Assembly: GCA_963762565.1 (NCBI GenBank)
Contig: CAVXLD010000003.1
Coordinates: 1-64,000, forward strand
Source of the DNA: an uncultured Verrucomicrobiae bacterium
Lineage (GTDB): Bacteria; Verrucomicrobiota; Verrucomicrobiia; Chthoniobacterales; JAFAMB01
Direction of reading: 5' to 3'
Length of the DNA: 64,000 nt
This document shows, piece after piece, positions 1 to 64,000 of this stretch. Both the position numbers and the translations under genes were made by a program. Position 1 is the first letter of the stretch. The number at the start of each line of letters is the position of its first letter. The notes under the pieces were generated by a model that worked only from the letters and a program-made list of their open reading frames with translations, was not told where the DNA came from and searched no databases.

Positions 1-48
1 CTATGTGCTCGGCCAGGCGCCTAAGGGGTACCGTCTGGTCGCTATTCC

Positions 49-432
49 TTAATTGGCGATCTTTTCAATTGGCGCCAATTTGAACCGGAGGTCATCCTCC
101 TGCCCTCGGTTGGTACTCGGGATTCGGGACATGGAGGAGTTGCTGAGTGAGCGCGGGCCATCGGTGGACCATGCTGGTATTCCTGACCTTTTGGTTTCTC
201 TAACGAGCAGCGATTCGGCTCGATTCATCTCGGCCAACGCAAGCTGGAAAACGAGAGTAGATTCAGCTCCTTGGTTTTGATTAACCCGATCGGGATGCAA
301 CGCATCGCAACAGGCACCCGTACTCGAATCGTAGAGTGACGGCCCGAGATCGTTGCGACCGAGGAACCATTCGAAGCAGCGCTGGCGCGGAAGACGATCC
401 CCGAGGAAAGCTATTTGTGTGATGGGCGACAT
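49..432 (-). pseudogene. Internally deleted GT4-type glycosyltransferase (N-terminal ~17 aa joined to the C-terminal tail)
   Basis: IAFLGDRLPRQ resembles the N-terminal IAFIGxxLPRQCGIATF motif. It is followed directly by CFEWFLGRNDLG..LYD..TGACCDALHPDRVNQNQGAESTL, the C-terminal motif of the same long glycosyltransferase family. Confidence 0.7.
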
Positions 433-482
433 CGTTTCTTATCGGGCAGTGTGAATTTTTCCCGGATCCGTTAGGTTCTCCA

Positions 483-520
483 ATACACTTACCGAAGTGT
501 TACTGTCGGTTTTTGGTATG
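483..520 (-). promoter_or_regulatory. CATA-N30-GTAT element copy 1
   Basis: Sense CATACCAAAAACCGACAGTAACACTTCGGTAAGTGTAT(TGG), ~50 bp upstream of the glycosyltransferase remnant. Confidence 0.7.
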
Positions 521-1033
521 GCGACGCCGCCTTGATCTATTGCTTCCCGACCACGTTTCAGTTGCCGCTTGGATTTTGGCGGGTCGATCTCGGGACTAAG
601 GACACCCTGGACGAAAACGTTCGGCGAAAACCCGAGGCTTGGCTCGGTTACTGAATCGTCCAGAGCGGAAACGGTTGCCTGCTTTTAGGTGGGGATCTTC
701 GTGTAAACGAGAACGGCTTCTTTTCTCCGAACTTTCAGGGGTGGAACGACCCTCGGTACCTTGGGAATGACGAAAGTCGAGCATCAGAACGAAACCTGAC
801 AGGATTGCGGATTGATATCGCGCTAGCATCTCCGGGAGGCTAAAGTTAACTTACTAGAAAGGGTCCGCTATGCTGGCGCCCGCCGCCGATAATAGAGTCG
901 GTCATCGAAGAGTTTGAAGACGCATGGGCGGTGGCAGAACGGCTGGTGAGCCAGTTGATTACGCCCTCAAAACCGTGACGTTTTGAGGCAGTGCGAGGAG
1001 GTGCGGACCGGTGCATCCTTATTTCCTCAGCCG

Positions 1034-1218
1034 GGCTTCGACGTCTATTCAACGGCGTGAGTAAAGCGGGACCCGAGGCTGTAGCCGGCTCGCGCTAAAA
1101 CGGAAAGGCGGCGTCGAACGCCGCCTTTGTTCAGTTACTACGAATTCCTACCTGGGACCGTGTTCTGCCGTGTAAGGGGTCAGACTTTAGCTTCGACGTC
1201 GATTGATTTGGCTAACAC
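1034..1218. repeat. Copy A of a duplicated segment (yciF 3' end + terminator); copy B at ~19757-19948
   Basis: Shared ggtcagactttagcttcgacgtcgattgatttggctaacac, shared hairpin and shared flanks. Confidence 0.85.
1104..1128 (-). terminator. Intrinsic terminator downstream of the yciF-like gene
   Basis: aaaggcggcg-tcgaa-cgccgccttt perfect hairpin with A/T flanks. Confidence 0.7.
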
Positions 1219-1680
1219 CTTCAGCTGTTTGTTAGCTGCCTCTGCTTCTTGCAGAGTTTCCGCTAAAAGTCCCGTTGCTTCTTTCTCACCTAACAGCTGA
1301 GAAAAGTTGTGAACGGTGCCGTATCCAGCCATTTCATAGTGTTCGACGCGCTGCGCTGCCGCGATGAGACCTGCATCCATGACCTCCGGGGCGGCATTCT
1401 CTTCCATCCACTCGTTACCCTCTTCAATAAGGCCTTTCATTGCTGCGCAGGTGTGACCGGTGAAAGGTTTTCCTAGTTTGGTGCTAATTTTATTCAGGCG
1501 CACCAACTGTTCCTTGGTTTGCGTCAAATGTGTGGTGAAAGCAGATTTCAATTCCGGCTTGGTTGCCACTTTGGCCATCTTCGGCCATACCGTTATCAGC
1601 TGCGTTTCTGCGCTGTGCAGATCTTTGAGTTGCTCAAGGTAGAGATCGTGTAGAGATGAAAATTTCATAATGTGTTTCAA
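1180..1680 (-). CDS. yciF: Ferritin-like stress protein, YciE/YciF (DUF892) family
   Basis: LKDLHSAETQ, HTCAAMKGLIEEG and DAGLIAAAQRVEHYEMAGYGT motifs. Confidence 0.92.
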   Translation of the reverse strand: MKHIMKFSSLHDLYLEQLKDLHSAETQLITVWPKMAKVATKPELKSAFTTHLTQTKEQLVRLNKISTKLGKPFTGHTCAAMKGLIEEGNEWMEENAAPEVMDAGLIAAAQRVEHYEMAGYGTVHNFSQLLGEKEATGLLAETLQEAEAANKQLKVLAKSIDVEAKV

Positions 1681-1747
1681 TTAGTTAGTAATCTTTTTTT
1701 ACCTGGAGGCTCTTTTGTTGTGCCCAGCGTTTCAATCAACTTTTCTC

Positions 1748-1787
1748 ATACTCTTTATCCACGGGGTTAGCGTTGCCCCTAGGTATG
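1748..1787 (-). promoter_or_regulatory. CATA-N32-GTAT element copy 2 (upstream of yciF)
   Basis: Sense CATACCTAGGGGCAACGCTAACCCCGTGGATAAAGAGTAT. Confidence 0.65.
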
Positions 1788-2005
1788 ACGAAGGATCCGG
1801 CTTCTGGCGTAATTAAACAGAGCATGAGCACCGAATGGCGGACTCTGTTAAGAACTCTTGGTGCCGATCGCTCCAAGATGACACGTTGCCTCCGTGTTAG
1901 CAGTACTGTACTACGTTCATGGGAGTCCGCAAGAGCATTCCGGTGAACGCTCAAGATTTCGTCGATCTCTCGGTTGCGCTTCCCCGTTGTTAAATGAACC
2001 TAGCC

Positions 2006-2905
2006 TCACCGCGCGCGAGTGTTGGACGCATTTTGCGAGAGAGCATTGAAACCGGCAATCACATCGAAGAGTTCCTCGTCAATCGAACTTTGGCGCAGCC
2101 GGTAAAAGGTTCGGTTCAAGTCGCTCAACAACGAATCGATATTCTTCTCCGCGCGCTGCATGGCCGCGAGACGGCTAGCGTTTTCGCTGGCTAAAGACTC
2201 GGCACAGGCTTTGAAGAGCGAGATGAAAAGATATTCGCGGATAAAAGCGGCCAACGCCGTTTCGTTATGACCGAAAAGTTCGGGCAGACTGTTAGTCGGC
2301 CAGCGAATTTCAGCGAGATCCTGTTGCCACTGTTTGTCAAGCGGAAGCAATCGTTGGCTTACCGGCTCACAAAGCGCGCCGGACGTGGGCCTGAGATGAA
2401 AGACACAGACCTGTGCGCACCCGCCAGCTCCCTGCTCTTCACCGGCCACTTGAAGTTGGCTGACCAGCGACGTAATCGCATTGACAGAACTCGGAACGGC
2501 AAACTTGCCGGCCAACGGAAGACCTGCATCTGCTAAACGCGCATAAAGGCGTTCGCCCACCGCCCATATTCTCTTTTCGCCCGGCAACGTTTCCAGGGAC
2601 TTCTCTACGAACTCCGCCATGGTTTCGTTAAATTGTCCCACCAATCCCTGATCGGAGCCAAAGACGATCGCTCCAACAACTCCCCCGATTGTCTCCCTGC
2701 TGGAATGCGCGGCAAAAGGTCCCGCTTGGCGGAAGCAGACACTCAAGCCGAGCTTCACGGAAAATTCGTAATCGGCCAGCGCACGCACGGCTGCTTCGTA
2801 TTGACCGATGCTGGAAGCGGCTACGGCCTTCATCGTACGGACGACGGATTCGAGCTTCACGGCGCCATCGATTTTGCGCCGCAGACTAACCTGGGTATCA
2901 CTCAT
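2006..2905 (-). CDS. atpG: N-type ATPase gamma subunit
   Basis: [49 protein letters not shown]. Confidence 0.95.
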
Positions 2906-4431
2906 GGCTTCTTTTGAAACGGCGCCAGTGATTGGCGAGCGACTTTCAGGACCGTTTCTCGATCCGCGTCATCAAGTTTGTGATCGGAAACGAAACGCTC
3001 TCTCACGTCCGGCGCAATCTGCATTGAGGCTGCGCAAAGAGCCCGTTCTGCTTCTCGCATCTGGCCGAGCGGAACGCTATCGAACAGTTCCTCGGTCAGC
3101 GCCAGAAGCACACTGATTTGTTCAACCACAGATACTGGCGCGCATTCCGTCTGCTCGAGACAGGCGCGGATACGCTGGCCGTGGTTGACTACCTTGCGAG
3201 TGGTTTCGTCGAGGCGGGAGCCGAATCGGGAGAAGGTTTCGAGCTCCTCGAATTGAGAATAAGCCAGTTTAAGATTTCCCGCGATGGCGTGATAGGCCGC
3301 AAGTTGCGCTTTTCCCCCGACGCGGGAAACGGACTTCGCCACGTCAACGGCCGGCAACGTTCCCAATTCGAAGAGCGTGGGCGAAAGGTAGAGCTGGCCG
3401 TCGGTGATGGAGATGAGATTGGTCGGGATATAGGCGGCGATATCCTGCGCCTCAGTTTCGATGATAGGCAGGGCCGTGAGCGAACCGCCGCCAAGTTCCT
3501 TCCGCAAATGGGTGGCCCGTTCGAGCAGCCGCGAATGGATGTAGAAAATATCGCCAGGAAAGGCTTCGCGACCAGGTGGTCTCCGAAGCAGAAGAGAAAG
3601 CTCGCGATAAGCGCGCGCGTGCTGCGTCAGATCGTCGTAAACAATGAGAACGTCGCGCCCCGCTTCCATGAAGTGTTCCGCGACGCTGGTCGCGGCATAC
3701 GGCGCGATATAAGCCAATCCGGGAGGATCGTTGCCTTCGCTGACCATAACGACGGTATAGTCCATTGCGCCGCCCGCTCGAAGTTCGGCAATAACCTTGG
3801 CCACCGCAGAAGCGCGTTGGCCGATTGCACAGTAGATGCAGAGAACGTTCTGGTCGCGTTGGTTCAGAATAGAGTCCAGGGCGATAGCGGTCTTTCCCGT
3901 CTGGCGGTCACCTAAAATTAGCTCGCGTTGACCCCGCCCCACTGGAACCAGAGCGTCGATGACCTTGATCCCCGTCTGCAAGGGGACGGTAACCGGCGCA
4001 CGATCCATGATTGCTTTGGCATCACGCTCGATGGGAAGACGTTTTCGTGTAGCAACGGAATCTTTGTTATCCAGGGGCCTCCCAAGCGGATCAATCACCC
4101 GGCCCAGCAGTTCGTCACCGACACCCACATCCATCACGCGACCGGTGCGCTCAACTTCATCGCCCGACTGTAGGTGCGAACAATCGCCAAGCAGGACGAC
4201 GCCGATCTCCCCTGCGTCAACGTTGAAGGCGATGCCATAGAGATCGCCCGGGAACCGAATTAACTCCTCAAACCCGACATCGGGCAGCCCGACGACCGTC
4301 GCAATGCCCGTCGAAACCGTGGTGATTGTACCCGTCTCATGGGCGGAGAATGAGGGTACAAATGCTTCTCTCGCCTGTTTCATTCCTGCGAAAGAGCGAT
4401 CGACCGCGGTGAGCAAGGAATCACGCGGCAT
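2902..4431 (-). CDS. atpA: N-type ATPase alpha subunit
   Basis: [40 protein letters not shown]; start set at the ATG overlapping the atpF end. Confidence 0.96.
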
Positions 4432-5230
4432 GGGGTAGGGGTAGAGCCTTTTGGGCGACAGGCTCAGGATCAAATTTGGGCTCCAGCAGCCGGTCCACCG
4501 AGCTGGTCAGCGATTTCAGATAATCGGCGATACTCCAAGCGATCTTTTGCCCATTCGCCGTCAACTCGATCCCGCTGATCAAATCGGGCCTGGTCTCAAA
4601 CTTAATTTGGGTTTCTTCACCGAAGATCGATTTGACGATCGCTTCAATCGCCGTTTTTTGCGGAGAGCCAAGCTCGAACGTACTGCGCACTAGGGCGGCT
4701 TCCGACGCGGCATGAGACCCTCCCTTTAGCTGCTCTATTTGCTTTTCATTCATGTCGCGCAGACGATGGAGAAAGATGTCCGTTATGCGCTCTTCAAGGC
4801 CCACATCCGCTAAATCGGCAAGAGTCTTTCGAGCGATGGAAAAGACTTCCTTTAGGGCGAGCGTTCCAATTTTCCCGTTCAAGTTCTCCATTTCGTCGTA
4901 AACGGATTTCTGCAACTTAGAACGTAGTTCTTCAGAATCCGTGCGTGCTCTTTCGAGGAATCTTTCGCGCTCGTTTTTTGCCGCACTTGTGGCTTGGAGG
5001 AGCAGCGCGGAGCGTTGCTGATCGAATTCCTCATTCTTATGCAGGAAATCGGTTTGCTCCTGCAGAGCCTCCGTTTTCTTCTTTTCTGCATCTTGAAGTT
5101 GGGTCTCAATCCGCTTTTCCCGCTGGTCGATCGCCGCAAGAACGGGCTTGTAAAGAAATCGCTTCAACAGCCAGACCAAAATCAGGAAGTTGACCGCTTG
5201 TGCCGCAACCGTGAACCAATCGATGAGCAT
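4421..5230 (-). CDS. atpF: N-type ATPase extended b subunit (b/delta-like fusion)
   Basis: [29 protein letters not shown], coiled coil, C-terminal [16 protein letters not shown]; no separate atpH. Confidence 0.93.
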
Positions 5231-5233
5231 GTT

Positions 5234-5515
5234 TTACTTCCCTGCCGCCTGGGTGATGACGTGGTTCCAAAAAGGGTTGGCGAAGATGAGGATCATCGAA
5301 ATAACGAAACAATAGATCGCCATCGATTCGATCATGGCCAACCCCACGAACAATGTTCGCGTGATGGTTGAAGAGGCATCGGGCTGTTGGGCTAGCGCGC
5401 TCAACGCCGCTGCCACGGCCCGACCTTGGCCAAGTCCTGGCCCCACGGCGCCGATGGCCATAGTGAGCCCGGCGGAGAGGATCGATGCAGCCGCGATGAT
5501 AGTCATGTTGTCCAT
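5234..5515 (-). CDS. atpE: N-type ATPase c subunit
   Basis: GPGLGQG..AQQPD..LFVGLAMIESMAIY..FANPFW. Confidence 0.96.
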   Translation of the reverse strand: MDNMTIIAAASILSAGLTMAIGAVGPGLGQGRAVAAALSALAQQPDASSTITRTLFVGLAMIESMAIYCFVISMILIFANPFWNHVITQAAGK

Positions 5516-5529
5516 ATTTTGTCGTTTCG

Positions 5530-6222
5530 TTAGGATGTCTTCTTCTCGAGTTGCCCGCCTTCGGTACCCGTGGCGGCTGCGATGTAAACCAGGGCCAGGA
5601 TGCTAAAAATATAGGCTTGGACCATACCGGTCAGGAGGCCGAGCGCGCTCATCACCGCGGGAAAAAGGAAAGGGGTGACGATCAGCAGGATACTGAGAAT
5701 CATCGTTCCGCTCATCATGTTGCCGAATAACCGGACGGCTAACGCCAGCGTCCGTGAAAATTCGCTGATGATATTAAAGGGCAACATAATCACGGTTGGT
5801 TGCAGGTAGGATTTGAGATAGCCGCCCCACCCACGTTCCTTGATGCCGTAGAACGGCACGGCCACAAACACGCAGAGAGCCAGGGCCGCAGTCGTCGAAA
5901 GCGAGCCTGTCGGCGGTTCGTACCCAGGTAAAATCGTGAAAAGGTTGGCGATGGCGATGAACAGGAAAAGGGTGCCGACAAACCCTAGATATTTCTCTGG
6001 TTGTCTCAACCCGACCTCTTCGATTTGTTTCTTCATGCCGAGGACAATGATTTCCAAGGCACATTGCCAACGCGAAATGGATATCCCCGCGGTGAGTCGA
6101 CGCGTGATCAGTTTCGAGCCAACCGCCAGCACGAGTATGAGGCCCCAGGTATAGACGATGGTCGCATTGAGTTTGAGGAAGCCTTGCTGCCAAAAGATAG
6201 TTTGGTCGGTACTAAGGTGCAT
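5530..6222 (-). CDS. atpB: N-type ATPase a subunit
   Basis: PPTGSLSTT, SRTLALAVRLFGNMMSG, QAYIF. Confidence 0.96.
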   Translation of the reverse strand: MHLSTDQTIFWQQGFLKLNATIVYTWGLILVLAVGSKLITRRLTAGISISRWQCALEIIVLGMKKQIEEVGLRQPEKYLGFVGTLFLFIAIANLFTILPGYEPPTGSLSTTAALALCVFVAVPFYGIKERGWGGYLKSYLQPTVIMLPFNIISEFSRTLALAVRLFGNMMSGTMILSILLIVTPFLFPAVMSALGLLTGMVQAYIFSILALVYIAAATGTEGGQLEKKTS

Positions 6223-6502
6223 GGATTCCTTTCTTGGTCGTCCGGGTGAGCCGGGTCACCACCGCACGTGCGATGACGAATCCAAGCAGACAGACTAGGA
6301 GGTTTCGCCAGTCGCCACGCGCGGTAAAATAGAATCCAGTCATCGCTAAACCTGTACGCAGCAGCGTGCTGCCGAAAAACCACAAGACCGGATTATTGGA
6401 GGTCAGGCTCTTCTGTACCGTCCACCAAAGACCACCGAAGAAAAACGCACCGATCAAAACACCCTCCATCAGGCTTACGGATAAAATGCTAACGTCACTC
6501 AT
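6212..6502 (-). CDS. atpR: N-ATPase accessory subunit AtpR
   Basis: FFFGGLWWTV..S.LLR..CLLGFVIAR; position between atpQ and atpB. Confidence 0.88.
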   Translation of the reverse strand: MSDVSILSVSLMEGVLIGAFFFGGLWWTVQKSLTSNNPVLWFFGSTLLRTGLAMTGFYFTARGDWRNLLVCLLGFVIARAVVTRLTRTTKKGIHAP

Positions 6503-6825
6503 CTTTTTTCTCCTCATCCTCTCGAATCGCCTTTTCTTCCTTGGCTACCCAATGCCAGGCATTTAGGCACCCGATAAACAGGCCGATGATGAGTAACGAC
6601 AACGTCCAGGAATGAATTCCCGGATACTGCTTATCAATAAAGATGCCAAGCAGAACTCCCAGCAGGGTGGGAATGGCCACTGCCCAGCCAATCAAGCCAA
6701 ACATCCCGAGCCCAAACCAAATGCCCTGCACGCCTCGACGCTTTGCCTTGAGTTTTCGGGCTTCGAGCGCGCCAACTTTCCGACTGAAAGCAGTTTCGCG
6801 GCTTTCGGACGTCGTTTCGGAATTT

Positions 6826-6833
<8 letters not shown>
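6495..6833 (-). CDS. atpQ: N-ATPase AtpQ (AtpZ/AtpI family)
   Basis: WFGLGMFGLIGWAVAIPTLLG..GCLNAWHWV. Confidence 0.9.
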
Positions 6834-8662
<1,829 letters not shown>

Positions 8663-8754
8663 CTAGGACATTTAGCTGAATAGCCGCTGTTTTGTTCCAA
8701 GAGGCTTGTTTATTAGGACAACCCTACTGTCAGATCGCGCGATAAGATTTCCCT

Positions 8755-8792
8755 ATACCCTTTTCGATGCGTTACCGCTTTCTTTAGGTATG
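8755..8792 (-). promoter_or_regulatory. CATA-N30-GTAT element copy 3 (upstream of the N-ATPase operon)
   Basis: Sense CATACCTAAAGAAAGCGGTAACGCATCGAAAAGGGTAT; ~8735-8828 is nearly identical to ~15483-15575. Confidence 0.75.
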
Positions 8793-8937
8793 GGACAGGA
8801 CTAATCGGTTAGTCACTTTGTGGCCATCGCCGGCACATTCGCCATCGACCTGGTTCCGGCGTATCAGTCGACCCAGCTTAGCGAGTTCAAGCCTGCCAAC
8901 ATGCAATACTTCCATTAGTAGCGTCACGGCGTTCTGC

Positions 8938-8975
8938 CATATCCAAAAGCGATAGTAAAACTTCTAGAAAAGTAT
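8938..8975 (+). promoter_or_regulatory. CATA-N30-GTAT element copy 4 (divergent from the atp operon)
   Basis: CATATCCAAAAGCGATAGTAAAACTTCTAGAAAAGTAT(TGG). Confidence 0.65.
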
Positions 8976-10077
8976 TGGAAACTCGCAAGAAACGGGCCGA
9001 GGTCCATGGTCGGTTTCAGGGAATCATTCTATGAGGATCGGAATTATCCGAGTGGGGAAGAGTCGGCGGCCAGCCTGGGAAAGTAGGTCTAGAGTCGGGC
9101 ATCAAGTTTTCTCCAGTTCGTATCGAGATTGAATGTATGCAATCCCTCAGGCTATCCCGAGATGTGCAGACTGGGGCACGGAGAATGCCCGTCATAGTCT
9201 CTCTCCGCTGCGAGCGGCAGTTTCCAGATAGAATCAGCGCGCTAATTGATGAGCGGTTGGCGCAAATAGTAAATCCGGAATGCGCTCTGATGGCGCCGTT
9301 CGAAGGCTCGGCCCTGCGACTCGCATTTCGGTGCATGCTTGCCTGGCAACTCTTCGCGGCAGTACGGGATTGGACTTTTTTGAGCAAGCGATATCAGCGA
9401 GACAGATGATCACGCAGAACCTTCGTTGAAGCTCGTCTGGACCTTTTGACTATTTATACTGACTTACACGGATTTATTGAAGCGCCTGCGCCAAATCATG
9501 AAACCCGTCAGCGGCACAAGATCCAATGAGCCTTCAGAAACAACCCGGTCCCGCAAGAAAAACAGAAGGCGATGCGCCTGAAAAGCGCCTCGCAATGAGC
9601 TTGATCGGTCTAGCAGCAATTCTGGACGATCCAATTTATCGTCGAGCGATCGTGAACTTGTCCGTCATTTTCCAGGAGCTTGAGTCGATAAACGCCACAC
9701 ATACACAGCCACCTCAAGGCGGCTTAGGTTTACGTCGTTACATTGAGTGAAGCTTGTCTTTGAAAAGCAGGCTGGTTATACGCGAAGGCAAGTGTAACCC
9801 TTCGCGCAATGTATGGTGGAAACTCGTCGATCCGAGTGAAATTCCTCACAGAGCTCGAGATGTTGCGAACCGCGATCGGCTCGATTGCCGAAGGAAGCAA
9901 ATGAATAATCAGCCCGTTACAGTGGAACAAGCAGCGGTTCAGATCACCAACGTGGCGCCGAAAGGGGCAAAGAAAAGATTCGAACCGCGCGCTGGAATTC
10001 GGTGAAGAGGCAGCAGACCAATCGGGCGAACGCGCAAAAATCGCGGAAAAAGAGCTGATCGCGAAGAAAAGGCCAAG

Positions 10078-12452
10078 GTGGACTCGAAACGCCCGCCCGA
10101 CATTAGTTCTCCAATCACTCCGGCAGCCTCCGTTAAGAACGTCCCTGTCTCAACCGGCCTAGCGAGCGATGAAGCCCACCACCGGCTCGAGAAGTTCGGT
10201 CCAAACGCAGTGCCCGACACGGCTCTGCGACCATTAGGCAGAGCATTGACCAAGTTCTGGGCGCCGGTTCCATGGATGCTCGAGGCTGCCATCGTGCTCG
10301 AGCTCGTGCTTGGCAAATATGTCGAAGCCACGATCATCACGGGTCTGTTGGTGTTCAATGCCGCTCTCGGCTTTCTCCAGGAAGGGCGTGCTCAGGCGAC
10401 TCTTGCCGCGCTGAAATCGCGGCTTGCGCTAAACGCGTCGGTCCGTCGCGATAACGTTTGGTTGACCGTGCCCGCTGCCGAACTCGTTCCTGGCGATATC
10501 GTGAAGCTATCAGTCGGCGCGGTGGTCGCCGCCGACGTGCGGCTGACCGACGGCGAGATCCTGCTCGATCAGTCCATGCTAACCGGGGAATCAATACCCA
10601 TCGAGGCGGGGCCAGGTCTACAAACCTATGCGGGAGCGTTGGTGCGGCGCGGCGAAGCCGTGGCAGAGGTTACGGCGACCGGAGCACGCACAAAGTTTGG
10701 ACGCACGGCGGAGTTGGTTCGCACCGCGCACGTCGAAAGTTCCCAACAGAAGGCCGTTCTGCGGGTGGTCCGCAATCTCGCCATTTTCAACGGCGTCATC
10801 ACCCTGTTGCTGGTCGGTTATGCCTACACTCTCAAGCTGCCGCTGGGTGAGATTATTCCCCTGGTGCTCACGGCGATTCTGGCGTCGATTCCGGTCGCGC
10901 TGCCTGCCACCTTTACCCTGGCGGCGGCGCTGGGCGCCCGAGCTCTGGCCCATCTGGGCGTCCTGCCAACGCGGCTCTCCGCCCTGGATGAAGCAGCCAG
11001 CATCGAGGTTCTATGCGTGGATAAAACTGGCACCTTGACGTGCAACGAGCTGAAGGTGACCGCAGTGCGACCTATGCTCGGCTTTGACGAATCGCACGTC
11101 CTCGGATTTGCCGCCCTCGCAAGCTCAGATGGCGGGCAGGATCCCGTGGACGCTGCCATTCGCTGGCTGCCTTGCAGGTCATCGCCTCTGATCTACCGAG
11201 ACTGATTAAATTTGTGCCTTTCGATTCCGCCACGAAGATGTCCGAGGCATTAGCTGTGGATCCGGCCGCCGCCACGGTGAGTGCTGTCAAGGGAGCCTTT
11301 GCCGCGGTCATCGGCCTCACGCAACCACCACCCGATGCGGCCATCATAGCGAACCAACTAGAGGCACAGGGTTTCCGGGTGCTGGCTGTCGCCGTGGGTC
11401 CGCCGGAGGCGGTGAAGCTAGCTGGAATCATCGCCCTCAGCGATCCGCCTCGAGCGGATTCGGCGGCGCTCATTACGGAGTTGCGCGCGTTGGGCGTCCG
11501 CACCGTAATGGTGACAGGGGATGCCGCTGCGACGGCAGCGATCGTGGCTCGTGCGGTCGGTTTAGATGGAACGGTCTGTCCACCCGGACCAATCCCCGCC
11601 GGTTTACACCCCGAGGATTTCGCTGTCTTCGCTGGCGTACTCCCGGAAGGAAAGTACAATCTGGTTAAGGCGTTCCAGAAGGGGGGCCTCACCGTCGGGA
11701 TGTGCGGCGACGGCGCCAACGACGCGCCAGCGTTGCGCCAGGCGCAGATGGGAATTGCAGTGTCAACCGCTACCGATGTTGCCAAGTCGGCGGCCGGCGT
11801 CGTGCTGACCACACCAGGACTTGGCGGGATCGTTGCTTCAGTAAAAGAAGGCCGCGTAACGTTCCAGCGCATTCTGACTTATGCGCTGAACTCGGTTAAC
11901 AAAAAAACGGTGCAGGTGCTCTTCCTGGCGGTGGGTCTGGTCATGACCGGGCACGCGATCCTGACTCCAATGCTAATGGTGATTATCATGCTCACCGGCG
12001 ACCTCCTTGGTATGTCCCTGACGACGGACAACGTGCGACCTTCCCCGATGCCCAATGCCTGGCGGGTCGGCGAATTGACCATCGCCGGTGTCTTCATCGG
12101 AATCGCCGAACTCATCTTTTGTGCGGCCGTCCTGGTCGTGGGCAAATTCTACCTGGGTTTTGGAATCGAAGCGCTAAGAACTCTGGCTTTCATACTCATC
12201 GTGTTTGGAAATCAAGCAACGACCTATACGAATCGTGAACGCCAGCACCTGGGGTCCTGTCGTCCCAGCCGGTGGCTCATCGGCTCGTCTGTGGTTGATC
12301 TGGCGATCGCCTCAACACTGGCGACTTGCGGGATCGGCATGACTTCTCTGCCGATACTCGTTGTAGGAGGAACACTCGTGGCAGCGGCCGTCTTTGCGTT
12401 CATCTTGGACTTTGCCAAAGTCCCTGTGTTCAAGCGCCTCAGGATTGGATAG
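10078..12452 (+). pseudogene. P-type ATPase, plasma-membrane H+-ATPase (PMA1/type IIIA)-like, frameshifted near 11163
   Basis: DQSMLTGES, IPVALP, DKTGTLT, DPVDAAI in ORF 10078-11205; FVPFD, DPPR, MVTGD, GDGAND in ORF 11172-12452. Confidence 0.88.
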
Positions 12453-12675
12453 AGCTTTAAGCTTCCTAATCGTCGGCAATAACATTTCTTACGAATTTAC
12501 GAAGATCATCTGAGAGATCCTCTGGAGCAATTCTTCGCACCGCGTCTGGAGAGCGCCATCGGGCGAGAGGACGACGAATAAGGCGGTGCCCATTCTCAGA
12601 AGTACATCTAGGTAAACAAGGACAAGGTCACGATGATCATTGCCTTTGGTCATGGTGCGATTTTGCGATTAAGCC

Positions 12676-12727
12676 TCGATTTGACGGTGTTAGCCTGGGG
12701 TAGCTTTGGAGAGGGTTGTCGCCTACT
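12676..12727. repeat. Short copy of a 3-copy conserved intergenic element
   Basis: tcgatttgacgg..ttagc(c)tggggtagctttggagag..tgtcgcctact, also at 13581-13707 and 24277-24403. Confidence 0.8.
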
Positions 12728-12735
12728 TCTTGGTG

Positions 12736-12933
12736 TTAGGGCAAAGTCGAAGCAATAACTTCTGCAATGGTATTCTCCCCAGGATAAAGCCGCACTAAGA
12801 TTCTCTCTTCAGTCGTGTCCGTGATCAGATCAGCGGGCGTCACTCGGTGGCGAAAGGCAATCACCCGAATGGCACCGTTTGACGTCAAACAGTCCTTTTT
12901 GACTCCGTCACTAAAGTTGATGGTGTATCTCAT
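12736..12933 (-). CDS. Small hypothetical protein (paralog remnant at ~27100-27170, + strand)
   Basis: MRYTINFSDGVKKDCLTSNGAIR matches LRYVIQFTDGARTECSSSEGALR read at 27101-27169. Confidence 0.5.
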   Translation of the reverse strand: MRYTINFSDGVKKDCLTSNGAIRVIAFRHRVTPADLITDTTEERILVRLYPGENTIAEVIASTLP

Positions 12934-13580
12934 GATCGTAGAAAATTTCACCTGGACAAAGCCTGGTCGCTTTTAGTTACCGTTTCACTTATTCTGCACT
13001 TTCCTTTTTGAAGACGAAAGGGGACATAATCATTAATAAGGCACCTTGAGCGTAAAAACCTTCAATCACTAGTCCAATTACCACTAGCCAGAATAGGTTT
13101 GATACAAATACCGCAGCGAAAATCGCCATTGTTAAAAGAAATGTTCTCATATTACCTCGTAAATTGGCTAATGGTAGCATCCTCGCGTTTGCAAGCGAAG
13201 TCGGGGGATACCCGTTTCGATTTGCATCGGCTTTAAGATTAGCTTTGGTAGCCGACGGTTCGAAATCCAGAAGTTATCGTCCTGGTTAATTCTCTTCTGT
13301 CGGCTGACACGGGATTCGCCGTCAAAGACAGCCACCGTCTTTTTGCCCTGTCGCCAAAGACGAATTTGCATAGTACTATCTCCACCGATTGTTCCTCTAT
13401 GGGTAAAGTTCATTTTAATCCTCTCTTATTCGGGCTCAGTCATCGCGTTTGGCTCAACACCTAATCGCTTCGCGGGCGTCAAAGAAAGCCTGCTCATTTT
13501 TGGCTGTGAATGCGTTCATTTGTAATTTCTCGACGCAAGCACGCCATTTCAGGCTTTCTGTCTTGTCTACTGAGCTTAGG

Positions 13581-13707
13581 TTCCCCGAACTTCGATTTGC
13601 GTCGATTTGACGGTTAGCTGGGGTAGCTTTGGAGAGAGCGGCGGTTCGAAATCCCAGCTTTAGACTACACCGCTATCGGTGAGATGTCGCCTACTATTAT
13701 AGAGACC
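13581..13707. repeat. Long copy of the 3-copy conserved intergenic element
   Basis: Collinear with 24277-24403. Confidence 0.85.
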
Positions 13708-13816
13708 GATCCGATTTCTGTGTTCTATAACGAAGCAGCGCGTCCGCTTTCGCGATAAGCCGTTTCGGAACAAAGGCTCGCCCGATCGAGGCCTGTCGCG
13801 GGTTGGCTAAAACCGC

Positions 13817-14704
13817 TTAGCTTTTGTCCCAATGGCGGGCAATCTTGCTCGCGAACTGGCGCGACTTTTGGCGCCAGATTCTCCGACCAAGCGGTACGGC
13901 AGCTCGCCGAAGTTTGCCGGTCTGGCTATCTAAGCAACCAACAACGCGCTGCACCGTTTCCCGGCCGCCGAACGCGTCCGGCGATTTATTTAGCCTTGCT
14001 CGCAAAACTGCCACGTCGTGGTCGACACCAATCTGATCTTGAAATTCGGCGAGGCGCTCAATTAGTCGATGGAGCTGGCTGGGCCAGACGGATTCCAGAA
14101 ACTGCAGCCCATAGTACAGATTCTTAGCCCGGATACGCCAGCGATGAAATGCGCTATCTTGCCCTTGCTCAATAGCGACTTTCATTCGCTTACGACCCTG
14201 TCGATATATAGCTCGCAAACCGGTCTCGAGGATCTCTCGTTCTGTCCCGCGCAATTTTAACCGGTGAAAATTGCGCCTGGTTTGTTCGAGACGACGTCTG
14301 ACCTCAGCCATGGTAAGGTCAAGATCATTTGGGAGCTCAACTTGTTTCTCAAATCCAGAGAGAACAGATCGCACGGCGTCTTCATCGCTTTGGTTCGAAA
14401 CCGGTAGCTTCTTCAGAGTTCCCCGAGCAACTTCAGCGTCGCGTGCGAAAGACAAAAGTCCAGCGGCACTTTTTAGGCGCGTGTTCTCATTGTTGAAGAA
14501 TACCGGATTGAGAGCGGGCCGAATCAAACGCAGCAAGGCTCTTAACCTCTTGATGGTGGTGCGAACTAGGTGAACACCTTGGTCACCGTTGAGAGACGGG
14601 TAGGCCGACCTTTCCGTGACCGAATCGGTGAGGACATCAACGGCTCGGAGTAACCCGGCCCGCATCGTCTCGTGGCCATGAAGTGAAATATTTGGTGGTA
14701 TCAT
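13817..14704 (-). CDS. CHAD domain protein (polyphosphate-binding family)
   Basis: VHLVRTTIKRLRALLRL, ARDAEV, FHRWRIRAKNLYY, QDQIGVDHD. Confidence 0.9.
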   Translation of the reverse strand: MIPPNISLHGHETMRAGLLRAVDVLTDSVTERSAYPSLNGDQGVHLVRTTIKRLRALLRLIRPALNPVFFNNENTRLKSAAGLLSFARDAEVARGTLKKLPVSNQSDEDAVRSVLSGFEKQVELPNDLDLTMAEVRRRLEQTRRNFHRLKLRGTEREILETGLRAIYRQGRKRMKVAIEQGQDSAFHRWRIRAKNLYYGLQFLESVWPSQLHRLIERLAEFQDQIGVDHDVAVLRARLNKSPDAFGGRETVQRVVGCLDSQTGKLRRAAVPLGRRIWRQKSRQFASKIARHWDKS

Positions 14705-14995
14705 TCCTGAACGGCGCTGCGCGCTTCGCGATCATTTCGTATGGCTGAATTTCTATCGAGTGCTGATCCAAAAGCGGTCTCGCGCGATCAAGGATGTTGC
14801 GTTCTCTAACTGCGGCCCGTTACACTTGGCGCCGGGTTGGAGAGTTGTTCTCTGTCTTCGGCTGGTTAAAGCCTTTAGATTGGTCGCCAAATCGTTGTAA
14901 CTGAGCCTGGAGAGCTAACTGCGAGAAGGCGCGTGGTATGTGGTGAATGTTAACCGTTGCGCCTTATTAGCGGTCGCGCTAGTGGCTCCCCGTTG

Positions 14996-15307
14996 TTATC
15001 TTCGGTTCGTGCGGAAAAAGAGAAGAAGCACACTCAGCAGGAAGCCCGCCGCGAATGCGATTATAATCTTATTTAACGGCTGATTTCGGAGGTAAACTAC
15101 CACCTGGGATTGTAGATTCTTTGCTCTTGACGTGGCGTCGGTCCACGCCTCCTCCGTCGCTCCCTGTGCGTCGTGTATCGTTTTTCGCGCTGCACGACCA
15201 ATTTCATCCGCGGTCGCGGTTGCTTGCGTCTTCGCGTTTTCAATCGCAGTCACTACCTGATCCTTTACATCGTCGGCTGCTCTCTGAAGATTATTTGTTG
15301 TGGTCAT
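14996..15307 (-). CDS. DUF883/ElaB/YqjD-like tail-anchored stress protein
   Basis: Helical N-terminus, YLRNQPL followed by a C-terminal TM helix and basic tail; paralog at 27180-27527. Confidence 0.7.
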   Translation of the reverse strand: MTTTNNLQRAADDVKDQVVTAIENAKTQATATADEIGRAARKTIHDAQGATEEAWTDATSRAKNLQSQVVVYLRNQPLNKIIIAFAAGFLLSVLLLFFRTNRR

Positions 15308-15502
15308 AGAATGTCTTTCATGTTCAAAGGGGTGTGCTGCGGCTCACTATTTATCTTGACGTTGACGGCGCAACCGCTGTGTTTCGCTTATCCGACTGTT
15401 CTCCTTTTGGTTCTGTATTCAGATCGGCTCGGGTTGTTGGTATTCGCTGCAGGGCGAAACTGTGAGACACCAAACCATCGGACCGCGCGATCAGATTTTC
15501 CT

Positions 15503-15540
15503 ATACCCTTTTCGACGCGTTACCGTTTTCTTTAGGTATG
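15503..15540 (-). promoter_or_regulatory. CATA-N30-GTAT element copy 5
   Basis: Sense CATACCTAAAGAAAACGGTAACGCGTCGAAAAGGGTAT. Confidence 0.75.
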
Positions 15541-16182
15541 GGACAGCACTTATTCGGATAGTCGCTTTGTGGCCGTCATTAGCCCAACCTTTTCCGATCT
15601 GGCGGCCAAAGTGCGCCCCGCAGGAAGGCCAGAATAGCTATGCTGTCGACTAGTCCAACGCGTTTCCTGTCTTTTAAAATAGTTCGACCGGACCCACTGA
15701 GCGCTCGCTTCGTGAGACTCAAAGGTAACAGTAACTCATCGATAACGGTATAGCAGAAGCCGGTGAAGCGGATCGAGTATACGGGTTGCGCTCATGTAAT
15801 GGCACCAAAAAGGCGTCCGTTGTCCTGAATGCCGACGGCGAGGAAAAGATCGGCGAGACGTTCGACTTCGCGCCCGGAAAGATTCACACCCAGGCGAACA
15901 ACCTCGGGCGTGTCGTTGTCGTATCCCCAAACGCAGAAACCGTATCTGGACGGTTCAGCGGCGACCCATCGACTTCCGTCATGACGCCACCGCTCCGGTC
16001 GCCCACTGTGCCCGCCGAGGCAGAAACCATTCGGCATTGCGTCAGAGTATTCCGGCCAAAGTAAGGGCAGCTTCGCGATCATTCCATATGGCTGAATTTC
16101 TATCGAGTGCTGATCCAAAAGCGACCTCCCGCGATCAAAGGATGCTGCGTTCTCCTTTAGAATGTTCTTCATAAGATTCATA

Positions 16183-16429
16183 TCATCCTTCGTAGTTTTC
16201 GACGATCTCCGGCTGCCGCATTATCCGCGTCATTCGGATCTCCCCCGGCATCGCGCAGGGCCTGGCGCTGGCGCAATAGGTCCCAGCATTGATCCAATTC
16301 AACATTGATTTCTGACAGGCGCGTATGATCGGTATCGGTGGGCACCTCTTGCTCGGACAGGCGGCGCTCGTCCATCGTGAGACGCTGAATCGATTTAAGG
16401 ATGGGCTGATCCGTGGTTTCGGTTTTCAT
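16183..16429 (-). pseudogene. DUF2630 family protein, frameshifted near the C-terminus
   Basis: VELDQCWDLLRQRQALRDAGGDP; the expected tail MRQPEIVENYEG* lies in another frame. Confidence 0.8.
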
Positions 16430-16680
16430 AATGATTTGCTTTCGTTTGGCTCTCGATCTCCGCACTAACGACTTCGGAGCACAATTCTGCATAAAACGTG
16501 GCCTGCAGCGCGGAGACGGATTCGAGGCGACGACTCTTCCTCTAAGAGATTTTTGTTTTGGATAGGAGGTTTCCTTTTACATCATCACTAGCTGCGCTTT
16601 CATAGATACCTTGTTCTAAACGAACTGGGGCAACAGAGTAGCCTCGCACGAAGTTTCGTCCCTCGGAGGGCGTAACACGC

Positions 16681-16719
16681 ATACCTATTTCGAAGTGTTG
16701 CTAGTGTGTCTTCCGTATG
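16681..16719 (-). promoter_or_regulatory. CATA-N31-GTAT element copy 6
   Basis: Sense CATACGGAAGACACACTAGCAACACTTCGAAATAGGTAT. Confidence 0.7.
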
Positions 16720-16948
16720 AAAAAGCCGAAGGCTCGCAGGGGCCGATTGCGAGGGGATAGGCCGAGACTCAATTCACAAGTTGATGCATCTTAACGAAGA
16801 GGCGCTCGCGGGCATGATGCTCATGCCCGTCGGGTATGGCAGTTGCCCATATTAACAATCATCGCTCTGGACAAAACAGCTGGTAACAACACCTCCGGCG
16901 GCTATCTTTTAAGACTCCACGATTTGGGATTATCATTCTCGCTTCCGT

Positions 16949-16986
16949 GATACGTAAAGGTCGTGCTAACCCGTGGATAAGGGTAT
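16949..16986 (+). promoter_or_regulatory. GATA-N30-GTAT element copy 7
   Basis: GATACGTAAAGGTCGTGCTAACCCGTGGATAAGGGTAT, 35 bp upstream of a micro-ORF. Confidence 0.7.
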
Positions 16987-17021
16987 GGGAGTAGTTGATT
17001 AAACAGGACGAGAGTTGCTGC

Positions 17022-17102
17022 ATGAGTACCATACTTATTATCATCGTCCTTGTAATCCTATTTGGTGGCGGAGGCGGTTATTGGTTTTCGCGACGCCGGT
17101 AA
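17022..17102 (+). CDS. 26-aa membrane microprotein (DUF3309-like), below the ORF-track cutoff
   Basis: MSTILIIIVLVILFGGGGGYWFSRRR*: TM helix, Gly-rich GGGY and basic tail, directly after element copy 7. Confidence 0.7.
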   Translation: MSTILIIIVLVILFGGGGGYWFSRRR

Positions 17103-17344
17103 AACGAAAAGGCCTCCGGACGCTGGGAGCGCACCTCTACGTCTTAATAGCGAAGAGCCGGGCAGATTGACTTTCGCTGGATCGTACCGCAACAATTCAC
17201 CAGGGTCTCGTCGCACTGGGTGCTACTCGTATTCTGACCATCCATGGGGGATGCACCTGATTTTCAGAAAGCCGCGCAGGGTTAGGAATTGGGAAGTAAA
17301 TCCAATTGGACAACATTCAATGGAACAAATGAACGCAGAGAGAC

Positions 17345-17758
17345 CAAGTTGGCGGCACGCGCGAGTGAGCGATTTGGCGCGCCAGCAATCATTGCGACCG
17401 GCGCAGCAATTGCGGCTGCGGGGTGCGTTACCCTCATCGGCATCGATCGGGGCACAAATTATTGGTTGATATGCGTGCAGCTTGTTGCGATCGGTGGCGG
17501 CTTGGGACTTTTGGTACCGCCTCTCACGTCAACGCTGCTCGGCAGCGCAGAAAAGGCGCGTTCAAAGGGATCGCGGCTGGTGTTCTCAACGCCACGAGAC
17601 AAACAGGCAGCGTCCTGGGCGTAGCCCTGTTTGGATCGCTGGCAGCTCGGGAGAACGCGTTTATTACCGGCGCTCGAGAATCACTGATTATCTCCGCGAT
17701 ACTTCTACTAGGCGCAGCGATAACCATTGTGATCGGCGGCCACAATCAGAAGAAATAA
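17345..17758 (+). pseudogene. C-terminal remnant of an EmrB/QacA-type MFS transporter, frameshifted
   Basis: GGGLGLLVPPLTSTLLGS in one frame and GIAAGVLNATRQTGSVLGVALFGSL in another; no N-terminal half. Confidence 0.75.
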
Positions 17759-17956
17759 TATTCCGATCGCTGACCGGTATTGGCACGGCGGCCGTATCCA
17801 CCCGCTAGGCCCCCTGCGATCCTCGGGAGACGGTTTGACCCGCCGCGCTTGTAAATAGAAGTCGCCGTCTGACTTCGAAAACGCGACAACCTCGAATAAC
17901 TCATGGCGCAATTTGGACGGATCTCTCAGCGTTCAAATTCTGGCGCAAAATGGGTG

Positions 17957-19084
17957 TTATCGAATCACTTTTTCGGTTTCGACATCAAACAAAGAGACCT
18001 TTTCGAGGTCGAGCTGGACGGTGACTTGTTCACCCAAATGAAATAGATGTTCGCCGTGAATTCGAGCGATCAGGTTACCTGTGCCTGCCTTCAGGTACAC
18101 CAGCGACTCCGAACCCATCGGTTCGGCGATATCAACGGTCAAAGTAACCGGCACACTGGATCCCTCCTTCGGTTCGTTACTGATGTGTTCGGGACGAATG
18201 CCGAAAACGATTTCTTTATCGATGTATCTATTCGCGAGAGGTTCCAGGCGGCTTTTGAGAGGGAATGTCAGAGCGTCTTTCTCGCCCGCTTCTACAAAGA
18301 ATAAACCGCCATCGCGCCGTTGGACCTTCCCTTTGAGGAGGTTCATTGGCGGACCACCAATGAAGCCCGCCACAAAGAGATTTTCGGGCTGCCGGTAAAG
18401 AGTCAGGGGATCGGCTACCTGCATGATGAGGCCGTCTCGCATGACGCAGATGCGATCACCCATGGTCATCGCTTCGATCTGGTCGTGGGTCACGTAAATC
18501 ATTGTGGAACCCAGCTCAGCGTGCAAGCGGGAGATCTCCGAGCGCATCTGGACACGCATCTTCGCGTCCAGGTTGGACAACGGCTCGTCGAAGAGGAATA
18601 CAATCGGACTTCGCACGATAGCGCGACCGAGAGCAACGCGCTGGCGCTGACCGCCCGAGAGCGCGCTTGGTTTGCGATCCAGCATGTGGTCGAGACCGAG
18701 CGCCTTTGCGGTTCGTCCTACGGTTTCCAAAATGAAATTCTTTTTCTTCTTTGCCAATTGAAGGCCGAACGCCATGTTGTTGAAGATGGTCATGTGTGGA
18801 TAGAGCGCATAGTTCTGGAAGACCATCGCTATCCCGCGATCTTTCGGTTCAAGCTCATTCACTACCCGGCTACCGATCGAGATCGTCCCGCTCGTTATCT
18901 TTTCAAGACCGGCGACCATACGAAGAGTAGTCGACTTTCCGCACCCCGAAGGTCCGACAAGGACCATGAATTCTCCGTTCTCGACGTGCAGGCTGATATT
19001 CTTAACTGCTGTGAATGTTGCGCGGCCCCGGTCATCCACATAGGTCTTCACCAAATCCTTGATTTCTACGGCACCTTCACTCAT
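17957..19084 (-). CDS. Orphan sugar-type ABC ATPase (MalK/UgpC/MsiK family)
   Basis: [46 protein letters not shown]-terminal TOBE region. Confidence 0.93.
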
Positions 19085-19256
19085 ACATTTCGTTCTTGGG
19101 GGTTTTATCCTTCTCTTGCACCTCGGCAGATGAACCACCCCTCCCGGCAAAGGCATTTGCCTCGTTAGCCGAGACTCCGGTGCGAAGCCTCGCATCAGGC
19201 CAGCTGTCTAGAGCATAAAGACACGACTAACTTACCCGTGCCTCTGAACCTCTCTA

Positions 19257-19294
19257 ACACTCTTTTCGAAGTGTTCCGATTGCTTTCAGCTATC
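19257..19294 (-). promoter_or_regulatory. GATA-N30-GTGT element copy 8
   Basis: Sense GATAGCTGAAAGCAATCGGAACACTTCGAAAAGAGTGT. Confidence 0.7.
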
Positions 19295-19313
19295 GCAGAA
19301 ATTTACGGAGAGA

Positions 19314-19628
19314 TCACTTTCTCCGGATTAGGACAATACCCTCCGCTGGAAGAGAAGAAGGAGTGGGATCCAAGAAAATCGCGGGCGTATTTTCGAAGAA
19401 ATTAAAAAATTGGTGATTCAGAAAGTGCTCTTTAAAAAACGAATGCCCTTGATAATCGCCTTGAAATTCAGGCCCGCTCCAGACCCAACACTGATATTGG
19501 TCACTCCAAGTCCAGTACGAATCACTCGTTGCCGGGCGCAACGTAATCCTAACCGGCTGAGCTAGTGTCTTCGAAGTTAGACCTGCAAATACGCTTAGAG
19601 CGCACAAGCTAATCAAAATAGTTTTCAT
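19314..19628 (-). CDS. Small secreted Trp-rich hypothetical protein (3' end possibly degenerate)
   Basis: Signal-peptide-like MKTILISLCALSVFAGLTSKTLA, then YWTWSDQYQCWVW. Confidence 0.5.
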   Translation of the reverse strand: MKTILISLCALSVFAGLTSKTLAQPVRITLRPATSDSYWTWSDQYQCWVWSGPEFQGDYQGHSFFKEHFLNHQFFNFFENTPAIFLDPTPSSLPAEGIVLIRRK

Positions 19629-19706
19629 AAGTCGCGGCCTCCAGTCAGGTGAGGAATACGGCATGGCAGACGCAATGAATCTCACCCGATTAGATTACCG
19701 GCACGC

Positions 19707-19744
19707 ATACTCTTATCAACGCGTTGCCGTTGCCTTTGCGTATG
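19707..19744 (-). promoter_or_regulatory. CATA-N30-GTAT element copy 9
   Basis: Sense CATACGCAAAGGCAACGGCAACGCGTTGATAAGAGTAT. Confidence 0.75.
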
Positions 19745-19756
19745 ACAAAAGCTAGG

Positions 19757-19948
19757 CCTTCGACGTATATTTAGCGACGTGAGTAAGGGACGACCCGAAG
19801 CGACAGCTGTGGGCGGCTCTCGCTAAAAAGGAAAGGCGGCGTCGAGCGCCGCCTTTATTCAGTCAGTACGAATTCTTACTTGGAACCGTGTTCTGCCGGC
19901 GTGAAGGGTCAGACTTTAGCTTCGACGTCGATTGATTTGGCTAACACG
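19757..19948. repeat. Copy B of the yciF 3' end + terminator segment
   Basis: Matches 1034-1218, including hairpin aaaggcggcgtcgagcgccgccttt. Confidence 0.85.
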
Positions 19949-20068
19949 TTCCATAGTCCAATCGGGGAAGCAGGATCGATTGCATAAATTGCGGTCACTC
20001 CAAACCAGCAGGTAGCCAACGCTGAGAGCAGGTAGGGAAGTCGCGAGGCATCATTGGGTGACTTTTGT

Positions 20069-20106
20069 CATACGTAAAAGTGACAGCAACGCTTCGAGAA
20101 CGGTAT
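20069..20106 (+). promoter_or_regulatory. CATA-N30-GTAT element copy 10
   Basis: CATACGTAAAAGTGACAGCAACGCTTCGAGAACGGTAT(TGGAC). Confidence 0.75.
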
Positions 20107-20158
20107 TGGACAACCTCGCGGATTGCTGGGAAAGTTATTTTTATACAGTCAGGTACTT

Positions 20159-20449
20159 ATGCTGCTTAGAAATTCCGGTACGATCTACGAAAAGGAGCAC
20201 GACAAGATTGACTCGGAACTTTCTTATTCTTCTAGCCTGGAGGCGGCAATGAACCTGATCCTGGAACATCCCACCTTTGTGGGCGAGCGAGCAACGCCTT
20301 CGTTCAAGTTCATCAGGGCCGCAAGATTCCTCAGAGAGAACGCTCCTCACGCCTTTCAAATTCGCGAGATGGGTACCCCAGCGCCGAACAGCATGGACCG
20401 TTGGCTCTGGAACTTGTTGGAGCGGAATATCGATAATTCGATCCACTAG
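20159..20449 (+). CDS. Hypothetical protein
   Basis: ORF directly downstream of element copy 10; no family recognised. Confidence 0.45.
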   Translation: MLLRNSGTIYEKEHDKIDSELSYSSSLEAAMNLILEHPTFVGERATPSFKFIRAARFLRENAPHAFQIREMGTPAPNSMDRWLWNLLERNIDNSIH

Positions 20450-20468
20450 GTGATCTTGAGAGCAGTGT

Positions 20469-20506
20469 CATAGCCAAAGGCAACGGCAACGCGTGTAAAA
20501 GAGTAT
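20469..20506 (+). promoter_or_regulatory. CATA-N30-GTAT element copy 11
   Basis: CATAGCCAAAGGCAACGGCAACGCGTGTAAAAGAGTAT. Confidence 0.75.
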
Positions 20507-20644
20507 GCGTGTTAGCAATTGAACCGGCTGAGATTCATCATGTCTACCGAAGGTATTTATGCGTTGCGATCACCGAGAAACAGTGGACGACGTTGACGAG
20601 CACCTGCTGGCTTCTGTCGACGATAGAGAAACGGAGTTGATGAG

Positions 20645-20857
20645 ATGAGTCGTCCGGCACAAAATACAATAAACAGCTGGCGGGGAGGAGACGAGAGCGC
20701 CCGGATCGAGCCGAAATCAAGAGCGGGGACTTTACGATCGAAGATTGGAGCGTGCTACCAATCGCTATCGGGGATTCTGGCGACGTTGATCGCAGTTCTC
20801 TTTGTGAGTCTGCTCTTTTTCTTTCAAAGCGTGACGTCCTTCCTCTCAAGGAAATAG
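20645..20857 (+). CDS. Small hypothetical protein with a C-terminal TM helix
   Basis: GGAG upstream; ILATLIAVLFVSLLFFF; downstream of element copy 11. Confidence 0.5.
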   Translation: MSRPAQNTINSWRGGDESARIEPKSRAGTLRSKIGACYQSLSGILATLIAVLFVSLLFFFQSVTSFLSRK

Positions 20858-21100
20858 CAAATCAGGGAATCGCCAGTGCCCTCAATTGTCCGATCGCGCA
20901 ACGCTAGGTAGTTCGCCCACGGCGCTGAATCCGTTTTGGCCGCTACCGGGTGAAGCGCCGAAGCTTGCCTACAGTCGGGGCCGGGAAAGTCGGCGGTGGT
21001 CTTGGAGCGTTGTAAGGTTAGATCCAGCCTCAAGTCCTCCTTAGCTCGCGCCATCCAGAAACGACCAAGAGCATCAAGGAGGTTTCCTGTTACATCATCA

Positions 21101-21325
21101 CTAACTGCGGCCTGCTACAGTTGGCGCCGGGGTGGGAGAGTTGGTCTCTGTTTTCGACTGCTTCTCGCCTTTAAATTGGTTGCCAAATTGCTGTAGGTGG
21201 GCCTGGAGTGCTCCCGTTTGAGTGCGAATCTCCGCGTTAAATTCGTCACGTCGCGTGTTCGGAAGGAACAGCATTGCCACTCCGCCGATTGTCAGGCCTA
21301 ACAGAAATATGATCAACGTTTTCAT
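21101..21325 (-). CDS. Small membrane-anchored protein (YtxH-like architecture)
   Basis: MKTLIIFLLGLTIGGVAMLFLP plus a helical segment; 3' part duplicated at ~14806-14916. Confidence 0.55.
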   Translation of the reverse strand: MKTLIIFLLGLTIGGVAMLFLPNTRRDEFNAEIRTQTGALQAHLQQFGNQFKGEKQSKTETNSPTPAPTVAGRS

Positions 21326-21404
21326 AGACACTTTCTTGTAAGTGAAATGGGGCAATAGAGAGCAGCCTCGCATGAAGTTTCGTCCCTCGGAGGGCGTAAC
21401 ACGC

Positions 21405-21443
21405 ATACCTATTTCGAAGTGTTGCTAGCGCGTCTTACATATG
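21405..21443 (-). promoter_or_regulatory. CATA-N31-GTAT element copy 12
   Basis: Sense CATATGTAAGACGCGCTAGCAACACTTCGAAATAGGTAT. Confidence 0.7.
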
Positions 21444-21478
21444 AAAGAGGCGAACGCCGGCCTCGGGGGAGTTTGCCA

Positions 21479-21516
21479 ATATTCTTTTCGAAGCGTTCCG
21501 ATTGCTTTCCGTTATG
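21479..21516 (-). promoter_or_regulatory. CATA-N30-ATAT element copy 13 (tandem with copy 12)
   Basis: Sense CATAACGGAAAGCAATCGGAACGCTTCGAAAAGAATAT(TGG). Confidence 0.7.
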
Positions 21517-21594
21517 AAGAAAATTGAGCAGGGTGAGCGTAGGATATCGCACAAATAGGAAAGTTACCCCATTATTTGGGTAAGCCTCGACAAG

Positions 21595-23391
21595 ATGAAA
21601 ACGGGTTCTAAAGCAGATCGATCCAGCAAGGTGTCCGACGCGCTCGCGACCGCGGCGACACCGCCGGTCGGCGGGCGTCTCGCTCCGCAGATGTTAATGG
21701 TTTTCCAAGCGCTCATTGCGTCGCCACAGCGGAATAAGATCGTGCTGCTCGGCGTCGCCCTCTTTGCCGTCATCGGCGCTACGGCCTACGGCCAGATCAG
21801 GCTCAATGCCTGGAACCGACCATTCTACGATGCACTCGCGCACAAGGATTTTCGCGAGTTCCTTGGCCAGCTCATGGTCTTCGGAGTCATTGCCGGCGGG
21901 CTTTTGGTCTTGAACGTGGCGCAGGCCTGGCTCAACCAGGCGACCAAGGTCAAGCTACGCGAAGGACTCGTGCGCGATCTACTCAACGAGTGGCTGAAGC
22001 CTCGGCGCGCCTTTCGCCTCGTTAATGCCGGCGAGATGGGTACCAACCCAGACCAGCGCATCCACGAGGACGCTCGGCATCTGACCGAGCTGACGGCCGA
22101 TCTTGGAATCGGGCTCCTGCAGTCTTCGCTCCTTCTTGGCAGCTTCATTGGGGTTCTGTGGATCCTTTCAGGAAACGTGCCTTTGCATTTGGGCGGGCGC
22201 AGCTTCGCAATTCCCGGCTACATGGTCTGGTGCGCCCTGGCCTCCGCCGGCACTGGCTCCTGGCTCAGCTGGCGAGTCGGCCGTCCGCTGATCCAGTTCA
22301 ATGCCGAGCGCTACGCTCAGGAGGCCGAATTGCGCTTCGCGCTTGTTCACCTCAACGAGCATATTGACGCCGTGTCGCTCGCCGGCGGCGAACAGGATGA
22401 AAACCAGCGCCTGACTACCGGGCTAGAGCACGTTCTGCGCGCCATGTGGCGGATCGTCAACGCGAGCACTCGGCTCACCTGGGTCACGGCAGGCTACGGC
22501 TGGTTCACGATCATCGTGCCGATCATCGTGGCGGCTCCTGGGTACTTCGGGAGAGATCTTTCCTTCGGCGCATTGATGATGGCCGTCGGCGCCTTCAATC
22601 AAGTGCAACAGACCCTGCGGTGGTTCATCGACAATTTCAGTAACCTCGCCGACTGGCGGGCCACGCTACTGCGGATAGCGAATTTCCGCCAGATGGTGGT
22701 GAGCATGGACACACTCGGGGCGACCGAGAACCGGATCGAATTCATCGAAGCACCAGCTGGCACGATCACCTTCGAGAACTTGCAGGTCGCCACCCCCACC
22801 GGCTGCACCATGCTGAGCGAGCAGCAGGTAGAGATTACGCCGGGCGACCGCGTGCTCATCGTCGCTGAGCCCGGCACCGGCAAAACTCTTCTGTTCCGGG
22901 CGATCGCGGGCTTGTGGCCCTGGGGCTCGGGCCGGGTCGCGCTGCCGTCGTCGGATGGGGTGATGTTCATGATGCGCGAGCCGTATGTGCCGCTGGGAAC
23001 CCTGCGCGCAGCGCTGACCTATCTCTCACCCGACACCACTTACAAAGACGAGGAACTGGTAGCTGTGCTCCAGTGCGCCGGCTTGAATCGCCTTTCCTCT
23101 TCGCTCGACAGTGTCGAGCGCTGGGAAAGGGAACTCACCTATGACGAGCAGCAATGCTTGGTCTTCGCTCGTATCTTGCTGCACAAGCCGCGCTGGCTGA
23201 TTATCGACGAAGCCCTCGACGCGTTGGAGGATGACGCGCGTAAGCGCATCATTACCCTCTGCCAGGACCGGCTCAAGGATGCCGCCATTATCTACATCGG
23301 TCGCCCCGAGACTGGTAGCCACTTCTTCAAGCGCGTTTTGCATCTGATCAAAGATCCGCGCGGAAGTTGCTTCATACCCCGCCTCAGCTAA
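21595..23391 (+). CDS. ABC transporter fused permease/ATPase, YddA/BclA (ABCD-like) family
   Basis: LNAWNRPFYDAL, NPDQRIHED, EAELRFAL, GTGKT..RAIAGLWPWGSG, LIIDEA. Confidence 0.9.
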   Translation: MKTGSKADRSSKVSDALATAATPPVGGRLAPQMLMVFQALIASPQRNKIVLLGVALFAVIGATAYGQIRLNAWNRPFYDALAHKDFREFLGQLMVFGVIAGGLLVLNVAQAWLNQATKVKLREGLVRDLLNEWLKPRRAFRLVNAGEMGTNPDQRIHEDARHLTELTADLGIGLLQSSLLLGSFIGVLWILSGNVPLHLGGRSFAIPGYMVWCALASAGTGSWLSWRVGRPLIQFNAERYAQEAELRFALVHLNEHIDAVSLAGGEQDENQRLTTGLEHVLRAMWRIVNASTRLTWVTAGYGWFTIIVPIIVAAPGYFGRDLSFGALMMAVGAFNQVQQTLRWFIDNFSNLADWRATLLRIANFRQMVVSMDTLGATENRIEFIEAPAGTITFENLQVATPTGCTMLSEQQVEITPGDRVLIVAEPGTGKTLLFRAIAGLWPWGSGRVALPSSDGVMFMMREPYVPLGTLRAALTYLSPDTTYKDEELVAVLQCAGLNRLSSSLDSVERWERELTYDEQQCLVFARILLHKPRWLIIDEALDALEDDARKRIITLCQDRLKDAAIIYIGRPETGSHFFKRVLHLIKDPRGSCFIPRLS

Positions 23392-23408
23392 TCGCTGAAG
23401 GACTCTAG

Positions 23409-23679
23409 TGTCCTGTCCCATAAATAACGTGGCTTTCGTTGCGATCAAAATGGGCCGCCGGCAAGGCGCGAGGAGGGCGCATATCTAGATCGATACGTAA
23501 CCGACGAGCAACGCGGCCGCCGGCTCATTTTCATCGCAACCCTCCGGGCCCTGGCCAGTTGGCTGTTTTTCCGCGTTGCTCGCTCGACCCGTATGAACCG
23601 GATATGGGCGCTTCGCTCGCGCCTTGAAAAACAGCCAACTGACCGACGGCGAAAGTCACGTTATTTATGGGACAGGACA
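23409..23679. mobile_element. ~271-bp MITE with long TIRs, flanked by CTAG
   Basis: ctag-tgtcctgtcccataaataacgtg...cacgttatttatgggacaggaca-ctag; internal body shared with 44469-44740. Confidence 0.9.
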
Positions 23680-23885
23680 CTAGTTAGTGCTTTTGCCTTG
23701 ATTTGCCGATCCTGAAAAATGAGGACCAACGTTTTGGTTCTTCTAACCAATCTTTATTAAGGTGTTTTGCCGAATTGGTAATCGGCGCCAATAACATTTC
23801 TTACGAATTTACGAAGATCATCGGAGGGATAGTTATTGCCTTTGGTCACGGTGCCACGCCCCTTCCCATTCTTACCTAACTCTCG

Positions 23886-24197
23886 TTAAATCCTGGCTGC
23901 CAACGCTGACACTCGCGTTGGACCCACTCGGGAGTGTCCTAAAAAGGATGCACCTTCTTCCAGGACTAGCCGGTTAGCTTTCAAGTCGCCAATCAACACG
24001 GCACTTGAGAAGATTTTACAAGTATCTCCGATGAAGACGTTCCCACGAACTTTGCCGGAAAGTTTTAGGGATCGAGCCCTAACTTCTCCGTGAATGTCGG
24101 CGTTTGGTCCAAGAGTAAGTTCGCCTGCGGCAGCAATGTCGCCGTTGAGTGTACCATTAAACATTAGATCGTTGCTTTTGCTTATCGTGTTATCCAT
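23886..24197 (-). CDS. Bactofilin (polymer-forming cytoskeletal, CcmA) family protein
   Basis: NGTLNGDI..LTLGPNADIHGEV..SGKVRGNV..GDLKANRLVLEEGASFLG beta-helix pattern. Confidence 0.85.
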   Translation of the reverse strand: MDNTISKSNDLMFNGTLNGDIAAAGELTLGPNADIHGEVRARSLKLSGKVRGNVFIGDTCKIFSSAVLIGDLKANRLVLEEGASFLGHSRVGPTRVSALAARI

Positions 24198-24276
24198 TTT
24201 GTACCTTCTCGGCGTTATGACGCCGCTGGTTTTTTTCTGCTTCCGCCCAGTGTGGGTGGCTTCTGGAGAAGTTAGC

Positions 24277-24403
24277 TTCCCCGAACTTCGATGTGCGTCG
24301 ATTGACGGTTAGCTTGGGTAGCTTTTGGAGAGAGCGGCGGTTCGAAATCCCGGCTCCAGAATACACTGCTACGGGTCAAATGTCGCCTACTATTATCGAA
24401 ACC
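24277..24403. repeat. Long copy of the 3-copy conserved intergenic element, upstream of bactofilin
   Basis: Collinear with 13581-13707. Confidence 0.85.
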
Positions 24404-24608
24404 GGGGTGGTTTGTCGCGCCGTCGGCCGATTTTGCCATGGTTGACCCGGGTTCTGTACATTAGTCATACTCAAACGCAACGGCGTGTCCCATGTGCTCG
24501 GCAGGAAGCCTCGCATAGGCATTGCCATTGTGGTCGCCGGACCTACCCTGACCTGGTGGGGACGAGAACTGGATCAAACACAGGCAGCTTATAAATGTCT
24601 ACACAACC

Positions 24609-24755
24609 ATGAACAAGCTTCAAATGAAAGGCTCCTGGAACGTGATGAAGGGAAAGCTTAAACAGCACTTCGGAAGGTTTTCGCAAGGTAAGGCGGATGA
24701 GCTGTGGGGCAGGCTTCAAAAGACGCTCGGAAAGTGGAAGAAGTCCGGTAGATGA
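24609..24755 (+). CDS. CsbD/YjbJ-like stress microprotein, probably internally shortened
   Basis: [42 protein letters not shown] lacks the usual LTDDDL segment; absent from the ORF track. Confidence 0.7.
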
Positions 24756-25025
24756 CAAGCTACCGAAGGCATTTATGCGCTGCGATTTCCGAGAAACAGT
24801 GGATGACGTTGACCAGCATCTGCTGGGTCTCAAGGAAATAGCAAATCAGGGAATCGCCAGTGCCCTCAATTGTCAGATCGCGCAACGCTAAGCAGTTGGC
24901 CGACGGCGCTGAATCCGTTTTGGCCGCTACCGGGCGAAGCGCGGAAGATTGCCTACTCTGTTTTCCTTTGGCATTTTTCGATTAGCCAGCCATCTGCGGC
25001 GGAACGTTAACCCACGGTTGGGGGC

Positions 25026-25063
25026 CATACCGCAATACAACCGTAACTGGACCTTATGAGTAT
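25026..25063 (+). promoter_or_regulatory. CATA-N30-GTAT element copy 14
   Basis: CATACCGCAATACAACCGTAACTGGACCTTATGAGTAT, upstream of the SDR remnant. Confidence 0.6.
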
Positions 25064-25120
25064 AGGTAACTAGGTCGGAACCGGGACGATGCTCGAACAA
25101 ACACGGAAGAACAAGTGCTT

Positions 25121-25561
25121 ATGAATACTAAGAACATCGATGGAGAAGCTTTGGGCGGAGGAATTGCGGTCGTTACCGGAGCATCGTCCGGACTTGGAAA
25201 GGTCTACGCGGACCGTCTAGCAAAGCGGGGATACGACCTTCTCCTGGTGGCGCGGCGTAAAGATCGGCTACACATCCTCGCGCAAGACCTGCAAAAGCAG
25301 TATGGGATTCAAATCTGGGATGTGGCAGGAATAGACTCGGATGCGATAGACCAAGCCACGGTTATGACCGCCGAGGACTGCGTCGACGCGGCACTCGCGG
25401 GCCTTGACCAGGGCGAGGCTGTCACTCTGCCTTCAGTCGAAGATTCGACGCTTTGGTCCGAATTCGATGTTATTCGCAACAAGATGCTGGAAGCCTCCAA
25501 GAGCAGCCAGCCTGCTTCGCGATATGTAAGCAGCGCCAAGGAGCAAGCACTCGTGACTTAA
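25121..25561 (+). pseudogene. SDR oxidoreductase with an in-frame internal deletion
   Basis: VTGASSGLG..LLLVARR joined directly to the C-terminal IWDVAG..VDAALAGLDQGE..PASRY; no NNAG or YxxxK core. Confidence 0.8.
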
Positions 25562-25676
25562 CCTAACGCCCGCTTGGTTGGGCCGCGCACGCGCGGCAGA
25601 CGGAGATCGTGGAAAACCATGAACAATGAAATCCTTTGAACAAAGGTGTTCTAAACCGAGAACGCCAGCGGAGTCA

Positions 25677-25906
25677 TGAAAAGCTGCAATAACCGTGGAT
25701 CCATCGAGGCTCTCGGACTGCTGCCAGGGCTTGATAAAGCTCTAATGGCGTGTCCCATGTGCCACTCGCGGGAGATTTGGGTTGAGAACAATCCGAACTC
25801 CACGCGCTCTGTTTCCATCATGTGTCGAGAGTGCCGCTTCCAAGTGTCGCTACTGCCGCGCGCACAGGCGATCGCAGCGTGGAATAGCATGGGGTCGGCA
25901 GAATAG
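25677..25906 (+). CDS. Lar-family (restriction alleviation)-like zinc-ribbon protein
   Basis: LMACPMC..CREC..AIAAWN pattern. Confidence 0.6.
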
Positions 25907-26034
25907 TTGGGCTAGAGGTAGCGTCGCTCGATGCGCCTTAACCTTGAGAGGTCATGTGGACTGCCTGTAGTCATTAACCAGGCTTAGGCACAATAGTCGT
26001 GACGATCTAGCTCTTAGTCCCCGGAAGCTTTTGT

Positions 26035-26072
26035 CATACGCAAAGGCAACGGTAACGCGTTAAAAAGAGTAT
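26035..26072 (+). promoter_or_regulatory. CATA-N30-GTAT element copy 15 (upstream of csrA)
   Basis: CATACGCAAAGGCAACGGTAACGCGTTAAAAAGAGTAT. Confidence 0.75.
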
Positions 26073-26263
26073 GCTGGCAAGCCGTTGAAACGGGTGAGAT
26101 TGGCTGTGTCTGCCCCCGTATTATTATGCCATCAATCGTCAATTTTTGGCAGCCGGCCTTCCACCGAATCAATCCGTTGGTAGGTCGAGGCTCCGTTTTT
26201 TAAGGGTGCAGAAGTGGAAGAGCGACAAGCTGAGTGAAACAGACAAAGTAGAAAGCGAAGAGG

Positions 26264-26509
26264 ATGTTAATTCTGTCAAGAAGAGTGCAAGAGGGAATCG
26301 TAATTGGCGATACTATTCACATCAGAGTAACCAGGATCGACCGTGACACCGTCAAAATCGGAATCGAGGCACCGAGAGAGATTCCGATCTTTAGAACGGA
26401 AATCTACCACCCGAATCATCAATTGATTTCGAACAAGACGGACACGGCTGCTCAACTCTCGACTCGAGCGGAGGCGGTCCGATTCGAGGAAAAGGCTCCC
26501 CCCGTTTAG
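26264..26509 (+). CDS. csrA: Carbon storage regulator CsrA
   Basis: [36 protein letters not shown]. Confidence 0.92.
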
Positions 26510-26667
26510 TCAGCCCATCACTTCCGGCGGCGCGAAACTCTCGTCATAAGGCTCAGGACGTTAGACACAACTTTGCATATCAACCGGGTATGCTTTCTTC
26601 TAAGGAGATCGGTTGGCTCTGACTGAGTGTCATCGTGACGGGTAATCTCCTGATGCGATCATCGCAG

Positions 26668-26916
26668 TTATGGCTCGCGAATGTAAGACGACCGCGGAAT
26701 GCCGCGGGTCACATTGGCGATATCGCAGCGTAACCGGGAACAGATTTTGCAGAGCACCACGAAAGTCAGATTTCGTTCGCCTCGCTCGATTCCACCAAAG
26801 TGACTCCTGTTCAGTCCACAATCCCTGGCGAAGCCGTTTTGGGTAAGCCCGAGAAGCTTGCGTTCCGCTTGGATTCTACGCCCCAATCGGAGGAGTTCAA
26901 CGTTGTCATTTGCCAT
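26668..26916 (-). CDS. XRE-family HTH transcriptional regulator (copy 1)
   Basis: LGRRIQAERKLLGLTQ..GGIERGERNLT. Confidence 0.88.
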   Translation of the reverse strand: MANDNVELLRLGRRIQAERKLLGLTQNGFARDCGLNRSHFGGIERGERNLTFVVLCKICSRLRCDIANVTRGIPRSSYIREP

Positions 26917-26981
26917 GTTTGAAATCCTATTTATCACGAAACCTGCCGAGAGTAAGTCGCCCCGGGTGAATAGGTTTCCCA

Positions 26982-27020
26982 ATACTCTTTTCGAAGCGTT
27001 CCCTGTTGCTTTCCGTTATG
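26982..27020 (-). promoter_or_regulatory. CATA-N31-GTAT element copy 16
   Basis: Sense CATAACGGAAAGCAACAGGGAACGCTTCGAAAAGAGTAT(TGG). Confidence 0.75.
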
Positions 27021-27179
27021 GCGAAAGGATGTCCGCGTGACATCCGTTTTCTCAGGCGGGAGAAATTCAGTAAATCGCCGACGACGCAGATGACCTGATT
27101 TTGAGATACGTCATCCAGTTTACTGACGGAGCTAGAACGGAGTGTTCGAGTTCAGAAGGTGCCCTGCGATTTCGGCTGG

Positions 27180-27527
27180 TTAACGCAAAGGTGCAGCTTT
27201 CTTCAACGTGGGCGGCTCCTTACGGTTCATGCGGAAAAACAGAAGAACCAGACTGAGCAGACAGCCAGTAGCAAGTGCCAGGACGATGGTATGGAGCGGC
27301 TGTTCTTGCAGGTATAACTCAACCCGGGACCGTAAGACTTTAGCTCCTGATGCGGCGTCGCTCCACGCTTCCTCTGTCGCTCCCTGCGTGTTATGCATGG
27401 TTCTTCGCGTCGCTCGGCCGATTTCCTCCGCGGTCGAGATCGCGTGCGCCTTTACGTTTTCAAGCGCGACCGCCACCTGCTCCATTGCGTCGTCGACTGC
27501 TCTGTTAAGTTTATCTGTATTATTCAT
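27180..27527 (-). CDS. DUF883/ElaB-like tail-anchored protein (paralog of 14996-15307)
   Basis: Shared LxRAxDD..TAxEIGRA.R..QGATEEAW.DA.S..YL..QPL plus a TM helix. Confidence 0.7.
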   Translation of the reverse strand: MNNTDKLNRAVDDAMEQVAVALENVKAHAISTAEEIGRATRRTMHNTQGATEEAWSDAASGAKVLRSRVELYLQEQPLHTIVLALATGCLLSLVLLFFRMNRKEPPTLKKAAPLR

Positions 27528-27653
27528 AAACGTCTTTCTCAGAGGTTCCCCTAGATTCGGCTGCCGCCTATCTATCCAGGTGAACGTTCCCCGGCAAAGC
27601 CACAGTCTTAACGATCAAGATTGTGACTGATCCGGGATAAGTACCTTCAGCCG

Positions 27654-28754
27654 CTAAGCTGTTTGGCGCCGGCGCAGGCCCGGTATCCGTAGGGAACTGG
27701 TTGCAACCCGAATTTTGTTACGGACGCTGACCAGCATTTCGCGCGTCACTTCGAGCTGCTCGGCTTTGCGTTGGTTCCACCATTGAGCGGTTTCCATTAG
27801 CGTCTGATAAGCGCTGGCAATATGAGTGGCACTGGCTTCGGGGAGAGCCGGGTTGGCTAGCGTCACCTCGAGACGAAGCTTCGCTTCTGCAAGTTCAGCT
27901 AGTACGATCTTTTCTGTCGAGACTCTGCGCAGGTTACGGACCAGCCCGATCTTGGAAAGGACCCAGATGATCCATTTCGTCGGATCGATCTGCCAGGGTT
28001 TAACGCCATTCCGGTAATCGTGCTGAAACTCGTGATGATAGTTATGATAACCTTCACCGAAAGTAAGGATCGCCAGGATCCATGAATCGCGGGCGCTGCA
28101 TTTTGAAGAATACGGTTGCGCACCGATATAATGGCAGAGCGAATTGATGCAAAAGGTAGCGTGTTGCAGCGTCACCACCCGTAACACGCCAGCGATTAGG
28201 AAAGCGCCGAGAGCTGCTTTCCAGCCGCCCCACAAAAAACCGATACTCGCCGGAACCCCGAAAGCGACGAGCACTGCGATCAAGTGAATGTAGCGATCTT
28301 GCCATACCAAGAGTGGATCCTTTTTGAGATCCGCTACATTATCGAAACACGGCAGCGGCTTTAGCTTGAACATCAGCCAGCCCATGTGGGCATAAAAGAG
28401 ACCTTTGCTGATACAATAAGGATCGTCATCGTGATCCACATGCTTATGATGGCTGCGATGTTCGCAGGACCAAAGAAGAACGGAATTCTCAAATGCAGCA
28501 GCGCCGAAGATGACCGTAAAGAACCGCACGATCCAGTGAGCCTGGAAAGTCAAATGAGAAAAAAGTCGATGGTACCCTAAGGTGATAGAGAATCCGCAAG
28601 CAGCCAGCATGGCAAAGAAAAGAACGATCTGAAATCGATCAATGCCAAAGAACCAGAGGTACACTGGCACGGCCGTGATTGAAAGGAACAGCGTCCCGAT
28701 CAGAAATGAGCTCACGAGCCAATTGACTCGATGGAAGGGAATTCGTGGAAACAT
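27654..28754 (-). CDS. Delta-9 acyl-CoA/acyl-lipid fatty acid desaturase
   Basis: His boxes GYHRLFSH, HRSHHKHVD, GEGYHNYHH; DPTKW. Confidence 0.93.
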   Translation of the reverse strand: MFPRIPFHRVNWLVSSFLIGTLFLSITAVPVYLWFFGIDRFQIVLFFAMLAACGFSITLGYHRLFSHLTFQAHWIVRFFTVIFGAAAFENSVLLWSCEHRSHHKHVDHDDDPYCISKGLFYAHMGWLMFKLKPLPCFDNVADLKKDPLLVWQDRYIHLIAVLVAFGVPASIGFLWGGWKAALGAFLIAGVLRVVTLQHATFCINSLCHYIGAQPYSSKCSARDSWILAILTFGEGYHNYHHEFQHDYRNGVKPWQIDPTKWIIWVLSKIGLVRNLRRVSTEKIVLAELAEAKLRLEVTLANPALPEASATHIASAYQTLMETAQWWNQRKAEQLEVTREMLVSVRNKIRVATSSLRIPGLRRRQTA

Positions 28755-28859
28755 GGTGCTGGTTGATAATTTGGCCGGACAGATTTACAAATCCGCTCTC
28801 GAGAGATGTGGTTGTGTCACAGCCGTTTGCAAGTGTCACCTCAATTCGTCGGAATCTCC

Positions 28860-28897
28860 CATATCATTTTAGACGTTTAGCTCTTCCAAAAGAGTAT
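28860..28897 (+). promoter_or_regulatory. CATA-N30-GTAT element copy 17
   Basis: CATATCATTTTAGACGTTTAGCTCTTCCAAAAGAGTAT(TGG). Confidence 0.65.
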
Positions 28898-29027
28898 TGG
28901 TAGAGATCCGGCTCAGCTAACAGGTTTGAAGGTTACCGCATTTAGACGCTGTAGCGAGAAGAAGATCAATAACGGCGACAACTTCCAGCTAAGACGGTTA
29001 GTGTGAAGTGCGTTGCCAAGCTGGCCG

Positions 29028-29486
29028 ATGAATTACGATAGTACGATAGACACGACCTTGCACATCAACCGGGTACGGTTTCTCCTGGGTCAGTGCGCCA
29101 TTAACCTTTTGGAGCGCGGATCGAACCACGACGCCTCCAAATTGGAACATCCGGAGAAAGCAATTTTTGACGCGGTCGGTAACCGACTCGCAGTGATTAC
29201 CTATGAGGGGGAAGAGTACAAACAATCGTTAACGGACTTGAAAGTGGCGCTTGACCATCACTATGTCCATAACACTCATCATCCGGAACACTATCCGAAC
29301 GGGATTGATGGCATGTCGCTTCTCGACCTCATTGAAATGCTGATGGACTGGAAAGCGGCCAGCGAGCGGCATCCAGGGGGAATGAGCATTGCTGATTCTA
29401 TAGAACTCAGCAGTCAACGATTTTCGGTAAACGAACAGCTGAAAAAGATTCTGCTGAACACGGCCAGGGAGATTGGTTGGGCCTGA
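29028..29486 (+). CDS. DUF5662-like HD-type protein
   Basis: HDASKL, ALDHHYVHNTHHPEHY, MSLLDLIEMLMDWKAA. Confidence 0.8.
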   Translation: MNYDSTIDTTLHINRVRFLLGQCAINLLERGSNHDASKLEHPEKAIFDAVGNRLAVITYEGEEYKQSLTDLKVALDHHYVHNTHHPEHYPNGIDGMSLLDLIEMLMDWKAASERHPGGMSIADSIELSSQRFSVNEQLKKILLNTAREIGWA

Positions 29487-29598
29487 TTTCGGGTCAGGGA
29501 GAGCTAATAAAGATTAGCTCCTACGGAGCAGGCCTCCGACGGTTTTCCGTTCCGAGCGCCCGCAGCGATGCCGGCGTTTCCTAGACTCCAGGACGCGA

Positions 29599-29856
29599 TC
29601 AGCGCAGTTTAGGATCGCGGAGGTAAGACAAACGCGGGATGCCTTGAGTTATCCGAGCGACGTCGCAGCGTAGCTGGCTACAAATTTTGCAGAGGATCAA
29701 GAAAGTAAGATTTCGTTCACCTCGCTCGATTCCCCCAAAGTGACTCCGGTTTAATCCGCAATCCTTAGCAAAGTCGTTTTGGGTGAGCCCGAGAAGCTTA
29801 CGTTCCGTCTGGATCCTCCGGCCCAATCGAAGAAGTTCGACGTTGTCGTTTTCCAT
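29599..29856 (-). CDS. XRE-family HTH regulator (copy 2)
   Basis: Near-identical to 26668-26916. Confidence 0.88.
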   Translation of the reverse strand: MENDNVELLRLGRRIQTERKLLGLTQNDFAKDCGLNRSHFGGIERGERNLTFLILCKICSQLRCDVARITQGIPRLSYLRDPKLR

Positions 29857-29922
29857 ATGTGGAATCCTGCGTGTCATATACCTGGCCGAGACCCAAGTGG
29901 CCTTGGATAAGCGCGTTTCCCA

Positions 29923-29961
29923 ATACTCTTTTCGAAGTGTTCCCCGTTGCTTTCCGATATA
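29923..29961 (-). promoter_or_regulatory. TATA-N31-GTAT element copy 18, in the divergent XRE/LysR intergenic region
   Basis: Sense TATATCGGAAAGCAACGGGGAACACTTCGAAAAGAGTAT(TGG). Confidence 0.75.
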
Positions 29962-30060
29962 GCGGAAGTATGGTCCTTAAAAGGATCTTTCTTGCTCGGG
30001 TTGATTCACGAATCGCGCAAACGCGATGGCCCGGACACGGGCGAGCAGAGCTCGCTGTGA

Positions 30061-30960
30061 ATGAAACTGCGTCACCTGGAATACTTTGTCGCTGCTGCCG
30101 AAGAGTTAAATTTTACCCACGCGGCGGGTCGGCTGAATGTGTCGCAGCCGCCATTCAGCAAACAGATCCAGGACCTTGAAGGTGAACTCGGAATTAATCT
30201 GTTCCAGCGCGAGCGAAAAGGCGTTGCGTTGACGGCAGCCGGAAAAGCGTTCTTGATTGATGCGCGCGGGATCTTGGAAGCCTGTGATCAGGCGGTCAAA
30301 AAAGCCCAGCGAATCAATAGAGGGGAGCTCGGGGAGCTAACCGTCGGCCATATGGCGGCGCTCACACACGACTTCCTCGGTCGCGCGCTAGAGCATTGGC
30401 ACAAGGAGTCGCCGGGCATCGTCATTGATTGTGTGGAGATGGACGCGATAGAACAAGAACGGGCATTGCTTGAGGGCCGCATCGCGGTCGGCATTCTAGT
30501 CCTCAGTGATCGGCCGATCCTTGAGTTGCTGAGCGCTGAGTTGCTCATAGAGCACCCGGTCGCAGTAGCCCTGCCAAAGTCGCATCCGCAAGCTGGTCAG
30601 TCAGAGATCCGGTTGCCGATGCTGAAAGAGCAACCGTTCATTGGTCTAAATCGGATGTACCCCGCCTACGGCGATTGGTTGCACACCGTCTGTCACCGGT
30701 CCGGATTTACTCCGCACATTGTGAGGGAGGCGGACGGGGTGGGGAGCGCTCTGGCCCTTGTGGCCGCTGGCCTTGGCATCGCACTGGTCAGTGAACCGGT
30801 CAGAAGGTTCCCAGCGCGCGAGGTTGTCTTTAGAGATTTGGTGGCGCCCAAACCTATTAGAATACCTCTTGGGGCTGTTTGGAAGAGAAACGAACTTGAG
30901 TCTGGAGTTGTCTCTAAATTCGTAAAGACGTTGAGACAAGCCTGCATCCGGACAGCTTAG
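30061..30960 (+). CDS. LysR-family regulator (BenM/CatM/AlsR-like)
   Basis: MKLRHLEYFVAAAEELNFTHAAGRLNVSQPPFSKQIQDLE..LTAAG..LVAAGLGIALV. Confidence 0.95.
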   Translation: MKLRHLEYFVAAAEELNFTHAAGRLNVSQPPFSKQIQDLEGELGINLFQRERKGVALTAAGKAFLIDARGILEACDQAVKKAQRINRGELGELTVGHMAALTHDFLGRALEHWHKESPGIVIDCVEMDAIEQERALLEGRIAVGILVLSDRPILELLSAELLIEHPVAVALPKSHPQAGQSEIRLPMLKEQPFIGLNRMYPAYGDWLHTVCHRSGFTPHIVREADGVGSALALVAAGLGIALVSEPVRRFPAREVVFRDLVAPKPIRIPLGAVWKRNELESGVVSKFVKTLRQACIRTA

Positions 30961-31177
30961 AAACCAGTAATTAGTAATCAGTGATCGGTAATCAGTTCAC
31001 GAGCCAGAGCTGAGAGACGAATGGGCGAAACGGCGAATGGGCGAAACGGCGAGGCGGCGAACCGCATAAGTCTATCCGTTCGCCTTGACGCAGGAAACGC
31101 CTCGAGCTCATCGAGCCCGTCGCGCGGATGTGCGCCCATTCGCCGGTGCGCCCACTCGTCTCTCCGCCTCCTGCCCC

Positions 31178-31414
31178 CTAATCGGTCCTCCACAGCGGAA
31201 ACGCCTGACCGGCTTTGAAGCTGGGGTCTTTGCGGTAGTCCAGCGTCAACCAGCTTTTGTCAACAGAAGTACCAAACGAGCCGCAGTAGGGATTCTTCTT
31301 GAACCGTAGCCTTTCGAACGGACCCGCAAACTCAGAAGGAACCAGTTGGACAATGAGGCGATATTGATCACGGAATCTCTCCGCCGAAAGGACCGTTGCG
31401 TGGATGGATGTCAT
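31178..31414 (-). CDS. Hypothetical protein
   Basis: Compact ATG ORF co-oriented with its neighbours. Confidence 0.5.
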   Translation of the reverse strand: MTSIHATVLSAERFRDQYRLIVQLVPSEFAGPFERLRFKKNPYCGSFGTSVDKSWLTLDYRKDPSFKAGQAFPLWRTD

Positions 31415-31480
31415 AATTGGTAGGCCGTTTAGTTCTTCACAGATTATTGACTACGGTAACTCGTCGGGCAGGAAAAGGGC

Positions 31481-31825
31481 TCATTCAGGACGAGCACCAA
31501 CCAGCCAAACTCGCACACCGTCTTGTTCAGCATCCGGATGGCGGTCCATCAAATCATTCGACACGCGGGGCAGTGAATGGAAAGAGACCCGCATTTCATC
31601 TTCACCGAGTTGATGGGCTGCACCTGTCATGGCCCGGCACGTCAGATCCCCGGCTAGTTTTCCGGCCGCCTCATAAACCGCACCATCATCGTCCGGTGCT
31701 TCCGAGGCCTCTTTTGCATTGCTTATGGGGACTTCAGCAAGAAAAAGAATCTTTCTTCCAGTCGCCTGACCGGAACGCTTCAGATGAGGTTCCAGCGTAA
31801 TTTCAAAATATAGCGCCTGGGGCAT
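31481..31825 (-). CDS. Hypothetical protein
   Basis: Protein-like composition, co-oriented run. Confidence 0.55.
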   Translation of the reverse strand: MPQALYFEITLEPHLKRSGQATGRKILFLAEVPISNAKEASEAPDDDGAVYEAAGKLAGDLTCRAMTGAAHQLGEDEMRVSFHSLPRVSNDLMDRHPDAEQDGVRVWLVGARPE

Positions 31826-31898
31826 GGGCTCAATCGGGCTGATGTCAAAACGAGGGTTTGCGTCTTACGCCATAGAAAAAAGCCGCACTTAAATCGAA

Positions 31899-32183
31899 TT
31901 AGCGGCGACGACGCTCAAAATTACCGCTTGAGCGGTCATCGTTCTTTGGACGCGCCTCATTCACAGTCAAATTGCGGCCGTCGATGGAATGACCTTCTAG
32001 CCGAGTGATAGCAGCTTGGCCTTCGTGACGATTTCCCATAGTGACGAATGCAAAACCTCGGGATTCGCCGCTCATGCGATCGGTTACAATGTGAACTTCA
32101 GTGACGGTGCCGTGAGCTGAGAACAGATCACGCAGTGCGCTTTCGGTCGTGGAGACGGAGAGATTACCTACGTATAATTTCAT
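31899..32183 (-). CDS. RRM-domain RNA-binding protein
   Basis: RNP2 KLYVGNL, RNP1 RGFAFVTM, LTVNEARP. Confidence 0.93.
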   Translation of the reverse strand: MKLYVGNLSVSTTESALRDLFSAHGTVTEVHIVTDRMSGESRGFAFVTMGNRHEGQAAITRLEGHSIDGRNLTVNEARPKNDDRSSGNFERRRR

Positions 32184-32386
32184 ATTAGTTTCGAAGGTAG
32201 TCACAGAGCCGTTCCCGAGCGTCGGGTTTCGAACCAGCAACAAGGCTCACCCCATCGAAAATCCAACGGCAATCAACTGAGAACAATCGAGGGGTGTAAG
32301 CTCGATCAGATTCAATAGATAGCAAGGAGCTTATTTCCAGAGGTTCTCTGGTTAAGGCCTCTTCGGAAGCGAAAGCGCTATTTCTT

Positions 32387-32755
32387 CTAACTCTTGGAGC
32401 CGGGATTTTTTTGTTTTGATTGCCAACGTTTATCAAGGAGCTCCTGAAGCGGAGATGGCCTTTTAATGACCCAGGCGCGGCACGCGTCTTGAGCCAGCAA
32501 ACTAGGTACGCCAAGCGACTCAAGGTTCTTGATCTTTCCTCTAGTACAAGACATCAAGCTCATGTGAGAATCGGGTTTGCTCGAAGAATCGGCGGACCTG
32601 ATTTCTGCCGCTATTTCATAAGCTCTCGTTTCGAGGCTGATTTTTCTCGCGTTAAGTTCGGCCACCGCGCTGTCGGGGATTTCGATCATCAGGACAAAAC
32701 GTGGCGAATCATGACGAAGACCACGTGAAAATTCAACCCGCATTAAAGTAGACAT
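32387..32755 (-). CDS. Hypothetical protein
   Basis: ATG ORF, co-oriented. Confidence 0.4.
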   Translation of the reverse strand: MSTLMRVEFSRGLRHDSPRFVLMIEIPDSAVAELNARKISLETRAYEIAAEIRSADSSSKPDSHMSLMSCTRGKIKNLESLGVPSLLAQDACRAWVIKRPSPLQELLDKRWQSKQKNPGSKS

Positions 32756-32813
32756 TCCTACTGCGAGGCTCGTCCAGCGTTGTCACTAGCGCAAGTGGTG
32801 GTCGAAACCCTCG

Positions 32814-33452
32814 TTATCCGAGAAGCTTTTGACTCATCTGCACGAGTTCGGCCAAAGAAGTCGCACCCATTTTCTGCATGACGTGGGCCCGGTGTACCTT
32901 CACTGTTTTTTCCGCGGTCCCGATTTCACTGGCGATCTGCTTGTTAAGCATTCCTCGTACAACCCGTCCCATTACTTCGCGCTCTCGCGGCGTGAGCGAT
33001 TCATATTGGCGGCGCAAATCCGCCAGCTTTGCCCGTCGCAAGCGCGCAGCCCGGTCAGAATCGATGGCTCGACGGACTGCGTCTAAGAGTTCCTGTTCCC
33101 GGAATGGCTTAGTCAAAAATTCAGCCGCGCCGGACTTCATGGCTTGAACCGTCATCGGGATGTCGCCGTGACCCGTGATGAAAATGATCGGAATTTCGGC
33201 ATCGGTTTTGAACAATCGGCGCTGCAGGTCGAGACCACTTAGATGCGGCAGACGGACATCGAGTATTAGACACGAAGGCACGTCCGGTCGATGACTTCGC
33301 AAGAATTCCTCCGCCGAACTGAAGCCTTGGACATCGAAACCAGCCGACCGGATCAAAAACTCAGTGGATCTGCGGAAAGAGTTGTCGTCGTCAACGACAA
33401 ACACGCTCGATGGATTTCCCGGCTCTTTCACGTTTAGCGTTGAGGATAGCAA
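32814..33452 (-). CDS. FixJ/NodW-family response regulator (REC + LuxR HTH)
   Basis: [40 protein letters not shown]. Confidence 0.95.
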
Positions 33453-33507
33453 ATAGAAATCTTCGCTGTGGATCTTACCAAAAAGCTCCGCTGTTCGCTA
33501 TTGTCAA

Positions 33508-33948
33508 TTAGGCTTGATTAAGCGCTCGTTGGAGGGCGTTGAACAATGCATCTTCGCTGAAAGGCTTGGCCAGGAAATCCACCGCACCTCCGGCGATGGC
33601 TTCTGTCCGCTCGTCGTCGGTCGCACGGGCAGAGATAAAAATGATCGGAATGCGTTTGTTATCGCTCGTCAGAGTTCGTTGCAATTCCAAGCCATCAATT
33701 CCGGGCATCCGAAGGTCGAGGATTAGAACTAAGCACTTCGTCTCTTCGACCAGGCCTGAATCGAGAAACTGCTGAGCAGACAGAAAGGCTTCGGCCCTGA
33801 AACCAAAAGAGCGAACAAGGAATCGGGTCGAGCCTGCCATCGAGGGATCGTCGTCCACGATGCAAACCAGCGGGGCGGTGGATAAGTTGACACTACTGTT
33901 AGACACTTGATTGATTCTAGACTTCTTGAATTCTGCACGATAGCGCAT
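33508..33948 (-). CDS. Stand-alone receiver-domain response regulator (start uncertain)
   Basis: IVDDD, LDLRMPG, FISA, KPF. Confidence 0.88.
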   Translation of the reverse strand: MRYRAEFKKSRINQVSNSSVNLSTAPLVCIVDDDPSMAGSTRFLVRSFGFRAEAFLSAQQFLDSGLVEETKCLVLILDLRMPGIDGLELQRTLTSDNKRIPIIFISARATDDERTEAIAGGAVDFLAKPFSEDALFNALQRALNQA

Positions 33949-33968
33949 CCGATAGCCTGTTGCCGGTT

Positions 33969-34001
33969 GGACCTTGGTCCCGGTCTATTGGACTTTGGTC
34001 T
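33969..34001. promoter_or_regulatory. Tandem GGAC(C/T)TTGGTC boxes
   Basis: ggaccttggtcc and ctattggactttggtct; same box at 37806-37823 and inverted at 38010-38025. Confidence 0.55.
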
Positions 34002-34298
34002 TAGTTCTTAGTGTCCTGTCCCGTAAATGGCGTGCCTTTCGTCCGGCAGCTGTCGATTGGCCACGGCCCGGAGGGACGTTGCCTTGCGCGTCTTCAGCAT
34101 CTCCAACCCGCTACGCGGTGCTTTTCGGACTTGGCGCAGTACTCCAACACTCCCGCACTCCATCACTCAGCGTGGCCGGATTCGAGGACGAGGACGACGA
34201 CGAGGACGAGAACGAAGCGCCCGATGTAGGCTGACGCGAGAAATGATGTGGCCCACAGAAACCTCCTGGCATATCTTCTTGGGCCAGAAAAGCTTCGG

Positions 34299-35975
34299 AT
34301 GAAGGGGAGAGTCTCCATCGAGCGGATCGCGACGGCGCGGCAGCGCCTGGCGGAGCTGTCGGAGTTCGGTCCGCCTGGCAGCGAAAGTCAGGTACGAGAG
34401 GCCGTCGAGCTCCTTTTCAGTGTTCTCGATGAGCTGGAGACGGCTGCCAAAGGCGGCGAGCTCGAGCAAGAGACCGATAACGAAAGCCGGTTCAACACCT
34501 TGGCGGAGACGGCCTCAGACGGGATCATCTCTATCGATGACCAAAGCGCCATCCGGTACGTAAATCCCGCCGCCGGGCAAATGTTTGGCTACGAGCCAGC
34601 CGAAATGCTGGGCAAAAACCTTACCGTTCTCATGCCCGAGCGTTTCCGGCAGCTGCATCTGACCTCTTTTAGGAGGTATTTGGCCACGGGTCAAAGGCAC
34701 ATCCGTTGGAGAGCCGTTGAGCTGGTCGGCCTGCACAAGAGCGGTCGAGAATTCCCAATCGAGATCTCGTTTGGCGAGGACGCACGCGGAGACAAGCATT
34801 TCTTCACCGGCATCGTACGCGATCTTACGGACCGCAAGCGATCGGAGGAGGCCCTTCGGGTGAGCGAGCAGCGTTTGCAAGCCATCGTCGACAACACAAC
34901 TGCACTCGTTTTTATCAAGGATCTGGAACTCCGGTACGTTCTAGTCAACCGCGAATATGAACGCCTTTTTGGTATTGGACGCGATCAAATCCGAGGTAAA
35001 ACCGATTTTGACGTTCACCCGCATGATGTGGCCGAAACGCTCAGAGCAAACGACCGGCAGGTCATCGAAACCGGTGCACCCATGCAGTTTGAAGAGGTTG
35101 TGCCGTGGAAGGCAAGCGACCGTTACTATGTTGTCGTTAAATTTCTGCTGCGCGATCAAGCCAACGAGCCGTACGCGATTTGCGGCATTGCCACGGACAT
35201 CACGGAGCTAAAACAAGCGCAAGAAGACCTGCGCTCGAGAGAGGCTGAACTGACCCATGTGACGCGAATTATGACCATGGGCGAGATAACCAGCTCGATC
35301 GCGCATGAAATTAACCAGCCGCTTGGGGCAATCGTTAATTATGGAAATGCGTGCCTAAGACTTATCACGAGCGGGCCTGCTGACCTAACTGATATCGCCA
35401 CTGCCTTGTCGGAGATTGTAAATGATGCCAATCGAGCGAGTGCTATCATTGCCCAGATTCGGGCGCATTCGAAGAAGGCCCTTCCTGAGATGGTGGTGTT
35501 GGAGGTCAAGGACCTGGTGACTGAGATCTTGCCATTAGTTCGACACGAGTTAAATGCACGCCGGATAGTACTAAAAGCCGTTTTAGCCGACAATCTGGAC
35601 CCGGTCATGGGGGACCGGATCCAGCTGCAGCAGGTGTTATTAAATTTGGTGATAAATGGTATGGAGGCGATGCACCAAGTTCCAGAAGACTGCCGACATC
35701 TTTCTATCGAGGCGCAGTCCCATGTCTCGGAGGGCAAGGTGTTCATTCTGATCGCGGTGACGGACTCAGGTGTCGGCCTACCGGCGGAGGACCAACCGAA
35801 GCTTTTCGAAGCCTTTTACACAACAAAAGCAGAAGGCATGGGTATGGGGTTGGCCATCAGTCGTTCCATCGTGGAAGCGCATGGCGGACGACTATGGGCA
35901 ACGCCGAATGCCGATGTTGGTGCAACCTTCCAGTTCGTGTTGCCAGCGCAGAACCGTAGGGTGTCTCGGGTTTAA
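34299..35975 (+). CDS. Cytoplasmic PAS-PAS sensor histidine kinase (FixL/NodV-like)
   Basis: Two PAS domains (first with LMPERFRQLH), IAHEINQPL, QQVLLNL, DSGVG, GMGMGL. Confidence 0.93.
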   Translation: MKGRVSIERIATARQRLAELSEFGPPGSESQVREAVELLFSVLDELETAAKGGELEQETDNESRFNTLAETASDGIISIDDQSAIRYVNPAAGQMFGYEPAEMLGKNLTVLMPERFRQLHLTSFRRYLATGQRHIRWRAVELVGLHKSGREFPIEISFGEDARGDKHFFTGIVRDLTDRKRSEEALRVSEQRLQAIVDNTTALVFIKDLELRYVLVNREYERLFGIGRDQIRGKTDFDVHPHDVAETLRANDRQVIETGAPMQFEEVVPWKASDRYYVVVKFLLRDQANEPYAICGIATDITELKQAQEDLRSREAELTHVTRIMTMGEITSSIAHEINQPLGAIVNYGNACLRLITSGPADLTDIATALSEIVNDANRASAIIAQIRAHSKKALPEMVVLEVKDLVTEILPLVRHELNARRIVLKAVLADNLDPVMGDRIQLQQVLLNLVINGMEAMHQVPEDCRHLSIEAQSHVSEGKVFILIAVTDSGVGLPAEDQPKLFEAFYTTKAEGMGMGLAISRSIVEAHGGRLWATPNADVGATFQFVLPAQNRRVSRV

Positions 35976-36030
35976 AATCACCCAACACTCGGCCGGTTCT
36001 CGGCCTGATGACCCGGCAGCTGACTGCAGC

Positions 36031-36262
36031 GGCCATGAAATGGCCTAAGAGAATAACCCAGGCCTTCAGGCCTGGGTCACTTCATTTTAGCATCCGACCT
36101 GAAGGGGCGACCGAATCGGTGTGGTCATCACGCGTAGAAGTCGATACCGTTATGTCTGTATTCAAACTCTCGCCTGTCGGTCGCCCTTTCAGGGCGACCT
36201 CTCCGGTGCGGCTTCTCCCAGGCCTGAAGACCTGGGCTATTCTGTCAGGCCATTTCATGGCC
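36031..36262. repeat. REP doublet (REPIN-like) inverted repeat between convergent genes
   Basis: ggccatgaaatggcct..cccaggccttcaggcctggg..cctgaaggggcgaccga mirrored by tcggtcgccctttcagg..cccaggcctgaagacctggg..aggccatttcatggcc. Confidence 0.85.
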
Positions 36263-36277
36263 AAAAAAGCCTCCTAC

Positions 36278-37720
36278 TCATGACTCCACGCACTGATTTA
36301 AAGCCGGTCGTTTCAAACCCATCTTTTCCATCCGGGCGAACAAAGTGGTGGGACTCACGCCCAAAAGCTCGGCGGCTCCACCGGCGCCCTTGATTTTCCA
36401 GCCAGCCTTCTGCATCACAGCAAGAAGGTTCTGGCGCTGGCGACGTTGCATTTCTATCTCAGTGAGGTATTCCGGTTCGGCCTGGTCTATATCCCTTGGC
36501 GCAACACACGTTGGATCGATTGAGGCACCAAACGCCGGGACATCAAACTCCAACAAACCGCCCCGGGCAGAAATGACGGCGCGTTCGATAACATTTCGCA
36601 GTTCTCGGATGTTGCCCGGCCAATCGTAAGCCAAGAGGGTTTCTATGCCCGGCCGGGTTAGTCTCGGCTTTGGACATCCGAGTTCTTTGAACAACGATTC
36701 GACGAAGTGCGTTGTCAAAAGGGGGATGTCTTCTTTGCGCTCCCTTAGGGCGGCAACTTTCAACGGGAAAACATTGAGACGGTAAAAGAGATCTTCGCGA
36801 AAACGGCCCTCGGTCACCTCTTTCTTTAAATCTCGATTAGTGGCCGCCACGATTCGCACATCGGCGTACCGGGTCTTCTCCTCGCCTACCCGTTCGTAAG
36901 ATTTCTCCTGCAGAACGCGCAAGAGTTTGCTCTGTAGTTGCAGGGGGATTTCGCCGACCTCGTCCAAGAACAGGGTTCCGCCCTCGGCGACCTCGAAGCG
37001 CCCAGCCCGATCTTTGATCGCGCCGGTGAACGCTCCCCTGGCATGGCCAAAGAATTCGCTTTCAAACAATTCCTTTGGGATTGAAGCGCAACTAACCCGA
37101 ACCAAGGGTTTGTCTCTCCGCCGGCTGCGCTCGTGAATAGCCTGAACGATGAGCTCTTTTCCGGTTCCGGTTTCGCCAAGAATCAAGACGGTCGAATCAA
37201 TGGGAGCGACCATGTCGATCTGCTTCATTAGGCGACGCAACGCTGCGCCCTTGCCTACTATTCCGGAAAAAGTGATTTCGTTGCGCAGTTCGTCTTCAGG
37301 GCAGGGCGGCTCTCGATTCGACTGAATTTTTGACGGCTCAATCTGACGACCCAGGTCGATCGCCTGGTCAATTGCTCTGAGCAAGTCTTCATCGCTGAAA
37401 GGCTTGGTCAGAAATTCGATGGCGCCCGCTTTCATAGCGCGCACACTCATTGGAATGTCGCCGTGACCAGTGACGAAAATAATCGGAATTTTAGCATCCC
37501 GGCGGACCAGTTCTTCTTGCAGATCAAGGCCGCTTATTCCCGGTAGTTGTACATCGACCACCAGGCAGCCGAGCGCCTCCACGGGCGGATTAGTCAAAAA
37601 CTCCTGCGCCGAGGAAAATGCCCGCACCTTCAGGCCCGCTGAGTGGAGCAGGAAGCTAACACTTTCCCGGATCGCCGATTCGTCATCGATTACACAGATT
37701 AGAGGACTGTTATCATTCAT
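36278..37720 (-). CDS. Sigma-54-dependent enhancer-binding response regulator (REC-AAA+-HTH)
   Basis: [49 protein letters not shown]. Confidence 0.95.
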   Translation of the reverse strand: MNDNSPLICVIDDESAIRESVSFLLHSAGLKVRAFSSAQEFLTNPPVEALGCLVVDVQLPGISGLDLQEELVRRDAKIPIIFVTGHGDIPMSVRAMKAGAIEFLTKPFSDEDLLRAIDQAIDLGRQIEPSKIQSNREPPCPEDELRNEITFSGIVGKGAALRRLMKQIDMVAPIDSTVLILGETGTGKELIVQAIHERSRRRDKPLVRVSCASIPKELFESEFFGHARGAFTGAIKDRAGRFEVAEGGTLFLDEVGEIPLQLQSKLLRVLQEKSYERVGEEKTRYADVRIVAATNRDLKKEVTEGRFREDLFYRLNVFPLKVAALRERKEDIPLLTTHFVESLFKELGCPKPRLTRPGIETLLAYDWPGNIRELRNVIERAVISARGGLLEFDVPAFGASIDPTCVAPRDIDQAEPEYLTEIEMQRRQRQNLLAVMQKAGWKIKGAGGAAELLGVSPTTLFARMEKMGLKRPALNQCVES

Positions 37721-38229
37721 AGACTTAGCCTTTCAAAAGACGTGCGAACGCGGTTTCACGAGGTCTACTTTGCGTCATCAATCAGAGACCCGAACGGCGC
37801 TAAACTCTATTGGACCTTGGTCCCAGCGGGCTATGCCCTATGGCCCGGATTTGGCCTTCAACAAATGCTGGCGTCAAAATCGTGGGCGCTCGGCGATCCG
37901 ATAAGCCTGCTTTGGGAGGAGTGCCTGAGAAACGCTGGGATTGAATTCAGCGGTTGCTGCCACACCGAGATCCTTATACCGATGCTGAGCCACACGTCTT
38001 AGCGGTCCTGGACCAAGGTCCAATAGAATATGGCCCCCTCTGGGTCTTTGGTGGTGCGACAAAGAAGTCACCGTGAGGGCGGGCTATCGATTAGTAGCTG
38101 CGAACCGTTTACCAGCCTTCAGTGCGGTTCGACAGAGGGCAAATCGATGAAAGAAAATAACCTCTTGTTTGGATAATTGATGAATCAACTAAAGACCAGT
38201 ATAACCTGCAGGTCGCTGGAGTCGGTTCT

Positions 38230-41200
38230 GTGATTGAGCTCTCAACATATAGCCTCGAGCTGCTGCGGAATGATAAAGAGCTTAACCTTTATCGCGGCAG
38301 GAGCGAGCACGATGACTCTCGGATTCTGGTGCTTTCGCCGGCTGTAGAATATCCGGCGCCGGAAACTCTGAAACGGCTGGAGCACGAATATTCTCTCAGA
38401 GAAGAGCTGGAACCCGCTTGGGCTGCCCGGCCGCTTGCGATCACTCATCACTGGAACCGTACCGTGCTCGTCTTAGAGGATCCGGGCGGTGTACCTCTCG
38501 ATCAACTCCTCGGTCAACCATTGGAATTGGTTTTTGGGTTGCGCCTGGCGGTCGAGCTTTCAGACGTAATCGATCGCTTGCATCAGCGGGGCATCATCCA
38601 CAAGGATATTAAGCCAGCTAATGTCCTGGCTAATCCCCTCACGGGACGCTGCTGGCTGAAAGGTTTTGGTATTGCATCGCGGCTCCCACGCGAACGCCAA
38701 ACCGCCAAGCCTCCCGAGCTGGTGGCAGGAACGCTCGCCTACATGGCGCCCGAGCAGACTGGACGAATGAATCGTTCCACCGATCGCCGCAGCGATCTCT
38801 ATGCGTTCGGAGTGTCACTTTACGAAATGCTAACTGGCGCTCTTCCTTTCATGGCGTCTGACCCGATGGAATGGGTGCACTGTCACATCGCCAGAAAGCC
38901 GATCTCCCCCAGCGAGCGGCTCAACAGTGTCCCGGCGGCTGTCTCAGCCGTAGTCATGAAGTTGCTCGCCAAAACAGCCGAGGAGCGGTACCAGACAGCG
39001 GCGGGGGTTGAGGCTGATCTTCGACGCTGCCTGAGCGAACTGGAGGGATCGCAGCCTGTCCGCCATAGCCGCTCAAGTGGTGCTCCGTCCGAGATGCAGG
39101 GCTCATCTATGGCGACGGCGGATCCTCGCGATCCGTCTCTTCTGCGCGCGGGGATCCGACTTCGCCAGTTCGGGGAGGAAACGATACCAGTCGCTGAGGC
39201 TACGTCGGACAGGCAGCGCGCCCTCCCGGCTCCGGCAGCAGGAATGGAGGACGAGGACAGCCTGCCCGACGAAGCTTTACCTTCCTCGGTTGGGAGCTCT
39301 GTCACTGAGCGAAGTCGGGAGTACGAAGTGCCCTGTGAGATCCCTGAGTTCCCGCTTGGCGAGTATGACATACCGAATCAGCTGTTGATTCCTGAAAAAT
39401 TGTACGGACGAGCCCGAGAAATCAATATCTTGCTCGCCTCCTTCGGACGTGTGGTCGCTAGCGGTAGGCCTGAAATAGTACTCGTGTCCGGCTATTCAGG
39501 GATCGGCAAATCTTCGGTGGTCAACGAGCTTCACCAGGCACTGATTCCGCAGCGCGGCTTTTTCGCCTCGGGCAAGGTTGACCAGTACAAACGTGACATC
39601 CCTTACTCAACGCTAGCCCAGGCCTTCCAGGGCCTAGTCCGGTCACTTCTCGGTAGGAGCGACGCTGAGCTGAGTCGATGGAGTGATGCTTTTCGAGAAG
39701 CACTGGGCCAAAATGGACAGCTCATTGTAGACCTGATCCCCGAGTTAGCGCTCATCCTCGGTCTGCAGCCACCAGTCCCAGAACTTCCTGCTCAAGACGC
39801 ACAACGCCGGTTCCAGCTCGTATTCCGGCGATTCATTAGCGTCTTCGCCCGACCCGAGCACCCGTTGGCGCTATTTCTGGACGATTTGCAGTGGCTCGAC
39901 GGAGCCACTCTCGACCTGTTTGAGGACTTATCGACCCAATGGGACGTGCAACATTTGATGTTGATCGGCGCCTACCGAGACAACGAAGTAGATTCCGTCC
40001 ATCCGCTGATGCGCAAGCTCGAAGCAATCCGCCAAGCTGGAGCGACAGTGCACGAAATCATCCTCGCCCCGCTAGCCCGTGAGGATTTGGGACGATTGAT
40101 TGCGGATGCTCTTCACTGCGAACCGGAGCGTGCCACCCCGCTGGCGCAGCTCGTTCAGGAAAAGACTGCTGGCAATCCATTTTTCGTCATCCAGTTTATT
40201 CATGCGCTGGTGGAGGAGGCGTTGCTCACCTTCGAGCATGGCAGTGGTAGGTGGTCTTGGGACCTTAGTCACATTCACGATAAGGGTTACACCGATAATG
40301 TGGTGGACCTCATGATTGGAAAGGTGAATCGCTTGCCCGGCGAAACTCAGAAAGCCCTGCAAGAGTTTGCCTGCCTTGGAAACAGCGCCGAGATCAAAAC
40401 GCTTTCAGCCGTTTGCGCGACTTCGGAGGAGGAGCTCCACTCGAACTTGTGGGAGGCGGTGCGTCTCGAGTATATCAGGCGTTCCGAAGATTCCTATATT
40501 TTTGGCCACGACCGTGTACAGGAAGCGGCCTATTCACTGATCCCGGAAAAATTACGCGCTGAAGCCCATGTCCGAATAGGCAGGATACTCCGCGTGCTCA
40601 CCCCTGGAGATAAGCTGGAGGAAAGGATCTTTGAGATCGTCAACCAGTTCTACCGCGGCACCGCGCTGATTGTGACGCAAGGGGAGCGCGAGCAGGTTGC
40701 TGAGCTCAATCTTGTGGCGGGAAAGCGAGCCAAATCGGCAACTGCGTATGCCTCAGCTTTGCGATATCTCACGGCCGGGCGTACGCTGCTGGGGGAGAAC
40801 GCATGGGAAGAGTGCAACCAGCTCACGTTCCAGATCGAGCTCAATCATGCTGAGTGCGAGTATCTGACAGGGAAGTTGGCGTTAGCCGAAGAGCATCTCT
40901 CGGCGCTGTCGACTCGGGCACAGAGCATCTTCGAGTCTGCGGCCGTCAGCTGCATGCGGATCAATCTCTATACGACCCTGGACCAGAGCGACAGCGCCGT
41001 AGAGGTAGGGCTCGACTATCTACGGCGGGTTGACGACGAGTGGCCGGCTCATCCAACAGCGGATCACGTTCAGCAGGAGTATTCCCGTCTGTGGTTGGAG
41101 CTCGGTTCTCGCCCGATTGAGGCGATGCTCGATCTGCCGCTAATGAGCGACGCGGAAAAGTCCGCTACCATGGACGTCCTCACCGTGCTGACGATACCGG

Positions 41201-44097
41201 CCTTGTTCACGGATTTAAATCTTTGCCGACTTATCGTCGGTCGCATGGCGACACTCAGCCTGGAGCACGGCAACTGCGACGGATCTTGCCTTGCTTATGA
41301 GTGGTTGGGCGGCGTGCTGGGAACATATTTCGGAAAATACGAGGCTGGCTTCCGTTTCGGCAAGCTTGGCCTCAAGCTGGTCGAAAAGCATGGGCTGGAT
41401 CGTTTCAAGGCTCGTGTGTACGTCGTTTTTGCCGTTCACGTGGCCCATTGGACGCAACCCTTGCAGATCTCTCGCGACGCCCTGCGACGCGGGTTCCTGG
41501 CAGCGCGGGATGCCGGCGACCTGTCTTACGCGACCTATAGCTGCATTGACCTAATCACGAATCGTTTCGCCGCGGGAGATCCGCTCAGCGAAGTCGAGCG
41601 GGAGGCCGAGGATGGGCTCGAGTTTGCGCGCAAAGTGTGTTTCGGTCTCGCCATCGATTGCATTACCGGGCAGCTAAGGCTGATCCGGATGCTCCGAGGG
41701 CGGACGCCGGACTTCACTTCCTTCAATGACGTGGAATTCGATGAGGAGCGCTTTGCCCAACATCTGGAGAACAATCCCCAGCTGGCCATAGGCGCGTGCT
41801 ATTACTGGGTTCGCAAGCTGCAAGCTTGCGTGTACGCCGGCGATGGTGCGTCAGGCATTGTGGCCGCATCGAAGATTGCGTCGTTGCTTTGGACCGCACC
41901 GGCTCAATTCGAGCACGCCGAGTACCATTTCTACGGCGCTCTTGCCCGGGCAGCGCATTGCGACAAGGTCTTGGTGGAGGAACGGTCCGAGCATTTGGAG
42001 GCGCTGGCAGCTCATCACCAGCTCCTCACGACGTGGGCGGAGAATTGCCCTGAGAATTTCGAGAACCGCGCGGCCCTAGTGGGCGCCGAGATCGCTCGCA
42101 TCCAAGGCCGCGAGCTCGATGCTGAGCGTCTTTACGAACAGGCCATCCGCTCCTCCAATGCCAACGGGTTTGTCCAGAATGAAGCGCTCGCCAGCGAGCT
42201 TGCCGCGCGTTTCTACCTGGCACGCGGTTTCGATTTCGTCGCGCGTGCGTACTTGCGGAAAGCTCGGTACGACTATCTTCGCTGGGGTGCTGACGGAAAG
42301 GTGCGGCAGCTCGAAGAGTTATATCCGCACCTTAGGGGGGAAGAGCAAGCCTCGGGTCCAACGAGCACCATTGGCGCACCGGTCGAACACCTGGATCTGG
42401 CTACCGTGATCAAAGTCTCGCAAGCAGTGTCGGGCGAGATCGTCACGCACAAATTGATCGACACGCTAATGCGCACGGCCCTTGAGCACGCTGGTGCTGA
42501 ACGCGGCCTGTTAATTCTTTCGCGAGACGCTGAGCACCTCATCGAGGCGGAAGCCAGGACGAGCGGCGACACTGTCATAGTGAGGTTACGAGAAGCACCC
42601 GACCGCAACGCGTCCGCCGCGGTGGATGCGGGCGGGTGCATCGCAGAAGCTGAGCTGCCAGAATCGATCATTCATTATGTCGTGCGCGCCAGTGAGAGCG
42701 TGATTCTCGACGATGCCTTAGTCCAAAACCCGTTCTGGAACGATGACTACTTCCGTAAACACCAACTCCGCTCAGTTCTCTGTCTGCCGCTAATCAAACA
42801 GACCAAAGTGATCGGCGTGCTCTATCTAGAAAACAATCTGGCGCCGTACGTCTTCACACCAACCCGCATCGCGGTTTTGAAATTGCTCGCGTCCCAAGCC
42901 GCGATTTGCCTGGAGAACACCCGTCTTTACCGCGATCTAGGGGCACGTGAGGCAAGGATTCGGCGTTTAGTCGACGCTAATATTATCGGAATCTTCATCT
43001 GGAAGGTTGAAGGTCAGATTATTGAGGCAAATGAAGCGTTTCTCAACCTGGTGAACTACAGCCGTGAAGACCTCGTATCGGGTCGTCTGAGCTGGATTGA
43101 CATGACCCCCCCAGAGTGGCGCGACCTTACTGACCGCAACCTAACCCAGCTAAAGACGACTGGGACTATTCAACCATACGAGAAGGAATATTTCCGAAGC
43201 GACGGCAGCCGGGCACCGGTTCTAGTTGGCTCCGCCGTTTTCGAAGAAGAACAGAATGAGGGGGTTTCTTTTGTGGTCGATTTGAGCGAACGGAAGCGCA
43301 GCGAGGAGGCATTGCGGCGCCGCGAAACGGACCTGCGAGAGTCCCAGGCGGAGCTGGCTCACGTCTCCCGGGTGGTCACCATGGGAGAGTTGACCGCGTC
43401 GATCGCGCACGAAGTCAATCAGCCGCTGAGCGCAGCGCTTAATAATGCTGGCGCCTGTTTACGCTGGATGGCAGCCAATGAACCAGAGGAGGCGCGACAA
43501 TCTGCCTCGCTCGTGATCGGAAATGTGCGTCGAGCTGGCGAAATCATCGCTGGGATTCGTGCACTCGCCAAGAAGGCGCCGCCGCAAAAGGAACCACTCG
43601 AGATCAATGAAACGATTCGTGAAGTCTTCGCCTTGGTCCGCAACGCGCTGCACTCTAACAATGTGAGGCTACAGACTCAGCTCACGGACGATCTACCGCT
43701 GATCATCGGAGATAGGGTCCAATTGCAACAGGTCATTCTCAATTTACTGATCAATGCGATCGAAGCGATGGCTGAAATCGAAGAGGGTTCGCGAATATTG
43801 CGGGTGAGTTCGGAACGAACCATTGAACTCTCCGACAACTCGGAGCACGTATTAATCGCGGTCCGCGATTCGGGACCCGGACTCGATATGAACAGCCTTA
43901 ATCGTCTGTTCGATACCTTTTATACGACTAAACCTCAAGGCCTGGGCATGGGGTTGGGAATCAGCCGGTCGATTATCGAGGCTCACGGAGGACGCCTGTG
44001 GGCGGAGGCAAATGCGCCCAAAGGCGCTCTGTTTCAATTTACGTTACCGACTTTTGCCGAGGCGATTGAGCGGTCAGAGGTAAGCAGCGAGCAGTAA
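38230..44097 (+). CDS. Multidomain Ser/Thr kinase-like / AAA ATPase / GAF / PAS / histidine kinase
   Basis: HKDIKPAN, GTLAYMAPEQ, GYSGIGKS, FLDDLQW, GNPFF, GAF (LYLENNL), PAS, AHEVNQPL, DSGPG, GLGMGL. Confidence 0.95.
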   Translation: MIELSTYSLELLRNDKELNLYRGRSEHDDSRILVLSPAVEYPAPETLKRLEHEYSLREELEPAWAARPLAITHHWNRTVLVLEDPGGVPLDQLLGQPLELVFGLRLAVELSDVIDRLHQRGIIHKDIKPANVLANPLTGRCWLKGFGIASRLPRERQTAKPPELVAGTLAYMAPEQTGRMNRSTDRRSDLYAFGVSLYEMLTGALPFMASDPMEWVHCHIARKPISPSERLNSVPAAVSAVVMKLLAKTAEERYQTAAGVEADLRRCLSELEGSQPVRHSRSSGAPSEMQGSSMATADPRDPSLLRAGIRLRQFGEETIPVAEATSDRQRALPAPAAGMEDEDSLPDEALPSSVGSSVTERSREYEVPCEIPEFPLGEYDIPNQLLIPEKLYGRAREINILLASFGRVVASGRPEIVLVSGYSGIGKSSVVNELHQALIPQRGFFASGKVDQYKRDIPYSTLAQAFQGLVRSLLGRSDAELSRWSDAFREALGQNGQLIVDLIPELALILGLQPPVPELPAQDAQRRFQLVFRRFISVFARPEHPLALFLDDLQWLDGATLDLFEDLSTQWDVQHLMLIGAYRDNEVDSVHPLMRKLEAIRQAGATVHEIILAPLAREDLGRLIADALHCEPERATPLAQLVQEKTAGNPFFVIQFIHALVEEALLTFEHGSGRWSWDLSHIHDKGYTDNVVDLMIGKVNRLPGETQKALQEFACLGNSAEIKTLSAVCATSEEELHSNLWEAVRLEYIRRSEDSYIFGHDRVQEAAYSLIPEKLRAEAHVRIGRILRVLTPGDKLEERIFEIVNQFYRGTALIVTQGEREQVAELNLVAGKRAKSATAYASALRYLTAGRTLLGENAWEECNQLTFQIELNHAECEYLTGKLALAEEHLSALSTRAQSIFESAAVSCMRINLYTTLDQSDSAVEVGLDYLRRVDDEWPAHPTADHVQQEYSRLWLELGSRPIEAMLDLPLMSDAEKSATMDVLTVLTIPALFTDLNLCRLIVGRMATLSLEHGNCDGSCLAYEWLGGVLGTYFGKYEAGFRFGKLGLKLVEKHGLDRFKARVYVVFAVHVAHWTQPLQISRDALRRGFLAARDAGDLSYATYSCIDLITNRFAAGDPLSEVEREAEDGLEFARKVCFGLAIDCITGQLRLIRMLRGRTPDFTSFNDVEFDEERFAQHLENNPQLAIGACYYWVRKLQACVYAGDGASGIVAASKIASLLWTAPAQFEHAEYHFYGALARAAHCDKVLVEERSEHLEALAAHHQLLTTWAENCPENFENRAALVGAEIARIQGRELDAERLYEQAIRSSNANGFVQNEALASELAARFYLARGFDFVARAYLRKARYDYLRWGADGKVRQLEELYPHLRGEEQASGPTSTIGAPVEHLDLATVIKVSQAVSGEIVTHKLIDTLMRTALEHAGAERGLLILSRDAEHLIEAEARTSGDTVIVRLREAPDRNASAAVDAGGCIAEAELPESIIHYVVRASESVILDDALVQNPFWNDDYFRKHQLRSVLCLPLIKQTKVIGVLYLENNLAPYVFTPTRIAVLKLLASQAAICLENTRLYRDLGAREARIRRLVDANIIGIFIWKVEGQIIEANEAFLNLVNYSREDLVSGRLSWIDMTPPEWRDLTDRNLTQLKTTGTIQPYEKEYFRSDGSRAPVLVGSAVFEEEQNEGVSFVVDLSERKRSEEALRRRETDLRESQAELAHVSRVVTMGELTASIAHEVNQPLSAALNNAGACLRWMAANEPEEARQSASLVIGNVRRAGEIIAGIRALAKKAPPQKEPLEINETIREVFALVRNALHSNNVRLQTQLTDDLPLIIGDRVQLQQVILNLLINAIEAMAEIEEGSRILRVSSERTIELSDNSEHVLIAVRDSGPGLDMNSLNRLFDTFYTTKPQGLGMGLGISRSIIEAHGGRLWAEANAPKGALFQFTLPTFAEAIERSEVSSEQ

Positions 44098-44177
44098 GAG
44101 GTAAGCAGTAAGCAGTAAGCGGTAAGCAGTAAGAGGTAAGCAGTAAGAGGTAAGCAGTAAATAGTAAGCAGTGAGCG
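44076..44177. repeat. Heptamer tandem array (GCAGTAA/GAGGTAA)n
   Basis: About 14 units; inverted counterpart at 44931-44983. Confidence 0.9.
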
Positions 44178-44184
44178 GGTTTCT

Positions 44185-44914
44185 ATGAGTGAATCAGATG
44201 GAACGGTTCGGTCGTTGAGTAGAGGCTTCGTTAAGGATTATACAGATCTCCTTGCGTATCGGACGAGTTTTAAGCTGAGCAAAGAAATTTTTGAAGTGAC
44301 GAAGCAATTTCCTAAAGAAGAGATGTACTCTTTAACCGACCAGTTTCGCCGGGCTATAAGGTCGGTGGGAGCCAACATTGCAGACGCCTGGGGTAAACGA
44401 CGGTACGAGAAGCATTTCGTAAGTAAGCTTACCGACGCAGATGCCGAACGCTTAGAGGCGCAGCATAAGTGTACCGTCTCGCATATAATGGTGACATCGT
44501 TGCGATCAAAATGGGCCGCCGGCAAGGCGCGAGGAGGGCGCATATCTGGATCGATACGTAACCGACGAGCAACGCAGCCGCCGGCCCATTTTCATCGCAA
44601 CCCTCCGGGCCGTGGCCAGTTGGCTGTTTTTCCGCGTTGCTCGCTCCTCACGTATCAATTCAGATATGCTCGTCGTTCGCGCCTTGAAAAACAGCCAACT
44701 GACCGGCGGCGATGTCGCCATTATATGCGAGACGGTACACCAGCTCAGAACCTCTTATACCTGCGAATATCTTACTAACGATCAGGCCGAGAAAATGAAC
44801 GAAAGATTACTAGAAATCGGGCGCCTTTTAAATGGCATGATCGAAAGATCATCCGCTTTTGTCATTGGAGATGATCGCGTGCGGGAGGACCCTTCGATCG
44901 ACGAATTCTTTTAG
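44185..44914 (+). pseudogene. Four-helix-bundle protein (23S-rRNA-IVP/S23-like family) interrupted by a MITE
   Basis: FPKEEMYSLTDQFRRAIRSVGANIADAW.KRRYEKHFVSKLTDADAE..QH | MITE | ..CEYL..EIGRLLNGMI. Confidence 0.88.
44469..44740. mobile_element. ~272-bp MITE, same family as 23409-23679
   Basis: TIRs gtgtaccgtctcgcatataatgg / ccattatatgcgagacggtacac; internal body near-identical to the first copy. Confidence 0.9.
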
Positions 44915-44930
44915 CTTAGAGACGTCGAGC

Positions 44931-44983
44931 GCTGCTTACTGCTTACCGCTTACCGCTTACTATTTACTGCTCACCGCTTACTA
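44931..44983. repeat. Inverted heptamer array (TTACTGC/TTACCGC)n
   Basis: Reverse complement of the 44076-44177 array. Confidence 0.9.
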
Positions 44984-44985
44984 AT

Positions 44986-45612
44986 ATGCCCCAGGCTGAG
45001 CCAACGGTTTTCATTGTCGATGATGACGCGCAGATGCGCGAGTCACTGAGGAACCTCATTCGGTCGGTTGGGCTGCGAGTTGAGCTGTTCGCATCGGCTC
45101 AAGAGTTTGTGCAAAGCCAGCATCCGGACGCGCCCAGTTGCCTGGTGCTCGATGTGCGTATGCCGGGGCTGAGCGGTCTCGACTTGCAGAAACAAGCTTC
45201 CGAGGCCGATCTGGAAATTCCCATCATTTTCATGACTGGGCACGGCGATATCCCGATGTCGGTACGTGCGATGAAGGCCGGAGCGGTTGAGTTCTTAACT
45301 AAGCCTTTTCGTGACCAGGATCTGCTCGACGCAATTCAGGAGGCGCTGGACCGAAGCCGGAAAGCTCGCGAGCAACAGGCGGTAACCGACGAGCTGCGCC
45401 GGCGTTTTGCATCGCTTACTCCGCGCGAGCGCGAAGTCATGGAAAGAGTGGTGGCAGGCCTGCTCAATAAGCAGATTGGAGCAGAACTCGGTACCAGCGA
45501 AACCACCGTCAAAATTCAACGCCATCAAGTGATGGAGAAGATGGGAGCCGGTTCGTTGCCCGAGCTGGTCAGGATGGCCGATAGACTCGGAATAATAGTA
45601 CGAAAGGCGTAG
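44986..45612 (+). CDS. FixJ/NodW-family response regulator
   Basis: [31 protein letters not shown]. Confidence 0.95.
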   Translation: MPQAEPTVFIVDDDAQMRESLRNLIRSVGLRVELFASAQEFVQSQHPDAPSCLVLDVRMPGLSGLDLQKQASEADLEIPIIFMTGHGDIPMSVRAMKAGAVEFLTKPFRDQDLLDAIQEALDRSRKAREQQAVTDELRRRFASLTPREREVMERVVAGLLNKQIGAELGTSETTVKIQRHQVMEKMGAGSLPELVRMADRLGIIVRKA

Positions 45613-45743
45613 TCGCCTTTACCAAGGAAGAGTAGAAATTCTCGCTTTTTAACGTCACTGTGCTGCTGTCAGCCTGCATTGCGCACGGATCCCGGAAGGC
45701 AAGTTAGCAATCGAGGCTAACGATGTTTGAATAAACGCAGGCT

Positions 45744-46115
45744 ATGGCAAGTATTCCGCTTATTTCGATCGTGGACGATGACGACACCCTCAGAAGATCG
45801 CTCGACAACCTCATCCGATCAGCCGGCTTGCGCGCTCGGGGGTTCTGTTCGGCTGAAGCGTTCCTGAAATCAAATCAACTGGGTGAGACCGACTGTCTGC
45901 TGCTTGATGTATGCCTACCAGGAATGAGCGGACCAGAGCTCCAACGTCAGCTGGCTACGGCCAATTCCGACGTGCCGATCATTTTTATGACCGCGCATGA
46001 AAGTGGACATCAACGAACGCAAGCTCTCGCAGCGGGTGCAGTGGCGTTTTTGAATAAGCCCTTTGATGAGGAAGATCTACTTAACGCAATTGATAAAGCT
46101 TTGAAAAACATATGA
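45744..46115 (+). CDS. Stand-alone receiver-domain protein
   Basis: IVDDDD, LLDVCLP, FMTA, KPF. Confidence 0.92.
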   Translation: MASIPLISIVDDDDTLRRSLDNLIRSAGLRARGFCSAEAFLKSNQLGETDCLLLDVCLPGMSGPELQRQLATANSDVPIIFMTAHESGHQRTQALAAGAVAFLNKPFDEEDLLNAIDKALKNI

Positions 46116-46171
46116 TGCCAAACAGTTAGGCTTGTTCGCGAGAAACTTGCGGCTGGCCGGAAAGGTTAACC

Positions 46172-47596
46172 ATGAACACGCATAATCCATTCGTCTGTGT
46201 AGTCGATGACGACGCTTTGATTCGGGAAAGCCTGTGGAATTTGTTCCGCTCGGCCGGACTGAGAGTACAGACATTTGCTTCGGCACAGGAGTTTCTGACC
46301 AGCCGGCGTTCGGAAAGTCCCAGCTGTATCGTGCTCGATGTACGAATGCCGGGAATAACTGGTCTTGAGCTGCAACGAGAACTTGGCGCCGATTCTCAGA
46401 TCCCCATTATATTCATGACGGGTCACGGCGACATTCCAACGAGTGTTCGTGCCATGAAGGCGGGAGCTTTTGAATTTCTTACTAAGCCCTGCAGCGATGT
46501 GGATCTGCTTCGTACCGTAAACCAGGCGATTCAGCGTGGGGCGCTAGTCGAAAAAGGGGAAACCGCTGAAGGCGGAACCTGCTCAGAAGAGAAGCCGGGC
46601 CAGGAAACGGATTTTTCGGAGATCGTGGGCGGGAGTCCAGCGTTGCGTAACGTGTTGCGCCAGGTCGCGATGGTTGCCGCGAGCAATGCGACCGTCTTGA
46701 TCTTGGGTGAAACTGGAACCGGGAAAGAGCTCATCACGCGCGCCATTCACCAACACAGCCTGCGGAGAGACAAGCCTCTGGTTCGGGTCAATTGCAGCTC
46801 AATACCAAAAGAATTGTTCGAAAGCGAGTTCTTCGGGCACGTCAGAGGTGCGTTTACTAGCGCGGTGAGAGACCGAATTGGGCGATTCGAGGCGGCCTGT
46901 GGTGGAACTCTGTTTCTAGACGAGGTTGGCGAAATTCCACTGGAACTACAAAGCAAATTGCTTCGTGTGCTGCAGGAGAAGTCTTACGAAAGGGTAGGAG
47001 ATACTACAAGCAGAACCGCGGATGTTCGAATCGTCGCCGCGACTAACCGGGATCTCAAAAAAGAGATCGAAGCCGGCCGCTTCCGGGAAGATCTTTATTA
47101 TCGATTGAATGTTTTTCCAATTAAAGTGGTACCGCTTCGGGACCGCAAAGACGATATTCCATTGCTCGCATCCCATTTTATTGAGACAGCAGTAAAAGAA
47201 CTCAAGTGTCCGAGACCGAGGTTGACTCAAGCCGGGATAGAGACGCTGCTCAACTACGATTGGCCGGGCAACATCCGCGAGTTATGTAATGTGATTCAAA
47301 GAGCTGCTATCTTTGCCCAAGGTGGTGCTTTGCAGTTTGATCTGCCAATGAGTAACACGTCGGCGGAACTAACCTCCCGGGAGCCGGCGAATGGCGGCAA
47401 CAGCGATGCCGGATACGTAACCGAAGCTGAAATACGCCGCCGCGAACGGGAGAATCTTTCCATTGTGCTCCACAAGACGGGCTGGAAAATCAAAGGTATC
47501 GGCGGAGCCGCCGAGCTTTTGGGGGTGAGTCCCACTACTCTGTCTGCCCGGATAGAAAAGATGGGTTTCAGACGGCCTAGCACAGCACACTCTTGA
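46172..47596 (+). CDS. Sigma-54-type enhancer-binding response regulator (GAFTSA variant)
   Basis: Paralog of 36278-37720; [29 protein letters not shown]. Confidence 0.94.
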
Positions 47597-47705
47597 AAAG
47601 CCTAGTCTTTGCTTAGCGGTGAACTAAGGCGAGTCTTTACGACCCGGACGTCTCTCGGCCAAATGATGCGGCAGCTGCGCGTGCGCGCAAACATAAGGCG
47701 AAGCC

Positions 47706-47894
47706 GTGGAGCGTTGCCTCGCTTGCGAGGCCGATGGTGAGCGGAGCTGACAGGGTAACGGTTGTACGTCGGCAGGCTGGGCTGTTGACCGCAATGAAGC
47801 GGGGCGCTGAGACATAAAGCGTTTGGTCGAAACCAGGCCTGCCTCGCGATTTCCCCCTGTTCATCATCGGCCTCGCAAGCGAGGCAGCGCTCCA
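47706..47894. repeat. REP doublet / inverted repeat
   Basis: gtggagcgttgcctcgcttgcgaggccgatg ... catcggcctcgcaagcgaggcagcgctcca; a single arm also at ~54490-54516. Confidence 0.8.
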
Positions 47895-47928
47895 TGGGGC
47901 AATGATCCGACAGCCGCCGGACGGTACG

Positions 47929-48110
47929 CCTCCTACTCATGACTCGACGCACTCGTTTAATGCCGGTCGTTTCAAACCAATCTTTTGTATCCGGGCGAAC
48001 AAAGTGGTGGGACTCAGCCCCGGAAGCTCTGCGGCTCCGTCGGCGCCTTTGATTTTCCAGCCAGCCTTCTGCAGCACAGCGAAAAGGTTTTGGCCTTCGC
48101 GGCGTCGAAT
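47929..48110 (-). pseudogene. Duplicated C-terminal HTH fragment of the 36278-37720 activator
   Basis: Direct repeat of ~36270-36450, encoding ..KAGWKIKGADGAAEL..SPTTLFAR..GLKRPALNECVES*. Confidence 0.85.
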
Positions 48111-48432
48111 TTCTGTCGAAATCGCTCCCCGGGGCAACGAAATCACGGGAGGGACAGTATCACCGGTACGAAAACCGGCCCGTTTCAAAAATCGTCCTGG
48201 ACCGGCAGGGCGCACGCGCCTCAAGGGAAAGGAGCAGATCCATTCCGCCCGTTGGTAATGCACCTGATGGACAGCAATTAGCAGCTGAAAATCGAGATTG
48301 GCACGCAACCTGTTCTATGGGTTTGGCAACTGCAACTTTAAGACGTTCAACTAACTAACCTTCATTGCTTCAGCAACTGTTCCCAAAGCCTCGTTCTCAC
48401 TTCGCAAACATCGCTATCAGGACGAACATAGT

Positions 48433-50772
48433 ATGAACAGCACACAAAAGCCGGTCGCAATTGTAACGGGAGCTTCCAGCGGAATCGGCCTCGGCCTTAC
48501 GCTGGCGCTCATCAAACAGAGCTACGATGTGGCGGGAACGTCTCTGAGTAACAGCAAGTCTAAGGAGCTGAAAGCGTCTTCTGAAGCATCCGCCCAACAA
48601 CTTGAGTGGAAGGACCGCATGTTCGTGGTGCACGCCTTGAAGGTCGGGCTGGCCGGTGTTCTCTCGCTATTTGTCGCCCAAGCTCTTCGTCTGCAATACC
48701 CCGAGTGGGCTCCGTTCACCGTGATGGTATTAATGATGGTGCATCCGCATCCTGGGTCGATCGCACTCAAGTCGCTCTTCCGGTTGGTCGGCACCCTGGC
48801 TGGCGCCAGCCTGGCTGTCTGGCTGGTGAGCGACTACTTATCTGCTCCCATCTTCTTTTTGAGTGTGACGTTCCTGGTTATGAGTTTGGCCAGTTACAAG
48901 GTGGGCCAGCTCGGCTCAGGGATGCCTCCTTATCTCTATTTCTTGATCGGGGTCACCCTGATTATCGTCGAAAGCAGCGCCCTAACCCAACCGGACCAGG
49001 CCTGGTTTATTGCACTTAGCCGCGTCGAAGAAACCTTTGTCGGAATCGGGGCTGTTTTAATTGTGAATTCATTGTTCCGGCCGCGGAGTCCGCGGCATGA
49101 ATTTCAGCAAGTCGCGCGCTCCGCGGTCGATCAACTTGAGCATCTAACCAATGCTGAGCTCCAAAACATCAAGGAAGGAATTGGTTTTAGTTCTGAAGTA
49201 ATGGAGGGGCAAACCGCCGTGCTGCGGAAGCTCCTGTCGCTGGACAGCCTTTTGCTAGCTGAACGACGTGAAAGCTTATACTTCAGAGCCAATACGGCTG
49301 TTCTTCAAAAAGTCCTAAATTCACTTCGAAACCTTTTCCAAGCCGTATCTATTCTGAGCCGATCGGGGCTTGACTGGAAAGTGCTAGACGGACGATTCCG
49401 GAACCAATTGGAAGCGGCCCAAGATTTATTGAAGCACGGCTTCGCGAACGTTGGGCGCACCTCGGATCCGTCTATCCTCGCGACTGCGTTCCAAACGTTG
49501 GATGACGAAATCAATCACTGGGGTCGAGCCGGTGAGCTTCAGGAGCTGCCGGCCGATCAACTAGCGGCTTATTTGCGTTGTTGGAATGCTTTTCGCCGCA
49601 TGCAGAATGAGTTGGTGAGCCTCTACGATTTGCCGAACCAGTTACAGCGCTCCGAGCCAGACACGGTGCTTCCATCTCATCCCTCTAGGACTCAGCGGAA
49701 AATCGATCGACGTCTGGTCATTGTTGGAGTCAAAGGAGGGCTGGTCACTGTCGTCAGCTTATTTTTAGTTGAATGGCTTCATCTGCCGGGAGGGAGCATT
49801 TTGCCAGTCGCCGCCTGGCTGGCAGTAATTTTTACCTCCTACCAAATCCCCTCCGGACGTCCAGGACATATCCGGGCGTTTCGCAACCTGCTGCTGATGG
49901 CTTTATACGGAATCGTGGCATTCCTTGGCTTACTCGTGCTGACACCTTTCCTGTCGAACTACTGGTTCATGAATCTAATCCTGTTCTGCATTCTGTTTGC
50001 CCATGGTTATTTCGCCTCGAAGACTTCCGGGCTGGCCTTCTGGATGTTAGGAACGATTTTCCTCGCTTTGGTTCTAGTCGCTCTCAATACGCAAAAGCCA
50101 GTTCTCTTCGCAGAGATTGTGGAGAGCTGCTTAGGGGTGATAACCGGCTTTACCGTGGGCGTGACCATAGCGCGGGTGTTATGGCCAAGATTGCCCCAGA
50201 AAGAGTTGAAAGAAGCTACCGTCCGATTTTGTGACGCTGCCAAATCGGCTTTGGCCGAGAACCCGGCTGAGTCAATGCGCAGTATCAATTCTACCCTGTC
50301 GGCTCTGCCATTGGACATCGCCCGAACAACGGCAGTACTCGGAGTCAACGGTTTTCTACGGCAAGAACAGGCGAAATGGACCCGGCTGATTCCCGTTTTG
50401 ATGTGCATATCGGCCCAACTGCCGCGTCTGACATCGATTCGGGGCAAGTTCATCGATTCCCAAGAATTAGGGTTCTATTTGGATGGTTTGCACCAGGATT
50501 TTAGAACCTGGATGGATGCTCTCGGCCGTTTTTTTCGCCAGCCAGACAGCCAGAAGGCTCTACCTTCTGTTCAAGGCCTAATTAACCACCTGAAGCAGAG
50601 GCTAGAAGGCCTGACCGTAACTGATCCATCGCATCCGTCTTCGAATAGTTCGGCGCCCGAAACCTTAATAGATGTGCATGAGTATTTGGTGACGGCGGAG
50701 CTCATGCGGCTGTGCGGTGACATCGCTTCAAGCCTCCGGTTAGCCGAGTACTCAGGAGACTACTTCCTCTAG
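48433..50772 (+). CDS. FUSC-family (AaeB/YdhK-like) efflux membrane protein with an N-terminal SDR fragment
   Basis: First ~49 aa PVAIVTGASSGIGLG; then KSLFRLVGTLAGA, ALSRVEETFVGI and a duplicated TM/cytoplasmic module ending LWP. Confidence 0.85.
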   Translation: MNSTQKPVAIVTGASSGIGLGLTLALIKQSYDVAGTSLSNSKSKELKASSEASAQQLEWKDRMFVVHALKVGLAGVLSLFVAQALRLQYPEWAPFTVMVLMMVHPHPGSIALKSLFRLVGTLAGASLAVWLVSDYLSAPIFFLSVTFLVMSLASYKVGQLGSGMPPYLYFLIGVTLIIVESSALTQPDQAWFIALSRVEETFVGIGAVLIVNSLFRPRSPRHEFQQVARSAVDQLEHLTNAELQNIKEGIGFSSEVMEGQTAVLRKLLSLDSLLLAERRESLYFRANTAVLQKVLNSLRNLFQAVSILSRSGLDWKVLDGRFRNQLEAAQDLLKHGFANVGRTSDPSILATAFQTLDDEINHWGRAGELQELPADQLAAYLRCWNAFRRMQNELVSLYDLPNQLQRSEPDTVLPSHPSRTQRKIDRRLVIVGVKGGLVTVVSLFLVEWLHLPGGSILPVAAWLAVIFTSYQIPSGRPGHIRAFRNLLLMALYGIVAFLGLLVLTPFLSNYWFMNLILFCILFAHGYFASKTSGLAFWMLGTIFLALVLVALNTQKPVLFAEIVESCLGVITGFTVGVTIARVLWPRLPQKELKEATVRFCDAAKSALAENPAESMRSINSTLSALPLDIARTTAVLGVNGFLRQEQAKWTRLIPVLMCISAQLPRLTSIRGKFIDSQELGFYLDGLHQDFRTWMDALGRFFRQPDSQKALPSVQGLINHLKQRLEGLTVTDPSHPSSNSSAPETLIDVHEYLVTAELMRLCGDIASSLRLAEYSGDYFL

Positions 50773-50855
50773 AGGTTATACTGAAAACTCCGACCAGATT
50801 TTATGATCTTACTTCCCACACACTATAAACAATTGAGTCGTAAATCTTACTGCTT

Positions 50856-51065
50856 ATGAACGTATCACATCCCGAGTTCAACATTCTCGGTTTTCTCGTC
50901 CCTTTGAGTTTGGTAGCCGGAGTCGTCGGCTTCGTGATAGCTTGGTTTATCGTTGCTATTCTAGAGCGTTTTCGACTCACTCGCTATTTCGGAAACATCT
51001 CGCTCTTCTTTATCGCGTTGAGCGTCCTGTTGGCTGGCTTAACAGATTGGTTGGTGAATCTATGA
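50856..51065 (+). CDS. DUF1656/AaeX-like small membrane protein
   Basis: PEFNILGFLVP..RLTRYF...LFFIAL, between FUSC and HlyD genes. Confidence 0.8.
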   Translation: MNVSHPEFNILGFLVPLSLVAGVVGFVIAWFIVAILERFRLTRYFGNISLFFIALSVLLAGLTDWLVNL

Positions 51066-51964
51066 TTAAAAAGATATTGGCTTATGGCTTCACGGTGGCG
51101 ATTGCTGCGGCTGCCGGTTGGATCATTTGGACTGAATATCATCATTATACGGATGATCCCTGGACCCGAGATGGGCAAGTCCGCGCCAACGTGGTGGGCA
51201 TCGCCCCGCGGGTGCCCGGACCGATCATCCGGATTGCTGTGATTGATAATCAGCAGGTTAAGCGGGGAGATCTTCTTTTTGAGATTGATCCCGCGGATTA
51301 CAGTGCCGCCGTTGAGCAGGCTAAGGCACAGGTACTGGCTGCAGAGGCAGACTTAACGGAGAAGAAGCAGGAGCTAGACAGACAGACTGCGTTGTTTCAG
51401 AAGAAGGTAAATCCCTTGAAGGATTACCAGGACGCGCAGGATAATTGCGACACGGCGAAAGCTAATCTCGCTGCAGCGAAAGCGAATCTACTAACGGCTC
51501 AACTGAGACTTAGTTACACGAAGATTTATGCGACGGTGAACGGCGAGGTAACGAACCTGGATGTCAGCGAGGGCGCCTATGCATCGACGGGAGAGCAAAT
51601 TATGGCGCTGGTAGACAGGGATTCGTACTGGATCGCCGCGTATTTTAAGGAAACGCAACTCCGCCACATCTCTACTGGTGATACCGCGATAATCTCCCTG
51701 ATGGGGAATGAAGATCAACCTTTTACGGGCAGAGTTCGCAGCGTGGGTTGGGGCATCTTTGTGACGGACGGTTCGGCAGGTCAAGGCACAGCCTTGCTGC
51801 CCTCGGTCAGTCCTACAATCGACTGGGTCCGACTACCACAGAGGTTTCCAGTACGCATTCAGGTCGCCAATTCGGGGCGCACCGAGCTGCGAATGGGGCA
51901 GACTGCCTCGGTCACAATTTCGCACGGTGCACGGGCAGAAAATATGAGCATTACTGCCAACTAA
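51062..51964 (+). CDS. HlyD/AaeA-family membrane fusion protein
   Basis: PWTRDGQVRA, LFEIDP, YFKETQL, WVRLPQRFPVRI. Confidence 0.93.
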   Translation: MIKKILAYGFTVAIAAAAGWIIWTEYHHYTDDPWTRDGQVRANVVGIAPRVPGPIIRIAVIDNQQVKRGDLLFEIDPADYSAAVEQAKAQVLAAEADLTEKKQELDRQTALFQKKVNPLKDYQDAQDNCDTAKANLAAAKANLLTAQLRLSYTKIYATVNGEVTNLDVSEGAYASTGEQIMALVDRDSYWIAAYFKETQLRHISTGDTAIISLMGNEDQPFTGRVRSVGWGIFVTDGSAGQGTALLPSVSPTIDWVRLPQRFPVRIQVANSGRTELRMGQTASVTISHGARAENMSITAN

Positions 51965-51974
51965 ACTGATATCT

Positions 51975-52925
51975 ATGGAGACGACAACAGAACGCGACAA
52001 CCTTTGCTATACGAAGATACCCCTCACACATGGATCGGGTGTGATCCCCGCACTAGGTTTTGGCACACTGATTCCCGACCCCGCCGACACCGTGAAGGCG
52101 ACCATCGCCGCGCTGGAAGCAGGATTTCGTCAACTCGATACCGCAGACCGATACCGAAATGAAAAACAGGTAGGCGAGGGCATGCAGAAGGTGTTCAAGC
52201 AGGGGAAGATTAAACGAGAAGACGTGTTTGTTGCCGCGAAACTCTGGAACACCAACCACCGTCCGGAACGGGTCAGACCCGCTTTCGATGCGAGTCTAAA
52301 GCGACTCCAACTCGACTACGTCGACCTCTATTTACCCCACACTCCGTTTGCCTTTCAACCTGGAGAGGAGCAAGACCCGAGGGACGAGAACGGCAAAGTA
52401 ATTTATGATGATGGGGTGACGTTGGTGGATACCTGGCGAGCTTTGGAGAGTCTCGTCGACGAGGGCAGGTGCAGGGCCATCGGATTGTCGGACGTGAGTT
52501 TGGAACAGGTGAAAGAGATTTTTGAATCCGCGAGAGTAAAGCCTGCCGTTGTTCACGTAGAAGCCCATCCCTATCTCCCAGAATGGGAGTTGCTCGAGTT
52601 CTGCCAGCAGAATGGTATCGTGCTCCAAGCTTTTTCGGCCTTGGGTCATAGTTCAGAACCCAAGTTGGTAGACGATCCTGTCGTTACCTCAATCGCCAAG
52701 AGGGTGCACAAAACCCCTAGCCAAGTGCTACTCGCATGGGGGGTGCAACGCGGCACTGCCCTCCTTACCAAATCCAAAACCCCGAGCCGCATCAAGGAGA
52801 ACTTTGATATCTCCAGGCTTCCCGAAGACGCAATGAAAGAGATTAGTGAGGGAATCCAGACCCGGCAAAGATTTAACTCAGTCGTGGAGACGGGGGTGCC
52901 CGGGTATATTCCAAGAGGAAGATGA
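51975..52925 (+). CDS. Aldo/keto reductase (copy 1)
   Basis: GFGT, DTADRYRNE, KLW, LDYVDLYL.H, IGLSD. Confidence 0.95.
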   Translation: METTTERDNLCYTKIPLTHGSGVIPALGFGTLIPDPADTVKATIAALEAGFRQLDTADRYRNEKQVGEGMQKVFKQGKIKREDVFVAAKLWNTNHRPERVRPAFDASLKRLQLDYVDLYLPHTPFAFQPGEEQDPRDENGKVIYDDGVTLVDTWRALESLVDEGRCRAIGLSDVSLEQVKEIFESARVKPAVVHVEAHPYLPEWELLEFCQQNGIVLQAFSALGHSSEPKLVDDPVVTSIAKRVHKTPSQVLLAWGVQRGTALLTKSKTPSRIKENFDISRLPEDAMKEISEGIQTRQRFNSVVETGVPGYIPRGR

Positions 52926-53081
52926 ATCATTCAGTCCCTCGGGGACAAAGGTTTCCCGTACGCATTCAGGTCGCCAATTCGGGGCGAACCGAGCTGCGAA
53001 TGGGTGAGACTGCCTCGGTGACAATTTCGCACGGTGCACGGGCAGAAAATGTGAGCGTTATTCCTTAACCAACTGAGACAT

Positions 53082-54032
53082 ATGGAAATGACAACAGAAC
53101 CCGACAACCTTCGCTATACGACGATACCCCTCGCGCATGGATCTGGTGCGATCCCCGCGTTAGGTTTTGGCACACTGATTCCCGACCCCGTCGAAACCAT
53201 AAAGGCGACCATAGCCGCCCTGGAAGCGGGATTTCGGCAACTCGACTCTGCAGAACGATACCGAAATGAAAAAGAGGTAGGCGAAGCCGTACAGGAGGTA
53301 TTCAAGGAGGGGAAGATTAAGCGAGAGGATGTGTTTATTGCCACGAAACTCTGGAACAGCAACCACCGCCCTAAACGGGTCAAACCGGCTTTCGATGGGA
53401 GTCTAAAGCGACTCCAACTCGACTACGTCGACCTTTATTTGATCCACACCCCGTTTGCCTTTCAACCGGGAGACGAGCAAGACCCGAGGGACGAGAATGG
53501 CAAAGTGATTTATGACGAAGGGATAACGTTGCTGGATACGTGGCGGGCGTTGGAGAGTCTGGTGGATGAGGGCAGGTGTAAGGCTATCGGTTTGTCGGAC
53601 GTGACTCTGGAACAGACCAAAGAGATTTTTGAGTCCGCCAGGATAAAGCCCGCCGTGGTTCACGTAGAATCGCATCCCTATCTCCCGCAGTGGGACCTGG
53701 TCGAGTTCTGCCAACAGAACGGTATCGTGTTCCAGGCTTTTGCGGCCTTAGGTCATAGTTCAGACCCCAGGTTGTTGGATGATCCTGTGATTACCTCCAT
53801 CGCCAAGAGAGTGAACAAGACCCCGGCCCAAGTGCTGCTCGCATGGGCGATACAACGCGGCACGGCCCTACTTACCACTTCCAAAACCCCGAGCCGCATC
53901 AAAGAGAACTTTGATATCTCCACGCTCCCTGAAGACGCGATGAAAGAGATTAGTGAAGGCATCACGACGCGGCAAAGATTTAACGCAGTCGTGGAGACCG
54001 GCGTCCCCGGGTTTATTCCAAGAGGAAGGTGA
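53082..54032 (+). CDS. Aldo/keto reductase (copy 2, tandem duplicate)
   Basis: Collinear 316-aa paralog of copy 1. Confidence 0.95.
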   Translation: MEMTTEPDNLRYTTIPLAHGSGAIPALGFGTLIPDPVETIKATIAALEAGFRQLDSAERYRNEKEVGEAVQEVFKEGKIKREDVFIATKLWNSNHRPKRVKPAFDGSLKRLQLDYVDLYLIHTPFAFQPGDEQDPRDENGKVIYDEGITLLDTWRALESLVDEGRCKAIGLSDVTLEQTKEIFESARIKPAVVHVESHPYLPQWDLVEFCQQNGIVFQAFAALGHSSDPRLLDDPVITSIAKRVNKTPAQVLLAWAIQRGTALLTTSKTPSRIKENFDISTLPEDAMKEISEGITTRQRFNAVVETGVPGFIPRGR

Positions 54033-54034
54033 AC

Positions 54035-54445
54035 ATGAACGAACAGCAAGTAGAGCAGTCCATGCAAGAAGAGCAAATACGCGAAGCCCTGGACGGGCAC
54101 TGGCAGGCGTCGGCAGCCGGCGATGCCAACGCGGAACACGATATTTACGATGACGATGCCATCTGTGATTATCCGCAGTCAGGCGAGCGAATCCTCGGAC
54201 GAAGAAATTTGCAAGCCTTGCGAAGTCATCATCCCGGCAAGCCGTCAGGCTTTAACGTCCGGCGAATTATCGGAAACGGTGATCTCTGGATCACGGAATA
54301 CACCATCACGTACCAAGGGCGACCAGCGTACACCGTGAGTATTATGGAGTTCCGCAACGGAAAGGTCGTTCACGAGACACAATATTTTGCGGATCCCTTC
54401 GAAGCGCCGGCCTGGCGGAGCCAATGGGTTCAGCAGATTCAGTGA
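54035..54445 (+). CDS. SnoaL/NTF2-like protein
   Basis: HDIYDDDAICDYPQSGERI.G..SIMEFRNGKVVHETQYF. Confidence 0.88.
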   Translation: MNEQQVEQSMQEEQIREALDGHWQASAAGDANAEHDIYDDDAICDYPQSGERILGRRNLQALRSHHPGKPSGFNVRRIIGNGDLWITEYTITYQGRPAYTVSIMEFRNGKVVHETQYFADPFEAPAWRSQWVQQIQ

Positions 54446-54600
54446 CGCGGCCGGCGTTTTGTCCTTCCGACTTCGCCGACTCCTTGGTTGTGGAGCGCGC
54501 CTCGCTTGCGAGGCCGGCTTTGAGCCCGTTCGCAATCAAGACGAGCCGGCATCAATTCGTCCAAGTCCGCATCATGTCCTGACAAGAAAGGTGGCCGTAT

Positions 54601-55185
54601 ATGCGATCAGACATTATTCCCGCAATCTTCCCCGACTATGAGCTTCCCGATCACGCCGCGAAGCGTCGGAAGCTCTCCGAAATACAAGGACAACATCCAA
54701 TGGTTCTCGTACTCAGCCGCGGAGGTTTCTGCCCCAAGGACCGCCGGTACGCTGAAGGGCTTCTTCAACTCAATCGTGAACTAGAGGTTGGCTATTGCCG
54801 GCTGGTCACGATCAGCACTGACAATATCACAGAGACGAATGAATATCGCACCGGAGTGGGTGCCCACTGGCCTTTCCTTTCTGACCCGGGGCGTAAAGTC
54901 CAGAAGGATCTCGACATCGCCGAGTACACCGATCCTCTTCACAATCCGATGATCCCATACGTCATTGTCCTCGAACCTGGCCTTGTCGTATACAAGATCT
55001 ACAACGGCTACTGGTTCTTCGGCCGGCCCACGATGGAAGATCTCCGCCAGGATTTACGAGCCGTTACCAAGAAATGCCGGCCGGACTGGGACATCACGGA
55101 GCCCGAATTCAAAGTGGCGTGGCAACAAGGCCGGAAGGAACTCTTCTATCCCTACGGCAAAACGTACGCCCAAAACCTTGGGTGA
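54601..55185 (+). CDS. Redoxin (thioredoxin-fold, AhpC/TSA-like) domain protein
   Basis: FPDYELPDH, SRGGFCPKD, FLSDPGR. Confidence 0.82.
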   Translation: MRSDIIPAIFPDYELPDHAAKRRKLSEIQGQHPMVLVLSRGGFCPKDRRYAEGLLQLNRELEVGYCRLVTISTDNITETNEYRTGVGAHWPFLSDPGRKVQKDLDIAEYTDPLHNPMIPYVIVLEPGLVVYKIYNGYWFFGRPTMEDLRQDLRAVTKKCRPDWDITEPEFKVAWQQGRKELFYPYGKTYAQNLG

Positions 55186-55303
55186 GCAGGACTAGGATTT
55201 CGGGTCTCGTATTTCCCGTTTCGGAATGCTCGATTCAGATCGGCACGGGGATGACGCGGGTGGAGCTGGGAACATAATAAGGAATGCACCTGACCTCTCT
55301 GAC

Positions 55304-56077
55304 TGTCCCGGAGGGACCGAGTGAAGGTAGCCTGGCATGAAATGCCTGGGGAACTGTGGCCAAAAGGGCCCCGTCCCGGAGGGTACGGTATGATCGGCGT
55401 CTAGTCCCAGAGGTATTTGTCATCGAGATTGCCGCCGTGGTTTTTGAGAAACGCTAAATATTCGTCTTTAAAAGTCCGGGTTCGGTGATGTTCAAGCTGC
55501 TGTTCGATGTATTGGATGGTTTCAGCTACCTGACGAATGCCAACGCTAAAGGCGCCGTAGCCTTGCTGCCAGGCAAAGTTTCGCAAGTGTGGAAACGTGT
55601 GATGTATCCAGCCGGCCGACCCTGTTTTTATTAATTTCATCGCTTTTGCAATTCCCATTGTGGTCGGCAGTGCAAGTAGAAGGTGGACATGATCCGCGAC
55701 ACCACCGATGCATTTTGGGAAAATTCCATTCTGTCTTGCGATGCCACCCATCTATGGCCAAAGGCGTTCCCTGAGATCTGGAACCAAGACCGGAGTGCGC
55801 TCTTTTGTGCTAAAGACACAATGGATGTTTAGACACGAGAAAGTGTTCGACATCGGGAAGGGATTTAATCCAAATCCTGGAAGATGACAACAACAAATTA
55901 ATATGTGCTTATATTAGATCCGAATTCAAAACGCGTCATCAATTTCCGTGTGAGATAAGCGTAAATGCGGTTCCACCAGCGAGGACCCCATCATACCGTC
56001 CCTCCGGGACGGATCGCTTCGGGGGCATCTTCCAGGCATTTCATGCCAGGCTACCTTCACGCGGTCCCTCCGGGACA
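55304..56077. mobile_element. IS200/RAYT-like element: tnpA flanked by ~90-bp inverted REP-like arms
   Basis: 55304-55394 is the reverse complement of 55990-56077 (gtcccggagggac..gaaggtagcctggcatgaaatgcctgg..cgtcccggagggtacggtatgat). Confidence 0.88.
55401..55853 (-). pseudogene. tnpA: IS200/IS605-family Y1 HUH transposase with an in-frame TAG
   Basis: MSNTFSCLNIHCVFSTKER..RLWP*MGGI..DHVHLL..FAWQQGYGAFSV..YIEQQ; TAG at 55752-55754. Confidence 0.9.
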
Positions 56078-56102
56078 ATGCGGGCCCTGTCACAGACGCC
56101 CG

Positions 56103-57869
56103 CTATAAGTCGATTACCACGTCGCCTTTAGGTTGGGAGCAACAGATCAACACATTGCCTTGGGTGGGCGGCTCGAGAGGTTTAGGCTGGTAGTCGACTG
56201 TGCCCGAGATCAAGCCGCTTTCGCAAGTGTGGCAGACTCCTGTGCGGCACGCCCAGCGCACCGGCACGTCACAGGCTTCCGCGAAATCGAGAAGGCTAGA
56301 AAACTTTAGGTTCCAACACACATTGAGGCCGCTGCGCACAAACGAAACTCGTGGACCCGAACCCACAGGCCCCTCCGGGGGGTGTGGAGGTGCCTGCGAT
56401 TGATCGACGACACCGGGCGTTATCGATTTTCCCGGGCCGAAAATCTCCGTGTGCACCCGGTCGTCTGAAACGCCCCAGGCCACTAGTCCCTCTCTTAAAT
56501 CCCGCATAAACCCCGTAGGCCCGCACAGGTAAAAGTCCGCATCGGAGGGCGTACCCAGCTTTTCGAGCACTTCGACCGTGATTTGTCCTGTATAGTCGAA
56601 ATGTATGCCCAGACGATCTCCAGATCGGGGGCGACTGTATGCAATAAATCTTCTGCCGTTGGGTAATGCTTTGATCAGGTCGTGTGACTCCCCCGCAAAT
56701 GGGTGCTCATCGCCATTACGAGCGCCGAAAAGCCACCAGACTTCACGCGATGAGATTTCATGAGCCAGCGAATGCAGCATTGCCAATACTGGAGTTGCAC
56801 CAACACCCGCACTGACTAACACCACTGGCTTCGTGCCGGGTTGCAGCGTGAAATTCCCCCTCGGCGCAGCCACATCGAGCAAATCACCCAGCCTAACTTG
56901 ATTCTGCAAGTAGGTACTGGCGGCGCCGTTCACCTCCAGCTTGATACTCACCCGGTACTGGTCCCCACCGGGTAAATCCGAAAGCGAGTAGTTGCGCAAC
57001 AGAACTGGACTGTCGGGTTTCGGTTGTATGCGCAAGATAATAAACTGACCGGGCAGAGCGGCAACGAGCGGGCGATTATCAGCAGGAGTTAGGGTTAACG
57101 AAACTACGCTGGCGCTCTCCCGCTTGATACGAGAGACTTTTAGCTGCCGGAATCCCGGCCAGGAAGGCGGTGGGCCGCTCTCTGGCGTGAGCCCTGGGTT
57201 TGCCTGCTCCGGGGTCTCGCCTTTCTTGTTTTGCAGCATCGATTGAAATGAATCCTGCCATCCCTGGCTCAAGGCTCGGATGCGTAATGCACGCTCTAAT
57301 TGCTCGGAAGCATGATTCGGCAGATAAAGCAGTCCATCTATCTCGGCGACATTCATTCGCTCTGAGCCTTCCGCGACCTTTACAATTTCATCACCGGCTC
57401 CAACTTCACCTTCTTCCAGGACTCGAAGGTAAAAACCCGGCCGATGATGCGCCACCACCAGCGCTGCCATTTGCGGTTCGTCCAAGCGGATGCCGAGGCG
57501 ATAACAGGTAACCCGCGGTTGCGATACTTCGAATAATGCGGCGCCGATGCGATAACGGTCGCCAATGCAGACTTCAGCATCTGGCAAGCCTTCCACAGTG
57601 AAGTTTTCACCGAATTGTCCATACGAAAAGTCATGTCGGCTAAGTTGACGCTCCCAATAGCGGTAGGAATCGAGCTGGTAAACCATTACCGCGCGGTTCA
57701 CGCCCCCGTGGCCGGCCAGGTCTCCCTGGCCGTCACCATCGATATTCAGTTTTCGAACGATCACGCGACTAACCACTGGATTCTTCCAGATGCCGGTGCG
57801 GATGGTTTTACCGCGCCAGGTAATCTCGCGCGGAAGACCAACGTTAACGGATGTAAGCCGGGGTGCCAT
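56103..57869 (-). CDS. MOSC domain + FAD/NAD oxidoreductase + 2Fe-2S ferredoxin fusion
   Basis: FGENFT, VSQPRVTC, RNYSL, SAGVGATP, YLCGP, CRTGVCHTC..LICC. Confidence 0.93.
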   Translation of the reverse strand: MAPRLTSVNVGLPREITWRGKTIRTGIWKNPVVSRVIVRKLNIDGDGQGDLAGHGGVNRAVMVYQLDSYRYWERQLSRHDFSYGQFGENFTVEGLPDAEVCIGDRYRIGAALFEVSQPRVTCYRLGIRLDEPQMAALVVAHHRPGFYLRVLEEGEVGAGDEIVKVAEGSERMNVAEIDGLLYLPNHASEQLERALRIRALSQGWQDSFQSMLQNKKGETPEQANPGLTPESGPPPSWPGFRQLKVSRIKRESASVVSLTLTPADNRPLVAALPGQFIILRIQPKPDSPVLLRNYSLSDLPGGDQYRVSIKLEVNGAASTYLQNQVRLGDLLDVAAPRGNFTLQPGTKPVVLVSAGVGATPVLAMLHSLAHEISSREVWWLFGARNGDEHPFAGESHDLIKALPNGRRFIAYSRPRSGDRLGIHFDYTGQITVEVLEKLGTPSDADFYLCGPTGFMRDLREGLVAWGVSDDRVHTEIFGPGKSITPGVVDQSQAPPHPPEGPVGSGPRVSFVRSGLNVCWNLKFSSLLDFAEACDVPVRWACRTGVCHTCESGLISGTVDYQPKPLEPPTQGNVLICCSQPKGDVVIDL

Positions 57870-57870
57870 T

Positions 57871-58017
57871 GGGTTATAGGTTATAGGTTGTAGGTTTTAA
57901 GTTGTAAGTTTTAGGTTGGGCGTTTTGCAGTTCCAAAGCTCGGGAACATTGAGGCGCACTCAAAGGCTGTAAGCGGAACTCACAACTTAAAACCTACAAC
58001 TTATAACTTATAACTTA
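57871..58017. repeat. Inverted heptamer arrays (GGTTATA/AGTTGTA ... TATAACT) around a ~60-bp spacer
   Basis: ggttataggttataggttgtaggttttaagttgtaagttttaggtt versus acaacttaaaacctacaacttataacttataactta. Confidence 0.85.
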
Positions 58018-59478
58018 TTGTTTGAGCCGCAGACCTTTCGGGACGAAGACGCGGTCCAGTCCGTCGAAAAAAAACTGAACCGCCAACGCTAGCAAAGCCG
58101 CGGGAATCGCGCCCTCCAAGATGGTCTTGGAATCATTCAGGTTAAGCCCGCTGATAATTGGTTCTCCCAGGCCGCCGGCGCCGATGAGGGCTGCCACGGT
58201 AGCCGCGCCGACGTCAATAATCGCACTGGTTTTTATCCCGGCCAGAATCGTGCGTGAGGCGAGCGGCAAAAAAACTTTCCAAAGTTGGGCATTCGGTTCT
58301 AGTCCCAGTCCGGCAGCGGATTCCCGGACCGCTGTCGGAATCTCCTGTAAACCGGTGGCGGTGTTCCGGACGATGGGCAAGAGGCTATACAAAAACAGAG
58401 CGAAAATCGCTGTTGTCGGGCTGATCCCGAAGAAGGGGAGCGGCACGAGCAACGCCAGCAAGGCAAGCGACGGGATGGTTTGGATCATTCCGATTGCGCC
58501 GAGAATGAAATCGCTGATTGGTCCTGGCCGACTCGCGCGGATGCCAAGCGGGATGCCGACAATAATCGCCAGCAACAACGAAGCCCCCACCAATTTCAGA
58601 TGCTGCCATGTCCAACCCGCGATTTTTTCGGCGAGCCCGCCGGTCACAGGTTCTGGTTTTTGGCCGAAGTAGAGCGCCGCGGCCAGCGCGTAGTTTTTTG
58701 TCCGTTCCGCTTGGGCATTCAAGCGCGTAATACGCGTTGTGTCCAGCGTGCCGGCAAGCTTCTCTAGCGCGGTCACAGCGCGAGGATCTGTGCCGAGCCG
58801 GTAGAGAAAAACGGCTTTGTACTGTGGGAAGAAATGAAGATCATCATCGAGCACAATGAGGTTGTTTTCTGCGATTCTGGCGTCGGTCGAGTAGGCGTCC
58901 TTGACGTCAATCGAGCCATTGGCCAACGCAGCGTAGCCGAGCGCGTGGTCGATCCCGCGGACGTTGCGCATCTGTAAGTCATAGCGAGCGCTGAGCGGCG
59001 CCCAGCCATCCTGGCGGTCGAGGAACTCGTGTGTCAGGCCGATGTTCAGCTCAGGATATTTGCGGAGGTCGCTGATCTTGCGGATGCCTAGTTTGCCCGC
59101 CCGATCTCGCTCCATGACCAACGCATAGGTGTTGTCGAAACCAAGCTCCCCGGTCATGCCAACACCCTTTCCCCGAAGCAGGCTACGCATTTCGTCTGTG
59201 CTCAGCGGTTGCTTTGTCTTCAAAATTTCCTCGTCGATTGTGCCGGTGTATTCGGGGTAGAGCGCAATTTCGGCTCCGAGCAACGCTTCCCATAAGATGA
59301 TCGTGCCGCCCATTCCCTGCTTGTGTTGGACAGTGAAGCCGGCGTTCTGCAAAGCAGTCTTGGCAATCTCAGCCAACACGTAGGACTCGGTAAATCTCTT
59401 TGAGCCGACTACAATCGTCTGGGGCTGGGCCGTCGAGCAGAAGACTAAAACCGCTAAAAGGATGTCCGGCGATTTCAT
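58015..59478 (-). CDS. Quaternary-amine ABC transporter, fused substrate-binding + permease
   Basis: VGSKRFTES, YPEYTGT, GFDNTYAL, EFLDRQDG, YSTD; QTIPSLALL, ALIGAGGLG. Confidence 0.92.
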   Translation of the reverse strand: MKSPDILLAVLVFCSTAQPQTIVVGSKRFTESYVLAEIAKTALQNAGFTVQHKQGMGGTIILWEALLGAEIALYPEYTGTIDEEILKTKQPLSTDEMRSLLRGKGVGMTGELGFDNTYALVMERDRAGKLGIRKISDLRKYPELNIGLTHEFLDRQDGWAPLSARYDLQMRNVRGIDHALGYAALANGSIDVKDAYSTDARIAENNLIVLDDDLHFFPQYKAVFLYRLGTDPRAVTALEKLAGTLDTTRITRLNAQAERTKNYALAAALYFGQKPEPVTGGLAEKIAGWTWQHLKLVGASLLLAIIVGIPLGIRASRPGPISDFILGAIGMIQTIPSLALLALLVPLPFFGISPTTAIFALFLYSLLPIVRNTATGLQEIPTAVRESAAGLGLEPNAQLWKVFLPLASRTILAGIKTSAIIDVGAATVAALIGAGGLGEPIISGLNLNDSKTILEGAIPAALLALAVQFFFDGLDRVFVPKGLRLKQ

Positions 59479-60209
59479 AGCTCCGCCAGACCGCGCTGCG
59501 CGTGTAGAAAGTCACGGACGAATTCCGAGGCTGGCCTGGTTCTCAAGTCGTCGAGCGTTCCCGATTGGACAACCCGGCCTTCGTTCAGCAACACGATGCG
59601 GCTCGCTAAAAAACCGGCCTCAGCCATATCATGAGTAACCATCATAATCGTTTGTTGCAGGCGCTTGAAAATTTCTTTCAACTCATCCTGCAGACGGGCG
59701 CGCACCATCGGATCAAGCGCGCCAAATGGTTCATCGAGCAGCAGTACCGATGGTTTCAGCATGAGTGCGCGCATGAGGCTCACCCGTTGACGCTGGCCTC
59801 CGGAAAGTTCGACTGGATAGCGCCGAAGCGCATCTTCGGGGAAATGAGTCAGCTCACAGAGTTCCCGCAGGCGGGGTTCCATGCGCTCCACCGGCTCTTT
59901 CAGATGCTTTGCCATTAGCAGTACGTTTTGTCGGGCTGTCAAATGAGCGAAGAGTCCTCCTTCCTGGATCACATACCCGATCCGCCGCCGCAAACGCAGA
60001 ATATTCGCCGGCGAAACCCGCTCGCCGCCAATCTCGATTGAGCCGCCGGTAGGCTCAAGCAACCCCATGATTAGTTTTAAAATAGTCGATTTGCCGCAGC
60101 CACTCGGACCGATCAGCATAGTGATATCGCCGGTCGGCACATCCAGATTTGTTTCATGAAGAACGACCGTCCTGCCGAAGGTCTTACTCACAGAACTGAG
60201 TTTGATCAT
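59475..60209 (-). CDS. ABC ATPase of an OpuA/OpuC/EgtU-type importer
   Basis: [37 protein letters not shown]. Confidence 0.94.
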   Translation of the reverse strand: MIKLSSVSKTFGRTVVLHETNLDVPTGDITMLIGPSGCGKSTILKLIMGLLEPTGGSIEIGGERVSPANILRLRRRIGYVIQEGGLFAHLTARQNVLLMAKHLKEPVERMEPRLRELCELTHFPEDALRRYPVELSGGQRQRVSLMRALMLKPSVLLLDEPFGALDPMVRARLQDELKEIFKRLQQTIMMVTHDMAEAGFLASRIVLLNEGRVVQSGTLDDLRTRPASEFVRDFLHAQRGLAEL

Positions 60210-60334
60210 TTGCGAAGGCGATTAACCACAAAGACACAAAGATCACAAAGTTAGGAAACGGCTAAATCTCGACTGCTCTGAAAGTCAGTCTTGGTGTCCT
60301 TTGCGTCTTTGTGGTGAATTTTTCTGTTAATCAT

Positions 60335-61303
60335 TCAGCGGACTGTCAGGTACTGAACGCTGAACAGTCTCGCCGGGTCGGTCCAGAACCTTTTGACGGT
60401 CCATCCCGAACGGGCCGCAAGTTTGGCAAACTCCCGCACGGTGTATTTGTACGAGTATTCAGTGACAATGTGTTCTCCCTGCTCGAAGACAAAGGGTGTC
60501 CCGTTCAACTGTACCGTCTGATCGACCAAGCTGACCAGATGCATCTCGATTCTGCCAAATTCTTTGCTGTAAAACGCATAGTGCTGAAACTGGTCACTGC
60601 GAATCTCAGCATTAAATGAACGATTAATGCGGGTGAGCAGGTTTAGGTTGAATGAGGCTGTAATACCACGCGCGTCATTGTAAGCACGTTCAAGCGTGAG
60701 CCGGTCCTTTTTTAGATCTACGCCGATTAAGAGGCCGCCACCGACGCCGCAGAGGCTCGCAATCCGGCTGAGAAACTTCTCCGCTTCGGTAGGCTCAAGA
60801 TTGCCAATGGTTGAACCCGGAAAAAAAGCGACTGTCCGCTGCATTGCGTATGACGGCTTCGGTAACGTTAGTGCGCCGGTAAAGTCAGCACAGATCGGAG
60901 TTATGCGGAGTTCCGGATAAATGCGTGCAAGTCTGGCGGTTGATTGGAGTAAATGGTCCCGCGCAATATCGATTGGCACGTACGCGCCCGGTTCGTACAG
61001 GTGATCTAACAAAACTCGGGTTTTTGCACTGCTACCACTGCCAAGCTCAATCAAGCGACACTCCGGGCCGAACAGCGTGCAGATCTCGGCGACATTGTCT
61101 CGCAAGATCAGCATCTCAGTGCGGGTAGGGTAGTATTCGTCGAGGCAACAAATCTGATCAAAAAGCTCGCAACCGGTTTTGTCGTAGAAGAATTTTGACG
61201 GTATAGACTTCGGGTTTCGCGACAGGCCAAGAGAAAGCTCGTCGAAGAACCTGTCCGCTGAAGGTTCGAAGTCGTGCAAAGAAGGGGCGCTAAGGATTTT
61301 CAT
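60335..61303 (-). CDS. egtD: L-histidine N-alpha-methyltransferase
   Basis: PSKFFYD, EYYPTRTE, ELGSGSSAKT, FPGSTIGN, AYND..TASFNLN, TEYSYKY. Confidence 0.95.
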   Translation of the reverse strand: MKILSAPSLHDFEPSADRFFDELSLGLSRNPKSIPSKFFYDKTGCELFDQICCLDEYYPTRTEMLILRDNVAEICTLFGPECRLIELGSGSSAKTRVLLDHLYEPGAYVPIDIARDHLLQSTARLARIYPELRITPICADFTGALTLPKPSYAMQRTVAFFPGSTIGNLEPTEAEKFLSRIASLCGVGGGLLIGVDLKKDRLTLERAYNDARGITASFNLNLLTRINRSFNAEIRSDQFQHYAFYSKEFGRIEMHLVSLVDQTVQLNGTPFVFEQGEHIVTEYSYKYTVREFAKLAARSGWTVKRFWTDPARLFSVQYLTVR

Positions 61304-61343
61304 CGCGAGAAGAGTTTCTTGAGGTGGCTATTTCGGTTCCAAG

Positions 61344-62723
61344 CTAAGCAACGCTTCTGGCGAGGCGGAGTCCCGTGAACTGCCAGCGTGCATTAGGCGG
61401 GAAAAAGTTACGGTACGTCTTGCGGATGTGTGACTGTGAGGTGGCGCACGACCCGCCCCGTAGGACGTACTGGTTACACATGAATTTGCCGTTGTATTCG
61501 CCAAGGGCGCCGGCCGTGGGAGCGTATCCTGGGTAGGGAGAGTAGGAACTACTTGTCCATTCCCAAACGTCGCCAAACATTTGGGCAAGCGGCTGGCGGG
61601 TGGCCGTCTCATCAAGCGGTTGCGGATGAAAGCGATTGGTTTCCGCAAAGTTTCCCGCATATGGCAAATCCGCCGCCGCTACCTCCCATTCAAATTCACT
61701 TGGCAAACGCGCTTTCGCCCAGCGCGCAAACGCGTCGGCTTCGAAATAGCTCACGTGACAGACTGGTTCGTCCGTATCCAGTTCACGCATACCAGCCAAT
61801 GTGAAAATCCACCAACTCTCGTCGCGTTTCTCCCAATAGAGCGGCGCCTCCCAGCGCTGCTCGTTCACGGTGTACCAGCCGAGCGAAAGCCAGAACTCAG
61901 GTCGCCGATAACCGCCATCCTCGATAAATTCGAGATACTCGCTGTTGGTAACTAGTCGCGGCATGAGCTGGAAAGCCTCCACAAATTGGCGATGACGTGG
62001 ACCTTCGTTATCGAAATGGAACCCAGCGCCTTGATAGCCAACCTCGTGAACTCCCGCCGGAAACGACAGCGGCGACATTGATGCGACTGGAGCGGATTTA
62101 GGCGTGCCGGAAAGTTCACGAAAAACCGGCCGGAGCGGGTTTTCGGAAAACACATGCTTGATATCCGTTAATATCAGCTCCTGATGTTGCTGTTCATGTT
62201 GAACACCCAGCCTGATAACCGGCGCGAATTTTTCTAAGACAGCTGGCTTTTCAAACACCGCCTCCATAAGGTCGTCAACCCGGCGACGATACTCCAGTGT
62301 CTCGCCCAAAGTCGGCCGGGAAATGAGACCACGTTTTGGCCGGCAGTGCATTTTGCCGGCTGAATTATAGTAAGAGTTGAACAGGTAGGCGTATTGCGCG
62401 TCCGGATTGTAATTCGGTAAAGCTGCTTTAAGAACGAAGGTTTCAAAGAACCAGCTCGTGTGCGCAAGGTGCCACTTTACCGGGCTCGCCTCAGGCATGG
62501 TTTGAACAACGCAATCCTCGGGCTCAAGGGTCTCGCGCAATTTTTCGCTGAACTCGCGGGTAAATCGGTACCGATCTCGGAGATCTTCTGTTCGGCCCAT
62601 TTCAGAGCCCGGCGTGGTAGCGACTCCAGTCCCGTTCGATGTTCCTGCCGGCGAGCGGAATTGGCTAGTCGTTTCAGGGTTGCTCGGTGGATCATCAGAT
62701 CGAACTATGTCTTGAAGCGGCAT
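61344..62723 (-). CDS. egtB: Ergothioneine sulfoxide synthase
   Basis: [36 protein letters not shown]-sulfatase domain, [12 protein letters not shown]. Confidence 0.95.
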
Positions 62724-62939
62724 TTAATACCTCCATGCTTTAGGTTGGTTAACTGGGTTGTTTACGTTTCCGTCTGGCTGCTCCCTGCTAATCACTTTCT
62801 GTGCCAATCCTTCTTAGGCTTCAAAAATGACGGATAACGAGCGATGGCATCCTTTAAACCACGCCAGCGTGACACGCCAGCGTGAAGGACGAAATTCAGT
62901 CCGTCCGATTTTCCGTCCTAAGCAGACTGTTGAAAAACG

Positions 62940-63096
62940 GCTCCGGAGGAGCCGGATCTTTATAGCTCAGGGCCCAACAAAAAAGGGGACCAGCTCCGTA
63001 GGAGCGAAATCTCATGGTACCATCTCAGATGCCGCTCCTGGCGGAGCTCTTCGCTTTTAGGTTGCCCTAACTATAAAGATTTTACTCCTACGGAGC
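62940..63096. repeat. REP doublet (gctcc..ggagc family)
   Basis: gctccggaggagc..ctttatag / ctataaag..ctcctacggagc; partial arm at ~29505-29529. Confidence 0.75.
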
Positions 63097-63229
63097 AGTT
63101 CAGCGAGTCGCTGAGTGGTGGCAAGCTAAATGCTTAGGCGGTTCTCACCAATCACCAGGTTTAACAAATAACAGCCTTGTTGTGGTCAACAGATAACTGC
63201 CGTGGGTGAATCAAAGAAAGATCAATCTA

Positions 63230-63403
63230 ATGGCTAAGTCATGTGAACACTTGCAGTATTTAACGGCGGCGGATTTTCCGCCGCTAAAGACGCCTGTATC
63301 TTGCAAGGAATGCCTCGCTGAGGGGACGCACTTTGTGGCGTTGAGGGAATGCCGTCTCGCGACCGAAGGTTCCGACGCAGTGAAGGAGACTTATGGCAGC
63401 TAA
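63230..63403 (+). pseudogene. Truncated UBP-type zinc-finger protein
   Basis: MAKSCEHL..CKECL..G..VALREC stops before the CG..GCCD..HA..H half. Confidence 0.55.
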
Positions 63404-64000
63404 AGAGTATGACGTGATCGTCATTGGAGCTGGGTCGACCGGAGAGAATGTAGCAGACCGGGCAGTCAAAGGAGGCTTGCGGGCTGTCATTGTCGAGGCT
63501 GATCTCGTCGGGGGCGAATGTTCCTATTGGGCGTGCGTACCAAGTAAAGCGCTGCTGCGACCGCTCCAAGCCGTGACTGCCGCACAAAGCGTTGCTGGAG
63601 CCCGGGAGGCGATCACCGGGAGTTTGGACGTAGCCCAAATATTCGCTAGACGTGACTCCTTAACTGCTCACTGGAATGACAAAGGTCAGAGCGATTGGCT
63701 GCGCAACGCCAAGATCGATCTTGTCCGAGGACACGCTCGTCTAGACGGCGAGCGCAAGGTGATAGTAACTGAAAAGAATGGCTCCACCATCGAGTTAATT
63801 GCGCGCCATGCGGTCGCTGTCTGCACGGGAAGTGGCGCGGCAATTCCTGCGACTCCCGGATTGGCCGAAGCTAGGCCGTGGACAAGTCGGGAGGCAACCA
63901 GCGCCAGAGAAGCACCCAACCGGCTGGCGATCATTGGGGGCGGTGTGGTCGCATGCGAGATGGGGACAGCTTGGTCGCGTCTCGGGACTCAGGAGGTCAC
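63393..64000 (+). CDS. Pyridine nucleotide-disulfide oxidoreductase (dihydrolipoamide dehydrogenase-like), runs off the window end
   Basis: YDVIVIGAGSTG, GGECSYWACVPSKALL, IIGGGVVACE; GGAG RBS; missing from the ORF track. Confidence 0.9.
   Translation, partial: MAAKEYDVIVIGAGSTGENVADRAVKGGLRAVIVEADLVGGECSYWACVPSKALLRPLQAVTAAQSVAGAREAITGSLDVAQIFARRDSLTAHWNDKGQSDWLRNAKIDLVRGHARLDGERKVIVTEKNGSTIELIARHAVAVCTGSGAAIPATPGLAEARPWTSREATSAREAPNRLAIIGGGVVACEMGTAWSRLGTQEV

Follow-up and report, generated by a model that had tools for sequence, protein, structure and literature searches.

The first 30 kb of the window, a stretch of 64,000 nucleotides from a soil Verrucomicrobium (contig CAVXLD010000003.1), form an island in which nearly every gene unit is preceded by an element of about 38 bp that opens with (C/G)ATA and closes with GTAT, and which ends in a gene for a LysR-type regulator. 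A preliminary description had listed 18 copies, all of which were found at the coordinates given there; it had missed at least two further island copies, at 9777-9814 (+) and 15714-15751 (+). The features are as follows, with scores in bits of the site matrix described below.

483..520, minus strand: copy 1, a 38-bp element, 29.5 bits, upstream of a 127-aa ORF (49-432); predicted -35 TGGAGA and -10 AAAATT at 454-482, downstream of the element.
1748..1787, minus strand: copy 2, 6.2 bits, a variant in which AAC and GTAT are separated by one additional base, without a clear -10 at the standard offset; upstream of a DUF892/YciF-family gene (1180-1680).
2006-8647: N-ATPase operon atpD-C-Q-R-B-E-F-A-G, with atpD as its first gene, behind copy 3.
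8755..8792, minus strand: copy 3, 32.1 bits, predicted -10 GACAGT, upstream of atpD.
8938..8975, plus strand: copy 4, 27.4 bits, followed only by small unannotated ORFs (9137-9409, 9526-9750).
9777..9814, plus strand: extra weak copy, 14.0 bits; the split ORFs of a P-type ATPase (10078-11205, 11172-12452) lie downstream of it, and the predicted -10 is GAAATT.
15503..15540, minus strand: copy 5, 34.0 bits; a 103-aa ORF (14996-15307) lies downstream, and the predicted -10 is GATGGT.
15714..15751, plus strand: extra copy, 20.9 bits, predicted -10 GAGTAT; paralogous promoters in a second island stand before a DUF5670 ORF.
16681..16719, minus strand: copy 6, 29.5 bits, 31-nt spacer, predicted -10 GAAACT, upstream of a DUF2630 gene (16178-16492); promoter and leader duplicated at 21359-21457.
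16949..16986, plus strand: copy 7, 26.1 bits, predicted -10 GAGAGT, upstream of the DUF3309 microprotein gene.
17022-17102: 26-aa DUF3309 microprotein, its ATG 6 nt past the predicted -10 of copy 7.
19257..19294, minus strand: copy 8, 29.8 bits, GTGT for GTAT, upstream of a MalK-like ABC ATPase (17957-19195).
19707..19744, minus strand: copy 9, 30.1 bits; a 123-aa ORF (19314-19685) lies downstream, and the predicted -10 is GAGATT.
20069..20106, plus strand: copy 10, 29.2 bits; a 108-aa ORF (20123-20449) lies downstream, and the predicted -10 is GAAAGT.
20469..20506, plus strand: copy 11, 28.7 bits; a 70-aa ORF (20645-20857) lies downstream, and the predicted -10 is GAGATT.
21405..21443, minus strand: copy 12, with a 31-nt spacer and 29.5 bits; the predicted -10 is GAAACT, and the 5' end of the copy and the start of a 101-aa ORF (21101-21406, called from the first start codon) overlap.
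21479..21516, minus strand: copy 13, 32.3 bits, 74 bp upstream of copy 12, followed by a hairpin and T-run.
25026..25063, plus strand: copy 14, degenerate, 17.1 bits, upstream of a truncated SDR ORF (25115-25561).
26035..26072, plus strand: copy 15, 26.3 bits, predicted -10 GAGATT, upstream of CsrA (26264-26509).
26668-26982: XRE paralogue 1, ORF as listed; the true start is probably internal.
26982..27020, minus strand: copy 16, 35.6 bits, the genome's best, 31-nt spacer, upstream of XRE paralogue 1.
28860..28897, plus strand: copy 17, near-palindromic (26.1 bits on the plus strand, 14.3 bits on the minus strand), between divergent genes for DUF5662 (29013-29486, plus) and a fatty-acid desaturase (27654-28754, minus), the latter being the gene to which the opposite-strand reading points.
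29599-29877, minus strand: XRE paralogue 2, 92 aa, XRE-family HTH, the conserved divergent neighbour of the LysR gene and a putative target of the regulator.
29923..29961, minus strand: copy 18, 35.5 bits, 31-nt spacer, in the 183-bp gap between XRE paralogue 2 and the LysR gene.
30061-30960, plus strand: gene for a LysR-type regulator of 299 aa, candidate binder of the element.

Counted by eye in an alignment anchored on GTAT, 13 copies have 30 nt between (C/G)ATA and GTAT, four (16681, 21405, 26982 and 29923) have 31 nt and one (1748) has 32 nt, the same counts as before. The part in fixed register reads G-n-A-A-C-r-C-k-T-C-G-A-A-A-A-G-r-G-T-A-T-n-G-G in the 18-copy alignment, with AAC conserved in 17-18 and GTAT in 16-18 of the 18. 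The halves form, again by eye, a 22-bp direct repeat TnCGnAAAGrnnA, and the ends CATAC and GTATG are inverted relative to each other; near-palindromic sites between divergent genes, such as TACGCTTTTAGA-N11-TCTAAAAGCGTA at C5:512781, show two-fold symmetry across the whole 37 bp.

A 24-column matrix built from the 18 copies, among which those at 1748 (6.2 bits) and 25026 (17.1 bits) score lowest, was run over the whole 6.1-Mb genome at a threshold of at least 19.5 bits. It returned 34 matches, compared with 0, 1 and 1 in three first-order-Markov simulated genomes; since 16 of the 34 are training copies, 18 sites are independent. Seventeen fall in the first 30 kb of the window and 11 in the second island, which is located on a different contig; the other six lie elsewhere, some of them preceding ORFs that encode Hsp20, an SDR and an AraC/PocR regulator. 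The matrix scan found no site above 12 bits past 30 kb within the window, as the preliminary description had it; its view of a regulon confined to this island was too narrow, about half of the strong sites lying elsewhere in the genome. With the borderline contig-15 site that lacks GTAT left out, 33 sites remain, of which 29 fall outside all ORFs of 120 aa or more, even though ORFs of that length make up 78-82% of those contigs. Each copy points at a downstream ORF.

Pfam confirmed most of the targets that had been named, namely the DUF892/YciF family, atpD, DUF2630, the MalK-like ABC ATPase, the SDR fragment, CsrA, both XRE genes, DUF5662 and the 26-aa microprotein (DUF3309); the protein called DUF883-like gave only a weak apolipoprotein-type match. 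Behind the sites of the genome stand stress-type genes (Hsp20, DUF892/YciF, DUF2630, DUF3309, DUF5670, PRC-barrel and SPFH proteins) together with fatty-acid desaturases, the N-type ATPase operon, P-type ATPases, CsrA and the two XRE regulators. We infer a regulon of about 30-35 promoters, in two islands plus single sites, before genes of the general-stress type. Related genera also carry the element.

The bases downstream of the element point to a core promoter. The six directly after GTAT resemble a weak -35 (tGGAGA), the third being G in 29 of 33 own sites and 39 of 42 in relatives, which matches the G of TTGACA. Exactly 23 nt after GTAT stands a hexamer nAnnnT in 23/33 own sites and 31/42 in relatives, whereas no rival offset from 6 to 28 exceeds 7; A occupies its second position in 28/33 and 40/42, respectively. 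Among orthologous promoters, the hexamer varies while A2 and T6 are kept (CACGCT, CAGCCT, CACCCT, CAACCT). This style of -10 is native, since a search for TTGnnn-N16-18-nAnnnT found such pairs upstream of many of the 43 tRNA genes (TTGACG-17-TATTGT, TTGACA-16-TACCCT, TTGACA-16-GATGCT), ending 10-24 nt before the tRNA. Furthermore, the conserved 26-28-aa DUF3309 microprotein, MS..LFGGGGGYW[FY]SRRR, has its ATG 5-9 nt past the hexamer in four orthologous promoters from three genomes, with no Shine-Dalgarno seen by eye at the usual 5-10 nt before it; a leaderless gene would agree with a transcription start just past the hexamer. Against the proposed -10, the Shine-Dalgarno GGAG of the Hsp20 promoter starts 7 nt after it, so that the leader would start at or within the Shine-Dalgarno; the XRE promoters have GACTTG or GACTTA there, without the final T, and for the copies at 1748 and 21479 nothing resembling a -10 hexamer stands at the standard offset. 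Taken together, the sequences support the element as the site of a regulator in the upstream part of a sigma-70-type promoter, and not as a -10. This promoter of about 67 bp, apparently the same before about thirty stress-protection operons, would comprise the element, the weak -35, 17 bases and a -10 nAnnnT, most often GAGAnT, with transcription starting about 36 nt after GTAT.

On this numbering, the element would span about -76 to -36 and could be divided into four 4-nt parts in 11-bp phase, ATAC-N7-cAAC-N7-cTTC-N7-GTAT, giving two T-N11-A boxes, both A-rich in the middle, with centres near -65 and -43. The 22-bp distance between the two boxes and the position of the proximal one directly against the -35, both as the preliminary description proposed, fit the layout of LysR-type regulators of the BenM/CatM/CbnR kind. 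BenM and CatM bind ATAC-N7-GTAT, and Site 2 of these regulators contains an A-run and borders the -35 (PMC6628147); the LTTR regulatory site is placed near -65 (PMC11495319). The LysR at 30061 has ItcR (7w06), CbnR, BenM and CatM as its closest solved relatives and SQPPFSKQIQ in its recognition-helix stretch, where BenM has AQPPLSRQIQ and CbnR SQPPITRQMQ, which supports its assignment to the BenM/CatM/CbnR clade. On balance, we lean towards the element as the regulator part of an activator-dependent promoter, bound by a tetramer of this LysR, together with its 81%-identical paralogue from the second island; the effector-bound protein would recruit RNA polymerase to the weak promoters of the regulon, for which the recruitment described for BenM at PbenA and CatM at PcatB serves as the model. 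Against this stands the best-conserved triplet, AAC, which falls within the middle N7, between the proposed boxes, a place at which base reading by an LTTR would not be expected. In addition, each 15-bp box is only weakly dyadic, T-N11-A by itself carries little information, and the promoter-proximal half is the better conserved, unlike the strong distal regulatory site usual for LTTRs.

Comparison with relatives makes the neighbouring LysR-type regulator a likely common switch. Across 14 orthologue loci in 10 genomes and six genera, a site lies in the gap at the LysR start in 11, and in a twelfth (G007) 350 bp upstream. The two exceptions are G008, where the contig ends 285 bp upstream, and the paralogue C5:519067, which stands behind a motif-driven operon with a site 128 bp past its stop. 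The LysR is conserved beside the best-scoring copy in relatives from six genera. Its DNA-binding domain (residues 1-60) is nearly invariant in 13/13 full-length orthologues, including two only 58% identical overall, in whose genomes ATAC, AAC and GTAT persist while the N7 stretches differ.

The clade and conserved linkage favour this LysR as the probable controller, but the small XRE gene is as constant a neighbour, its co-occurrence with the motif is as tight, and linkage alone does not separate the two. It is possible, though rather unlikely, that the small XRE-family protein (29599-29877, 26668-26982) reads the element, alone or with LysR, as an autoregulated activator touching sigma region 4 from about -42. 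The genome's two best sites stand before the XRE genes (35.5 and 35.6 bits), and this XRE promoter is conserved in every relative having the system. G014, an assembly of 700 contigs and 94% completeness, contains three good sites scoring 24-32 bits and a homologue of the XRE protein (49% identity), and no LysR orthologue was found in it even with the invariant DNA-binding domain as query; in G020, a site accompanies a second XRE-desaturase locus that lacks a LysR gene alongside. However, XRE identity drops to 49-58% in the distant genera where ATAC, AAC and GTAT persist and the LysR DNA-binding domain is invariant, and the second island of the source genome (G000) holds 11 sites and a LysR paralogue, yet no XRE gene. 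Small XRE dimers usually read 14-20-bp palindromes, unlike this 37-bp element with outer half-sites 33 bp apart.

The sites of G014 would equally suit an unlinked regulator, a response regulator or one of the many other LysR-type proteins of the genome, with LysR and XRE as mere regulon members, as would the position of the best-conserved bases (AAC, TCGAAAAG) off the proposed half-sites and the direct repeat, which would also suit tandem-binding regulators. We regard such a binder as unlikely: the islands show synteny with no other regulator gene, relatives were not found to have the NarL-type regulator (32814-33452) beside the system, and the near-invariant LysR DNA-binding domain and the position of the LysR beside the best site in six genera would become coincidence.

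An alternative-sigma promoter, with GnAAC as -35, a SigB- or ECF-like GRGTAT as -10 and a start 6-8 nt after GTAT, seems improbable. GGGTAT and GAGTAT do resemble a SigB/SigF-type -10, and AAC an ECF -35; the gene set has the look of a general stress regulon, the Hsp20 leader would be a comfortable 42 nt, and an ECF-type region-4 model matches 41 times in the genome, 29 above the curated cut-off, although at least one match below it is a NarL-type regulator and not a sigma factor. The AAC-GTAT distance of 12 nt, however, leaves a 10-nt spacer between the hexamers, whereas sigma-70-family holoenzymes need about 16-18 nt. Only three sigma genes have region 3, RpoD and two RpoD/RpoS-like group-2 paralogues, both of the latter below the SigB/F/G family cut-off, and no sigma-factor gene was found among the scanned ORFs of either island. 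Nor would GTAT as a -10 explain the fixed nAnnnT 23 nt downstream or the microprotein ATG 5-9 nt past it. A mobile, recombination (cassette) or structured-RNA element is largely refuted and very improbable: duplicated promoter-plus-leader blocks of 83-99 nt, the inverted CATAC/GTATG ends, the patchy distribution among relatives and the DUF932 and TrwB-like genes bordering the second island speak for it, but variants of ATAC (ATAA, AGAC, ACAC, ATAG) occur without a compensating change in GTAT, so that there is no stem, Rfam gave no match in 1-32000, the scanned island ORFs include no recombinase, and the copies all point at a downstream ORF and are mostly intergenic.

All 18 copies of the 38-bp (C/G)ATA...GTAT element listed in the preliminary description were found at their places in the window, and registration of the copies on GTAT, counted by eye, reproduced the reported spacing of 30 nt in 13 copies, 31 nt in four, and 32 nt in one. 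The length from G-n-AAC to GTAT-n-GG is constant in 17 of the 18, copy 1748 carrying one extra base, and within the aligned copies AAC is kept in 17-18 and GTAT in 16-18. A 24-column matrix built from this part was run over the whole source genome (6.1 Mb, 15 contigs, 54% G+C) and returned 34 sites of at least 19.5 bits, compared with 0, 1, and 1 in three simulated genomes of the same dinucleotide make-up; 16 of the 34 are training copies of the matrix, which leaves 18 independent sites. Seventeen lie in the first 30 kb of the window, i.e., the island, which may extend further left since the window begins at a contig end, and 11 form a second cluster, the second island, at 493-538 kb of contig 5. 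The remainder fall on contig 12 (n = 2), contig 7 (n = 2), contig 1 (n = 1), and contig 15 (n = 1), the last being a borderline site without GTAT that was left out of later counts, giving 33 sites. The island holds two further copies, at 15714-15751 and, weakly, at 9777-9814, and copy 28860 also reads in reverse, toward a desaturase gene, which had been overlooked. As many as 29 of the 33 sites are located outside every ORF of at least 120 aa, such ORFs making up about 80% of those contigs; an ORF start lies within 400 nt on the sense side of all sites, which is a weak test. The observation is thus confirmed and extended: the sites are dense in the island, as described, but the regulon proposed as island-wide is genome-wide and family-wide, with a second cluster and further sites in relatives.

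The features of the window on which the argument draws are as follows.
2006-8647 (-), N-type ATPase operon with beta, epsilon, gene-1 protein, AtpR, a, c, b, alpha, and gamma; single motif copy
10078-11205 and 11172-12452, split P-type cation ATPase; two overlapping ORFs in different frames
17022-17102 (+), DUF3309 microprotein of 26 aa, MSTILIIIVLVILFGGGGGYWFSRRR; 28 aa in the related genus g8
29599-29877 (-), XRE gene (small HTH gene); a second XRE gene lies at 26668-26982
30061-30960 (+), LysR gene

Pfam assigns the targets in the window to a DUF892/YciF-family protein, DUF2630, the DUF3309 microprotein, a MalK-like ATPase, an SDR fragment, CsrA, two XRE regulators, DUF5662, and a fatty-acid desaturase; further targets are the split P-type ATPase, several small proteins without a family, and the complete N-type ATPase operon, including AtpR and an AtpQ-type gene-1 protein. 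Targets elsewhere in the genome comprise Hsp20, SPFH/Band 7, a PRC-barrel protein, DUF5670 with an AI-2E transporter, a second desaturase, a full-length SDR, and an AraC/PocR regulator; downstream of one site, an aconitase ORF starts within 400 nt, with a 66-aa ORF in between. The second island also carries GroES/GroEL, phosphoketolase and acetate kinase, PPK2, a CBS protein, and an intact P-type ATPase of 806 aa or more, the split in the gene of the window being due to a frameshift or an assembly error. In model bacteria, such gene sets are under the control of sigma factors such as RpoS, SigB, or EcfG. The region of a 70-aa ORF (20544-20972) has a second, partial copy at 24760-24956 (90-94% identity, middle deleted), which looks like decaying duplicated DNA, as it lies just upstream of the degenerate fourteenth motif copy and a truncated SDR.

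The sequence downstream of GTAT was aligned for the 33 sites of the source genome and 42 sites of at least 16 bits from relatives (loci from G012, G020, and G023, of another genus, and from G005, of the same genus), in which the sites are clustered too. The six bases directly 3' of GTAT read (T/G/A)GGAGA, with G as the third base in 29 of the 33 own and 39 of the 42 related sites. In 23/33 and 31/42 sites, respectively, a hexamer with A as its second base (A2) and T as its sixth (T6) begins exactly 23 nt past GTAT, while at the other offsets from 6 to 28 the count of such hexamers never exceeds 7; among orthologous promoters, A2 and T6 are unchanged and the inner bases vary. This hexamer bears the signature of a predicted -10 element for a group-1/group-2 sigma factor, with a putative weak -35 exactly 17 bp upstream. 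Promoters of like style precede tRNA genes of the source genome (TTGACG-17-TATTGT, TTGACA-16-TACCCT, and TTGACA-16-GATGCT), ending 10-24 nt before the mature tRNA.

Four promoters in three genomes are followed by the gene of the DUF3309 microprotein, whose protein sequence is conserved, and no Shine-Dalgarno sequence was seen at the usual distance before the ATG when these sequences were read by eye. Since the ATG lies only 5-9 nt past the predicted -10, the mRNA is probably leaderless, starting right after the -10, and the gene fits as independent support for the offset-23 hexamer. At the Hsp20 promoter, the Shine-Dalgarno sequence begins 7 nt past the proposed -10. The leader-length argument was restricted to these two genes; start-codon distances as a general guide to transcription starts were dropped because most ORF starts are uncertain; in the G012 orthologue, for example, a stop codon comes after the ATG that lies downstream of the 19707 promoter. 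At the XRE promoters, the hexamer does not end in T, and copies 1748 and 21479 have no such hexamer at the standard place. On the minus strand at 21405-21516, two motif copies stand in tandem, 74 bp apart, with a hairpin and T-run (21447-21464) between them; the upstream one lacks both a -10-like hexamer and an obvious product.

A second candidate for a general -10, a GAAGCT-type nAnnnT hexamer 4 nt after GTAT, occurs in 26/42 sites in genus g8 and in just 10/33 in the source genome. The GTATGCGTG promoter subfamily, with its good offset-23 hexamer, does not contain it, and it was rejected. A generic sigma-70 scan of 14500-31000 did not call the motif-linked core promoters, which score below its 9-of-12 threshold, and is uninformative either way. 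Three soil metatranscriptome runs contain 5-19% of the sampled words of 19001-29000; contigs from these runs matched 11001-31000 as short pieces of related strains, some crossing promoters, which are too short to give start, strand, or level and may include DNA carry-over.

With the hexamer placed at -12 to -7, GTAT would lie at -39 to -36, and the element would span about -76 to -36. It could then be read as ATAC-N7-cAAC-N7-cTTC-N7-GTAT, with four 4-nt elements phased at 11 bp that make up two putative 15-bp T-N11-A boxes with centres at -65 and -43, each A-rich in the centre. ATAC and GTAT, the outer half-sites, are both conserved and correctly placed in 11-bp phase; the inner cAAC and cTTC are degenerate, so that the boxes are weakly dyadic. 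The best-kept triplet, AAC, falls between both proposed boxes, and the proximal half is better conserved than the distal half. Between divergent genes, a few sites approach a perfect palindrome along their full length, as in TACGCTTTTAGA-N11-TCTAAAAGCGTA at position 512781 of contig 5, and so do the 28860 site and its orthologues, which suggests a binder with two-fold symmetry across about 37 bp. PMC11495319 places the regulatory site of LysR-type transcriptional regulators (LTTRs) near -65 and their activation sites over the -35 or adjacent to it. For BenM and CatM, the boxes are ATAC-N7-GTAT, Site 2 having an A-run and abutting the -35, and the tetramer moves between sites upon effector binding, as stated in PMC6628147. 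On this reading, the geometry of the element would match the layout known from LysR-type regulators.

The LysR gene (30061-30960) encodes an N-terminal HTH_1 domain (Pfam, E 2.8e-22) and a LysR_substrate domain (E 1.1e-34). The nearest solved chains are ItcR (7w06, identified via PMC9636186), CbnR, BenM, and CatM, with OxyR and CysB far behind, and the recognition-helix stretch SQPPFSKQIQ aligns with AQPPLSRQIQ in BenM and SQPPITRQMQ in CbnR. Of these, ItcR responds to itaconate, BenM to benzoate, and CbnR to muconates. Of 24 genomes in the same family, 16 match a 19-nt motif pattern with up to two mismatches, as do 2 of 16 genomes from other families in the order, and the control, the same pattern reversed, matches 0-1 times per genome; LysR orthologues at E 1e-60 or better are present in 10 of the 24 and 0 of the 16, respectively. 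In 11 of 14 orthologue loci, a site occupies the gap that adjoins the start of LysR. A twelfth locus (G007) has a site 350 bp upstream, the G008 contig stops 285 bp upstream of LysR, and the paralogue in the second island has no gap site and stands behind a motif-driven operon, before another site. Within the window, the site at 29923-29961 occupies the 183-bp gap between the divergent LysR and XRE genes, an arrangement also found in G002, G005, G012 (twice), G015, G016, G020, and G023; in G007 and G017, XRE is co-oriented with LysR, and sites flank LysR on both sides. On the minus strand at 31899-32243, a gene for an RRM-domain RNA-binding protein adjoins LysR, as it does in G005, G015, and G002 (80-93% identity).

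Residues 1-60 of LysR are almost invariant in all 13 full-length orthologues, including two that are only 58% identical overall; in the genomes of these two, ATAC, AAC, and GTAT of the motif are kept, and the N7 stretches have changed. The invariant DNA-binding domain would fit a regulator of many sites. In G013 (L058, C292, 5123-5563), LysR is an internal-deletion remnant, with about 25 N-terminal residues joined to the C-terminal part, which adjoins XRE on a contig with one strong site. No LysR orthologue was found in G014, even with the invariant domain as query, although this genome carries three good sites and an XRE homologue; its assembly (700 contigs, 94% complete) may simply not include the gene.

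The XRE partner is the rival candidate binder of the element. Its gene always neighbours LysR and always carries a site, and this linkage is as constant as that of LysR, so linkage alone cannot tell the two apart. Nevertheless, control by LysR, which the preliminary description had proposed for the stress genes, is the best-supported reading for the element-bearing promoters, binding and start sites being inferred.

The alternative-sigma reading, in which GRGTAT would be the -10, fared worse. AAC and GTAT are 12 nt apart, which would leave a hexamer spacer of 10 nt, too short for any sigma-70-family holoenzyme. For a SigB/SigF-type promoter, a GTTT-type -35 was sought about 14 nt before a GGGTAT-type -10; there is no GTTT, AAC again leaves the short spacer, and no SigB/F/G-family sigma gene was found. 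ECF promoters combine an AAC-containing -35 with a CGT-type -10 about 16-17 nt apart, and the element has no CGT at the expected place, GTAT coming 12 nt after AAC. Sigma-54 promoters would have GG and GC 10 nt apart (-24/-12); the GG after GTAT is without GC at the correct distance by eye. An RpoH-type reading, with TTCGAAA resembling CTTGAAA and CTnAT 15 nt later (by eye), was set aside since the downstream element is too variable in the source genome. That genome has just three sigma genes with region 3, namely RpoD and two RpoD/RpoS-like (group-2-like) paralogues, which reach 119-123 bits against a SigB/F/G cut-off of 234. The paralogues are near-alike factors of 286-287 aa.
Contig 13 (locus L002), sigma factor with regions 1.2, 2, 3, and 4
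Contig 12 (locus L003), sigma factor with regions 1.2, 2, 3, and 4

Their scores are RpoD/RpoS-like, yet under every curated cut-off, those of the RpoH model included. There is one sigma-54 gene, and an ECF-type region-4 model has 41 matches, 29 of them above the cut-off; no sigma gene was found among the ORFs scanned in either island. One match below the cut-off, at 32814-33452, was rejected as an ECF-like sigma, the match being weak and Pfam identifying REC and GerE domains of a NarL-type response regulator, for which no synteny with the motif system was found in relatives.

The suggestion of a recombination or cassette site finds no recombinase among the island ORFs scanned. Promoter and leader are duplicated together in blocks of 83-99 nt, some of which begin a few bases before CATA, and this duplication explains part of the uniformity of the copies and not their cross-genus conservation. 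A CATAC-GTATG stem in RNA or DNA found no support, as variants in ATAC are never compensated in GTAT, and Rfam gave no match over 1-32000. The islands may be accessory DNA, given that LysR, XRE, and DUF5662 are patchy even within the genus and that genes for DUF932 and a TrwB-type coupling protein lie directly past the second island (L006, contig 5, 538-543 kb); the latter hint at a remnant of a conjugative element. Direct repeats unrelated to the motif, each in two copies of 51-93 nt with 86-94% identity and some with hairpin-and-T-run ends, lie within the following pairs.
1078-1222 and 19806-19951
13628-13708 and 24324-24404
14723-14791 and 16070-16138
12467-12518 and 23779-23830

Among known systems, BenM/CatM at PbenA and PcatB of Acinetobacter baylyi and CbnR of Cupriavidus necator belong to the same LTTR clade (CbnR E 1e-33, BenM E 1e-30), BenM and CbnR having the matching QPP recognition helix. 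According to PMC6628147 and PMC11495319, they have ATAC/GTAT half-sites around 7-nt centres, two boxes spaced by about 22 bp, and a proximal box with an A-run abutting a weak -35, all of which the element would share on the reading above, and a regulator divergent from its target, as is LysR here. However, BenM/CatM serve a few aromatic-catabolism operons, whereas about 30-35 stress-type promoters in two islands appear here, with degenerate inner half-sites (cAAC, cTTC), a conserved AAC between the boxes, a better conserved proximal half, and an XRE regulator as the divergent target. One LTTR would act on tens of promoters, analogous to OxyR, CysB, and LeuO. The OxyR site is about 37 bp long, with four elements one helical turn apart. 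Nonetheless, LysR here is remote from OxyR (E 3e-17 versus 1e-30 to 1e-38 for BenM, CbnR, and ItcR), and in comparison with OxyR-type global LTTRs, the sites are far more uniform and the genes form islands with their own regulator copy. Hsp20, YciF-type, DUF3309, and PRC-barrel families are typical of RpoS/SigB/EcfG stress regulons, and the present regulon resembles these in such proteins and in small membrane/LEA-like proteins; unlike in those regulons, it appears to be an activator binding DNA at core promoters of the sigma-70 type, rather than a dedicated sigma factor, that exerts control.

Global LysR-type regulators are already known, global regulation being a role of many LTTRs as described in PMC11495319. 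Our literature search found no account of a LysR-type regulator running a general-stress-type regulon with uniform promoters in Verrucomicrobia. To our knowledge, the general stress switch outside Proteobacteria and Firmicutes is largely unknown. With this analysis, the promoter architecture is sharply defined, a candidate regulator can be named, and about 30 operons are listed as targets. If the LysR link is true, a metabolite-sensing one-component regulator would hold the role taken by sigma factors in model bacteria, as part of a compact, portable regulator-promoter pair; if it is false, the motif still marks a coherent, conserved stress regulon under another regulator. A wider proposal, which we offer tentatively and consider rather unlikely, is that the general stress or dormancy programme of this soil verrucomicrobial family is run by a single LysR-type activator, with its XRE partner as first target and no dedicated sigma factor, and travels as accessory 'stress islands', each with its own regulator copy, which recruit genes via a duplicated, ready-made 67-bp promoter cassette and leader.

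To the right of LysR, the window holds a cluster of paralogous NarL-type response regulator and receiver-domain genes (32814-33948, 37346-37711, and 44989-46570), the first member of which has a 91%-identical copy at 561 kb of contig 5, about 23 kb beyond the second island, and a 1955-aa ORF at 38230-44097 (+).
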